A stretch of 64,000 nt of DNA from Macrostomum hystrix (lineage: Eukaryota > Animalia > Platyhelminthes): contig CATNEN010000001.1 of NCBI GenBank assembly GCA_950097015.1, positions 27,342,001-27,406,000 of the forward strand, given 5' to 3'. Shown here piece after piece: positions 1 to 64,000 of the stretch (positions within the stretch are counted from its first letter, which is position 1; each line of letters begins with the position of its first letter). The notes under the pieces were generated by a model, which did not search any database, was not told the origin of the DNA, and worked only from the letters and a program-made list of their open reading frames with translations. Both the position numbers and the translations under genes were made by a program.

Positions 1-486
1 TTTGCAGTCCAGTCTGGCGTGCAGTGCTTCTGTGGCTCCTCTTACGGTTCCTTTGGTGCGGCCAGTGCAAACAGCTGCAGCCAAGCCTGCGCTGGAAATA
101 CGACACAGAAGTGCGGAGGCTTCTGGCTGAACTCCGTGTTTGCGCAGTCATACCCGAGTGAGTAAAGGCTAAGATATAAAATGATAAACTCAGATTTAAA
201 ATCTTTACTAAATGCAACGAGTTTAATTGCATAATTCGGTCGATTTTTAGACAAGAACTTCTTCGCACGAATGCAGCGGCCCTCCTCGACTGTGACGAGC
301 AGCCTGAAAACTTTCTGGAGCAGCGCGGCTCGCAGCGACATTGAGTGCGTGGTGTTGTGCATCGCCAGCCCCGACTGCCAGGCCACAATCTACTCACCAT
401 CGGACCTGCTCTGCCACCAGCTCAGATTCGCCTATCCACCTGCCAGCATGAATAGCATCGCTGGAAACTACTACCTGCGTGGCTGA
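1..486 (+). CDS. 3' end of a spliced gene: WSC-domain exon (1-157) + PAN/Apple-like exon (251-486)
   Basis: Frame 1 reads FAVQSGVQCFCGSSYGSFGAASANSCSQACAGNTTQKCGGFWLNSVF (WSC Cys pattern). Donor A|GTGAGT at 158 and acceptor TTTTTAG at 250 give a phase-1 join in frame with ORF 271-486 (ECVVLC..SPDCQATIY...LLCHQL, PAN-like). Stop TGA at 484-486. Confidence 0.75.
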
Positions 487-760
487 GACTACTACCTGCG
501 TGGCTGAGACTACTACCTGCGTGGCTGAGACTACTACCTGCGTGGCTGAGACTACTACCTGCGTGGCTGAGACTACTACCTGTGTGGCTGAGACTACTAC
601 CTGTGTGGCTGAGACTACTAGCTGTGTGGCTGAGACTACTAGCTGTGTGGCTGAGACTACTACCTGCGTGACTGAGACTACTACCTGCGAGGCTGAGACT
701 ACTACCTGTTATAACTACCTGCCTGAGGCTATAACTACCTGGCAGAGTGATACTACTTAC
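468..760 (+). repeat. 21-bp tandem repeat (actactacctgcgtggctgag), ~13 copies
   Basis: Directly visible; produces the spurious AETTTCV ORF. Confidence 0.95.
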
Positions 761-1679
761 TAACTATCATCCTGCTTAGTTACAACGCATATACGCGAAG
801 GCAATACTAGCTATGCAGCAAAACCTAACGATTTCCCATTTAATATTTAATTAGCTTTAAAATGCAATTATTTTGCATTTGTTCGCACGTTTTTAAAGTC
901 TGTTAGTAACAGGCAAAAGCAAGGCTATGAGAATTCAGTCCTAGTGAAGCCTAGTGAAGTGTGGCAGAGCAACCAGAATAATTTGTTGAGTTGGTCCTGA
1001 GAAAGTTGAGGGGGGAATTTACTGCACATGAAACAATAGCCTTTAAGCAGACGCAGCCTTCGTTGAACGGATGGCTGGCTCACGACCTTGTCAATCCTTT
1101 CATTAAAAAAACAAAGAAAACTTTTTTCAAATATTCTCAACGGACTCTTATAAATGCATGTGATGTGTGTTCGTCAAGACACGTTTATTGTGCGTATTTA
1201 GTGCATTGGCAAGTTCAAAGGTTCTTAATGAATCTGAAAGTATTCTCGAGGTCTTCAAAGGAAAGGGAAGATAGATCAACGCCATAGACATAACTGTAAC
1301 AGCTTGAGCTTGTGAGAGAATGTTGACATTTGAAAAGTCTGTGGTTGAAACCACAGCAAACGAACTTGTGGGGAAAAGTACAACAGAGAGGGATTGATCG
1401 ATACCTATAACGCCAAACAAGACCAACGCTAAAAGTGGGCTTCAATGCACAACAGCATGCTCCTATTTGACTACTGACAGTACAATTAGCAGGGTAGCTT
1501 GCGTACGAGTAGATAGATAGAAAGTATTTAGTAACTGTAGTTAGTTCAGTACCCGCCCACAGCTCAACGCTGTGGAGGGGAGGGTGAAAATCACCAGCCA
1601 ATCCGCTCGTCGGACGGGGTAGGGCGGATCGGCTGCACACAAGGCTAGGTAATACCGAGGAGGGGGAGGGCGAGACTCA

Positions 1680-1820
1680 CCAGCCAATCAACACGCGGGA
1701 CGCAGACACATCTGAGTGAGTGTGCCTGCTTACAGTATATGTGTGCGTTTGTGTTCAGGAGTCAGCACAATAGGCAGAATCGCCTGCTCTTTTGTCACCA
1801 AATGATGTGCCCACAACCCT
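1680..1820 (+). mobile_element. 3' fragment of the local tRNA-derived SINE family
   Basis: Contains gtgttcaggagtcagc...ggcagaatcgcct...tgtcaccaaatgatgtgcc, shared with many copies at 42.8-62.5 kb. Confidence 0.65.
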
Positions 1821-2626
1821 CCTGCAATTACAAAAAATAATATTGTCAATAATAGAAGGCTGGTGGGGCACCCCACTACACTGTTAAGGAAGACTAATGT
1901 AACTGAGTGTCTCGCACATCAGACTGAATTATTTACAAAAAGCTGCGTAAGTTTTGTGCATTCAAACTCATGTTTTCTATCCTGCACTTTGTTATCTAAT
2001 CAGAAATGGCTATATATCTCACTTTGAGAGTGACGTAGCCCGGTTGCAAAGTTTCATAGCTTTCAGTCAGTTTAACGAATAAGTTAGCTTTTGGATGTTT
2101 TACGAACCAAAGTTCAATCTTAAGTTCAAACTTAGGATTGAGTTTAGGATTGACGTGTTCTATGAAGATAAAAGTCGATCTTAGCTGGGATCCAACTTAG
2201 GTCTGACCTAAGGGAAGATAAGATCGAACTTACGACAGGTGCGTTTTATCAAGAGAGACTGTCTATGACCAAAACTGTCCTGGTCGATCCTACCTTTAGG
2301 ACACATCTAGAGTTGTCCTAAGTTTCAAGTCGCTATCTGAACAGCAAGAGCCGATCTTTTGGAATAAAATGTTTGTCATTTGCCATTGTAACACGCAATG
2401 CGGTGCATTAAACGTTAGACAGCGTGCGTGTAACGCAAGTAGTCTATGGTAGAAACTCAACCGCGCTAAGCGTTTTCATCATGCGTTTAACGCATTTAGC
2501 GTGTGTCTAACGCTACAAGCACAAAAACAGTTTATTTCAAAAGTGGAACAGATGAAGCATACAACTTTAGCAAGTTTACTAACGTTAAAGTGTCTATGGC
2601 CCAGCTTGCATATTACAATGCAACTA

Positions 2627-2717
2627 ATATATCGCCGCTTTGAACTTTAACGGTCTCAGCACTCGTGCGCTTCGCGCACTCGTGCTAAGACTGTTAAAGC
2701 ACTCAGCGGCGATATAT
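2627..2717. repeat. ~90-bp imperfect hairpin upstream of Crypton copy 1
   Basis: atatatcgccgct (2627-2639) pairs with agcggcgatatat (2705-2717); tttaacggtctcagcac pairs with gtgctaagactgttaaa; core gtgcgc-ttc-gcgcac. Confidence 0.9.
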
Positions 2718-3177
2718 ACCTTTTGTCAGTTGATTTCGCAAAAAAGCCAATTGATTTCCCCATTAGCTGAAGTCGAAAGCGAGGGCCCAACCAGCCTTCT
2801 CGACCATAGATAAGTCCAAATGAATTCCCTTAAGTCCAATTGATTTCCCTCAATTCAATGTGTCTTAAGCATACTCTCTGGGGAAATCGATTGGAGTTGT
2901 TTCATTCTGTTGTCTGTGGTCGAAATCGAGGGTTCATAGTTAGTCTTTGCCTACAGCGCAAATCTGGCATGTACGAATTCCAATTCTTTGCCTACAGCGC
3001 AAATCTGGCATGTTCGAATTCCAATCGCCCGTGACAGTACGAAGCTTTTTTAACGTAATTAGCTGCTTGTCCAGTGCACGACTGATAGTCTTCAGGCCAA
3101 TGGTCTCCAATACAGGCCACCGCACTGAAAGACCACCGCGCATCATTTGCAGAGTGCAGGTGGGATTTTTTAGATGT

Positions 3178-4662
3178 ATGCATCTAATACATTGGAAAAA
3201 CTTGCCGACCGACTCTTTTAACGGAGTATCTGCTAGCGAAATGGATTTTCTTTCAATGCTGAGTGCAACGGACCACTCGGAGGACGCTGATCTACTGGAA
3301 TTTGTCAACTTCTTAGAAGATCCCGCCCGTGAAGATCAGTCGGTGCTGGACATATCATTACCGGATCTACCTGGTGACGCACCACTGTCGGTTGACGATC
3401 TCGATCGCATTGAAATCGATTCGCTACCCAAGACTACGCGAGAACAGATGTTCCAATATGGAAAAGCATTTGTGGAGTTTCTCCGAAAACAAACTGAAGT
3501 GTCCCCTGAGACGATTTCGCAGACCATGCTGAATGAGTTTCTACGTTTCTACTACTTTTCGTTAAAGAAAGCTGACGGAGGAAGGTACGCACCTTCGTCC
3601 TTGGTTTGCATCCGCGCCGGCATTCAGCGCTACTTTTGCATCGTTCTTAAGCGTTCTGTGGATATCATTTCTGGAGGAGAGTTTGCTGCCGCTAATAGAA
3701 TGCTACGCGTCAAAGTACGCGAATACAATGGATCTGGTGCTGTCAGAAGACAATATCCGCCAATTGAGGAAGGAGACCTAGAGCGATTGCGGAAATACTT
3801 TGATAGAAGCACAGCAGAACGTGTTCAGGATGAAGTGCTCTTCACATTACTCTACACATTAGGTGAGCGCGGCCAAGAACATCTTAAATATCTCAAGAAG
3901 AAGGGCACCTTGGTAGAAGGAATAGATGCTGATAGCCAACCATATCTGAGCCTGCCAGATCTGCCAACGAAGAATCAATCGACTGATCCAACGCGTGCTA
4001 AGAACAACTCAGCAAAGCAAGCTCGCCTCTATGGACAGCAGCGAGATCTTGTCGTCGACTACTTAAAGCTGCTACCGGAGAACACAAAAGATTCATCCTT
4101 CTTTCCACGCCCACTGGCAAACGATGGAAGCGGTAACCTTCGTTTTTCAAGTAATCAGGTTAGAGGCATTAATTAGCTAGCTAACTTCATGCGTCACCTG
4201 AGCGAGATCTGCCAGTTGTCAAAAATGTACACTAATCATTGCATCCGGGTCACGCGTATTTCGGATTTGCATGAATGTGGACACAAGCTGGACGAAATCA
4301 TGACTATTACTGGGCAGAGGGCCAAGTCGACTGTCCGGCGTTACTTGTCGAGAAGACGCGATCGGTCCATTAAACAAGTTTCGATTGCTGTAAGTAAAGC
4401 GCTGGAGCGACCACTAGCAACTACAAGTAACTTGAATACCGATGTCAAGCCGTTATGCGACGGAGCTGCCGAAGGTGCTGACGATGTTGTAGCGCCAATG
4501 ATGGTAATCGAGTCTAGCGTCGGAGCCTCTGCCACTAGTGCTGAGGCGGCGGAGCCGGGGATTGTGCATATGACAGCCAACGGCAGCGAGAAAAAAACAA
4601 CAGTCGTCCTAAATTTCAACGGAAAATTCGAAAACTGCAGCTTCCAAATCAAAGGGACGTAA
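3178..4662 (+). pseudogene. Crypton-type (DUF3504-like) tyrosine recombinase, copy 1, with one nonsense codon
   Basis: YAPSSLVCIRAGIQRY, ERGQEH (catalytic R), TKNQ (K), YTNHCIR (HxxR), VRRYL (Y). TAG at 4174-4176 stands where copy 3 has TGG (GIN*LANFM vs GINWLGSLM); ORFs 2947-4176 and 4189-4662 share one frame. Confidence 0.88.
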
Positions 4663-4841
4663 GTCGCCAAGTTTCGTCATTTCAATATAGGGAATAAACT
4701 ATATCGAGGTCCCATAACAATGTGAACGGAATAGTAATATTTATTGCTTGTATTGTAAAACACGTTATTAGTTTTGTTAATGCGAAATGTTGTTTTGATT
4801 TGTTTTAATTCCAAAATATAACTCATTATAGCTAACCAATA

Positions 4842-5639
4842 GTCTATGGTTAAATCTGCGAAACATCGTTAAGCAATCAACTTCTCTGTGAAACGTTGTT
4901 AGTATGCTAAACCATAGCAACAATGAACAGTTTACAGTTTTTAGTTGTTTATAGTTGCAATTCTCAATGACGCTTGGCCCGAATGCAGACCAAGCTAGAT
5001 GGCGAGTACGACTCTCCATTCGGTTTAGAAAGCCGAAAGTAGTAGAACCGCAGGTGCTCGTTGAGGCTACTGGGCTCCATTGTTTTGAGACTTTCAACAG
5101 GATGACCCAAGTCACTCATGTAGCTGGCAAACGCTTTGCCATAAAGGAACATTTGCTCCTTGGTCGATCTTGGTAGAGAATCCACCTCGGCCTTGTCCAT
5201 GACATCAGTAGCAACAGAAGCTCCATCCTCTTCACATTCCGGCAGATCGACACCAAGCAGTTCATCGTCAGATCGTGAATGATCGGTAATGAAGTTAATA
5301 AAGTCCTCCAGCTGATTGTCATCTCGGTGATTGTCACTGCTCAGCTCCGCAATGAATGAGTATTCGCTGGATGAAACGCCATCGAGACTATCAACCAGCA
5401 GATGAGACCAATTGATAAGATGCGTAGCGGTCATGTTTAAGGCAGGCAAGCGAAGACGGCTTAAAATGAAAAACTGAGAAGTCTTCGCTGTAACTTCGAA
5501 CATTTAAGACCAAAGTTTCTGACGAATTACCATAGACGGTATCTAAATTTAGTCATGCATTATCAACCGCTTGATAATGAAAGATTATTAAACGCCTATT
5601 TTGTGTAGAAATCATGAGACAATAATATTGTGTCTATGG
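4842..5639 (-). mobile_element. Internally deleted Crypton element, copy 2 (N-terminal YR fragment 5434-4964)
   Basis: MTATHLINW...SLPRSTKEQM...FYYFRL.KPNGESYSPSSLVCIRA aligns with copies 1 and 3, then jumps to a VIENCNY motif resembling their C-terminal FENCSF/FTNCTF tail. Bracketed by CCATAGAC on the minus strand at 5639-5632 and 4849-4842. Confidence 0.75.
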
Positions 5640-5749
5640 TTTTAGGCTTAAGCTTCGCTGCGTGTCGCAAGTTGCGTCACTCACAATAAGTGAGAAAAAT
5701 TCCATCTCGCTTGGAGGGTGGAACTTTTCACTGTTGCTGAGTATATTAT

Positions 5750-6260
5750 TCGCCCTCGAAAATTCATGCTGCCCCCTTGATTAGTCATGCTTCCCCTTGA
5801 GAATTCATGCTTCCCTCTCAATAAGTCATGCTCTCCCCTCCATAATTTATGATACACCCAAAATTTGGACTATACCTTGAAAAATCATTTTATCTTAACG
5901 ATAATTTAGCTACTTCTTGATGAACCATGCTACCCCTCAATAATTCATGCTCTTTAGTCGGTATTTCATGCTTCCCCCTCGAAAAGTCATGCTAATTCCC
6001 TTCGATAATTCACTTTTCCCTCGCCATTTCATGCTTCCCCTTGACAATTGATGCTTCCACCTCAATAATTTATGCTACCCACTCGACCATTCATGCTCCC
6101 CTTCGATCGGTCATGTTTTTCTATCTATTATTCATTCTTCCCCTCGATATTTCATGCTTCCCCTTAACAGTTCGTGCTTCCCTCTCGACAATTCATGCTC
6201 CCCCCTATAAAATCATGCTACCCCTTCGATAAATCATGCTACCCTCTTTAATAGATCATT
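5750..6260 (+). repeat. Degenerate ~21-bp minisatellite (catgcttcccctcgataatt-like)
   Basis: Recurring tcatgct(a/t)cccc units; mirror copy at ~24400-24910. Confidence 0.8.
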
Positions 6261-7134
6261 CTATCGTCTTCAAAAATTTACCCTAGCTGAAAGTATTATG
6301 CCATGACCTGGAAATCTCATACAATCTCTTCGAGAAATCAAGGCATTACCTAGATATCTACGGCTCGTAATGCCTTTGCCCGCAAATTGTATGCAATTTA
6401 CATGATAAATATGAAAAAATGCGAAATTCTGAAAGTAAAATAACGTGAAATTTATTATATTTCTGAATCTATAAACGCTGGCAGATATGCTCGAAAATTC
6501 TTTCCTCAGTTTTGTATCGAATACAACTTGCTGCTGCTTTCTTTCTCAGAGCGAAAAGAGTGATTAAGCAAAAACTTTTTCGCCTTGACAGTAGCTAATC
6601 AATATCTTTTACTATTAACTGTTAGTTGTACCTAAAAAAACTAAAAAGAATTACAAAAAACTTTTGCTTACGTTTTTAGCTGTTGCTGATAGACTATTAC
6701 TCAATATATCATGCTACCCCACAATAAACCATGCGACCCCTTCGATAAATAGTGCTACCCCTCGATGATTTTTGCAAGCCACTTGATAAATCATGCTTTA
6801 CTCACGAAAAATTGCCTTTCTTTCGATAATATTTGCTTTCCTCTCGACAATTTATGCTTGCCATTTGCGGGGTTTTATCGTCGCGAGTTCGCGAGTAATT
6901 AAGAGCTAGGCGGTGGTTTTCTGTGTTGTTTGTTGAGTCTCGTATGAGATCAGAAAGGGTTGATTATTGCTGGATCTGGTGCAGTATATTTATAGTGTAT
7001 TTTAGTGTTTCCGTAAGTTTCTAGAAATATACTGTACGGTAAAACAAATTTAATTAAGCTTTTTATTATTAGATGCAAGCGCATGAGGAGTATGAGGAGT
7101 TTCAAACGTACAGAAGTTTCGCGAATTAAGGTCA

Positions 7135-8400
7135 CTACATCAGTCCCCCCGCGGAAGATGGCTGTCGGGAGGCTTCCTCCCAAGTTGTTGAGGCGTCAAC
7201 AGTGTCGTCCGTCCTGGTGCTCGGTGGTGACTCGTGTCGCGCCGTGGATGGCTGCTGATCCTGCGTCGCTTCTGTCGGTCGAACCCTCTGGTTGCCAGCT
7301 GCAGGCGTCGGCGCGGTTCGCCAAGGTTTGAGGCGGTCGATGGAGACGGATTCCTGGCGTCCTGCGGCTGTCGCGATGATGAAGAACTTCGGTAGGCGTT
7401 TCACAACCGGGTAGGGGCCTTGATACGGTGCTTCCAATGGCTTCCGGGTGCGGTCGACTCGGACCCATACCTTCTCGGCTGTCTTGAGGTCGCTCAGGAT
7501 GTACGTTGGCCGATTAAGTGGAGGTCTCGCGTCGTCCATCAGGTCGTCCAGGCGAAGTCGAATGGTCTCCGGCGTGAGGTCCTCTGTCGTCAAGATGCGG
7601 GGCATCATCGGATGTTCTCCAATTAGGCGAGTGAAGGCGCTGATGCCGTTTTCGTTCGGAGAGATGCGCATCGCGAGGAGTGCTAGCGGTAGGCTCTCCA
7701 ACCAGGAATCCCCACGAGCCTTCAGGATGGCTTTCAGCGTTCGATGTGCTCGTTCAATTTTGCCGTTTGTCTGAGGGTGGTAGGCTGTCGTTCGCAGTCG
7801 ATGGAATCCGACGACTTTGGCGACTCGGCTGAAGAACTCGGCTTCGAATTGTGGTCCTCGGTCGGTGACGATCTACAGCGGCACTCCGAAGCGCGAGACC
7901 CAGGTGGAGATGAATGCGGATGCTACGCTCTCGGCGGTGACGGACTCAAGCGGCGTCGCCTCGATCCATCTGGTGCTGCGGTCGATCATGGTGAGCATGT
8001 ATCGAGGGGTCAGCCCGCAGGAGACGTCGTACTTCCTGTCTGGTACTGGGAGCGGACCGACAATGTCGATGTGAACGACTTCGAGTCTGTTAGACGGTAG
8101 GTCAAACGCGGAACTGCCGGCCGTCGTGTGGCGTCCGATTTTGCTTCGTTGGCAGGTTTCGCACGCTCGGCAATACCTCTTGATGGCGTCCCGCATGTTG
8201 GGCCAGAAATATCGGGTTGTCAACAGGCTGGCGGTCTTGCGGACCCCGTAGTGGCCGAGTTGATGGAAGTGTCGGATGAGCGGTTGCTGGAGCAAATCTG
8301 GGTCGACTGGTCAATGATAGTGGCTGGAAGTGTCGCACAGCAGCGAATGCTGACCATCAAACTGGAAGAAGCGGCTGTTGGAGTTCTGTTGCATCCGGGT
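7135..8400 (-). mobile_element. Gypsy/Ty3 LTR retrotransposon 3' pol fragment (integrase), with internal deletion
   Basis: H2C2 (HQLGHYG...CETC), [25 protein letters not shown] motif (APYQGPYPV), polypurine tract gcggggggac; in-frame stop. Confidence 0.92.
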
Positions 8401-9048
8401 CCTTTGAGAATTATAGAGAATTTTTTCGGAGGATAAGCACCCTAGCTTTGGGATCATGAGTTTTGGAATTGGAAATTTGGCGCTAATTTAATTGTCTTCA
8501 AACACTTTTTGCAGGGCTGGGAGACTGGAGTATAGAGACAGATTTTTTGTGATGGAATAGGCTGCGGAAATTTTTATTGGAACAAAGGAGACAGATTTTG
8601 TGAGAGGCCGGTAACCTTTTTCCTGATCTTTTCGGGAATAAGAAAGCAAATATATTGTGGATTATGGAGGCTGCGAAAGCGTTTGTCCCAGAAAGCCCCT
8701 CTTGCATACTACTCGAGGATGAGGAGAAGGCCGCTCACCTGTTAATGAACTACCCGGCCCTGTCTCTTCACCACTGCTGCTTCCAGGCACTCCCAGGGAC
8801 CTCGCATGGAGCCCGCGGCTGTGTTTTCCGAGCATTTTGCTGTGCTGAGTTTCCTCAAAGAAGTGGGCGTCCTCTAACGTGACAGCCTCAGCAGATCTCG
8901 GATATCTCCTGCTTTTTTCCTGTGGCAAACAGAGCGGTTGGGCGCTGGCCAGACATCCGTACTGAGCAGAGAAAGCTTGGGCGAAGCGCTCGCAGGCAGC
9001 TCGCTCAGCTGCGCAGCGGGCTGTCTCCCCTCCTAGCCGGCTACATGG

Positions 9049-9049
<1 letters not shown>

Positions 9050-9081
<32 letters not shown>
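9050..9081. repeat. (CA)n microsatellite upstream of the EGFR-like gene; counterparts at ~21308-21341 and ~40594-40633
   Basis: Directly visible. Confidence 0.95.
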
Positions 9082-9086
<5 letters not shown>

Positions 9087-9561
9087 AACATTGTCAAACT
9101 CCTTCAGGAAGACCACAATGTCTTTAAATGCTTCTAATGCTATAAATAGAACCGTAGGCTTGCATTTTCTTATTTTTTAAAACAAAAATGCTTCACTTTA
9201 ACTTAGTCTTTCGTCGCTTCTTTCACTGAGAATTGCCCGAGTTGGAGCACAATTAACTTCTGGAATTTAAGAGCCAAAATAGCAAGCTAAAGTCATTTGA
9301 CTCGTGATTATTGATTGATTTTATATATCTTTTTTTAAAAAAAAACCAGCGACAGAAAAATGTTTTGTGCAAGTATTTCTGTAGAGTCAGAGAAACGGGC
9401 AAAATGTGGAAAGTGGTGTTATTTTTTGTTGAAAAATTTGCCTGTGAAAGAATTTTCTTTTCGACGAGTCGCATTTAATTCAATTGGTATTTAAAGAAGT
9501 GAAAAACTTCAGAGCTGGGAATCAAAATAGAAAGAAAGCACTGCAGAGGTGATTTAAGAAA

Positions 9562-11310
9562 ATGAATTTCCTGCAGCTTGTTTTTCGGTTGCTTCTTTTG
9601 CTTCCGTTGTTGCACGACGATGTTGCTTCTGGCATCCGGATCTGCAAATCCTTACGTTTATCCAGCAAAGGCTATGAGACCCACAGAAATGTTAGTCGCT
9701 TGCAGGCGGACTTGACGGCTTTTGTAGCTGGCTGCCAGTATGTTTTCGGCGACGTTATACTGAGCAATATAGGTATTAACCAATCAACGTACGAACCGCT
9801 GGACGATGAAATTCGAGGCATGCAAACAGACTTTCTTGACTCCATTGTGGAGATCACAGGAAAAATACGGATCCTGCACGTCAGCCTTGAGCGCGTCACC
9901 TTCCGCAACTTGCGCACCATCCGAATGCACCATTTCGCTTTTGAAAAATTTAATTGGTTCCCATTTTTAATATTTAAGTCGCCGAACATGAGCAAGCTGG
10001 AATTGCCCAAGTTGACTGCTATCACAGGAAGAAATGTTAGTCTATTTGGTGAGCAAATGCAGTCTAGCTTGTACTGCTACCTGTTCTACAGCATCAACTG
10101 GACAAGCCTGCTTCAAGAACCAGGCCAGCGCTTTTTGGATGAAGTGATTTCTGTTATTACTGAACAAGGCCAAGTTCTTCAGAGAAGCTCGAACTCGCGT
10201 GTGATTGATAGGCGTACCTGCAGTCGTCAGATTTCCTGTCACGCTAATTGTACTCAAACTCCAATTTATGGCCAAAAATGCTGGTCCGACGGTGTTGATG
10301 GCTGCCAAAGTAATCATCTGTGTCGTAAGCGCAAGTGTAAAACTACGAACCTATGCTTCCATAACCCGAACACTGGCCAAGAAGACTGCTGCGACGACGA
10401 CTGTCTTGGCGGTTGCTCAAACCGGCCCAACGAGTGCTTCGCCTGTCGGAGAGGAGTATTGTTCAATGGTGTCTGTAGAGAATCCTGTCCGTCGAATACT
10501 AGTACCGCTAGTGGTAATGGCACTGGCGTGACTGTTTGGCGACAGATCGGCAACATCTGCGTAGAGAAGTGCTCACTGCCCTTTGTTGTTAGCTCTGACG
10601 GCAGGCGCTGTTTAATCGAGTGTCCGTCAGCAGAAGTCCTTATCAAAGGAGTTTGCACAAAGTGTATTGACAAAATTAGCTCTAAGCCCTGCAAATCGTG
10701 CAATGTGCCTGATTTAATGACAGACAATTTAGCGTACTTATTGAGGACTGAGCAGTGTTCGATTTGGAGGGCTGATTCTAATCTATACGTGTCCGCTAAG
10801 AATTTAAGTAGCTTAGATATCAGCAGAGCATTTGAGAATTTAGAGTACTTTTACGGAAATTTAATAGTTTTGGGATCTCAAAACTTAACAGTAAATCTCA
10901 GATCCTTACGTAATATCAAACGCGCCACTAATTCCTTAATTATTATGCGGCTCAATACGAGATACCTCGGACTAGCTAGCTTGGAATATACTCCTGACCT
11001 TATGCTTATGCATATTAGTGATCTTTGCAGAGCCTGGTATCCAAGCAATCGAATCCGAGAAATCAAAAACGTCACTAAAGAATTTCAAATTACAATACGA
11101 AACCTGAGCTTTGAAGACAGCAGCGAGATTTGCCGGAACGCTACCTGCGATGCTCAGTGCCAGGACGAATGCTGGGGACCCGGCCCAGACATGTGCGTGG
11201 CGTGTCGGAACTTCAAAGTGAACGGCCGCTGCTATGCCACCTGTGCGGAGTCGGGCAGGATTGAAGTAAATGGGAATTGTGAACTGCCTGTGCCACAGCT
11301 AATCGGCTAA
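9562..11310 (+). CDS. Secreted EGFR/insulin-receptor-like ectodomain protein, copy 1 (582 aa, intronless)
   Basis: Signal peptide MNFLQLVFRLLLLLPLL; L domain (GCQYVFGDV, FRNLRTIR, LPKLTAI, INW); furin-like Cys-rich region (CCDDDCLGGC, CFACR); second L domain (FENLEYFYGNL, LGLASL); domain IV (CDAQCQDECWGPGPDMCVACRNF). No TM or kinase; AATAAA at 11414. Confidence 0.9.
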   Translation: MNFLQLVFRLLLLLPLLHDDVASGIRICKSLRLSSKGYETHRNVSRLQADLTAFVAGCQYVFGDVILSNIGINQSTYEPLDDEIRGMQTDFLDSIVEITGKIRILHVSLERVTFRNLRTIRMHHFAFEKFNWFPFLIFKSPNMSKLELPKLTAITGRNVSLFGEQMQSSLYCYLFYSINWTSLLQEPGQRFLDEVISVITEQGQVLQRSSNSRVIDRRTCSRQISCHANCTQTPIYGQKCWSDGVDGCQSNHLCRKRKCKTTNLCFHNPNTGQEDCCDDDCLGGCSNRPNECFACRRGVLFNGVCRESCPSNTSTASGNGTGVTVWRQIGNICVEKCSLPFVVSSDGRRCLIECPSAEVLIKGVCTKCIDKISSKPCKSCNVPDLMTDNLAYLLRTEQCSIWRADSNLYVSAKNLSSLDISRAFENLEYFYGNLIVLGSQNLTVNLRSLRNIKRATNSLIIMRLNTRYLGLASLEYTPDLMLMHISDLCRAWYPSNRIREIKNVTKEFQITIRNLSFEDSSEICRNATCDAQCQDECWGPGPDMCVACRNFKVNGRCYATCAESGRIEVNGNCELPVPQLIG

Positions 11311-12072
11311 TGCGATGAAGGCTGCAACGGTCCAGGGCGTGATCCGTGTGTGAACTGAGAAGTTTCGTTTAGAACAAATCAGTGCTTCATTGCAATGAGA
11401 CTAAATTTGAGTTAATAAATGTGTACCAAGATCCCTATGATAATTCTAAGATGAAATTTTGGAACACGTTTTTTGTCTTCAATTAGTCGGTTAGTTAGCG
11501 CATGCAGTGGCACACCATCAAGGCAAGCCGTTGTGGCCATATTTGGTCCCCTGAGTTTGACGTGGCCTTTTATTGAAGCCAGTCAGGAAAATACCTTCAG
11601 CACTTGTGTTTAATGTTTATAGTGTTGATAATTTTTTTCTATAACCTTAAAAGTAGGCAAATGGACTCGCACTTCAAAATCAAATACTACTACTTACAGT
11701 AGTATTTGTCCTACTGTCACCAAATGATGTGCCATTTCTCACAGAACTCTTGCGAAATAAAAATGGCCTTCATTTCACTGCCATCAATTTGCTGAAACCA
11801 GTCTTATTACACTTGTAAAAGTTATACTTTTTCACAGCTAACAATCAAGCGGCTTAGCTTTACGCATGCATATCTTTCTGGATTGTGTAGAAATGTATGA
11901 ATTAAAGGGCTAAATTGAGAGTGCACGTTGATGCGAATTCGCCTAAGCAGGTGGCAATCAATGGTAAGTTAATGGCGAAGCCACTCGTGACAATTTCGTA
12001 TTGTCTATCTCGGCAACCGCATACACAACAACATTGACAAACGCACCCGACAAGATTTCCTCCGTTGCACAA

Positions 12073-12104
12073 ACCGTCATTGAGCAACGTTGCTCAATGA
12101 CGGT
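12073..12104. promoter_or_regulatory. Perfect 32-bp palindrome abutting a TATAAAA box upstream of Crypton copy 3
   Basis: accgtcattgagcaacgttgctcaatgacggt is its own reverse complement; TATAAAA at 12104-12110; ATTGG at ~12133. A regulatory role is inferred. Confidence 0.55.
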
Positions 12105-12159
12105 ATAAAAATAGCTCTACTTGTTCGTGAGGATTGGCTGGGCAGAGGAGAAGGATGGA

Positions 12160-13801
12160 CCATAGACAAAAAAACATTGGCTAAAGCTGACGGAAGGATG
12201 GAAGGAAGGAAGGAAGGCAAGAGTAGATAAATTGGGCTAATCTACCGGTTGACGCCTTAAACGGTGTCACCACACCAGAGTTGCGACTCTTGACGCATCT
12301 AAGTTCGGCCGATCATAGGGACGACGACGACCTTTCTCGTTTCATAGCCTACCTGGAAGATCCCGGGCAGAATGACGACGACATTCTGGGCGTCATCCTA
12401 CCGGAGGTGGGACCCGACGGTGTTCCGAAAGTTGGAGCGGAGAAGGAGATGGACGAAGCGGAGGTGCAATCGTTGCCAAAGACAACCAGAGAGCAAATGA
12501 CACAGCATGGTCAGCAGTTTGTTGACTTCATGGCCAGTGTCGGGCATGCGACCGAACGGCTCAGGAGCATGGAATCATCTGAGATTAACGAATACCTTCA
12601 ACTATTCTACTTTCGTTTGCGCAAGGCTAATGGCGAACTGTATTCTCCGGCAACCTTGGTGTGTATCCGCGCGGGTATTCAGCGGTACTTCCGACATATC
12701 CTTCAACGGAACCTCGATCTGGTGGGCGCGCCTGAGTTTGCTAAGTCCAACAGGATGCTGCGGGTGAAAGTGCGCGATTGGAACAACGCTGGTGGCGCGG
12801 TGAAGCACTTTGAGCCTATCGAGGAGGCGGACCTGGCGAAACTCCATAAGTATTTCGATCGCACCACCGGGGAGAAGCTGCAAGATGAAGTACTCTTTAC
12901 ACTTCTGTACATCCTTGGTGAACGCGGCCAAGAACATCTGAAGGCACTGCGGAGACGGCAGCTACTCATCGCCAAGGAGGATGCCGATGGTAACGCCTAC
13001 ATGGAGCTTCCGCCGTTGTCCACCAAGAACCAGAGTGCCGATCCTGTCAGGGCGAAGGGATACGTACCGAAGCAGGCGCGGATTTATGGCAAACAGCTGG
13101 AGCTGCTACAGCTATACGGCGCAACCCTGCCAGCTGAGACGAAGGATGACACCTTCTTTCCCCGGCCAATGCCCAACAAGGACGGTCAGGTCGTGTATTC
13201 GGCGAAGCAGACGCGCGGGATCAACTGGCTGGGCTCCCTGATGCAGCGCCTCAGTCGGGTCTGCACATTGTCTAAGCGGTACACCAATCATTGCATCCGC
13301 GTGACGCGGATCGCAGATCTGCGGGACGCCGGATTCACCATCAATGACATCATGAGCATCACGGGCCAGCAGAGTGAGGCGACCGTGCGACGGTACCTGT
13401 CACGCAAGCGAGATCGCACGATGAGGGATCTGGCAACGTCTGTGAGCGACGCACTGGTCCGGCATGTGGAGGGCGAATCGGAGCCCGCCCCACGGGTGGT
13501 GTCAAGTGCGACTAGCAACGTGAGCAACAGAGCCGTCAGCGTTACGGGCCGCAACTACGCTGCGGTATTTGGTGACTGCAGTTTCACCAACTGCACTTTC
13601 ACGATCGGACCGCCCCAGGAGCCCCACTGAGCATCTGCATCTGTATTTTGACAATGGACAGAGGGAGTGCAGCACATGCTGCTGTCAGTTGCGTTACTGT
13701 TTCACTTGCGCTAATTGTTTCAAATCGTTTCAATTCGTTTTTGCCTAAAATAAAGTCAAAAAGGCCAATCCGTTTGGCGTGGCCTGGCGTGGCCATAGAC
13801 A
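12160..13801 (+). mobile_element. Crypton element unit bounded by 9-bp direct repeats CCATAGACA
   Basis: CCATAGACA at 12160-12168 and 13793-13801 bracket the YR ORF and its AATAAA (~13749). Short terminal direct repeats are typical of Cryptons. Confidence 0.6.
12227..13630 (+). CDS. Crypton-type tyrosine recombinase, copy 3 (uninterrupted frame, start uncertain)
   Basis: Open from INWANLPVDALNGV (12227) to the stop; R (ERGQEH), K (TKNQ), HCIR and Y (VRRYL) present. No in-frame ATG at the homologous start; TAG at 12224 may be a splice acceptor. Confidence 0.85.
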   Translation: MNWANLPVDALNGVTTPELRLLTHLSSADHRDDDDLSRFIAYLEDPGQNDDDILGVILPEVGPDGVPKVGAEKEMDEAEVQSLPKTTREQMTQHGQQFVDFMASVGHATERLRSMESSEINEYLQLFYFRLRKANGELYSPATLVCIRAGIQRYFRHILQRNLDLVGAPEFAKSNRMLRVKVRDWNNAGGAVKHFEPIEEADLAKLHKYFDRTTGEKLQDEVLFTLLYILGERGQEHLKALRRRQLLIAKEDADGNAYMELPPLSTKNQSADPVRAKGYVPKQARIYGKQLELLQLYGATLPAETKDDTFFPRPMPNKDGQVVYSAKQTRGINWLGSLMQRLSRVCTLSKRYTNHCIRVTRIADLRDAGFTINDIMSITGQQSEATVRRYLSRKRDRTMRDLATSVSDALVRHVEGESEPAPRVVSSATSNVSNRAVSVTGRNYAAVFGDCSFTNCTFTIGPPQEPH

Positions 13802-14289
13802 TCCGTCTACCGTTGAACAATCATGATTATTGGGTCTGAGTGGGGAAGTTGGTCAATGGATTCATCGACAAAATTTTCCGTACAACTTTTGAGGAGGAAA
13901 TTTAGCGCACTAAATTCGCTTTAAAGCTACTAAAAGTAGTTTTGTCAGAAATTCGTCAAATCTAGATTTTTATCAAAAAAGTACGAGCATCGCAAATATG
14001 GAAGAGACAGATATAGATACAGAAGATATAAAAGATCAGTTAAGTTAAAAATTTTTGGCTCAAAACTTCAGACGATTCATTCATCCAAATGTTTGCGCAC
14101 CGGATGTTAGCCTTAGTGCAAGCCGGAAGCGACTCCCAAAATCCCAAACCTGCAGTTGCGCTTTTTCTCCACACTGTATGCTTCTAGCTACTGTATGCTA
14201 CTGTACGCTAGTGACTACCTGATAACTGAAGCGGACAAAAGCATTGTGCGTAAGCAGACTTGCTCAAGTTTTTAGTTGTTTGCCCGCAA

Positions 14290-14661
14290 ACTAAGTAACT
14301 AAGTAACTAACTAACTAACTAACCAACTAACTAACTCACTCACTCACTAACTAACTAACTAACTAACCAAATAACTAACCAACTAACTAACTAACTAACT
14401 AACTAAATAAATAAATAACTAACTAACTAACAAACTAACTAACTCACTCACTCACTAACTAACTAACTAACTCACTCACTAACTAACTAACCAACTAACT
14501 AAGTAACTAACTAACTAACTAACCAAATAACTAACCAACTAAGTAACTAACTAACTAACTAACCAAATAACTAACCAACTAACTAACTAACAAACTAACT
14601 AACTAAATAAATAAATAACTAACTAACTAACAAGCTAACTAACTAACTAACTCACTCACTC

Positions 14662-14696
<35 letters not shown>

Positions 14697-14697
14697 C
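14290..14697. repeat. (TAAC)n / (TCAC)n compound microsatellite, ~400 bp
   Basis: Directly visible. Confidence 0.97.
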
Positions 14698-14699
14698 TA

Positions 14700-17587
14700 A
14701 AGATATCCATGGCTTCTGCGACGCCTCACAGGTAGCGTATGCCGCCTGCGTCTACCTACGATCTACGTCCGAATCAGGAGATGTTCGAGTATCCCTACTC
14801 GCAGCCAAATCTCGCGTTGCACCAGTTGCGGAAACCAGCGCGGTTGGAGCTGATGGCAGCCAAGGAACTCGCTAAACTGATCCACGAGGTTCGAAGAGAG
14901 TTCCCCGAAGTCCCGGTGACCTGTTGGAGCGACAGTATGGACTCACTGTGGTGGATAAAATCTGTGCACAAAGTCTGGAAAGCTTTTATCGAGAACAGAG
15001 TAGCATTCATCCGAACGACAGTTCCACCGGAGCAATGGAGACACTGTCCCGAAAAGGACAACCCGGCGGACGTTGCAACCCGACCAGTCGACCCGGGAGC
15101 ATTTGATGGTCGATCAGCATGGTTTCGTGGGCCTTCGTGGCTGAAAACCAACTTGGCCCGTCCAGCCAGAGTTCATTAAGAAGTCGAGCAGCGAAAATAC
15201 TGTCTATGCAACGGTGACAAGCAATGCTCTCCTGAGTCAAAGTAGGCACATTGATAACATCATTGTGCTACAGAGGTTCAGCACACTGGAAAAGTTGCTC
15301 CGTGTCACTGCGTGGGTCCTCCGCGCAGTCCAAATGTTGAAATGTCGAACACGATTTCTGGCCAGCTCTCTTACCTCCGAGGAACTACAGGCAGCCGAAC
15401 ACCTCTGGGTTAGCTCTCTGCAGGCAAAGTCCTTTACTGCTGAGATTAAATGCATCACGTATCAAACTGCTAAGACACCGTTACATCAGAATCTGCGCTT
15501 GTTTATAGACCAGGATAACGTCCTACGCTGCACTGGACGTCTAGGAGAGTCCGATCTTTCGCCAGACCATAAGTCACCTATTCTGTGCCCGACAGACGAC
15601 AACTTTCAACGGCTGCTTATCAGACATGCTCACAGGAAAGTAGCCCACGGAGGGGTAACGGCCACATTGGTACAGATTCGCGAGAAGTATTGGATGCTGA
15701 AGGCGCGACAGAATATCAAATCGGTGCTTAGGCGGTGTAACACATGCATTAGGTTGCAAGGTTTGCCATACAAAGTTCGACAGCAGTCTCAGTTACCGTC
15801 TTTTCGAATCGAGTCGCTCAGAGCATTTCAGCACGTTGGCCTCGACTACTGCGGTCCACTACTCTACCGCAGGGGGGAGGGTGACGGCCAGTACAAAGCC
15901 TATATTCTGCTATTCGTGTGTACCAGTACCAGAGCAGTCCACCTTGAAGTGGTGTCAGACTTGACCACTCAGTCATTTCTACAAAGCCTTCGCCGTTTTT
16001 GTGCTCGCCGTGGAATACCCTCCATTATTTCCGACAACTTTAAGACGTTCCACGCTGCAGCGCGTCTGCTTGATACCCGACCAGCACCGCTACAGACTAC
16101 AGATGGTCAAGAGTTCCTGACAACCAAGAGAATCAGCTGGTCATTCATTCCAGAGAGAGCCCCATGGATGGGAGGGTTCTACGAGCGTCGAGTGGGCGTT
16201 GTGAAAGCAGCACTCAAGAAGACCATTGGCAAGGCATTCCTGACTCTGGAAGAATTATCGACAGTGGCGTGTGAGATGGAAGCTGTTGTCAACTCACGCC
16301 CGCTCGGCTTTGTCGCGTCCGAAGCTCATTCAGAAGTGATCACCCGAGCCACTTCCTCGTGCTCAACCGGCTAACTAACGATCCAGAGGCTACTTCTGAG
16401 ACGTTGACAATATTGCCACTGCCAGAGAGATTGAGTCGAGTTCGGCAGACACTCAACAAATTCTGGCGAGAATTCAAGAATGAATACGTCCTAGCTCTGC
16501 GCGAGCGCTCCATTAGAGAAAGTCGAACGTCTACTCGCGAAGTCATGGTCGGTGACGTTGTATTGGTCATGGACTCCGGCGTGCCGAGGCTGCAGTGGAA
16601 GTTAGCCGTTGTGGAAGCGGTTCACCATGGTCGAGACGGTTTGGCGAGATCATGTCTTCTCCGGTTAGCGAATCCACAGCGTCGTTTCTCATCTCATTTT
16701 CGTCGTCCGGTTGCATTGCTGGTTCCTCTTGAAGTCTAAGCGCGCGCTGTCTCGCTCTTTCTCATCTTGTCTATCGCGTTTTTTCTGTTCTCCGTTCATT
16801 TCCCTCTAGTGCTTCTTTTCCGGCGTGCCGCTCTTTGTTTTTATTAGGAAGCTCAAGTTGGCGATCTTATATTCCGTCTATATTTATATTTGTTGTTATT
16901 CTGGTAAAGGCTCTTTAAACCGTGTCTCAATATTGCTTTTCAGTTTTCAGTGTCCTTTTTCTTGAGAGCTAAAAGTTTTCTCTTTTGGTGTTGGTTATGC
17001 AGTATCCTATCCCGTTGCGCCTATTGGCTACGCTATTATCTTGTTTCGTTTGTTCTGTGCACGAGTCCAAAACTTTCGCGGCTTCGACTCCTCCTGCGTA
17101 GGCTACTATTCCATTCACTTACATGTAGTCTTTAAGCTGATAATCTCTACGTATGCTCCCGATGCTATGATTTCTCGAACAGTTACTTCACTCGCTCGTG
17201 TGCATTATCCCTTTCCTTTTTGAGCCAGTGACTCGAGCATCGGTCACTGGCGGGGGAGTGTGGCGGAAAGTGCAAATTTCGATGTCTGTATTCTACATTT
17301 ACTTGTTATTTAATGTCTATTTTCTTCACTAATATTCAGCTTGAATTCTCAGACCATTATCTATTGTACGCTTATGTTTTCTCCGCTGCACCGCTCTAAC
17401 TTACGTGCATGGACTCGTCTCGATCTCTACCCTCCCAATGTGCGTGCGATTTCTCTCTTTATTTAAGCCTCTCAATTCAGTCCTCTGGACCCTTAATAAA
17501 CGTGAGCTGTAGTAAGGCGCAGGTGGAGAGAGTTTCACTCAGCAGTCAAACCACACGACAACACTCTTGTGACTTCATTCAACTACA
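14700..17587 (+). mobile_element. 5'-truncated, frameshifted BEL/Pao LTR retrotransposon
   Basis: IHGFCDASQVAYAACVYL (RNase H), RLELMAA, WSDS, WRHCP..DNPAD.ATR, integrase HRKVAHGG..CNTC, GLDYCGP, RAVHLE, PWMGGFYER, DUF5641-like FWREFKNEYVLALRER; PPT ggcgggggag at 17249-17258. Confidence 0.95.
17259..17587 (+). repeat. 3' LTR of the BEL/Pao element (TG...CA, ~329 bp)
   Basis: Begins TGTGG directly after the PPT, has TATTTAA and AATAAA, and ends ACTACA at the inverted-duplication junction. Confidence 0.75.
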
Positions 17588-17785
17588 GTAGTATTTGATT
17601 TTGAAGTGCGAGTCCATTTGCCTACTTTTTAAGTTATAGAAAAAAATTATCAACACTATAAACAATAAACACAAGTGCTGAAGGTATTTTCCTGACTGGC
17701 TTCAATAAAAGGCCACGTCAAACTCAGGGGACCAAATATGGCCACAACGGCTTGCCTTGATGGTGTGCCACTGCATGCGCTAACC

Positions 17786-18916
17786 CAGCGGTTCTCAACC
17801 TTTTTTTTCAGGCGACCCTAATTTATTCCCTTGCACCTTTTTTGTTTGTTTGCGACCCCTTTTATAAGCATGCGACCACGCGATAGCCAGCGAACTTCGG
17901 TGTGGAGGAGGGAACTGTGCTCAGCCCCCATTTCCTCGCACAGTGCCGTGAACAGTCGATGATTCAGAGGTCGGCTTTTGATGAAATTCACCACGGGAAC
18001 GTCTGTCAAGACGGCGTGGAGGTCAACTGAAAAGTCTTTGGCTGCCAGTGCTTCACGATGGATGAAGCAGTGTCCAGCTAGCGTCAGGCGCGACATCTTG
18101 GATGCGTTTCACAGCACCACTGTTCTGTCCTGTGCACGCTGCCTGTGCACGCTGGTTCAGTGATACCAACTGATGGAATTTGACGCCTTAACTTCTCCAC
18201 AAAGTATACTCGCGTGGCTTAGTCGCAACTTCAGGGTGCTGGGTTTGCAGATGGCGCTTGAGTTTTTGGTTTCATTGACTCCTTTGACAATGTGACTTCG
18301 CAGATAAACACATTGTGATATTTCATTCGCAGTTGTGAAATCTAACTCAAGAAATGCTTCATTATAACTGCGCTTAGGCGAGTTTCAGACGATGCCATTA
18401 ACAACAGATGAGATTGAATATCTGAGCAGATGCCTCTCTAATCCTAACCCTAATCATAAGCAGGATATTGTGCCTCCAATCAGCTAAGCCAAAAGGAACG
18501 GGAATGCGTTTGAATGTGGGGGTGGATTGGTGAGAGGATTTCCTCCTCTGGGTTAGGAGTTGCGATCGTTCGTTTTAAATTCGCTGGGGTAACAAGGTAG
18601 AAGGGAGACAGAAGGAAAGTTTGTTTTGCTTGTCGTGTGGTGTCGTGTGACTCAGCCCATATCTAGCAGAACAGGCTTAGCTTGCGACTGCGTGCATATT
18701 TTGTGTTGTGACTTCAAGTTGAGTGCTAGGCCGCTAGTGCTATAGCCATTGCAATATAGCTAACAGCCTTTGACTTACTTTTAGTTTTACTAAAAATGTT
18801 TTACTCTAATATCTCTAAAGAGTTCTACCCAAAAACTTTTTCCTTTTTCTGCGACCCCCCAGAAAATGGTCACGCGACCCCACTGGGGGTCGCGACCCAC
18901 AGGTTGAGAACCACTG
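17786..18916 (-). mobile_element. Non-autonomous hAT (Charlie/Buster-type) DNA transposon with 8-bp TSD
   Basis: TIRs CAGCGGTTCTCAACCT / AGGTTGAGAACCACTG; TSD CGCTAACC at 17778-17785 and 18917-18924; transposase remnant HCFIHREALAAK...VNFIKSRPLNHRLF...HTEVRWLSRG. Confidence 0.95.
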
Positions 18917-19077
18917 CGCTAACCGACTAATTGAAGACAAAAACTTGTTCCAAAATTTCATCTTAGAATTATCATACGGATCTTGGTACACTTTTATTAA
19001 CTCAAATTTAGTCACATTGCAATGACTTCTCAGTTCACACACGGATCACGGCCTGGACCGTTGCAGCCTTCATCGCA

Positions 19078-20826
19078 TTAGCCGATTAGCTGTGGCACAG
19101 GCAGTTCACAATTCCCATTTACTTCAATCCTGCCCGACTCCGCACAGGTGGCATAGCAGCGGCCGTTCACTTTGAAGTTCCGACACGCCACGCACATGTC
19201 TGGGCCGGGTCCCCAGCATTCGTCCTGGCACTGAGCATCGCAGGTAGCGTTCCGGCAAATCTCGCTGCTGTCATCGAAGCTCAGGTTTTCTATTGTAATT
19301 TGAAATTCTTTAGTGACGTTTTTGATTTCTCGGATTCGATTGCTTGGATACCAGGCTCTGCAAATATCACTAATATCCATAAGCATAAGGTCAGGAGTAT
19401 ATTCCAAGCTAGCTAGTCCGAGGTATCTCGTATTGAGCGACATAATAATTAAGGAATTAGTGGCGCGTTTGATATTACGTAAGGATCTGAGATTTACTGT
19501 TAAGTTTTGAGATCCCAAAATTATTAAATTTCCGTAAAAGTACTCTAAATTCTCAAATGCTCTGCTGATATCTAAGCTACTTAAATTCTTAGCAGACACG
19601 TATAGAGTAGAATCGGCCCTCCAAATCGAACACTGCTCAGTCCTCAATGAGTACGCTAAATTGTCTGTCATTAAATCAGGCACATTGCACGATTTGCAGG
19701 GCTTAGAGCCAATTTTGTCAATACACTTTCTGCAAACTCCTTCGATAAGGACTTCAGCTGACGGACACTCGATTAAACAGCGCCTGCCGTCAGAGCTAAC
19801 AACAAAGGGCAGTGAGCACTTCTCTACGCAGATGTTGCCGATCTGTCGCCAAACAGTCACGCCAGTGCCATTACCACTAGCGGTGCTAGTATTCGACGGA
19901 CAGGATTTTCTACAGACACCATTGAACAATACTCCTCTCCGACAGGCGAAGCACTCGTTGGGCCGGTTTGAGCAACCGCCAAGGCAGTCGTCGTCGCAGC
20001 AGTCTTCTTGGCCAGTGTTCGGGTTATGGAAGCATAGGTTCGTAGTTTTACACTTGCGCTTACGACACAGATGATTACTTTGGCAGCCATCGACACCGTC
20101 GGACCAGCATTTTTGGCCATAAATTGGAGTTTGAGTACAATTAGCGTGACAGGAAATCTGACGACTGCAGGTACGCCTATCAATCACACGCGAGTTCGAG
20201 CTTCTCTGAAGAACTTGGCCTTGTTCAGTAATAACAGAAATCACTTCATCCAAAAAGCGCTGGCCTGGTTCTTGAAGCAGGCTTGTCCAGTTGATGCTGT
20301 AGAACAGGTAGCAGTACAAGCTAGACTGCATTTGCTCACCAAATAGACTAACATTTCTCCCTGTGATAGCAGTCAACTTGGGCAATTCCAGCTTGCTCAT
20401 GTTCGGCGACTTAAATATTAAAAATGTGAACCAATTAAATTTTTCAAAAGCGAAATGGTGCATTCGGATGGTGCGCAAGTTGCGGAAGGTGACGCGCTCA
20501 AGGCTGACGTGCAGGATCCGTATTTTTCCTCTGATCTCCACAATGGAGTCAAGAAAGTCTGTTTGCATGCCTCGAATTTCATCGTCCAGCGGTTCGTACG
20601 TTGATTGGTTAATACCTATATTGCTCAGTATAACGTCGCCGAAAACATACTGGCAGCCAGCTACAAAAGCCGTCAAGTCCGCCTGCAAGCGACTAACATT
20701 TCTGTGGGTCTCATAGCCTTTGCTGGATAAACGTAAGGATTTGCAGATCCGGATGCCAGAAGCAACATCGTCGTGCAACAACGGAAGCAAAAGAAGCAAC
20801 CGAAAAACAAGCTGCAGGAAATTCAT
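19078..20826 (-). CDS. Secreted EGFR-like ectodomain protein, copy 2 (582 aa)
   Basis: Same architecture as 9562-11310; 14 amino-acid differences counted by eye. Confidence 0.9.
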   Translation of the reverse strand: MNFLQLVFRLLLLLPLLHDDVASGIRICKSLRLSSKGYETHRNVSRLQADLTAFVAGCQYVFGDVILSNIGINQSTYEPLDDEIRGMQTDFLDSIVEIRGKIRILHVSLERVTFRNLRTIRMHHFAFEKFNWFTFLIFKSPNMSKLELPKLTAITGRNVSLFGEQMQSSLYCYLFYSINWTSLLQEPGQRFLDEVISVITEQGQVLQRSSNSRVIDRRTCSRQISCHANCTQTPIYGQKCWSDGVDGCQSNHLCRKRKCKTTNLCFHNPNTGQEDCCDDDCLGGCSNRPNECFACRRGVLFNGVCRKSCPSNTSTASGNGTGVTVWRQIGNICVEKCSLPFVVSSDGRRCLIECPSAEVLIEGVCRKCIDKIGSKPCKSCNVPDLMTDNLAYSLRTEQCSIWRADSTLYVSAKNLSSLDISRAFENLEYFYGNLIILGSQNLTVNLRSLRNIKRATNSLIIMSLNTRYLGLASLEYTPDLMLMDISDICRAWYPSNRIREIKNVTKEFQITIENLSFDDSSEICRNATCDAQCQDECWGPGPDMCVACRNFKVNGRCYATCAESGRIEVNGNCELPVPQLIG

Positions 20827-21302
20827 TTTCTTAAATCACCTCTGCAGTGCTTTCTTTCTATGTTGATTCCCAGCTCTGAAGTTCTTCACTTCTTTAAATA
20901 CCAATTGAATTAAATGCGACTCGTCGAAAAGAAAATTCTTTCACAGGCAAATTTTTCAACAAAAAATAACACCACTTTCCACATTTTGCCCGTTTCTCTG
21001 ACTCTACAGAAATACTTGCACAAAACATTTTTCTGTCGCTGGTTTTTTTTTCAAAAAAAGATATATAAAATCAATAAATAATCACGAGTCAAATGACTTT
21101 AGCTTGCTATTTTGGCTCTTAAATTCCAGAAGTTAATTGTGCTCCAACTCGGGCAATTCTCAGTGAAAGAAGCGACGAAAGACTAAGTTAAAGTGAAGCA
21201 TTTTTGTTTTAAAAAATAAGAAAATGCAAGCCTACGGTTCTATTTATAGCATTAGAAGCATTTAAAGACATTGTGGTCTTCCTGAAGGAGTTTGACAATG
21301 TT

Positions 21303-21344
<42 letters not shown>

Positions 21345-21989
21345 CCATGTAGCCGGCTAGGAGGGGAGACAGCCCGCTGCGCAGCTGAGCGAGCTGCCTG
21401 CGAGCGCTTCGCCCAAGCTTTCTCTGCTCAGTACGGATGTCTGGCCAGCGCCCAACCGCTCTGTTTGCCACAGGAAAAAGCAGGAGATATCCGAGATCTG
21501 CTGAGGCTGTCACGTTAGAGGACGCCCACTTCTTTGAGGAAACTCAGCACAGCAAAATGCTCGGAAAACACAGCCGCGGGCTCCATGCGAGGTCCCTGGG
21601 AGTGCCTGGAAGCAGCAGTGGTGAAGAGACAGGGCCGGGTAGTTCATTAACAGGTGAGCGGCCTTCTCCTCATCCTCGAGTAGTATGCAAGAGGGGCTTT
21701 CTGGGACAAACGCCTTCGCAGCCTCCATAATCCACAATATATTAGCTTTCTTATTCCCGAAAAGATCAGGAAAAAGCTTACCGGCCTCTCACAAAATCTG
21801 TCTCCTTTGTTCCAATAAAAATTTCCGCAGCCTATTCCATCACAAAAAATCTGTCTCTATACTCCAGTCTCCCAGCCCTGCAAAAAGTGTTTGAAGACAA
21901 TTAAATTAGCGCCAAATTTCCAATTCCAAAACTCATGATCCCAAACCTAGGGTGCTTATCCTCCGAAAAAATTCTCTATAATTCTCAAA

Positions 21990-23510
21990 GGACCCGGATG
22001 CAACAGAACTCCAACAGCCGCTTCTTCCAGTTTGATGGTCAGCATTCGCTGCTGTGCGACACTTCCAGCCACTATCATTGACCAGTCGACCCAGATTTGC
22101 TCCAGCAACCGCTCATCCGACACTTCCATCAACTCGGCCACTACGGGGTCCGCAAGACCGCCAGCCTGTTGACAACCCGATACTTCTGGCCCAACATGCG
22201 GGACGCAATCAAGAGGTATTGCCGAGCGTGCGAAACCTGCCAACGAAGCAAAATCGGACGCCACACGACGGCCGGCAGTTCCGCGTTTGACCTACCGTCT
22301 AACAGACTCGAAGTCGTTCACATCGACATTGTCGGTCCGCTCCCAGTACCAGACAGAAAGTACGACGTCTCCTGCGGGCTGACCCCTCGATACATGCTCA
22401 CCATGATCGACCGCAGCACCAGCTGGATCGAGGCCACGCCGCTTGAGTCCGTCACCGCCGAGAGCGTAGCATCCGCATTCATCTCCACCTGGGTCTCGCG
22501 CTTCGGAGTGCCGCTGTAGATTGTCACCGACCGAGGACCACAATTCGAAGCTGAGTTCTTCAGCCGAGTCGCCAAAGTCGTCGGATTCCATCGACTGCGA
22601 ACGACAGGCTACCACCCTCAGACAAACGGCAAAATTGAACGAGCACATCGAACGCTGAAAGCCATCCTGAAGGCTCGTGGGGATTCCTGGTTGGAGAGCC
22701 TACCGCTAGCACTCCTCGCGATGCGCATCTCTCCGAACGAAAACGGCATTAGCGCCTTCACTCGCCTAATTGGAGAACATCCGATGATGCCCCGCATCTT
22801 GACGACAGAGGACCTCACGCCGGAGACCATTCGACTTCGCCTGGACGACCTGATGGACGACGCGAGACCTCCACTTAATCGGCCAACGTACATCCTGAGC
22901 GACCTCAAGACAGCCGAGAAGGTATGGGTCCGAGTCGACCGCACCCGGAAGCCATTGGAAGCACCGTATCAAGGCCCCTACCCGGTTGTGAAACGCCTAC
23001 CGAAGTTCTTCATCATCGCGACAGCCGCAGGACGCCAGGAATCCGTCTCCATCGACCGCCTCAAACCTTGGCGAACCGCGCCGACGCCTGCAGCTGGCAA
23101 CCAGAGGGTTCGACCGACAGAAGCGACGCAGGATCAGCAGCCATCCACGGCGCGACACGAGTCACCACCGAGCACCAGGACGGACGACACTGTTGACGCC
23201 TCAACAACTTGGGAGGAAGCCTCCCGACAGCCTGAGTCAGAGACGACAAGGACACAAACATCACCAGTAAGCACTCGAAGTGGCCGGAAAGTGCAATACA
23301 AACCTAAAAATGACTATTATTATTTCTAACTGGCAAACCGACAAGTAGACATAACTCTTGTACTGTACATTCGCATTCAACTTTTAGTTGCCTAACACTG
23401 CATTTCATGCGTCTGCAGCTTCGGCATCCCATACCGTAATCTCCAGTTTACCCGTGTGCATATTAATTCACCATCAGGACTCCATCTTCCGCGGGGGGAC
23501 TGATGTAGTG
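21990..23510 (+). mobile_element. Gypsy/Ty3 integrase fragment with 3' UTR, PPT and probable LTR start
   Basis: Mirror of 7135-8400 but complete to STRSGRKV...YYF*; PPT gcggggggac then TGTAGT at 23504; same in-frame stop after GVPL. Confidence 0.92.
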
Positions 23511-25112
23511 ACATTAATTCGCGAAACTTCTGTACGTTTGAAACTCCTCATACTCATGCGCTTGCATCTAATAATAAAAAGCTTGTTTTAAACTTAAATT
23601 GTTTTAAACAAATTAAATTTGTTTTACCGTACAGTATATTTCTAGAAACTTCCGAAAACACTAAAATACACTATAAATATACTGCACCGGATCCAGCAAT
23701 AATCAACCCTTTCTGATCTCATACGAGACTCAACAAACAACACAGAAAACCACCGCCTAGCTCTTAATTACTCGCGAACTCGCGACGATAAAACCCCGCT
23801 ACAGAAGCATAAATTGTCGAGAGGAAAGCAAATATTATCGAAAGAAAGGCAATTTTTCGTGAGGAAAGCATGATTTATCAAGTGGCTTGCAAAAATCATC
23901 GAGGGGTAGCACTATTTATCGAAGGGGTCGCATGTTTATTGTGGGGTAGCATGATATATTGAGTAATAGTCTATCAGCAACAGCTAAAAACGTAAGCAAA
24001 AGTTTTTTGTTATTGTTTTTATTTTTTTTGGGTACAACTAACAGTTAATAGTAAAAGATATTGATTAGCTACTGTCAAAGCGAAAAAGTTTTTGCTTAAT
24101 CACTCTTTTCGCTCTGAGAAAAGAAAGCAGCAGCAAGTTGTATTCGATACAAAACTGAGGAAAGAATTTTCGAGCATATCTGCCAGCGTTTATAGATTCA
24201 GAAATATAATAAATTTCACGTTATTTTACTTTCAGAATTTCGCATTTTTTCATATTTATCATGTAAATTGCATACAATTTGCGGGCAAAGGCATTACGAG
24301 CCGTAGATATCTAGGTAATGCCTTGATTTCTCGAAGAGATTGTATGAGATTTCCAGGTCATGGCATAATACTTTCAGCTAGGGTAAATTTTTGAAGACGA
24401 TAGAATGATCTATTAAAGAGGGTAGCATGATTTATCGAAGGGGTAGCATGATTTTATAGGGGGGAGCATGAATTGTCGAGAGGGAAGCACGAACTGTTAA
24501 GGGGAAGCATGAAATATCGAGGGGAAGAATGAATAATAGATAGAAAAACATGACCGATCGAAGGGGAGCATGAATGGTCGAGTGGGTAGCATAAATTATT
24601 GAGGTGGAAGCATCAATTGTCAAGGGGAAGCATGAAATGGCGAGGGAAAAGTGAATTATCGAAGGGAATTAGCATGACTTTTCGAGGGGGAAGCATGAAA
24701 TACCGACTAAAGAGCATGAATTATTGAGGGGTAGCATGGTTCATCAAGAAGTAGCTAAATTATCGTTAAGATAAAATGATTTTTCAAGGTATAGTCCAAA
24801 TTTTTGGGTGTAGCATAAATTATGGAGGGGAGAGCATGACTTATTGAGAGGGAAGCATGAATTCTCAAGGGGAAGCATGACTAATCAAGAGGGGAAGCAT
24901 GAATTTTCGAGGGCGAATAATATACTCAGCAACAGTGAAAAGTTCCACCCTCCAAGCGAGATGGAATTTTTCTCACTTATTGTGAGTGACGCAACTTGCG
25001 ACACGCAGCGAAGCTTATTGTCACTTGGGGGCTTGGGTCTGTGCAATGGTACAAAACTGCGTAACTTCAAGAGGACAAATTTTAAGTCTAATCCACACAC
25101 ACGATTTCAAAA

Positions 25113-26115
25113 ATGGTCCGGCAATGACTAATGCTGAACGATCGCGTGCTGTTGGAATAATGGAAGTCGTTGTGTCCATCAGCGAAGTTGCTCGCATATT
25201 TGGAAGATCGCGAGCGGCTATTCAAAACTGCTGACAAAGTCCTGTGAGACTGGCAGCGTGGAGCACGCTGCGAAAGGCAATCAGCGCCTTGATCCCGATC
25301 TGCTGCGAAGAGTAAGGAGAACTCCCACCCTGCCAGCCACCCTGCTCCGTCTGATGGGGGATGAGAGAAGCAGAGCAGGAAACATCCTGAGCGCCCAGAC
25401 AGTTCGACGTCGAATTCGGGAGATGCGCAAGCGGCCTCGACTCAGTTCTGCCCACGTCGCCAGCCGAGAGCAGTGGGCGATGCAGCGCGTCCACTGGAGG
25501 CAGCAGCAGTGACGACGCGTTGTTTTCACTGACGAGAGCCGGTTCCGGCTTTTCCAAGCAGATGGTCGCACCCGCGTTTGGCGAGAACCGCGGGAGGAGA
25601 TGTTGCTGCAGCATGTACAGTGCGCTGAGAGCCAGGCTGTCTCAGTGCACGTTTGGGCCGGCATCTCGCTACATTCAAGGACGGATATCGTCTTCCTGAA
25701 TGCCAACGTGAACGCTAATAGCTACGCAGATCTTCTGCAGACTCGGTTCCTACCGTTTGCCGACGCTGCTTTCGGAGGAGTCGGCAACTGCATTCTCCAG
25801 GATGATAACGCGTCGCCACACCGAGCCGATGCTGTTGGTCAAGTGAAAGAGCAGCTACAGATCCGCACTCTGTTCTGGCCTTCCCGGCCCCCAGACATGA
25901 ATCCAATCGAGCATGTCTGGGACTTTCTAAAGCGCAGAATTCGAAAAGAGAATGCACCACAGAATGTTGCGGAGCTGCGTCACGCCATTGCAAACGCTTG
26001 GCAGCAACTTCCACAGGACTTTCTGCGCTGCCTCATCTTGGGGATGCCCCGCAGAGTCGCCGCTCTCCTGCGCGCGATGGGAGCCAACACGTGGTTATTA
26101 GCATTGCGATTCTAA
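25113..26115 (+). mobile_element. Degenerate Tc1/mariner transposase
   Basis: HTH (SISEVARIFGRSRAAI), SAQTVRRRIRE, VVFTDESRF, LQDDNASPH, WPSRPPDMNPIEHVW; several stops and frameshifts; TIRs not identified. Confidence 0.9.
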
Positions 26116-26599
26116 CTGCACTTCTAAACTTGTCTAAACTTGTCTCGATTTGAAGTGTCCAAAAAATTTCTGAATGTGATCTGGGTCGTGAAATGAAATA
26201 AAATTGCATTTTCATATTTGAGAAAGGCAGGAGCAGATCAGTTAGGAGTAATTTTAGTTTAAGTTACTAGCACACTAAGCCCCCCTTGTGGGGCACTACT
26301 GTTTAGACAAAAAAATCTTGTGTAATGCAGAAGGACAAAACACTCTAAAAGCAAACAAAAACGAAAACTCATTTCGTCTGTGTTAATTTCCCTGATTGCG
26401 AATATTCGTGATTGCGATTCAATGAGAATTTGAATTCTAAATAAATACAAAATTAGTGAGTCTGAGATTGAATACATTCTGAGACATCCTGTCTCTACAC
26501 CAAGAGCCCAATTGGGGCAAAATTACACAAGTAACTTACGTTTGATACAACTCAGCTTAGTGCTACTTAGGTAAATGTGAATACTATCCCCTCAGCAGT

Positions 26600-27545
26600 A
26601 AAAAACGAATGTCTCCCCAGCTGCAGACAACAAATGTCCCCGAAGCAGCAGAGAACCAATGCCCCCCCAGCAGTAAATAACCAATGTACCCCCCAGCAGC
26701 AATGAAATAGTCCCCCCAGAAGCAGAGAACTAATTCCGCTCCAGCAGCAGAGAACTAATTCCGCTCCAGCAGCAGAGAACTAATTCCTCCCAGCAGCAGA
26801 GAACTAATTCCCCCCAGCAGCAGAGAACTAATTCCCCCCAGCAGCAGAGAACTAATTCCCCCCAGCAGCAGAGAACTAATTCCCCCCAGCAGCAGAGAAC
26901 TAATTCCCCCCAGCAGCAGAGAACTAATTCCCCCTCAGCAGCAGAGAACTAATTCCCCCCAGCAGCAGAGAACTAATTCCCCCAGCAGCAGAGAACTAAT
27001 TCCCCCCAGCAGCAGAGAACTAATTCTCCCCAGCTGCAGAGAAATTATTCTCCCCAGCTGCAGAGAACTAATGTCCCTTCAGTAGCAAATAACCAATGTA
27101 CCCCCCAGCAGCAATGAAATAGTCCCCCCTAGAAGCAGACAACGAATTCCGCCCCAGCAGCAGAGAACTAATTCCCCCCAGCAGCAAAGAAATTAGTTCC
27201 CCAAGCAGCAGAGAACTAATTACCCCCCAGCAGCAGAGAACTACGACGTAATTCCCCCTCAGCAGCAGAGAACCAATTTCCCCCAACAGCAGAGAACCAA
27301 TTTCCCCCCAGCTGCAGAGAACCAATGTCCCCCAGCAACAGAGAACCAATGTCCCCCCAGCAGCAGAGAACCAATGTCCCCCAGCAACAGAGAACCAATG
27401 TCCCCCCAGCAACAGAGAACCAATGTCCCCCAGCAGCAGAGAACCAATTTCCCCCAGCTGCAGAGAACCAATGTCCTCCAGCAGCAGAGAACCAATGTCC
27501 CCCAGTTGCAGAGAACCAATGTCCCCCAGCAGCAGAGAACTAATT
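26600..27545. repeat. ~21-22-bp minisatellite (cccccagcagcagagaactaatt)
   Basis: Directly visible. Confidence 0.95.
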
Positions 27546-28094
27546 AGACAAAGTTTTAGGCAAACAATGATTGCTTCCCTGCACGAAAAAAACGCTAATT
27601 TTTTAGAGCACTGCTATTAGCTAGGTTAAAAATATTGTCTCCTAGTTTTGCATCTAATAACGATTGCAGCAATACTCGAAACAATTTCCTTTCGTTTTAA
27701 AAAAAGAACGCTGTCAGCTACGTATGTTCGAACAGTCTAAAAATGAACTACGCTACTGGCTTTACTCAAAATCTTTTCCTATGCTTTCGAATGTAAAAAC
27801 ACTGGCAGATTTGCTTGAAAATTCTTAGCTCAGTTTTGTATCGAATAAAAGTTGTTGACTGCACTCAAAAAAATATTTTTTCTTTTCTCAGAGCGAGATG
27901 AGCTATTAAGTGAAAATATTTGCTGTAGCTAATCAATAGCTCTTACTATTAACAGTTAGTTGTACCCAAAACACCTAAAAAATAAAAATAAAAACTTTTA
28001 CGAACCGTACTGACGTTTTTAACTGTTCATAATAGAAGACTACTCAATGTATCATGCTGCCCCTTCGGAAATACACTCTAACCCTTTCGATAAA

Positions 28095-28745
28095 CAGTGC
28101 TACCCCCTTGATAATTTATGCAAGCCACTTGATAAATCATTCTACCCCCTTGATAATTTATGCAAGCCGCTTGATAAATCATTCTACCCCCTTGATAATT
28201 TATGCAAGCCACTTGATAAATCATTCTACCCCCTTGATAATTTATGCAAGCCACTTGATAAATCATTCTACCCCCTTGATAATTTATGCAAGCCACTTGA
28301 TAAATCATTCTACCCCCTTGATAATTTATGCAAGCCACTTGATAAATCATTCTACCCCCTTGATAATTTATGCAAGCCACTTGATAAATCATTCTACCCC
28401 CTTGATAATTTATGCAAGCCGCTTGATAAATCATTCTACCCCCTTGATAATTTATGCAAGCCACTTGATAAATCATTCTACCCCCTTGATAATTTATGCA
28501 AGCCACTTGATAAATCATTCTACCCCCTTGATAATTTGTGCAAGCCACTTGATAAATCATTCTACCCCCTTGATAATTGATGCAAGCCACTTGATAAATC
28601 ATTCTACTCCCTTGATAATTTATGCAAGCCACTTGATAAATCATTCTACCCCCTTGATAATTTATGCAAGTTACTTGATAAATCATTCTACCCCCTTGAT
28701 AATTTATGCAAGCCACTTGATAAATCATTCTACCCCCTTGATAAA
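28095..28745. repeat. 42-bp tandem repeat, ~15 copies (dimer of a 21-bp unit)
   Basis: tacccccttgataatttatgc + aagccacttgataaatcattc. Confidence 0.97.
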
Positions 28746-28967
28746 TTATGCTACGACCTCGAAAATGCATGCTTTTTCATTAATAATTCATTCTTTCCCG
28801 TAAAAATTGCATGGCTCCCCCTCAATAGTTCATGCTAGCTCCTCGACATTTAACGCTTTCCCCTCGATAATTCAAGCTACCCAGTTGATAATAATAGTTT
28901 TCCTTCAATAATTCATGGCACATCGTCGATGTTGCAAGCTTTCTCTTCGATAATTTATGCTCTACCC

Positions 28968-31900
28968 TCAATAATTCATGCTACCACTTTGTTATATCAT
29001 GCTATCCCTGGACAAATCTTGCTACCCACTCAATAATTCATGCTACCACTTTGTTATATCATGCTATCCCTGGACAAATCTTGCTACCCACTCAATAATT
29101 CATGCTACCACTTTGTTATACCATGCTATCCCTGGACAAATCTTGCTACCCACTCGATAATTTATGCTACCACTTTGTTATACCATGCTATCCCTGGACA
29201 AATCTTGCTACCCACTCAATAATTCATGCTACCACTTTGTTATACCATGCTATCCCTGGACAAATCTTGCTACCCACTCAATAATTCATGCTACCACTTT
29301 GTTATATCATGCTATCCCTGGACAAATCTTGCTACCCACTCAATAATTCATGCTACCACTTTGTTATACCATGCTATCCCTGGACAAATCTTGCTACCCA
29401 CTCAATAATTCATGCTACCACTTTGTTATACCATGCTATCCCTGGACAAATCTTGCTACCCACTCAATAATTCATGCTACCACTTTGTTATACCATGCTA
29501 TCCCTGGACAAATCTTGCTACCCACTCAATAATTCATGCTACCACTTTGTTATACCATGCTATCCCTGGACAAATCTTGCTACCCACTCAATAATTCATG
29601 CTACCACTTTGTTATATCATGCTATCCCTGGACAAATCTTGCTACCCACTCAATAATTTATGCTACCACTTTGTTATACCATGCTATCCCTGGACAAATC
29701 TTGCTACCCACTCAATAATTTATGCTACCACTTTGTTATATCATGCTATCCCTGGACAAATCTTGCTACCCACTCAATAATTCATGCTACCACTTTGTTA
29801 TACCATGCTATCCCTGGACAAATCTTGCTACCCACTCAATAATTCATGCTACCACTTTGTTATATCATGCTATCCCTGGACAAATCTTGCTACCCACTCA
29901 ATAATTTATGCTACCACTTTGTTATATCATGCTATCCCTGGACAAATCTTGCTACCCACTCAATAATTCATGCTACCACTTTGTTATATCATGCTATCCC
30001 TGGACAAATCTTGCTACCCACTCGATAATTCATGCTACCACTTTGTTATACCATGCTATCCCTGGACAAATCTTGCTACCCACTCAATAATTCATGCTAC
30101 CACTTTGTTATACCATGCTATCCCTGGACAAATCTTGCTACCCACTCAATAATTCATGCTACCACTTTGTTATATCATGCTATCCCTGGACAAATCTTGC
30201 TACCCACTCAATAATTCATGCTACCACTTTGTTATATCATGCTATCCCTGGACAAATCTTGCTACCCACTCGATAATTCATGCTACCACTTTGTTATACC
30301 ATGCTATCCCTGGACAAATCTTGCTACCCACTCAATAATTCATGCTACCACTTTGTTATACCATGCTATCCCTGGACAAATCTTGCTACCCACTCAATAA
30401 TTCATGCTACCACTTTGTTATATCATGCTATCCCTGGACAAATCTTGCTACCCACTCAATAATTCATGCTACCACTTTGTTATATCATGCTATCCCTGGA
30501 CAAATCTTGCTACCCACTCAATAATTCATGCTACCACTTTGTTATATCATGCTATCCCTGGACAAATCTTGCTACCCACTCAATAATTCATGCTACCACT
30601 TTGTTATATCATGCTATCCCTGGACAAATCTTGCTACCCACTCAATAATTCATGCTACCACTTTGTTATATCATGCTATCCCTGGACAAATCTTGCTACC
30701 CACTCGATAATTCATGCTACCACTTTGTTATACCATGCTATCCCTGGACAAATCTTGCTACCCACTCAATAATTTATGCTACCACTTTGTTATATCATGC
30801 TATCCCTGGACAAATCTTGCTACCCACTCGATAATTCATGCTACCACTTTGTTATATCATGCTATCCCTGGACAAATCTTGCTACCCACTCGATAATTCA
30901 TGCTACCACTTTGTTATATCATGCTATCCCTGGACAAATCTTGCTACCCACTCAATAATTCATGCTACCACTTTGTTATACCATGCTATCCCTGGACAAA
31001 TCTTGCTACCCACTCAATAATTCATGCTACCACTTTGTTATACCATGCTATCCCTGGACAAATCTTGCTACCCACTCAATAATTCATGCTACCACTTTGT
31101 TATATCATGCTATCCCTGGACAAATCTTGCTACCCACTCAATAATTCATGCTACCACTTTGTTATACCATGCTATCCCTGGACAAATCTTGCTACCCACT
31201 CAATAATTCATGCTACCACTTTGTTATACCATGCTATCCCTGGACAAATCTTGCTACCCACTCAATAATTCATGCTACCACTTTGTTATACCATGCTATC
31301 CCTGGACAAATCTTGCTACCCACTCAATAATTCATGCTACCACTTTGTTATACCATGCTATCCCTGGACAAATCTTGCTACCCACTCAATAATTTATGCT
31401 ACCACTTTGTTATATCATGCTATCCCTGGACAAATCTTGCTACCCACTCAATAATTCATGCTACCACTTTGTTATACCATGCTATCCCTGGACAAATCTT
31501 GCTACCCACTCAATAATTCATGCTACCACTTTGTTATATCATGCTATCCCTGGACAAATCTTGCTACCCACTCAATAATTTATGCTACCACTTTGTTATA
31601 TCATGCTATCCCTGGACAAATCTTGCTACCCACTCAATAATTCATGCTACCACTTTGTTATATCATGCTATCCCTGGACAAATCTTGCTACCCACTCGAT
31701 AATTCATGCTACCACTTTGTTATACCATGCTATCCCTGGACAAATCTTGCTACCCACTCAATAATTCATGCTACCACTTTGTTATACCATGCTATCCCTG
31801 GACAAATCTTGCTACCCACTCAATAATTCATGCTACCACTTTGTTATATCATGCTATCCCTGGACAAATCTTGCTACCCACTCAATAATTCATGCTACCA

Positions 31901-34900
31901 CTTTGTTATATCATGCTATCCCTGGACAAATCTTGCTACCCACTCGATAATTCATGCTACCACTTTGTTATACCATGCTATCCCTGGACAAATCTTGCTA
32001 CCCACTCAATAATTCATGCTACCACTTTGTTATACCATGCTATCCCTGGACAAATCTTGCTACCCACTCAATAATTCATGCTACCACTTTGTTATATCAT
32101 GCTATCCCTGGACAAATCTTGCTACCCACTCAATAATTCATGCTACCACTTTGTTATATCATGCTATCCCTGGACAAATCTTGCTACCCACTCAATAATT
32201 CATGCTACCACTTTGTTATATCATGCTATCCCTGGACAAATCTTGCTACCCACTCAATAATTCATGCTACCACTTTGTTATATCATGCTATCCCTGGACA
32301 AATCTTGCTACCCACTCGATAATTCATGCTACCACTTTGTTATACCATGCTATCCCTGGACAAATCTTGCTACCCACTCAATAATTTATGCTACCACTTT
32401 GTTATATCATGCTATCCCTGGACAAATCTTGCTACCCACTCGATAATTCATGCTACCACTTTGTTATATCATGCTATCCCTGGACAAATCTTGCTACCCA
32501 CTCGATAATTCATGCTACCACTTTGTTATATCATGCTATCCCTGGACAAATCTTGCTACCCACTCAATAATTCATGCTACCACTTTGTTATACCATGCTA
32601 TCCCTGGACAAATCTTGCTACCCACTCAATAATTCATGCTACCACTTTGTTATACCATGCTATCCCTGGACAAATCTTGCTACCCACTCAATAATTCATG
32701 CTACCACTTTGTTATATCATGCTATCCCTGGACAAATCTTGCTACCCACTCGATAATTCATGCTACCACTTTGTTATACCATGCTATCCCTGGACAAATC
32801 TTGCTACCCACTCAATAATTTATGCTACCACTTTGTTATATCATGCTATCCCTGGACAAATCTTGCTACCCACTCGATAATTCATGCTACCACTTTGTTA
32901 TATCATGCTATCCCTGGACAAATCTTGCTACCCACTCAATAATTTATGCTACCACTTTGTTATATCATGCTATCCCTGGACAAATCTTGCTACCCACTCA
33001 ATAATTCATGCTACCACTTTGTTATACCATGCTATCCCTGGACAAATCTTGCTACCCACTCAATAATTCATGCTACCACTTTGTTATACCATGCTATCCC
33101 TGGACAAATCTTGCTACCCACTCAATAATTCATGCTACCACTTTGTTATACCATGCTATCCCTGGACAAATCTTGCTACCCACTCAATAATTCATGCTAC
33201 CACTTTGTTATACCATGCTATCCCTGGACAAATCTTGCTACCCACTCAATAATTCATGCTACCACTTTGTTATATCATGCTATCCCTGGACAAATCTTGC
33301 TACCCACTCAATAATTCATGCTACCACTTTGTTATACCATGCTATCCCTGGACAAATCTTGCTACCCACTCAATAATTCATGCTACCACTTTGTTATACC
33401 ATGCTATCCCTGGACAAATCTTGCTACCCACTCAATAATTCATGCTACCACTTTGTTATACCATGCTATCCCTGGACAAATCTTGCTACCCACTCAATAA
33501 TTCATGCTACCACTTTGTTATACCATGCTATCCCTGGACAAATCTTGCTACCCACTCAATAATTTATGCTACCACTTTGTTATATCATGCTATCCCTGGA
33601 CAAATCTTGCTACCCACTCAATAATTCATGCTACCACTTTGTTATACCATGCTATCCCTGGACAAATCTTGCTACCCACTCAATAATTCATGCTACCACT
33701 TTGTTATATCATGCTATCCCTGGACAAATCTTGCTACCCACTCAATAATTTATGCTACCACTTTGTTATATCATGCTATCCCTGGACAAATCTTGCTACC
33801 CACTCAATAATTCATGCTACCACTTTGTTATACCATGCTATCCCTGGACAAATCTTGCTACCCACTCAATAATTCATGCTACCACTTTGTTATACCATGC
33901 TATCCCTGGACAAATCTTGCTACCCACTCAATAATTCATGCTACCACTTTGTTATATCATGCTATCCCTGGACAAATCTTGCTACCCACTCAATAATTCA
34001 TGCTACCACTTTGTTATACCATGCTATCCCTGGACAAATCTTGCTACCCACTCAATAATTCATGCTACCACTTTGTTATATCATGCTATCCCTGGACAAA
34101 TCTTGCTACCCACTCAATAATTCATGCTACCACTTTGTTATATCATGCTATCCCTGGACAAATCTTGCTACCCACTCAATAATTCATGCTACCACTTTGT
34201 TATATCATGCTATCCCTGGACAAATCTTGCTACCCACTCAATAATTCATGCTACCACTTTGTTATATCATGCTATCCCTGGACAAATCTTGCTACCCACT
34301 CGATAATTCATGCTACCACTTTGTTATACCATGCTATCCCTGGACAAATCTTGCTACCCACTCAATAATTTATGCTACCACTTTGTTATATCATGCTATC
34401 CCTGGACAAATCTTGCTACCCACTCGATAATTCATGCTACCACTTTGTTATATCATGCTATCCCTGGACAAATCTTGCTACCCACTCGATAATTCATGCT
34501 ACCACTTTGTTATATCATGCTATCCCTGGACAAATCTTGCTACCCACTCAATAATTCATGCTACCACTTTGTTATACCATGCTATCCCTGGACAAATCTT
34601 GCTACCCACTCAATAATTCATGCTACCACTTTGTTATACCATGCTATCCCTGGACAAATCTTGCTACCCACTCAATAATTTATGCTACCACTTTGTTATA
34701 CCATGCTATCCCTGGACAAATCTTGCTACCCACTCGATAATTTATGCTACCACTTTGTTATACCATGCTATCCCTGGACAAATCTTGCTACCCACTCAAT
34801 AATTTATTCTACCACTTTGTTATACCATGCTATCCCTGGACAAATCTTGCTACCCACTCAATAATTCATGCTACCACTTTGTTATATCATGCTATCCCTG

Positions 34901-34998
34901 GACAAATCTTGCTACCCACTCAATAATTCATGCTACCACTTTGTTATATCATGCTATCCCTGGACAAATCTTGCTACCCACTCAATAATTTATGCTAC
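28968..34998. repeat. 62-bp satellite, ~97 near-identical copies
   Basis: ORF track repeats every 62 bp; unit catgctaccactttgttata(t/c)catgctatccctggacaaatcttgctacccactc(a/g)ataatt, made of three ~21-bp subunits. Confidence 0.99.
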
Positions 34999-34999
34999 C

Positions 35000-35870
35000 A
35001 ACTTAATATATGCTTTACCTACGATAATTCAGGCTACCCGGTTGATAATTCATACATTTCCCACGTTAATTTATACTTTCACTCGTTAATACATGCTACC
35101 CCTCAATAATTCATTCTACCCTCTCTACAAATCATGCAATTTTGTCGATAATTCATGCTTCTCATCGATAACTCATGCTTCGCCCTAAATAATTCGTGCT
35201 TTTCCCTCGCTAAATCATGCTTCTTCTGCATAATTGATAGTTTTCCTTCCGTTAATTCATGTTTTCATCTCGATAATTTATACCTAACCTCAATTACTTA
35301 TTATACCAATCAATAAAGAATATTACCCCTCGATAATTGATGCTTCCCACATGAAAATGCATGCTTTTCCCTTGAAAAATTATACAAGCCAATTGATTAT
35401 TCATGCTTCTCATCGATAATTTGTGCTAACCCATCGATAATTCATGCTGCCACTTCGAAAAGTCATGCTTTCCCCTCGATAATTCATACTTTTTCCTCGT
35501 TATTTCATGCTTCCCTAGACAATTAATGCTTTTCCATAGATAATAAATGTTTCCTTTGTGATACTTAATGTTTTCTTCTTGATAATTATTGTTTCCTACC
35601 GGATAATTCATGCTCCCAGATCGATTAATAATGGTATCCCCTGGAAACATCATGCTACTCCCTGGAAATCCCATGCTATACCCCGGAAGTCTCTTGCCTT
35701 TTTCTGGAAATCTCATGCTTTTTCCTGGAAATCTCATGCTTTTTCCTGGAAATCTCATGCTATTCCCTGAATATGCCATGCTATACCCTGGAAATGTCAT
35801 GCTTTCCCTTAGAAATGCCTTCTAACGGAAATATAATGCTTTTCTTTATAATCCACATGCCATTCACCTC
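35000..35870. repeat. Degenerate 21-bp monomers flanking the 62-bp satellite
   Basis: Diverged tcatgct...cgataat units, then cctggaaatctcatgc units. Confidence 0.8.
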
Positions 35871-36739
35871 ATACCAGATGCTGTCCATGGATATAACTTT
35901 ATTGAGCTATATTATTTACTTTCATGTTTTGTTATGTTGAAATCTTCTGCTCTCAAAATATCGAGCAAATAGAGCTAGCTGCTATGCTCGAAAACGCATA
36001 ATTAAAAAATAATGCGGCTGTTATATCATGATATCTCATATCTCATTTTATATATCATAAAATATTTTCTCCTAGATTCCAATTTAATAACGATTGCCGC
36101 ATACAAACAAAAAAACAGATCTTAGAGATTTAGTATGGGGGGGGGAGGACGAAGGAGGATAGGAAGGATTCTGGGTTTTGTAAATTTCGTCCATAGCTTT
36201 GAGGTCTTCCTACTTCTAATATCATTCACAGCGTATCCAAGCCTAGAGAAGTGTTGCATGCTCAGAACTTTCTTCTAATGTTTTGCATTTGAGTACATTC
36301 GGTCACGTAGTGAGAGATGTCGTTACCTGATCTTTCTTACGGAGCCTACACGAGTCTTGAATATACTTATTTGGTATGAATTTGCTTTTCAGTTTTATCA
36401 TGGTTTCTAAGAACTTTTTGTTCCGGAAGACGCTAGGGAAGTATTTGTTCATTTCTGGTCTGTAATTTTTTCGATAGATTAGTGATTAAGGGTAGTGTTT
36501 TATGCGGCGTTGGTCTGCTAGTTTTTTCATTAGTTCGCTTTCTTCTTCGTTAATTCAGAAAAATCTGCTTAATAAAAATAAGCTGAAACGGCTGCTCAAA
36601 TTTGTGCCATAAAAGGCCTTCATGCGCCTAAAATAAGGCGGTCTATATCATGCCATCGTATCATATAGCATTTGCGTATAGCATATAGCATAGCATAGCA
36701 TAGCATTTGCGAACCTGGCGCTCGAACCGTTGCTATCAT

Positions 36740-37128
36740 GCTCCCTCAGGTCGCTGATCTCACGACGAAACAGCAGCGCGTCTCGACGTCGCTCTGGTCT
36801 GCAATTCAAATTCGTGGACAAACTCCAGGTGCGTGACTGACGCTGTGAACTCCAGAGCAGTCCCGTCTGTCAGCTCGCCTGCTTCCAACGCGGCAGTTGC
36901 AGTGGATTCTGTCGCTTCCAACAGCTGCGACTCCTTGTCCGTGCTGGCAGCAGACTGCAGAGTGAACTCAGGTGGCAGCTGGTTCTCATCCAGTCGATAG
37001 AGCTTGTGCAGGAGGTCTGCAGCAGCGTGCTTGCCCTGAGCCATCATGGCCCTCTCCAGTGCCACCAGGTCAGACTGCTGAACTCTGAATGGCAACTGAC
37101 GACTTCCGTATCGGTGGCCCAGGATGCC
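36740..37128 (-). pseudogene. Isolated exon fragment of an NWD1/NWD2-like (NACHT-WD) N-terminal region
   Basis: Acceptor tttcag at 37129, then [13 protein letters not shown]...[20 protein letters not shown]...[10 protein letters not shown], resembling NWD motifs (LLGxRYGxRPLP, WYxxDxNxxPPxYxLQ, SVTxxE); continues LFRREISDL in another frame. Confidence 0.6.
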
Positions 37129-37649
37129 CTGAAAGATTTTTTGTTCTGTTACGATTCTATTACATTGTCTTGCCAGTACAAATTAGTAAATACCTTGTAG
37201 CCAGGAAAAGCCTGTTATACGTGTATTATGGTTAAGGTTTTCTTCATGTTCTTACCATAAAAATGGGCCTACTGACATTCGCTGACAGTGCTGAAGTTCC
37301 GAATAACAGATTTCTGCATAACAGATGTCCTATATATATGGATTGCTTTTATGTGAGTGGATACTGGCGGGTTCTATATGATGGATTTGCAGATTTTATA
37401 CTGCAAAATATCCTGCTTCCAGTTGCTTTGGTGTGGTGTGACTTTCGAGACAGTCAACCATAAGCCAGCCAGGTGGCAATACTTAGTTCTACTGTAAGTA
37501 TTGAATATCGACCTCACAAGAAGGTTCATCAATTTTGATTCGTTGCGCAGAGCATAAAAACTGTTGTCCTCGGCTTTTGAGTCTGAGGTGCTTTTTTATT
37601 TTTGACGGCAGCAATGCTTGCGCAGGCCTCAATAGCAACTATCTGCTGA

Positions 37650-37987
37650 CAGCCCAAAGAGTCAGTCAAGCGTCGTACATTGGCTGCTTCGTTGACAACA
37701 CTGCTTTCAAGCAGGACCTCAACGGAATGAGAAACGTGACCGAGCTTGGCAACATCTTCTCTGGCATCGGGGGCTACACGTCTGTTGGCATGACGCGGAG
37801 CCTCTGCGCCGATCTGTGCTCAATGGGCGGCTTCCCCTACATGGGGCTGCAGTTCGGTCAGGAGTGCTTCGGCGGCCGGACCTACGGCTCGCAGGGAGCT
37901 GCCAGCGAGGACGACAGCAGCACGGCGATACGGCGCAGAATTGCCGCAATAATGATCGCAACTCTGTGTACGCACTCACCTATCCAG
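37650..37987 (+). pseudogene. WSC-domain exon with frameshifting deletion
   Basis: SYIGCFVD...MTRSLCADLCSMGGFPYMGLQFGQECFGG.TYG; the C-terminal part (GDTAQNC...RNSVYALTYP) is in another frame and ends at a phase-1 donor CCAG|GTAAAT, like the exon at 1-157. Confidence 0.7.
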
Positions 37988-38054
37988 GTAAATCCTGTCT
38001 TCCTCTCACAGCTGTGTTCGCACTCACCTATCCAGGTAAATCCTGCCTTCCTCT

Positions 38055-41000
38055 CACTATAAACTAAAAAACGAAAAACACTCAAGTGCTGAAGGTCTTT
38101 TCCTGACTGGCTTCAATAAAAGGCGACGTCAAACTCAGGGGACCAAATATGGCCACAACGGCATGCCTTGATGGTGTTCCACTGCATGTGCTAACCGACT
38201 AATTGAAGACAAAAAACGTGTTCCAAAATTTCATCTTAGAGTTATCATAGGGATCTTGGTACACATTTATTAACTCAAATTGAGTCTCATTGCAATGAAG
38301 CACTGATTTGTTCTAAACGAAACTTCTCAGTTCACACACTGATCACGCCCTGGACCGTTGCAGCCTTCATCGCATTAGCCGATTAGCTGTGGCACAGGCA
38401 GTTCACAATTCCCATTTACTTCAATCCTGCCCGACTCCGCACAGGTGGCATAGCAGCGGCCGTTCACTTTGAAGTTCCGACACGCCACGCACATGTCTGG
38501 GCCGGGTCCCCAGCATTCGTCCTGGCACTGAGCATCGCAGGTAGCGTTCCGGCAAATCTCACTGCTGTCATCAAAGCTCAGTTTTTGTATTTTAATTTTA
38601 AGTTCTTTAGTGACTTTCTGGATTTCTCGGATTCGATTGCTTGGATACCAGGCTCTGCAAAGATCACTAATATGCATAAGCACAAGGTCAGGAGTATATT
38701 CCAAGCTAGCTAGTCCGAGGTATCTCGTCTTGAGCGACATAAGAAATAAGGAATTAGTGACACGTTTGATATTACGAAGAAATCGGAGATTTATTGTTAA
38801 GTTTTGAGATCTCGCAATTACTAAATTTCCGTAAAAGTACTCTAAATTCTCAAATGCTCTAAAGTTATCTGAGCTACTTAAAATATCAGCAGACACGTGT
38901 AGAGAAGAATAGGCCCTCCAAATCGAACACTGCTCAGTCCTCAATGAGTATGCTAAATTGCCTGACATTATATAGGACACATTGCACGATTTACAGGGCT
39001 TAGAGCTAATTTTGTCAATGCACTTTGTGCAAACTCCTTCGATAGGGACTTCTGCTGATGGACACTCGATTAAACAGCGCCTGCCGTCAGAGCTAATAAA
39101 AAAGGGCAGTGAGCACTTCTCTACGCAGATGTTGCCGATCTGTCGCCAAACAGTCACGCCAGTGCCATTACCACTAGCGGTACTAGTATTCGACGGACAG
39201 GATTTTCTACAGACACCATTGAACAATACTCCTCTCCGACAGGCGAAGCACTCGTTGGGCCGGTTTGAGCAACCGCCAAGGCAGTCGTCGTCGCAGCAGT
39301 CTTCTTGGCCAGTGTTCGGGTTATGGAAGCATAGGTTCGTAGTGTTACACTTGCGCTTACGACACAGATGATTACTTTGGCAGCCATCGACACCGTCGGA
39401 CCAGCATTTTTGGCCATAAATTGGAGTTTGAGTACAATTAGCGTGACAGGAAATCTGACGACTGCAGGTACGCCTATCAATCACACCCGAGCTCGAGCTT
39501 CTCTGAAGAACTTGGCCTTGTTCAGTAATAACTGAAAACACTTCATCAAAAAAGCGCTGGCCTGGTTCTTGAAGCAGGCTTGTCCAGTTGATGCTGTAGA
39601 ACAGGTAGCAGTACAAGCTAGACTGCATTTGCCCACCTAGACGAACATTCATCCTTGTGATAGCAGTCAACTTGGGCAATTCCAGCTTGCTCATGTTCGG
39701 CGACATTACAAATGTGTACCTATCAAATTTTTCAAAAGCGAAATCTCGGATGGCGCGTAAGTTGCGGAAGGTGACGCGCTCAAGGTTGACGTGGTCGATC
39801 CATATTTTTCCACTGATCTCCACAATGGAGTCAAGAAAGTCAGTTTGCATGCCTCGAATTGCATCGTCCAGCGGTTCGTACGTTGATTGGTTAATACCTA
39901 TATTGCTCAGTCTTACATCGCCGAAAACATACTGGCAGCCAGCTACATAAGCCGCCAAGTCCGCCTGCAAGCGACTAACATTTCTGTGGGTCTCATAGCC
40001 GTCGCTGGAGATTTCTAAGGTTTTGCAGATCCGGATGCCAGAAGCAACATCGTCGTGTAACAACGGAAGCAAAAGAAGCAACCGAAAAACAAGCTGCAGG
40101 AAATTCATTTTCTTAAATCACCTCTGCAGTGCTTTCTTTCTATTTTGATTCCCAGCTCTGAAGTTTTTCACTTCTTTAAATACGAATTGAATTAAGTACG
40201 ACTCGTTGGAAATATAATTCTTTCGCAGGCAAATTATTCAGCAAAAAATAACACCACTTTCCACATTTTGCCCGTTTCTCTGACTCTACAGAAAAACTTA
40301 CTCAAAACATTTTCCTGTCGCTTGCTTTTCTACGAGCTATAAAGACGCATAAAATCAATCAATAATCACGAGTCGAATAACTTTAGCTTGCTTTCTTTTT
40401 GGCTCCTAAATTCCAGAAGTTAATTGTGCTCCAACTCTGGCAATTCTCAGTGAAAGAAGCGACGAAAGACAAGACTTTTCTTTGTTTGTTTATTTGTTTA
40501 AAAAAAGAAAATGCAAGCCTACGGTTCTATTTATAGCATTAGAAGCATTTAAAGACATTGTGGTCTTCCTGAAGGAGTTTGAAAATGTTTGTTTGTGTGT
40601 GTGTGTGTGTGTGTGCGTGTGTGTGTGTGTGTGCGGGCCATGCAGCCGGCTAGGAGGGGAGACAGCCCGCTGCGCAGCTGAGCGAGCTGCCTGCGAGCGC
40701 TTCGCCCAAGCTTTCTCTGCTCAGTACGGATGTCTGGCCAGCGCCCAACCGCTCTGTTTGCCACAGGAAAAAAGCAGGAGATATTTGAGATCTGCTGAGG
40801 CTGTCACGTTTGAGGACGCCCACTTCTTTGAGGAAACTCAGCACAGCAAAATGCTCGGAAAACACAACCGCGGGCTCCGTGCGAGGTCCCTGGGAGTGCC
40901 TGGAAGCAGCAGTGGTGAAGAGACAGGGCCGGGTAGTTCATTAACAGGTGAGCGGCCTTCTCCTCATCCTCGAGTAGTATGCAAGAGGGGCTTTCTGGGA

Positions 41001-41260
41001 CAAACGCTTTCGCAGCCTCCATAATCCACAATCTATTAGCTTTCTTATTCCCGAAAAGATCAGGAAAAAGGTTACCGGCCTCTCACAAAATCTGTCTCCT
41101 TTGTTCCAATAAAAATTTTCGCAGCCTATTCCATCAAAAAAATCTGTCTCCATACTCCAGCCTCCCAGCCCTGCAAAAAAGTGTTCGAATTCCAATTCCA
41201 AAATTCCAATTCTAAAACTCAAGATCCTAAACCTCGGGTGCTCATCCTCCGAAAAAATTG
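38055..41260 (-). repeat. Third, more diverged copy of the EGFR-like duplication unit
   Basis: Shares 3' flank (ggccacaacgg..ccttgatggtg) and ~1.1 kb of 5' flank including (TG)n with the other copies; lacks the hAT insertion and is not followed by the Gypsy fragment. Confidence 0.9.
38375..40108 (-). CDS. Secreted EGFR-like ectodomain protein, copy 3 (577 aa)
   Basis: Same architecture and same C-terminus (CELPVPQLIG*); frame-preserving indels and many substitutions in both L domains. Confidence 0.9.
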   Translation of the reverse strand: MNFLQLVFRLLLLLPLLHDDVASGIRICKTLEISSDGYETHRNVSRLQADLAAYVAGCQYVFGDVRLSNIGINQSTYEPLDDAIRGMQTDFLDSIVEISGKIWIDHVNLERVTFRNLRAIRDFAFEKFDRYTFVMSPNMSKLELPKLTAITRMNVRLGGQMQSSLYCYLFYSINWTSLLQEPGQRFFDEVFSVITEQGQVLQRSSSSGVIDRRTCSRQISCHANCTQTPIYGQKCWSDGVDGCQSNHLCRKRKCNTTNLCFHNPNTGQEDCCDDDCLGGCSNRPNECFACRRGVLFNGVCRKSCPSNTSTASGNGTGVTVWRQIGNICVEKCSLPFFISSDGRRCLIECPSAEVPIEGVCTKCIDKISSKPCKSCNVSYIMSGNLAYSLRTEQCSIWRAYSSLHVSADILSSSDNFRAFENLEYFYGNLVIARSQNLTINLRFLRNIKRVTNSLFLMSLKTRYLGLASLEYTPDLVLMHISDLCRAWYPSNRIREIQKVTKELKIKIQKLSFDDSSEICRNATCDAQCQDECWGPGPDMCVACRNFKVNGRCYATCAESGRIEVNGNCELPVPQLIG

Positions 41261-42779
41261 TCAATAAAAAGATTTCCAATCGTCTCTTTAGGCTCTTACT
41301 ATGCCAAGCACGAGCCCAATTGCAAGACCGATGCAAACTATAATAGAATGCAGCGAGTACATGAGGAAATATTGGCCCGATAGCACAATAAATGTCCACA
41401 ATAATTATCAAGCTCTTACTGGTTTCACAAGTATGAAGTAATTAGAAAGGACTATGACAGCTGCTATTACATTGCCGAAATCATTAAGCAATTGTAATTT
41501 TTTCTCTCACATTCTCTCGATGATCAACGCCAATACAAGCGAGGTTCTTAGCAGCATCATCAGCACCTTGCAAAGCATAGTTGTATCTCTTCTTCCTCTT
41601 TTTATAGCCACTGTCATTGATATCTCCTTCTTTTTCATCTGCAATGAAACCCGCACCACTTCCCAACTGAATGAAATCTGGATTCTCGATCAGGCAATGA
41701 GCGTCATAGACGATTCCAAAGTTGGCGATTCGCTCCAACTCTGTGCTCCCATTCGATACGCTAAACTCCTTGAACATGAACGCCCAAAAGTTACTGATCA
41801 GAGCCACATCTGCATCATGCTTGTCAACGTTAGCATGAGCTGCATCCGCACCTCCTTTTGTCTTGATCTGAGATGTCATATGGAAGCCGCTCTTAAGACT
41901 GTGCACACTAACCAGAGATGAACATCCATTGTCCGAATGTCTGTGTTTGACCAGGACCAAGACTAGTTTCATACTGATATTCCTGACTGGGAACTCTTAC
42001 CTGATTCGCTTTGATTGTGCTATCATCACTCAAAATAGGCTTGTTAATTTTGTTGAAAACTGGTGTCAGTGGATCGTTCATTTTTTAACTTAAAAAATAT
42101 AAAAAGGAATGTAGCGAAAAATTCAAACCAAATATCTGAATTGGAGAAGCTAGCACAAGCAGAAAAGAGAGTTACCGGGCTAATCAATAAGGAGCAACAA
42201 TCCAACAATGAGTTTGTCCAAGCAGCCACAGAGTTTCATGAGCCCTGGAATGGAGAAGCTATAAGAAGAATATTGATCAAGTCAAAGAACTATTGATGTC
42301 ATACAGGAAACCCAGGTGCAAAAGGCTTTGGGTAAGATTCTGGAAGCACCGCAGATGTAGCCGCAACCACCAGAACAATCACAACTAAAAGTGACGGATA
42401 ACAGTTTTGGACCAGTAGAACATGAGGGGAAATATGTTTTTGGGATTAGTACGAGCTCGTATATGGAGAAAAACATTTATAATGAACCCTTGGACTACCA
42501 AATCGACATACGAGCGCATTCCGATAGCAACACTAAACTGGATATAATAAGAGCAGCAAGGGAGTTATACTCGTGTAAGGCTCTTCACAAAACGTGGACT
42601 TCTCAACTCAACGCCTACTTCGAGTACATCGAGTAGACATTGCACAGCTCTGCTGCTGTGTACAAGTGCGAGCCACTGAGCACCTTGTTGATTAAATACT
42701 TAATAGGCAAATGATTTACTCAGCTACAGCACTGTACAAGCTTATGAAGGACGTGCATGCGTGCGTGCGACCTGCAGCC

Positions 42780-43010
42780 GGCGAGGAGGCTGGAGGATGA
42801 CGGAAGTAGTCATCCGTCCATTTGGATGACTCCTGAGCACACACTCACATTGATACTGTACGCAGGCATACGGTCACACACGTGTGCACATCTGCTCTGA
42901 CTTTCTCATCGTCAGGCAGTGTACACTCTTACTGTACCTTAGAGGCTGGCCCTGAGGGGTCTAAGTTGCACGACAAGCCGCAAGCCTTCTCTTCGCGGCT
43001 GCGCCCGAAA
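42780..43010 (-). mobile_element. tRNA-derived SINE copy, partial
   Basis: ctcctgagcacacac...ctgactttctcatcgtcaggcagtgtacac...ggccct, matching the other copies. Confidence 0.75.
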
Positions 43011-43054
43011 ATAATGTTTTGTTAGACTACTTTGCTAGGCTTCAGTGGGGTTGT

Positions 43055-43340
43055 AGGGTTTGTAGCCCATTGGTTCGAGTGTTGGACTCATGATTTGAAG
43101 GTCGAGGGTTCGATTCCCGACTCCACTAGAACAATTTGTGTACTCTAGCAAGACACTTAAATTTGCATTGCTTCAGTTCACCCATATGATAAATGGGTAC
43201 CAGCATTAGCTGGGGTAATTTAGGGTATGTGTGGCGTCCCCCAGTCCATGGACTGAACAGGCGTACGCTGCTTTCAGATGCGCCACGCAATAGCTGCGGC
43301 TGTAATGTCGGCTGGACATCTGGCCTGATTGGGGCAGGCG
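43055..43340 (+). mobile_element. CORE-type SINE with tRNA-like head
   Basis: A/B boxes (tagcccattgg, ggttcgattcc) followed by CORE-like gcaagacacttaa...cttcagttcacc...aaatgggtacc; related copy on the minus strand at ~51740-51900. Confidence 0.75.
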
Positions 43341-43824
43341 AAACAATTACTATTGTGTACGTATGCTAGCGGTTCTTCCTGTTTTCATTAGCAACAAAAA
43401 TCAATGCCTAACTTCGCTTTATTGACTTTTCTTCGCAAGATCGGTTCAAATTGAGAGAAGTGTTTGATTCACAAAGGAGTCATTGCTGCAGTCCTTTATG
43501 GCACTCGCTGGCACCTGCTGGCAGGCGGCATGGTCGCTAGAATGTCGTACCTCGGCTGCTACTGGACTCTGTCAACCAAGACCTACATGCGCATCGGTGC
43601 TCTGGCTGGAGCATGGCATGGTCTCAGCAAAGCAGATGCTTGAGCTGTGCATGCGAGTCTGTTCAGGCGAGAAAAATGTAAACCTTCCAATTTTAAGCAG
43701 TATTTTACTCAAATGCTAGCTCTTCTGTTGACCAAAAACACAGCCTATAGACAAAGAAAGAGGCGAAAAAAATCGATAAAGAGATTTATTTATTTATTTA
43801 TTTATTTATTAGGGCTTTTAAAGA

Positions 43825-44080
43825 GGCTGAGTGGCAGAGTGATAAACGGGTTTGCCTCTCGCACCAAATTACCAGCTCCAGTTCAATTCCGCAGTGAGGC
43901 CTCATTAAATTGGGCGCAGCTGCGGAAAGAAGACTTAGGGGCTTGTCGTGCGATTCACGCACTTGAGGGCCAACCTCCAAAGTGTACACTGCCTGGCGAT
44001 GAGAAAGTCAGGGCAGTTGTACACACCTGTGTGAGCGTGTGCCTGCGTGCGGAATCTGTGTGCATTTGTGCTCAGGAGTT
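43825..44080 (+). mobile_element. tRNA-derived SINE copy
   Basis: tggcagagtg / gttcaattcc head; body gatgagaaagtcagggcag.tgtacacacctgtgtgag. Confidence 0.78.
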
Positions 44081-45378
44081 GTTAATAAATGAGGTCTGAT
44101 AATACTTTGAGTCGAAAGGTCAGTAAAATAAAAGCATATTCGCCTTGCCTCGGGCCTTTCTGAATATTATATTATTTGAAAGGCTAGGACAGAAAGGGGG
44201 GATGTACATTGGGGTAAACAGGCGATAACGCGCGCAGGGGGAAGGAAAACAAAGTGGGTGCTGACGCTAGACTGGAGGGAGACAGAGATGAAAGGGACAT
44301 GGAGGAAAATCGATAATAGACAGAAAGGGCGGGGCTGGCAGATAAACGGGTAAGAAAAAATATATTACCACACGGGTGAACAGAGAACCGGATTGGCTAA
44401 TAATAACTCACGATTTTCGCGACAGGAGTCAGCCAAATGGGCAGAATTGCCTTCTCGCTGTCTGTGGGTCTAGTGTCACCAAATGATTTTGATTTTTTAT
44501 ATTTTCAAAGACACCGTCCTTCTACTCAAGTGGGCCTATAGGCAACTTTTCCGAAGAAAGGCGGATAGCAATTTTTATAGTCCTATCTTCTGCTGTTGAG
44601 GCTTGGCTCTTTATTACTAATTAATTATGTGTCAGTCATAAATTTCAGAGGAAAGCATGCTGTGATCTAGTTTTACGGACCCGCTTACAGTCGAAATTTA
44701 TTTACCTTTGAATTTGTTCGCCTGTTTCTGGCGAACCCTATAAAGACAAATATGAGAAGTTTCTTTCCCGGCAGCAGCTAAAAAGGCGGGAAGTGCAGAG
44801 AATGGAAGCCAGAAATGTTCTCAGCAACAATAGGCTTCGCTTGAGATAAATCTAAACCCTTTTTGTTAGCTCTTTTTTTCAATTTTCGCATCATTGAACT
44901 GTTGGGCTTTGAGATATAGAACCTGTGTCTGATAAACAATTGTCCATTATACGATAAAGCCCAGTGCTGTTTTAAAACCTGTCTATTTTACGATTCATTT
45001 TGAAAAAGCTTTCAAAGACTTTGAATATTGTAACAAGTGAAAAGATAGGATTCTGTCTTAGGCTTTAAAATAAGCCAGAGCCGATAGCTCTCAGCACCCA
45101 ATTGTGTATGTACTCAGTCATAAAATACAATGCTAATAAACTAACACGCTCAAGCTCACAAACCTCACATCAAGGACTCTTGTGTAGCCTGGCCTAAATA
45201 CTAGTAAATGCTTATTAAGACGAGAGAAGTACTTCAACAAAGAAAAAAGATCAAAGAAAATAATTGAGCTCATATAAACCTATGCAACTATTAGCAGAAA
45301 TCTAGTCCCGAAAAAGGCAGAGCAGAAAACTAACCGAACGCAGCTCTTTAAGGAAGAAGCATTGACGGAATTTCAAGC

Positions 45379-46131
45379 ATGCCATCTCAAATAACACCAT
45401 ATTTATGCATGAGCTGCATTCTGCTGCTGCTTATGACTGCCTCACAGCAGGTGGGCTGCACAGTCTGCCCACCTGGATGGCTGAGGACCACTGGAGGCGA
45501 GTGCCTGGGGGTCCCGAGAACCGTCGGTCCAAGCGTCGATGCCGCTTCGGCCGAGGACGTCTGCCGTGGACTGGTTGACCGCGCTGAAGTCGCGGACGTC
45601 TCGGACCCCATTGTCTACCGGACGGCACAACTGCTGGCTCGAGGTCGGTCGCTATGGGTGACCGGCTGTCCTGAGCGAATCCAAGATGACAAACACAGGT
45701 GAGACTAACAGTTTCGAGTGTGCTTCTCAATGACACGGTTAAAATTCTACTACGAGATACGTAACTCCCATGAACTGTGCAGAATGAAACACGCTTGCTG
45801 TGTCCTCGGAAAAACTGGAGGACCGAACAGCGCCGACTGCTCGGAGCTGCACAGCCCTCTGTGCGCCACGAAGCCGGTGCTGAGGCGCATGAAGCGAGCA
45901 GTCGCCACTTCTACCACCAGAGACAGGTTCCAGTCAGGGTCCAGCACTAGGCCTCCTGCAGTGAACACCGTGGGTGCCGCCGTCGGAGGATCCGTGAGCT
46001 TTCTGTCCACCTGCGCTGGAGTGGCGCTCCTGATCTGGTGCTGCTGCTGCTGCCGCCGGGCCCCTGCCACTAAAGAGGATGTGGTTGTAGTGTACACGGT
46101 TGAGCAGCAGAGAACAGTTTTTGTCCACTGA
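45379..46131 (+). CDS. CTLD-like/furin-site/TM/poly-Cys protein, paralog A (exons 45379-45698, 45783-46131)
   Basis: Signal peptide, CPPGW..C..A..C..LWV.GC; phase-2 intron AG|GTGAGA...TGTGCAG; CC...ADCSELHSPLC, RRMKR, S/T stalk, TM, WCCCCC. Confidence 0.85.
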
Positions 46132-47271
46132 TTGCTGCCCACCAGAGGACATCAGCTGCGCCGAGAATAACGTGCTGATTTATTCATGCGATTCAACTCA
46201 CTGCTCAAAAAACCAATTCCATAATAGGGCAAATTCACATTTTCTATAAGATTTTAATAATATTTTAATATGATAAAATTCCGTACTAATCGTTCGTGTG
46301 ATATGTTAGAGAACGTACCAGTAATGATATTTTTAAGGAGGGCTGTGAGCACTGAAATTTAATTTAGTGACAGGTGATTCTGCAGCCAACAAGAGGCGAT
46401 TCTGCCCATTCCGCTGACTCCTGAACACACACGCGCACACAGATACTACAAGTAGGCACTCACTGCATGTTAAGTTTTATAATTCAAGGACTCGTTATTA
46501 TCCGTTTTTTCGATGAATCATACTCACTTTTCTAACAAACTCTACTTATGATAATCATGTATTGCTGATGTCATTTTTGCTGTCGCTTTAACGCCAATGC
46601 TAAATAATTAAAGGTAGTATTCTCATTTTTCGGCCGAAATGCTACTCAAAATAAAAAATGTACGAGTATAATAGCGCATTATTTTTTAGAAAATAATTAA
46701 ATAGCTTGCCTATTGTGCAGCCATGAAACCCTCTGCAAAGGCATCAGTAAAGCTAGCCCATTGCAAAAAGCAAGTCTTGTCAAATAATCAATGGTTATGA
46801 ATACATGAGTATTACTCGCAGAATCACAGGCCGACCCTGCAATACTCATTGTCTCTCTACATAAAACTAAAAAGTTTACTTTAAAACTCGACTTTGCCCT
46901 CCGTCCTATGTTGACTGAGTGCTACTTAAATACTGGTCCTCATGCAATTGTGCACTCTCTCGGCCTCTCCCTTATCGCAATGGTATCTGGTTGCATTTGG
47001 CCTATTGCTTGATTAACGATGCATTACGGCTGCAAGCAGCCTTAAAGAGCATTGCTTTCTTTCCAACATATGCGAAGCATATTTACACAGTACTCTTCGT
47101 TTCTCACTCACTGCTATGCGGATGCAATGCTTAATTAACTTATCTTTGGAAGCAGTTAATAAGACTGCGCTGAGAAATAAGATTGAAATCATGGCAAAAA
47201 TATTCAGTTGCGAAAAAGACCTCAAGATAACGCAGCTCTTTACGGGAAGCCGCATTGACGGCATTTCAAGC

Positions 47272-49078
47272 ATGCCATCTCACAGAACACCATATTTATG
47301 CATGAGCTGCACTCTGCTGCTGCTTATGACTGCCTCACAGCAGGTGGGCTGCACAGTCTGCCCACCTGGATGGCTGAGGACCACCGGAGGCGAGTGCCTG
47401 GGGGTCCCGAGAACCGTCGGTCCAGGCGTCGATGCCGCTTCGGCCAAGGACGTCTGCCGTGGACTGGTTGACCGCGCTGAAGTCGCGGACGTCTCGGACC
47501 CCATTGTCTACCGGACGGCACAACTGCTGGCTCGAGTTTGGTCGCTTTGGGTGACCGGCTGTCCTGAGCGAATCCAAGATGACAAACACAGGTGAGACTA
47601 ACATGTCACTTAATACGCTAATAATTATTAATTAATTTATTTCTTATTTGGTGACACTAGACCCGCAGCCAGTGAGGAGGCAATTCCAGGGACGGCTCGC
47701 AGCAGTACACAGCATTAAATCGATCTCTTGCGTCTCATTGTGTGGTTACCCTGTTTTAAAGCAGCTATGACGAACACATTCTCTGATTGCAATCCAAGCC
47801 AGTCTTCAAGTCTTGCTTGAAACTTTAAAATGCAAATTCACAACCCCTCAAAATCACGAGCAGCCAAAATGACGCATTTCCGAAAAGCATTCTAAAATTA
47901 TCGGGTCTCAGGGCAGTGGCGCAATGGTTAAAATATTATTTCCTCGGCGATTTAGTTGTCGAAATTCAGAACACCCAAAATTGCATCATGCTCATCTAGT
48001 CTCTAATGGTTCTGCAGTAACTGCAGCAATTTAGGCAATCGAATCACACCTAAAAACGAAAGAATCTTTATCTGGGACTGCGACTCTACACCTTCTTCGC
48101 TGGGGGCGATGGCACATCATTTGGTGACACTAGACCGCAGCAAGAGAGGGGAGGCCATTCCGCCCATTTCGCTGACTCCTGAGCACACACGCGCACAGAT
48201 ACCGTACGCAGGCACACACTCACATAGGTGTGTACATCTGCCCTGACTTTCTCATCGTCAGGCAGTGTACACTTTCACTGTGCCTTGGAGGTTGGCCCTC
48301 TAGTGCGTAAATCGCACGACAAGCCCCCAAGCCTCGTCTTCGCGACTGCGCCCCAATTTAATGGGGCCTCACCGCGGAGTCTAACTTAGGGACCTTGGTG
48401 CCAGAGGCAAACACGTTAACCGCTCGGCCACTTGACCCCATAGGGAGCTTTCGGTCGTGCAGTTTGCAACGTCTCGCACACCTGTCTATGGTTTCCCAGC
48501 CAGACTAAGGTGGGACAGAGTGCGCCTGTCCTCTATGTTTATGATTATTGTTAGGCCCTTTTCTCTGGAATATTTTCACCTAAATTTGCATTTCCACTAA
48601 CAATTTTTGTTTTAAACGTTTCTGACTAAAAACTCACAGAACTCTGCGCCGATGCTGTGTCCTCGGAGCAACCGGAGCACCTGACATCGCCGACTGCTCT
48701 GAGCGGCACCGCCCTCTATGCACCTGGAAGCCCGCACTGAGTCGCCGGAAGCGAGCCGTCGTCACAACTACCACAACCGGAGCCACCTTCCCAATCGCCA
48801 GAAATGCCTCCTACAATGCGCCTTCTCCAATCAGCAATTCGCTAGCCGAAGTTGGAGGCCCAATGATATTCCTGGCTACCTGCGGAGGTGTGGCGCTGTT
48901 CATTTGGGGCTGCTGCTGCTGCGCCTGTTGTTGGTGCTTTTTCTGTTTGCGCAGATGCGCCGAGTGCCGCTTCAGCTGCTGCCCCAATGCCTTCGATAAG
49001 AAAAAGAGGGCTGTGAAGGTGCCAGTCACTGCCGTGCACGCCATCGAGCAGCAGCTGCAGCGGCTCGAGATTGTTTGA
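47272..49078 (+). CDS. CTLD-like/furin-site/TM/poly-Cys protein, paralog B (exons 47272-47591, 48640-49078)
   Basis: Exon 1 nearly identical to A; acceptor CTCACAG at 48639 gives in-frame TLRRCCVLG..ADCSERHRPLC..SRRKR..TM..WGCCCCACCWC. Confidence 0.85.
48110..48440 (-). mobile_element. Near full-length tRNA-derived SINE in the intron of paralog B
   Basis: Minus strand starts gggtcaagTGGCCGAGCGGttaa (A box)...gttagactcc (B box) and ends tgtcaccaaatgatgtgcc. Further copies near 44420, 46370, 49130-49350, 57590, 59110-59405, 60985-61145 and 62180-62490. Confidence 0.82.
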
Positions 49079-50059
49079 GAAATACGAGTAGAACTACCAT
49101 AAATGTATCATATTTTGTGTGGTGAGGCAAAGCGGAAAACGCGGTTTGCAACTTTCTCGCACCAGGGTCACTGAGCTCGATTCCGCGATAGGGCTTGTCG
49201 TGCAATTTACGCCCTTGAGGGCCAACCTCCAAGGCCCAGTGAGAGTATACTGCCTGATGATGACTAAGTGCGTGCGTGTGTGCTCAGGTGTCAGAGAAAT
49301 TGGCACAGCTGCAGCTGCGGTTCTATTGTCACTAAATGATGTGCCATTGCCCGCAGCCCTCCAACAATTAATATTATTTTTATTATCATACTTAGCTATC
49401 GTTCAGGTCCTTATGAGTCTAGCATTTGTGTTTTCGTTTCATCTGCAATAGAACGATCTGTGAAGAGACGTTCTCACACAATGTCGAAGCACTACGTTTT
49501 CCTTGCGAATGATTCTTATTTGATTCGACTGAGGTAACTTTTTTATTTTTGCATCCATGGCTTTTCGTCTTGTGACAGCTTCAAACAAGAAATTCAATAC
49601 TTTTCTTAACCTGTGAGTTTGTAGCCTCTAAGGTGTGGAAATTTGGCTGGGTTTGGCAACCTCCCCAGTCTACAGCCTGTACAGCTGTTTACAGCCTTTT
49701 CAAGCACCGCGCAATGGTTGTACTGGTGCATTTAGATGCACTGGCACACTCAGGTGAAATTCCTGTCTCATATATTATCCGCAGAAAAAAAAATAAAAAA
49801 CTGACGATCGAAGCTTTGCTTTTGTTCCTAATTTTTTTTGTCTTTTTAAATCAAAACCCCTGTACAAGTAATACTTTAAGTCTCAAATGTCGAAGCTCGA
49901 TAATTTCTAACTTTGAAATTAGATAGAAATTAAATAGATTAGACTAAACTTTGAAATTCATTTTGACTGGAACATTTTAGGTTTAAAAAAAAGATACTTA
50001 AAGATTTTCATTAGTCAACTGATTTAAATATAATTTCCTTACACTCTCCCTCCGTCTAT

Positions 50060-50475
50060 CAGGTGATTTGTTATCGATCTGTTAGATGTGCTCTCAATTT
50101 GACAGGTGAGTTCTTGATCTGTCAGATGAGTTCTCAATCTTTCAGGTGAGTTCTCAATCTGTCAAGTGAGTTCTCAATCTGTCAGGTGAGTTCTCGATCT
50201 GTCAGTTGAGTTTTTGATCTGTCAGGTGAGTTCTCAATCTGTCAGGTGAGTTTTTGATCTGTCAGGTGAGTTCTCAATCTGTCAGGTGAGTTTTTGATCT
50301 GTCAGGTAAGTTCTCAATCTGTCAGGTGAGTTCTCAATCTGTCAGGTGAGTTTTTGATCTGTCAGGTGAGTTCTCAATCTGTCAGGTGAGTTCTCGATCT
50401 GTCAGGTGAGTTTTTGATCTGTCAGGTGAGTTCTCAATCTGTCAGGTGAGTTCTCGATCTGTCAGGTGAGTTCTG
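50060..50475. repeat. 20-bp minisatellite (atctgtcaggtgagttctca), ~20 copies
   Basis: Directly visible. Confidence 0.95.
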
Positions 50476-51327
50476 TGAAGTAATGTTTTAATCTGTAATT
50501 TACTTATTCGTTAGTGAGGTATATTATTTTTTATCTGTCAAGTACTTTCTCATAGCTTCAAGTGAGTTAGTTCTGTCTAAGAATTTGTTTAGCTTCAGTC
50601 TCTGTCCCGTGGTTATTTCGGCCAGCGCAAAGCGGCAATACCTAACAATGAGGACCTCATCAATCAGCGCCTGAATTAGTTTTTTTGGCTCTCGGTGTGT
50701 GGTCAGCTCAAGATATTTTATGAATGCCGTGCTCTATTCAAAGTCAGGTGGTTGGTACTCTTTAGTGCAGCGAATGCAATAACAACAAAATATAAGGAAT
50801 GCAAAAACTGAGCCATTCTCTCACCGTTTTCTAACTCAATGGCCAGCCAGAGACGCCAGTGATATGCGCTTTTACATCGCTGGACTCAAGCATGCTGCGT
50901 ACCAGCTTTTATCTTGCTCAGCATGCGCATTATTGTCCAGAAGTGAAGGAAATCGTTTCTAAAATATTCGCTCATCTTTTCTTCAATTCAGAGTCATAAA
51001 CGGAATTCCATTCATGTTTTTACGACCCGGGACTCGCTTATTTCAAAATGCCCCTCCCCATCGTCTGCCTCCCGGCACCAGACAGGCTCGATGCTCAAGC
51101 GGATGCTCGACAGCTTATTCACATGCCGGCGCACCCAGTTTTTGTGCCCCGGACCGCCCTGGTTTGGCGCGAAACCGGCTTTATTGTGTGAGCGAGCTAT
51201 AATACACGAAGACGATGTATTATCTGCAGTTAATACATCTGCAGTTACCGAAACCAAAAAATATTCGACAATAAGCGAGAAGCCCCTCTGTGTATTCGGC
51301 GAACTGAAGGTCGAGCTGACAAAAAAG

Positions 51328-52457
51328 ATGCGTTCTGAGCGACCCACTGCGCTTCTGCTTGCTTGCGCCCTGTGTTTGACCTACCTGGGACAGGTGCATG
51401 GACTCACGGTCTCCTGTCCTCCAGGATGGATGACGTCAGCATACCGGATGTGCGTGGGCATTCCGGAACCTGGCAGCCGGGGCGTCAGCGCGGCATCGGC
51501 TGCGGAGGCCTGCGGCAAAGCTCTGCGCCATTCGAACGTGGCCGATCTGGGACATCGGGGAGTCAAGATGCTGGCCAAACAGCTCGCCAAGGGCAGCTCG
51601 CTCTGGGTCAGAAGCTGTCTGGCGGGTCATGAGGCTAAGCCCAGGTGAGCTGGCAGATGAGTTCTTCACAGGCATGGCTACAAAACGTTTTCTTCTAATA
51701 ATTTCACCCTAGATAGTTAGGGACTCATAACACTTCCTAAAGGCTGTGTACAGCTGTTCAGTCCATGGACTGGGGAGGTCGCTATGCCCAGCTGATTCTG
51801 GTGCCCATTTTACAGCTGAGCGAACTGAAATACGAGCTACCTGGCGAGTTAAAGTGCCTTGCTCAAGGACACAAATAGTTTGCCTTGAGTGGATACGGCA
51901 GGTTTTCCGACGTTCAGCAATTTCGATGGCGAATTGGGAACTTTTACATTACACCGACGTTCAATTGACGTTTCGTCGGATTTCGTCGGCGTAATGTAAA
52001 AGTTTCCATTTGCCATTCCCATTGTCTCTGGAAGTCGGTCACCCGACACTCCCATTCGATTGCGGCCCAATAGTACTAGTTTATTAGTAGTGAAATTGCA
52101 AGCTTAGAGCAGAATGAAACCTTCCTGAGCAGCGAGCCGCGCCGCTGCTGCCTGCTGAAGCCCTCCGGTCTGGTGGTCCAAGCTGACTGCTCTGAGCTGC
52201 ATCCTCCATTGTGCGTGAGCCAGTCACTGCTGAATCGGCAGAGACGCGCGGTGACTTCGTACAATGCGGCCACAACGGCTCCCTACACTGACCCTGTCAG
52301 CGCCATCGTAGGCAGCGTTGTGGGCTTCCTGATCTCATGCGCTGTTGTAGCATTCCTACTCTGGTGCTGCTGCTGCTACTGCAAGACAACAACGACCACA
52401 GTGGCCCCTGCGGCACAGCAGATGCAGGTGGTCAACATTCAGCAGAGCATGCGCTAG
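51328..52457 (+). CDS. CTLD-like/furin-site/TM/poly-Cys protein, paralog C (exons 51328-51644, ~52133-52457)
   Basis: MRSERPTALLLACALC signal, CPPGW, LWVRSC; phase-2 donor AG|GTGAGC; RRCCLL..ADCSELHPPLC..NRQRR..TM..WCCCCYC. Confidence 0.85.
51740..51900 (-). mobile_element. CORE-type SINE fragment in the intron of paralog C
   Basis: Reverse complement reads ccttgagcaaggcactttaac...cagttcgctcagctgtaaaatgggcacc...ccccagtccatggactgaacag, shared with 43055-43340. Confidence 0.72.
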
Positions 52458-52890
52458 GGTGGGCGGTGACTAAGGCTGGACTTCATGAGACACCGTTTCT
52501 ACTACTAAAAGCATTATTCAAGCTACCTACAAAACATTTTTTCGGAAAATTTAATTCAAACATTGTGCTTGTGTTTTTTAGTTTGCCCACAAAGTATTGA
52601 AATTTCCGTTTATCAGGTGTTACGCTTGTGCTTCTGTGAGTAGCCACCATCGAGTAGAGTTTATAAAATGTTCAAATATAATAGAACTTCTGCATACTTT
52701 CGACGTAATTCTATCTGTCACTAGTTTTATAAGAATATTTTTAACTGCAAATTTTAAATCAACAATCAGACGATGCTTAAATATTTTTTCAAATATATTA
52801 GTTTCTTTTCGCATCAGACCCAAAAACGGTGTCCACTTTTTTACTTCACAACTAAAATATAAACTTCAACCAGCAGAAAATAACAGAATG

Positions 52891-55800
52891 ATGACAGATT
52901 TCGGGTTGCTATGACAGATTTGGGGTTGCTATGACAGATTTGGGGTTGCTATGACAGATTTGGGGTTGCTATGAAAGATTTGGGGTTGCTATGACAGATT
53001 TGGGGTTGCTATGACAGATTTGGGGTTGCTATGACAGATTTGGGGTTGCTATGAAAGATTTGGGGTTGCTATGACAGATTTGGGGTTGCTATGAAAGATT
53101 TGGGGTTGCTATCATGGATTTGGGGTTGCTATGACAGATTTGGGGTTGCTATGAAAGATTTGGGGTTGCTATCATGGATTAGGGTTGCTATCATGGATTT
53201 GGGGTTGCTATCATGGATTAGGGTTGCTATCATGGATTTGGGGTTGCTATCATGGATTAGGAGTTGCTATCATGGATTAGGGGTTGCTATCATGGATTAG
53301 GGGTTGCTATCATGGATTAGGGGTTGCTATCATGGATTAGGGGTTGCTATCATGGATTAGGGGTTGCTATCATGAATTTGGGGTTGCTATCATGGATTAG
53401 GGTTGCTATCATGGATTAGGGTTGCTATCATGGATTTGGGGTTGCTATCATGGATTAGGGGTTGCTATCATGGATTAGGGTTGCTATGAAAGATTTGGGG
53501 TTGCTATGAAAGATTTGGGGTTGCTATCATGGATTTGGGGTTGCTATCATGGATTAGGGTTGCTATCATGGATTAGGGGTTGCTATCTTGGATTTGGGGT
53601 TGCTATCATGGATTAGGGGTTGCTATCATGGATTAGGGGTTGCTATCATGGATTAGGGGGTGCTATCATGGATTAGGGGTTGCTATCATTGATTAGGGGT
53701 TGCTATCATGGATTAGGGGTTGCTATCATGGATTAGGGTTGCTATTTTGGATTTAGGGTTGCCGTCTTCGATTTGGGTTTGCTATCATGGATTAGGGTTG
53801 CTATCATGGATTTGGGGCAACTATCATGGATTAGGGTTGCTATCATGGATTTGGGGCAACTATCATGGATTAGGGTTGCTATCATGGATTTGGGGTTGCT
53901 ATCATGGATTAGGGTTGCTATCATGGATTTGGGGTTGCTATCATGGATTAGGGTTTGCTATCATGGATTAGGGGTTGCTATCATGGATTTGGGGTTGCTA
54001 TCATGGATTAGGGTTGCTATCATGGATTTGGGGTTGCTATGACAGATTTGGGGTTGCTATGACAGATTTGGGGTTGCTATGACAGATTTGGGGTTGCTAT
54101 CATGGATTTGGGGTTGCTATCATGGATTAGGGTTGCTATGACAGATTTGGGGTTTGCTTTGACAGATTTGGGGTTGCTATGACAGATTTGGGGTTGCTAT
54201 GACAGATTTGGGGTTGCTATGACAGATTTGGGGTTGCTATGACAGATTTGGGGTTGCTATGACAGATTAGGGGTTGCTATGACAGATTAGGGGTTGCTAT
54301 GACAGATTTGGGGTTGCTATGACAGATTTGGGATTGCTATGACAGATTAGGGGTTGCTATGACAGATTAGGGGTTGCTATGACAGATTTGGGGTTGCTAT
54401 GACAGATTTGGGGTTGCTATGACAGATTAGGGGTTGCTATGACAGATTTGGGGTTGCTATGACAGATTTGGGGTTGCTATGAAAGATTTGGGGTTGCTAT
54501 GACAGATTTGGGGTTGCTATGAAAGATTTGGGGTTGCTATGACAGATTTGGGGTTGCTATGAAAGATTTGGGGTTGCTATGAAAGATTTGGGGTTGCTAT
54601 GACAGATTTGGGGTTGCTATGACAGATTTGGGGTTGCTATGAAAGATTTGGGGTTGCTATGACAGATTTGGGGTTGCTATGACAGATTTGGGGTTGCTAT
54701 GACAGATTTGGGGTTGCTATGACAGATTTGGGGTTGCTATGACAGATTTGGGGTTGCTATGACAGATTTGGGGTTGCTATCATGGATTTGGGTTGCTATG
54801 AAAGATTTGGGGTTGCTATGACAGATTTGGGGTTGCTATGACAGATTTGGGTTGCTATCATGGATTTGGGTTGCTATGAAAGATTTGGGGTTGCTATGAC
54901 AGATTTGGGGTTGCTATCATGGATTTGGGTTGCTATGAAAGATTTGGGGTTGCTATGACAGATTTGGGGTTGCTATGAAAGATTTGGGGTTGCTATGACA
55001 GATTTGGGGTTGCTATGACAGATTTGGGGTTGCTATGAAAGATTTGGGGTTGCTATGACAGATTTGGGGTTGCTATGACAGATTTGGGGTTGCTATGACA
55101 GATTTGGGGTTGCTATGACAGATTTGGGGTTGCTATGACAGATTTGGGGTTGCTATGACAGATTTGGGGTTGCTATCATGGATTTGGGTTGCTATGAAAG
55201 ATTTGGGGTTGCTATGACAGATTTGGGGTTGCTATGACAGATTTGGGTTGCTATCATGGATTTGGGTTGCTATGAAAGATTTGGGGTTGCTATGACAGAT
55301 TTGGGGTTGCTATCATGGATTTGGGTTGCTATGAAAGATTTGGGGTTGCTATGACAGATTTGGGGTTTCTATGAAAGATTTGGGGTTGCTATCATGGATT
55401 TGGGTTGCTATCATGGATTTGGGGTTGCTATCATGGATTTGGGTTGCTATCATGGATTTGGGGTTGCTGTCATGGATTTGGGGTTGCTATCATGGATTAG
55501 GGGTTGCTATCATGGATTAGGGTTGCTATGAAAGATTTGGGGTTGCTATCATGGATTAGGGTTGCTATCATGGATTAGGGGTTGCTATCATGGATTTGGG
55601 GTTAATATCATGGATTAGGGGTTGCTATCATGGATTAGGGTTGCTATCATGGATTAGGGTTGCTATCATGGATTTGGGGTTGCTATCATGGATTTGGGTT
55701 GCTATCATGGATTTGGGGTTGCTATGAAAGATTTGGGGTTGCTATCATGGATTTGGGGTTGCTATCATGGATTAGGGTTGCTATCATGGATTTGGGGTTG

Positions 55801-56114
55801 CTATCATGGATTAGGGTTGCTATCATGGATTAGGGTTGCTATGAAAGATTTGGGGTTGCTATCATGGATTAGGGTTGCTATCATGGATTTGGGGTTGCTA
55901 TCATGGATTTGGGGTTAATATCATGGATTAGGGTTGCTATGAAAGATTTGGGGTTGCTATGAAAGATTTGGGGTTGCTATGAAAGATTTGGGGTTGCTAT
56001 CATGGATTAGGGTTGCTATCATGGATTAGGGTTGCTATCATGGATTTGGGGTTAATATCATGGATTTGGGGTTGCTATCATGGATTTGGGGCAACTATCA
56101 TGGATTAGGGTTGC
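52891..56114. repeat. 19-20-bp satellite, ~160 copies (gacagatttggggttgctat / catggattagggttgctat)
   Basis: Directly visible; variants arranged in domains; many units carry TTAGGG or TTTGGGG. Confidence 0.98.
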
Positions 56115-58724
56115 AATGCGGGAATGCAGGTACACTATCTAAGCAGCATTTTCATTAATTCGGGCTATTCAATGCGCATTATTGTTGTATTTGTAAAAAG
56201 ACTAATTTATATTCCAAACACCTGCTTCATGTTTCAAAATTACTATTGTGATATTTTGACTTAGGTCTCTCTTTACGTTGAGATTCCTAAATGAGGTCGG
56301 GTGTCCTACTCTTTGTGAGAGATTCTCTTTTCGCAACTCGAAAATAACGAAGACAAGACGATTCAAATTCCAAGCTAAACAGCTGATATTCAAGTGTTAA
56401 TCAGTAAATAAGAGAAAGCTATGATCACTGATCAATTCCCCTGGCAGCGCTCTTTTCGTCCCCTGCCAGGTACTGTACTTAATTCAATCCAATTCACAAT
56501 TCGCACTAACAAAATCTCGATAACCGCAACACAAAACACGAACTCTACTCGATAATACGACACGATAAATAACACAAATAAATCCTAGACAAACAGATAG
56601 TCCCTATGACAAACAAGACAAATAACGCGAAACCTAACCAGAATCCCTAACATAAAACCGAGGCGACCAGCAAGTACTTCTGCACTATGGCACAACGATA
56701 GTTCTATCGTGCCACACCTAATGTCTGTTCGACGGCGTCCCACCGATGATTGTCGGCGATATGGAGAGTGCTTCCGTGCTTGCCAATCCCTATCTAACAC
56801 TCCGTCAGCAGTTGGCCAGACGTACCGAGCTCAGCGCAAGCTACTTACTGACGTGGGGTTGAGTGTGGGGGTTTTCTTTGACTAACTAGTTGGACCGGTT
56901 TACCTGTCCCGGTATCTATTTACTAGGATGCGTAACACGAATGAGAACAATATCAAGATCAAGAGCAAGAGCAAGGTCGAACGCGAGACCAGAATCACAT
57001 GAGAACAATATTTCAGCGCAATAGTCAGTTTTATAGTCAAGCGCCCGCCCCAGCCCTCATCAAAGCCTGGGTGCCGGCCGCGCCGCTTGTTCTTCTGCCA
57101 GGTCGACCCTGCCGGTTAACGAACCGGCTGCTGATTGGCCCGGCTCGGGGTGTCGCACTTAAGTCGGTTCACTTCAATCGGCTAGCCGTCCTCCCATTGG
57201 TTGGGCCCACCAGACCAGGGCTAGTCTGATGCATTGGCTGTAGAGCAGGGGTGACCGGCCGGTCGCGTGTTAGGCCTGGCTGGGGTGCGCATGTACAAAC
57301 AACTAACCTATAAGATACATTAAAATAATTCATAATATTGACGTGCGCGAATAAGTTACTACAAGTAGAAATATACGCATTATAAAAACATGCCGACACT
57401 ACACTATGGCAGTTTTGCATTATATACTGCCATCTACTGCCCAGCACTAGTAGTAGTTTCAGTATCGTTAGACATGTGGCTCAAGTAGACTAAAGGACAA
57501 GGCAATTTGGGTATTGAGTGGCAGAGCCGACTAGGTCTCTGAGCTCTATTCCGCGAATGTACACTTGCCTGAAGCTGCGAAAGTCTGGACAGGTGTACAC
57601 ACCTGTGTAATGTACATTCCGATTCTGCATTACGCATCCGTGTGCATGTGTGCTCAGGGTGCTCAGTGTGTGCTCGCTGGCTGCGGATCTAGTGATGGGG
57701 GAACTATCATGTATTTTAGCATGATCCTACGCCAGGCCCCATAGCCCCTAAAGTGTATTTTATTTTTATAGAGCAAACTAAACTATTAGATTCGATGCTT
57801 TGCTGAGTTCTATGAAAGGACACATATGAATACTTTACCTGCATCACCCCACATTCCCGCAGTGGTACCACCCGAGACACAATGGTCTCACAATTAGCGC
57901 CAGGCCAATTGAATTGCAAAGCAAAGATACACAATGTGCCTTGTGCACACCTGTGTGCCGCGAAATAACTTGGCGCAAGAGACCCACTGACCGCGGCTGC
58001 TGTCCCTGCAGTCAGGCGCCTCCGGGTGCTCACAGAGGTCAGCAAAAAGTTGAAAACCAACAAAATTATTCTACTTTCACTTTGTTATCAGATGTATTGC
58101 AAAATCACTGATAAATTATTATAATTAATAATCTAAAAATTTTAAGAACCCCATTGCTAATGCGCAATAATGTGCATTGCGTTGCAAGCAACCCAGGCGT
58201 GAGCATTCCTTCAAGGTCAGATTTCTATTGGTCGGGGCCACCCCACAGACGCCATTATTTTCCCTGCCAGTCTCTGGGTTCATTAATCATTGGTCCCGAC
58301 TGCATTCTCATTGTTCGCTCTCATTACTCTGTCCATTCTCATTGCTCTGTGGGCACTTTCCATGGCGCTCTGGTTTGCAGTTACTTTTACGATGCCGACT
58401 TTCTGCAGAGTTAGTTTGCACCAAGTCTTGCCAGACATTTTAATTCTGTCATTATGTTCCCTACGTATGGAAATAGCTCTCGAATACACCCATTCTTATA
58501 TTCTCATCGTTCGCATCAATTTGCAGCCGGTGGGCTAGCCAACCATTACTATTCATTAATTTTGCGGATGAAGTAACTATTTTTAAACGTCAAAGAAAAT
58601 AATTAATCTCATATGCATATAAGCCAATGTCACAATTAGCAGAAATCTAGCCCTGAAAAAGGCAGAACAGAAAACTAACCGAACGCAGCTCTTTACAGGA
58701 AGCCGCTTTGGCGGAATTTCAAGC

Positions 58725-60148
58725 ATGCCATCTCACAGAACACCATATTTATGCATGAGCTGCACTCTGCTGCTGCTGATGACAGCCTCACAGCAGGTGG
58801 GCTGCACAGTCTGCCCACCTGGATGGCTGAGGACCACTGGAGGCGAGTGCCTGGGGGTCCCGAGAACCGTCGGTCCAGGCGTCGATGCCGCTTCGGCCGA
58901 GGACGTCTGCCGTGGACTGGTTGACCGCGCTGAAGTCGTGGACGTCTCGGACCCCATTGTCTACCGGACGGCACAACTGCTGGCTCGAGGTCGGTGGCTG
59001 TGGGTGACCGGCTGTCCTGAGCGAATCCAAGATGACAAACACAGGTGAGACTAACACGGACACTTGATACTAATAACAATAATAAGTTCAGGACGGTTGC
59101 GGGCAACGGAACACCAATTGGTGACCCGCAGCCAGCGAGGAGGCAATTCTGCCCATTCCACTGACTTCTGAGCACACACGCACACAGATACCATCGGCTG
59201 GCACACGCTCAAACAGGTTTGTTCATTTGCCCTGACTTTCTCATCAGGCAGTTTACACTTCACTGTGCCTACTAGCTTGGCCTGAAAGGCGTAAATTGTA
59301 CGACAAGTCCGCGGATGCGCCCCAACGCGGATGTGGCCTCGCCGCGGAATCGAGCCCAGGGACCTTGAGCTCGATGCAAACGCGTTAACCGCTCTGCCAT
59401 TCAACCCCACCCCCACGGTCACTACATTGCAATGAAAATCACGCCAAGCTTTGGACGACTTATTTAGCTGGAATCCTATTCTAAAGGAGACGATTTAGGA
59501 CCTTGAACAAATACACTTGGACCTAGATACTTGGTTGGGTAGAGCACGGACTGAACAGTTGTGCACAGCCATGGAAGCGCCCAGAGTTAGCTGCGGCTGT
59601 GCCACTGTCTGCTCATCTGGGTTATTTTTTTAATTCATTTAGGGGATATCTGATCCAAAACCCGCAGACCGGCGCGTCGATGCTGCGTCCTCGGAGCAAC
59701 CGGAGCACCTGACATCGCCGACTGCTCTGAGCGGCACCGCCCTCTGTGCACCTGGAAGCCCGCGCGGAGTCGCCGGAAGCGAGCCGTCGTCACAACTACC
59801 ACAACCGGAGCCACCTTCCCAATCGCCAGAAATGCCTCCTACAATGCGCCTTCTCCAATCAGCAATTCGCTAGCCGAAGTTGGAGGCCCAATGATATTCC
59901 TGGCTACCTGCGGAGGTGTGGCGCTGTTCATTTGGGGCTGCTGCTGCTGCGCCTGTTGTTGGTGCTTTTTCTGTTTGCGCAGATGCGCCGAGTGCCGCTT
60001 CAGCTGCTGCCCCAATGCCTTCGATAAGAAGGATATGGATGTGAAGGTGCCAGTCACTGCCGTGTATGCAATCGAGCAACAGCAGCCACCGATTCCACTT
60101 GTCCGCTTGATTCCCTCTGTAGGACAAACAAATTCAGCTTTGTCTTGA
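58725..60148 (+). CDS. CTLD-like/furin-site/TM/poly-Cys protein, paralog D (exons 58725-59044, 59668-60148)
   Basis: Near-duplicate of B in both exons; acceptor CCCGCAG at 59667; different C-terminal end. Confidence 0.85.
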
Positions 60149-61532
60149 TATTTGTAACTAGTTTTGATACTTTTAAATCGGCTAATATGCATGTTTTGAC
60201 AATTTGCTATCAATTATTTCTTTATTTCTCAAGAACTTGCTGTCTTCTTAGGTTTTAGTTTATAGCTATTGAAAGAATCTTCCAGATGTAGTCTACTAAT
60301 TGTGCAGTATATTGTTTTGTGCTTTGTCTTTGGCTTCGCAATGAAATGAAAGAAGGAAAAATCCTGAAAATGGGCAAGATAGATTGTTTGAACAGGGACC
60401 GGTCGGCAAAATTCGATATCGTCATAGAAGTTTTGAACCATAGACATTTTGTCGTTTGTACGAAGACCCAAAATTATGTCTATGGCCACCAAATATCCAA
60501 CAGTCTAAAAAACTGGACGCTCGTAAAATACAAAGAGCCTACTCGAAGGGTGAAAATTTAAGTATTTAAGTAATTCAAGTAAGAACAGTGGACCATATAA
60601 AAGAAACTTTTTGCAATATGATAATAATATATTCTGTGGCCTGAGCAATACGAATTAATGATTTGTTTTAAAGACCGAGACAGACCACACACGAAGCCAC
60701 AGGACTTACAGTTCTGTGTACGCAGCTGAGCTCGAAAAACAATTTTCAGCTTAATTTATAGGCTTGACGATAAACACACGCTTTAAGTCTAAACACGTAT
60801 CAGTTAATTGAAAATTATGTGCAGAAGAAGTTATAACGAGCACACCAATCATATGAAATGACCTCACATTCCTGCGAGACAGTAGTAAGCAACGGTTGAA
60901 ACAGCTTAAGGGTGGCTTTGTACAAATCGGTGATGGCTACGGCTACGGCTACGGCTATCGAGCATCATTTGGTGAAATTCGAGCCGCTGCCAGGGAGGAG
61001 GCTATTCTCCCCATTACGCTGATCCCTGAGCACAAAAAGACACACGGATACGCTAGGCAGGAGCACACCCACCCATAGACGTTATCACTGTCAGGCAGTG
61101 TGCACTCTCACTGTGCCATGGGGTTAGGATCCATTGCACGACAAGCGTGCCAACACATCACACAATGCACACTTTTATAGGCAGCATTTATTATCATGAA
61201 CTCAATTGCACTCGTTGAATAGACCAACTAGGAAGCATATAAAATTGATGGCACTGCTTCAGTTTACATCAAAATTCATACCCAAGTTCAATGCAGTGTC
61301 ACGACTATGTAATTGGACGGTGAAGGGTACGCGGGTCGAGAACAACGACAGAGTTAGTCTACACATAGCGGACACAGTAACACCGACCCACGAGCCGCTT
61401 TTCAAACTCACTAAACAATACGTACTCTTTATCGGCAAAACTTATAAAACAAATATAGGTGCAGAAGCAGACAGAAAAATAACTGAACCTGCACACAGTA
61501 GAACTTACAACTTTAAGTACAAAATTGCAAAC

Positions 61533-62902
61533 ATGCGATTGGAAGGCCTGATTGTGGATCTATTAGTTTGCGCCCTGCTTTCAACCCACCTGGCTTGTGA
61601 GAGCAGCGCCGCAGTTACCTGCCCACCTGGATGGCTGATCACAGGTGACCAGCTGTGCCTGGGAGTTCCCGAGACTTCCAGTCGAGGTGTCAGCGCTGCA
61701 TCGGCTTCCGTGGCGTGCAAAAACGCCGCTCTGCGCCATTCAGATTTAGCCGACCCGGCCGACCCGAGCATTGCGAGTCTGCTCGCACGGCTCACGAGAG
61801 GCCGCTCATTCTGGGTCAATGGCTGCCGACAGGTCGCTGGGGTACAAACCATGTGAGACCTATAATGTATAATATTTGAAGGCTATATTGTTGCTCAAGC
61901 AGGACTTTAAAAGAACGAAAAAGCCTTGAAGTAAGCCTTTCATCCTACTGTCACGCGAGAACGTTCTGAGAGCGCAATGACGTCAAAAAATAGAACTAAA
62001 TACCTTGAAGACTCTGACTTGAAGAAGCTAAGGATCTGAGAGCGCAATGACATAAAAAATAGAACTAAATACATTGAAGACTCTGACCTGAAGAAGCTAA
62101 GGATCTGAGAGATTTGCATATGGAGGTTTTTCCGATAGGTTTTAAACCGTTGAGGAGTCGTTCCATTTTGGTACGTGAGTGAAAGCCGTTAACGCGCTTC
62201 TTTCTCGCGCTCTGAGCTCGATTCCGCAGCGAGGCCACAATCATTTGGGCCGCAGCCGCGGAGAGAAGGCTTGAGGACTTGTCGTGCAATTTACGTCCTT
62301 GAAGGCCAACCTCCTAGGCATAGGGAAAATGTACACTACCTGACGATGAGAAAGTCAGGGAAGATGTACACACTCGTGTGAGTGCCTGTACACGGTATCT
62401 GTGTGCTTGTGTGCTCAGAAGTCAGTGAGTTGAACGGGCAGAATTGCTTCCTCGCTGGTTGCGCATCCAGTGTCACCAAGTGATGTACCATTGCCCTCAG
62501 TCCTCTTATCACTATTATAATATTATTAATTGCTCAATGTCCCTCAGCGGCCTGCGCCTTTGCTGCCTGCTGAAACCATCTGGTTTAGTGGTGCGCGCCA
62601 ACTGTTCGGAGCTGCACCCGCCGCTGTGCACAAGCCAGCTGGTGCTGAACCGGCGGAGGCGCGCGTTGACTGCCGACTTCAGGTACAACAACTACAGCTA
62701 CACAACCAAGACACCGGCTACGAGCAGCTACTTGGAGGCAATCATCAGTGGCGTTTTAAGTATTCTAGTTGTGACTGGTATAATCATCGCAATGATATCA
62801 TGCTGCTGCTGTTGCCGGCCAAAGTTTTGCAATTCAAAGGTCGGCGGCGACCAGACGATAAACGTGAACTGCGGCGGGAAAAACTTTTGCAATAGAGGTT
62901 AA
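61533..62902 (+). CDS. CTLD-like/furin-site/TM/poly-Cys protein, paralog E (exons 61533-61852, 62548-62902)
   Basis: MRLEGLIVDLLVCALL signal, CPPGW, FWVNGC; phase-2 donor AT|GTGAGA, acceptor CCCTCAG; LCCLL..ANCSELHPPLC..NRRRR..TM..SCCCCC. Confidence 0.85.
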
Positions 62903-63902
62903 ACTTGCCGACTTTGATCTGCTTGGACCAGATTTTTATGGATTAAACACATTCAAACTCGGTTCTGTAACGCTTGTCGTCGATTGATAGAAGCGACATT
63001 GGCGTTATTCATGTGTTCTTCGCTACGTAAAATGTATTCATTAGTTTTTTATTTTTTGTTATTTAATTTTCGTCTCGGAAAGTATTGTCGTACTGCAAAT
63101 ACTTAAAAAAATACCACGTTTAATATACGGTAGGCCCTCTTTTCCTATTGTCCATATGAAAGTTGTGTGCGCGAGTACCTTATCATCAGTTTATGAATTT
63201 ACGCCCTGCTTTACTGTGTCATGGAAGAAATGTATCACTAAATCGATTTAACACTTTTGTTGAGAAGCGGCTGCAGCATCATATAGCTCGTACAACTTAA
63301 AACGCTTATGCCCTTCACGCCCACATGGCAATTACCGATGTCTACAACGAATTCGAACTTTCAATTTATTTACCGACTTTGACAGACGCTTTGACGTCTT
63401 TGAAAGCTAATTGTTTTGAAACAATAGCTCTTTACAATAAGGTGCTCTTGCCTGAGTTCTCATCGTTTACTAAAATTCCAAATACCAAAGGGAAATCGTG
63501 TCTGTTTCTCCTTCACAAAGTTTCAGCGAACAGAAGCATGTGCGTAAATACCAACGACCATATGATTCCCTGTAGTTATTGCACATGGTCATGTCAACTA
63601 CTTACATGTAACCATGGACCTAAAATGCATCCTTAGCTTTTCGTCCCCTCCTTTCTCCATGGTGGTCTACATGCCAGGCGACCTCGGGGCGTCCATCTTT
63701 ACAACGCTGGAACGTCCAGTCAAAGCGGTGCTCGCTGGCTTGCTGAGCGCCGTCCTTTAAAGTCGGCTACAACCACCCTGTTACAATTGATTGACTCTGC
63801 TGTTGCCCAAGCGGCGACACGCTGCAACATGACCTCCGGGACAGAATTGTAGTTCTCATATGGAATATGTCAGTAGAGCCGCCAAACGCGTTTGCCTCCC
63901 GC

Positions 63903-64000
63903 ACCGGAGCTCGATTCGAAGGTGCCGGAGCTCGATTCGAAGGTGCCGGAGCTCGATTCGAAGGTGCCGGAGCTCGATTCAAAGGTGCCGGAGCTCGATT
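63903..64000. repeat. 21-bp tandem repeat (ccggagctcgattcgaaggtg) running off the window end
   Basis: Directly visible. Confidence 0.93.

Follow-up and report, generated by a model that had tools for sequence, protein, structure and literature searches.

A family of kinase-less EGFR-type ectodomain genes with diversified L-domain faces in Macrostomum hystrix: a putative repertoire of soluble binders

The window, a 64,000-nucleotide stretch of the Macrostomum hystrix genome, carries three related genes, each within a duplicated segment. An earlier note had described them as intact, intronless open reading frames (ORFs) of 582, 582 and 577 aa, and our analysis recovered all three as such at the positions below.

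9562..11310, + strand: copy 1 coding sequence, 582 aa, TAA stop, putative secreted EGFR-ectodomain protein
19078..20826, - strand: copy 2 coding sequence, 582 aa, 98% identity to copy 1
38375..40108, - strand: copy 3 coding sequence, 577 aa, 88% identity to copy 1
5649..11494: left arm of an inverted segmental duplication, with copy 1, 97-98% identity to the right arm
18919..25017: right arm of the inverted segmental duplication, with copy 2
38076..41267: third duplicated unit, with copy 3, 92-93% identity to the copy 1 and copy 2 units

The segmental duplications carrying the three copies are recent. The unit shared among paralogs consists of the gene with approximately 300-420 bp of upstream and 160-400 bp of downstream sequence and has ragged ends; homology stops 160-400 bp past the stop codon and reaches 600 bp or beyond in a few pairs. 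Transposon relics around the copies comprise a tyrosine-recombinase-like ORF, an rve integrase and a DDE_3 transposase, and the genes are embedded among such relics and satellites. Two ORFs, one tyrosine-recombinase-like and one for an integrase, lie in the spacer of about 7.4 kb between the inverted arms.

Pfam, hydropathy, alignment to EGFR and an AF2 model agree on the architecture that had been proposed for these proteins, namely signal peptide, L1, furin-like region, L2 and partial domain IV without transmembrane (TM) segment or kinase. In copy 1, the signal peptide spans residues 1-24, L1 ~25-215, the furin-like region (CR1) ~216-390, L2 ~391-525 and the partial domain IV (CR2) 526-582. 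Pfam searches of the three ORFs returned Recep_L_domain (E ~1e-12), Furin-like (E ~1e-13) and profile positions 1-38 only of GF_recep_IV (E ~1e-6, 0.4 bit below the gathering score), and found no kinase domain. L2 is too diverged for Pfam and was recovered via profile alignment to EGFR and the AF2 model. The sole hydrophobic peak in the hydropathy profiles is N-terminal and signal-like, a TM segment and a hydrophobic C-terminus both being absent; the signal peptide was called from hydropathy and homology only. Copies 1 and 2 differ at 24 nucleotides, 13 of them in L2 and 10 of those 13 non-synonymous, while changes between copies 3 and 1 cluster at strand positions of L1 and L2. Every L-domain motif pair quoted in the earlier note is present in the translations, the indels between copies preserve the frame as described, and the near-invariance reported for signal peptide and domain IV amounts to 0-1 and zero (CR2) changes, respectively, among the three copies. 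The focus of variation on L1 and L2 is far beyond chance and is repeated in 14 further intact paralogs elsewhere in the genome.

All of these coding sequences end in much the same way. The same TAA inside domain IV terminates 11 aligned paralogs as well as copy 2, and the C-terminus is identical in 16 of the 17 intact paralogs. Past this stop lie codons whose homolog in the full-length receptor is the next disulfide module, followed by candidate gene signals:

11311..11358, + strand: domain IV fossil after the copy 1 stop, 15 in-frame codons (C-D-E-G-C-N-G-P-G...), then a second stop
19030..19077, - strand: domain IV fossil after the copy 2 stop
38327..38374, - strand: domain IV fossil after the copy 3 stop
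11414..11419, + strand: AATAAA of copy 1, 103 nt past the stop, candidate poly(A) signal
38266..38271, - strand: AATAAA of copy 3, 103 nt past the stop
18993..18998, - strand: AATAAA of copy 2, 79 nt past the stop, the distance being shortened by a deletion
9488..9495, + strand: TATA-like TATTTAAA of copy 1, at -74, candidate core promoter
20893..20900, - strand: TATA-like box of copy 2, at -74
40175..40182, - strand: TATA-like box of copy 3, at -74

The AATAAA at the +103 position is kept in 8 of 11 paralogs examined. The TATA-like box belongs to an upstream stretch that is conserved across the examined paralogs, above all in the 75 nt directly preceding the ATG.

The earlier note had suggested collecting all paralogs, and a search of the M. 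hystrix genome (Machtx_v2) gave 17 intact ones, the window trio included, and at least five decayed members. The intact ORFs encode 572-586 aa with 76-100% protein identity to copy 1 (n = 17); the decayed members are L007, with one stop, and fragments (L019, L020/L028, L029/L030 and one on C15). Public protein collections contain neither the family proteins nor the receptor of M. hystrix itself, so that absence of the family from them is uninformative, and we found no published description of this M. hystrix family. A tree of ectodomains places the family as sister group of the flatworm EGFR clade, and the family's ectodomains share 45-47% identity with the 1087-aa M. hystrix receptor. EGFR relatives in this genome are all intronless single ORFs; the membrane-bound ones are full receptors and kinase-less TM forms, and three C3 genes of 692-749 aa have kept the TM segment and lost the kinase. 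The sister position, the one common TAA and the in-frame domain IV fossil bear out the idea of an EGFR ectodomain redeployed without TM or kinase and trace the family to a flatworm EGFR-type receptor gene truncated by a single nonsense codon within domain IV. The copies form local clusters of tandem or inverted segmental duplications; paralogs have been born by local segmental duplication and lost by decay. They evidently also exchange L1 and L2 segments, as segment trees conflict with 99-100% support and L011 and L013 have identical L1 at an L2 pS of 0.145. Such exchange yields new L1-by-L2 combinations.

We then fitted codon models to the four segments, the site-wise tests that had been proposed along with the claim of diversifying selection. 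The M1a/M2a statistics were 141.9 (L1), 141.1 (L2), 36.6 (CR1, mostly at domain boundaries) and 1.25 (CR2), and the M7/M8 statistics were 144.7 (L1), 130.8 (L2) and 58.2 (CR1); both tests thus reached high significance in L1 and L2 but were null in CR2. The selected class in L1 and L2 has an omega of 4-6 on 14-18% of sites, 41-68% of sites have an omega of ~0.03-0.08, and CR2 has an omega of 0.43 with zero selected sites. Under M0, our own codon code matched the IQ-TREE fit for L2 (omega 1.259, kappa 1.44), with log-likelihoods within 1 unit in all four segments. A FUBAR-like grid with synonymous rate variation placed 22 (L1), 31 (L2) and 0 (CR2) sites above a posterior of 0.9, and site-wise alpha was not elevated at most selected codons. 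Site models assume a single tree, which recombination between paralogs violates, and this is answered in part by two tree-free tests, cross-validated by defining hypervariable columns from other paralogs only. Non-synonymous divergence in these columns was 2.4-5 times the L-domain synonymous divergence and that of the duplicated non-coding flanks. For copy 3 compared with copies 1 and 2, hypervariable dN was 0.31-0.33, as against a gene dS of 0.064-0.071 and a flank K of 0.03-0.07. Hypervariable pN exceeded L-domain pS in 136 of 136 pairs and in 8 of 8 independent ones, averaging 0.48 against a synonymous divergence of 0.13-0.16, in all divergence classes including the youngest pairs. All 38 cysteines are invariant family-wide, N-glycosylation sequons are conserved, and the CR1 core, including segment 305-335 (equivalent to the EGFR dimerization arm), combines a near-invariant protein sequence with low dS. 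These codon patterns indicate strong diversifying selection on ~40-60 positions that occur in alternation on the large beta-sheet of L1 and on that of L2, the surfaces with which EGFR clamps EGF, and strong purifying selection on the scaffold of 38 Cys, CR1 core and CR2 stub.

The selected sites alternate along the strands and, in each L domain, are enriched six-fold in a single sheet (P = 2e-6). Five human EGFR contacts to EGF, Y45, L69, L382, Q384 and I438, correspond to selected N69, H106, I435, L437 and M481. The variable sites map to one L-domain face, as had been claimed, rather than being scattered. The profile alignment to human EGFR spans the whole length, and the best PDB sequence matches are LET-23 and human EGFR. 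The AF2 model (pLDDT 82, pTM 0.78) is closest to extended EGFR-family ectodomains, i.e., unliganded and Spitz-bound Drosophila EGFR, HER2 and ligand-bound ErbB4. The N-terminal strand contacts of EGFR (L14, Q16-G18) align to invariant family residues in an ambiguous part of the alignment, and the family has lost the loops that carry V350, D355 and F412. Because part of the EGF contacts is not preserved as a site, the ligand is not necessarily EGF-like. Ordinary receptor paralogs differ from one another at the selected positions too, so this surface is generally the least constrained.

Taken together, we favor, with a probability of roughly 0.7, a lineage-specific M. hystrix family of kinase-less EGFR ectodomains with diversified L faces that forms a putative soluble binder repertoire. 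The proteins would enter the secretory pathway through their predicted N-terminal signal peptide, fold as an extended (untethered) EGFR-like ectodomain and bind a protein ligand either on the L1 and L2 faces or between them. Specificity may be particular to each paralog, with the invariant Cys-rich stem as a common handle; paralog-specific faces on a common stem would make the family a repertoire of soluble binders or traps. The residue changes at EGFR ligand-contact sites point to many specificities in this set. As targets, endogenous EGF-like or other signalling ligands and non-self or mating-partner molecules are equally tentative candidates, and targets of another kind are only slightly less favored.

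Pairing with membrane EGFRs through the CR1 dimer-arm region and the CR2 stub, which would silence or tune them, is an unlikely alternative role; the L faces would then be changing because the proteins do not need, or are losing, the ability to bind ligand. Truncated ErbB ectodomains can inhibit receptors, and the near-invariant, low-dS CR1 core with its arm equivalent fits such a role. However, loss of binding predicts that omega approaches 1, yet the values of 4-6 fall precisely on the contact positions, and the arm equivalent bears two conserved sequons, N312 and N319, which would probably hinder back-to-back pairing. The L-domain differences could also be ancient cassettes, with gene conversion homogenizing the rest of the gene between paralogs and no positive selection involved. 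Segment exchange is clear, synonymous divergence is uneven, being higher in L1 (0.21) and L2 (0.13) than in CR1 (0.11) and CR2 (0.045), and the receptor paralogs L021 and L024 have a dS of 0.29 in the ectodomain versus 0.065 in the kinase half. Within the L domains themselves, however, hypervariable pN far exceeds synonymous divergence in all 136 pairs, hypervariable dN in the window trio is ~5 times as high as divergence in the duplicated non-coding flanks, and most selected codons show no increase in alpha. Retaining old variants against homogenization would itself need selection for diversity. This explanation is thus largely refuted, and we consider it very unlikely.

It is similarly improbable, and slightly more so, that the ORFs represent just the 5' exons of longer genes, joined by splicing or readthrough to TM or kinase exons or to a membrane anchor, which would make the proteins receptors instead of soluble, even though the genome has membrane-bound relatives. 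All relatives are intronless, the common TAA is followed by the decayed in-frame domain IV module, a second stop and AATAAA at +103, and paralog homology mostly ends 160-400 bp past the stop. A tblastn search with the receptor found no TM remnant in the 64-kb window or in the 1.5 kb flanking each of the 17 loci, and no kinase remnant in the window; the flanks gave one weak, opposite-strand kinase-like match near L018. The transposon relics flanking the copies would suit decoy receptors spread as cargo of a Maverick/Polinton-like or other element, and viruses often carry soluble receptor decoys. This is highly improbable, as the shared unit is only the gene with short ragged flanks, a Maverick hallmark occurs in 0 of the 10 largest neighboring ORFs tested, and the copies sit in local clusters of tandem or inverted segmental duplications. 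Relaxed constraint, with truncated, (near-)non-functional copies drifting as young pseudogenes still open by chance, could draw on the at least five decayed members and the setting among transposon relics and satellites. It is scarcely credible given 17 open ORFs of 572-586 aa with every one of 38 Cys invariant, 41-68% of codons at an omega of ~0.03-0.08, a CR2 omega of 0.43 and conserved promoter-like and poly(A)-like signals; an omega of 4-6 at a defined subset of sites is impossible under neutrality.

The putative binder family shares domain order and disulfide framework with EGFR/ErbB ectodomains (human, Drosophila, LET-23 and the M. hystrix/M. lignano EGFR paralogs). It differs from them in lacking domain IV beyond the first modules, TM segment and kinase, in being multi-copy, and in having contact positions that are positively selected rather than conserved. 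Soluble kinase-less ErbB isoforms such as sEGFR, p85-sErbB3 and herstatin arise by alternative processing and sequester ligand or block receptors. These are products of the receptor gene itself, whereas the family consists of separate, nonsense-fixed and diversified genes in ~20 copies. Similarly, C. elegans DAF-2B is a kinase-less soluble receptor isoform that sequesters ligand (PMC9262388). Another expanded kinase-less group built on receptor L domains is the C. elegans IRLD (insulin/EGF-receptor L-domain) family, in which HPA-1 and HPA-2 act as modifiers of EGF signalling, part of the membership maps to hyper-divergent regions, and a function in sequestering ligand has been suggested (PMC9262388). 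The nematode parallel drawn in the earlier note holds as analogy but not as common descent. The origins are independent; the flatworm family adjoins the flatworm EGFR clade and keeps the complete L1-CR1-L2 of EGFR proper, and IRLD homology to EGFR/InsR is weak. Our literature search found no report of site-wise positive selection on the ligand face of IRLD proteins.

Planarian nou-darake is a kinase-less receptor-like ectodomain proposed to be a ligand trap. The same has been proposed for FGFRL1 (PMC8622657). Both differ from the family in being membrane-anchored single genes with an immunoglobulin-type ectodomain and no known diversifying selection, and the C3 genes are closer to this type than the family is. 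To our knowledge, the EGFR ectodomain has not been reported as the scaffold of a germline-diversified binder family. Families such as leucine-rich-repeat VLRs, snail FREPs and KIR/MHC-type systems combine a constant scaffold and a variable binding face, with hypervariable residues on a concave or flat sheet, with birth-and-death, segment exchange and omega >1 on that face. As far as germline paralog sequences of one genome alone can indicate, the M. hystrix family resembles them in its solenoid/repeat scaffold, hypervariable sheet residues, birth-and-death, segment exchange and omega >1, but has the EGFR ectodomain as its scaffold.

The earlier note had described three intact open reading frames (ORFs) in the window, and all three were found at the coordinates it quoted with lengths of 582, 582 and 577 aa; every motif pair that it listed is present in the translations.

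Family ORFs in the window, from the ORF listing and translation
9562-11310, + strand: copy 1, 582 aa
19078-20826, - strand: copy 2, 582 aa
38375-40108, - strand: copy 3, 577 aa

Pfam matched Recep_L_domain and Furin-like in the copies, and GF_recep_IV only over profile positions 1-38 of 132, just under the gathering score; L2 was recovered by profile alignment and in an AF2 model. The domain order, L1, furin-like Cys-rich region (CR1), L2 and the mere start of domain IV (CR2), is that of the EGFR/ErbB ectodomain superfamily. No kinase domain was detected by Pfam in the three copies, and hydropathy analysis gave a single N-terminal signal-like peak (KD 1.5-1.95) and a non-hydrophobic C-terminus, with no transmembrane (TM)-grade segment beyond that peak. 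The ORFs end at a shared TAA within domain IV, and the claim that these proteins lack both a TM helix and a kinase holds.

All three copies sit within segmental duplications: an inverted pair (5649-11494 versus 18919-25017, 97-98% identity) and a third duplicated unit at 38076-41267, which is 92-93% identical. The copies are surrounded by transposon relics (a tyrosine-recombinase-like ORF, an rve integrase and a DDE_3 transposase) and satellite arrays. The 7.4 kb spacer of the inverted duplication carries an ORF at 12281-13630 (+) with weak matches to QRICH1 and a phage-integrase SAM-like N-terminal domain, compatible with a putative Crypton-type tyrosine recombinase, and an ORF at 15214-16374 (+) with Integrase_H2C2 and rve domains, a retroelement integrase. 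Adjoining the right arm of the duplication, on its outer side, is a 171-aa ORF (25600-26115, +) with a DDE_3 transposase domain (E = 3e-13). A 175-aa ORF (37535-38062, +) with a match to the carbohydrate-binding WSC domain (E = 1.7e-8) is convergent with copy 3 and lies ~300 bp from its 3' end. Copies 2 and 3 are separated by a satellite (28800-35200) of about 100 62-bp units that are 95-96% identical; its GC is low (0.39) and its GC skew very strong (-0.47). A repeat at 28050-28800 with a 42-bp period gives rise to spurious ORFs in both orientations. The GC skew is reversed (+0.42) in a second satellite (52890-56120), whose period is based on 20 bp with registers of 40, 60 and 80 bp, and shorter tandem arrays occur at 26587-27545 (~24-25 bp period) and 50055-50474 (20 bp). 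A Maverick or mobile-cargo reading was unsupported in this window.

A six-frame search of the Machtx_v2 genome (220,453,370 bases in 42 contigs), the Macrostomum hystrix assembly of inbred line SR1 (PMC10468722), yielded 17 intact paralogs of 572-586 aa with 76-100% protein identity to copy 1, together with at least five decayed copies, one carrying a stop and several split or partial. The putative signal peptide is the same in all intact paralogs and the C-terminus in 16 of the 17. The window occupies positions 27342001-27406000 of contig C1 (27.56 Mb). Of the intact copies, 13 are located within 3 Mb of the end of this contig, two on C15 (2.1 Mb) and two on C39. No TTAGGG repeats were found at the end of C1, and no CCCTAA-type repeats at the end of C1 or the start of C15; a telomere-type CCCTAA array of 102 copies is present within the first 3 kb of C39 (locus L036, G000:C39:1-3000), not at its very first bases. 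Beyond this genome, an exhaustive HMMER search against 1.84 billion representatives returned no relative closer than two M. lignano receptors, and a word-indexed protein search gave no match at E <= 0.001 among the at most 8000 length-matched candidates compared. By exact look-up in the protein collection the three proteins were missing, as was the genome's own receptor, so their absence there says nothing about expression. Our literature search found no paper describing such a family.

The same genome encodes two further groups of EGFR-like genes, both with 45-47% ectodomain identity to the family. The receptors on contig C9 (loci L021-L024 and L031; G000:C9:1.03-1.09 Mb) are tandem, intronless, full-length EGFR genes of 1087 aa with L1, furin-like, L2, domain IV, TM and kinase, and an M. 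lignano 'receptor protein-tyrosine kinase' shares 72% identity with the full-length C9 receptor. Three of them are near-identical; the fourth shows a dS of 0.29 in the ectodomain and of only 0.065 in the TM-kinase half, a contrast consistent with a homogenised kinase cassette. Contig C3 carries three kinase-less, TM-anchored genes of 692-749 aa (loci L025-L027 and L032; G000:C3:4.45-4.81 Mb), which retain a full domain IV, a TM helix and a short tail.

In the ectodomain tree the family is monophyletic and sister to a clade of the C9 receptor, a C3 gene and the M. lignano ortholog PAA79361 (support 96%). A second M. lignano receptor falls outside, and placement inside the flatworm EGFRs is supported at 96-100%. 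Taken at face value, the family stem predates the hystrix-lignano split, a placement that long-stem acceleration could distort. The crown radiated recently (paralog dS 0.05-0.2), and the C3 genes arose from the C9 receptor independently and later (support 100%). The AF2 model (pLDDT 82, pTM 0.78) matched Drosophila EGFR (3i2t) in Foldseek with E = 1.9e-21 and gave TM scores of 0.5-0.6 to extended forms; overall, it is most like extended (untethered) ErbB ectodomains. A PDB search with L2 alone as a single sequence returned nothing useful, and the profile of alignment A1, used below for the match to human EGFR, succeeded.

How the ectodomain came to stand alone can be read at its 3' end. The tblastn alignment of the receptor continues across the family stop codon, which is TAA in all paralogs aligned (11 plus copy 2) and is followed by 15 in-frame codons, in which the next disulfide module of domain IV can still be recognised as a relic, and then by a second stop. 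Because the TAA is shared and the domain IV relic persists in frame beyond it, the soluble form, as judged from sequence, is the product of one ancestral nonsense mutation and not of a splice site. Eight of the 11 copies examined carry an AATAAA 103 nt 3' of the stop, paralog homology mostly stops 160-400 bp downstream of the stop, and upstream conservation extends for ~330 nt, including a TATA-like TATTTAAA at -74. Neither the window nor the 1.5-kb flanking sequence of the 17 loci yielded TM or kinase remnants, except for one weak kinase-like match near locus L018 (3569-4036, downstream on the opposite strand; tblastn match to the receptor kinase region, 22% identity, E = 3e-5), which is probably an unrelated kinase fragment. 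Together, the stop relic, the AATAAA, the ends of homology, the upstream block and the missing TM and kinase remnants argue for the family genes being compact, self-contained transcription units.

Selection was analysed with a self-written codon-likelihood module (GY94, F3x4, pruning), which agreed with IQ-TREE: the L2 M0 estimates were identical (omega 1.259, kappa 1.44) and log-likelihoods were within 1 unit for all four segments. The segment trees conflict with 99-100% support, and the paralogs at loci L011 and L013, for example, are identical in L1 and have a pS of 0.145 in L2. As the paralogs recombine, a separate tree was used for each segment. M0 omega was 1.02 for L1, 0.59 for CR1, 1.26 for L2 and 0.43 for CR2. 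The M1a/M2a statistics were 141.9, 36.6, 141.1 and 1.25, respectively, with an M2a omega2 of 4.3 on 18% of L1 sites and of 5.8 on 14% of L2 sites. The site-wise comparison of M7 with M8 on the collected paralogs, suggested in the earlier note as a check on diversifying selection, was strongly significant in both L domains, with statistics of 144.7 for L1 and 130.8 for L2 and of 58.2 for CR1, there on 2.4% of sites near the domain borders. Both model comparisons gave P < 1e-28 in L1 and L2, with CR2 as the negative control. Synonymous divergence differs between segments (L1 0.21, L2 0.13, CR1 0.11, CR2 0.045). In a FUBAR-like grid with site-specific synonymous rates, 22 sites in L1, 4 in CR1, 31 in L2 and none in CR2 reached a posterior > 0.9, and alpha was not raised at most of the sites selected in this way. 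The uniformity of CR1 and CR2 is probably upheld in part by gene conversion.

Two tree-free, cross-validated tests bear on whether the variable positions are ancient patches. For the first, the 14 paralogs located elsewhere in the genome served to define 45 hypervariable columns (at least five residue types). At these columns, dN between copy 3 and copies 1/2 was 0.31-0.33, against a gene-wide dS of 0.064-0.071 and a divergence of 0.03-0.07 in the duplicated non-coding flanks. Between copies 1 and 2, dN was 0.046 versus 0.006-0.009 in the flank (two large upstream blocks); a short downstream stretch of 159 nt diverges by 0.032 in this pair. In the second, leave-pair-out test, pN at hypervariable columns exceeded the L-domain-only pS in 136 of 136 pairs, with a distance ratio of 2.4-4.8 across every divergence class, and the independent pairs all pointed in the same direction (8/8, Wilcoxon P = 0.004). 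On both tests, the ancient-patch reading fails to account for this family. Diversifying selection is robust to synonymous rate variation and, at least in part, to recombination, as given by the grid, the per-segment trees and the tree-free tests. The rapid change is also not that of drifting pseudogenes, which are excluded by all 38 cysteines being invariant across the 17 paralogs, by several conserved N-glycosylation sequons (two of them, N312 and N319, where EGFR has its dimerisation arm), by 41-68% of codons evolving at an omega of ~0.03-0.08 and by the 17 open frames.

The strictly selected sites (n = 38) comprise 21 in L1, 13 in L2 and four at the CR1 borders, with none in the signal peptide or CR2. 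In the AF2 model they occupy alternating positions on long parallel strands, with core-facing positions under purifying selection between them, and one sheet per L domain is enriched in them (odds ratio 6.2, P = 2e-6). The faces were mapped via DSSP strands and the EGFR alignment rather than from 3D coordinates. For the latter, the A1 profile was aligned to full-length human EGFR (7syd), an identical profile being rebuilt locally (1178 states, same consensus), and EGF-contact residues were taken from PMC8838133; human EGFR was the reference because the LET-23 paper lists no residues contacting LIN-3. EGFR residues Y45, L69, L382, Q384 and I438 correspond to the selected N69, H106, I435, L437 and M481, and L98 to a variable, non-significant position; five of the six strand-borne EGF contacts are thus hypervariable and positively selected. 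Strand enrichment and contact mapping both agree with the earlier proposal that variable sites gather on one L-domain face. The loops bearing V350, D355 and F412 are absent from the family, so that three loop-borne contacts are deleted, and the N-terminal contact strand aligns, ambiguously, to conserved residues. The loss of several EGF-contact loops, together with the sheer rate of change, makes one conserved EGF ligand for the family unlikely. The selected columns are variable in other genes too: the odds ratio is 7.5 for the C3 trio and 6.5 for diverged receptor paralogs. Ectodomain-wide dN/dS is 0.9-1.3 for the C3 genes and 0.44 for the receptors. The C3 trio is near-identical in L1 in the strand segments inspected and strongly diverged in L2, with differences at the same L2 face positions.

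Altogether, these genes form an EGFR-derived ectodomain family without a kinase that is specific to this lineage and evolves by birth and death, with a frozen scaffold, positive selection on the canonical ligand faces and swapping of L1 and L2 between paralogs. The proteins are predicted from their sequence to be secreted, and since the domain IV tether is missing the ectodomain would adopt an extended conformation. Protein ligands would then be bound on the L1 and L2 sheets with a specificity that differs by paralog, and the invariant stem would serve as a handle common to all of them. The targets may be endogenous growth factors, in a decoy or buffer role as proposed for HPA-1/2 and DAF-2B (PMC9262388) and FGFRL1 (PMC8622657), or foreign or partner-derived molecules. 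It is tempting to speculate, at a probability of roughly one in five, that the family is a germline-encoded combinatorial repertoire of soluble recognition molecules on an EGF-receptor scaffold, with two hypervariable heads (L1 and L2), shuffled independently, on a constant, glycosylated Cys-rich stem through which every member would dock to the same partner. The worm would use it to recognise non-self, microbes or mating partners; this would be an immune-like or sexual-conflict system of a kind undescribed for EGFR-type proteins.

If expressed and secreted, the family would give M. hystrix a repertoire of soluble binders with differing specificities. In an animal that regenerates so well, such a repertoire could serve as a tunable buffer for growth-factor signals; in a species that inseminates hypodermically and whose reproductive genes evolve fast, it could also be a recognition system. 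The M. hystrix genome paper provides positional and adult-versus-hatchling RNA-Seq tables by transcript id (PMC10468722). With genome, RNA-seq and RNAi/ISH tools published for Macrostomum, the family is directly testable. It also provides a natural mutational scan of the face with which EGFR binds its ligand and an example of L1 and L2 modules being shuffled among paralogs, and its ligand-clamping surfaces show one of the clearest signatures of diversifying selection obtainable from paralogs (omega 4-6; 136/136 tree-free comparisons).

Kinase-less receptor ectodomains are otherwise known as single decoys or splice isoforms, and an L-domain family has expanded in nematodes. In M. hystrix the ectodomain of EGFR proper has been turned into a separate, amplified gene family. 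Unlike functional EGFR, its members have no conserved EGF-binding site, no TM helix and no cytoplasmic tyrosine kinase. The nematode IRLD family is alike in its manner of working, being kinase-less, built on receptor L domain(s) and expanded (PMC9262388), but common descent is not supported, as the flatworm family nests with flatworm EGFRs.
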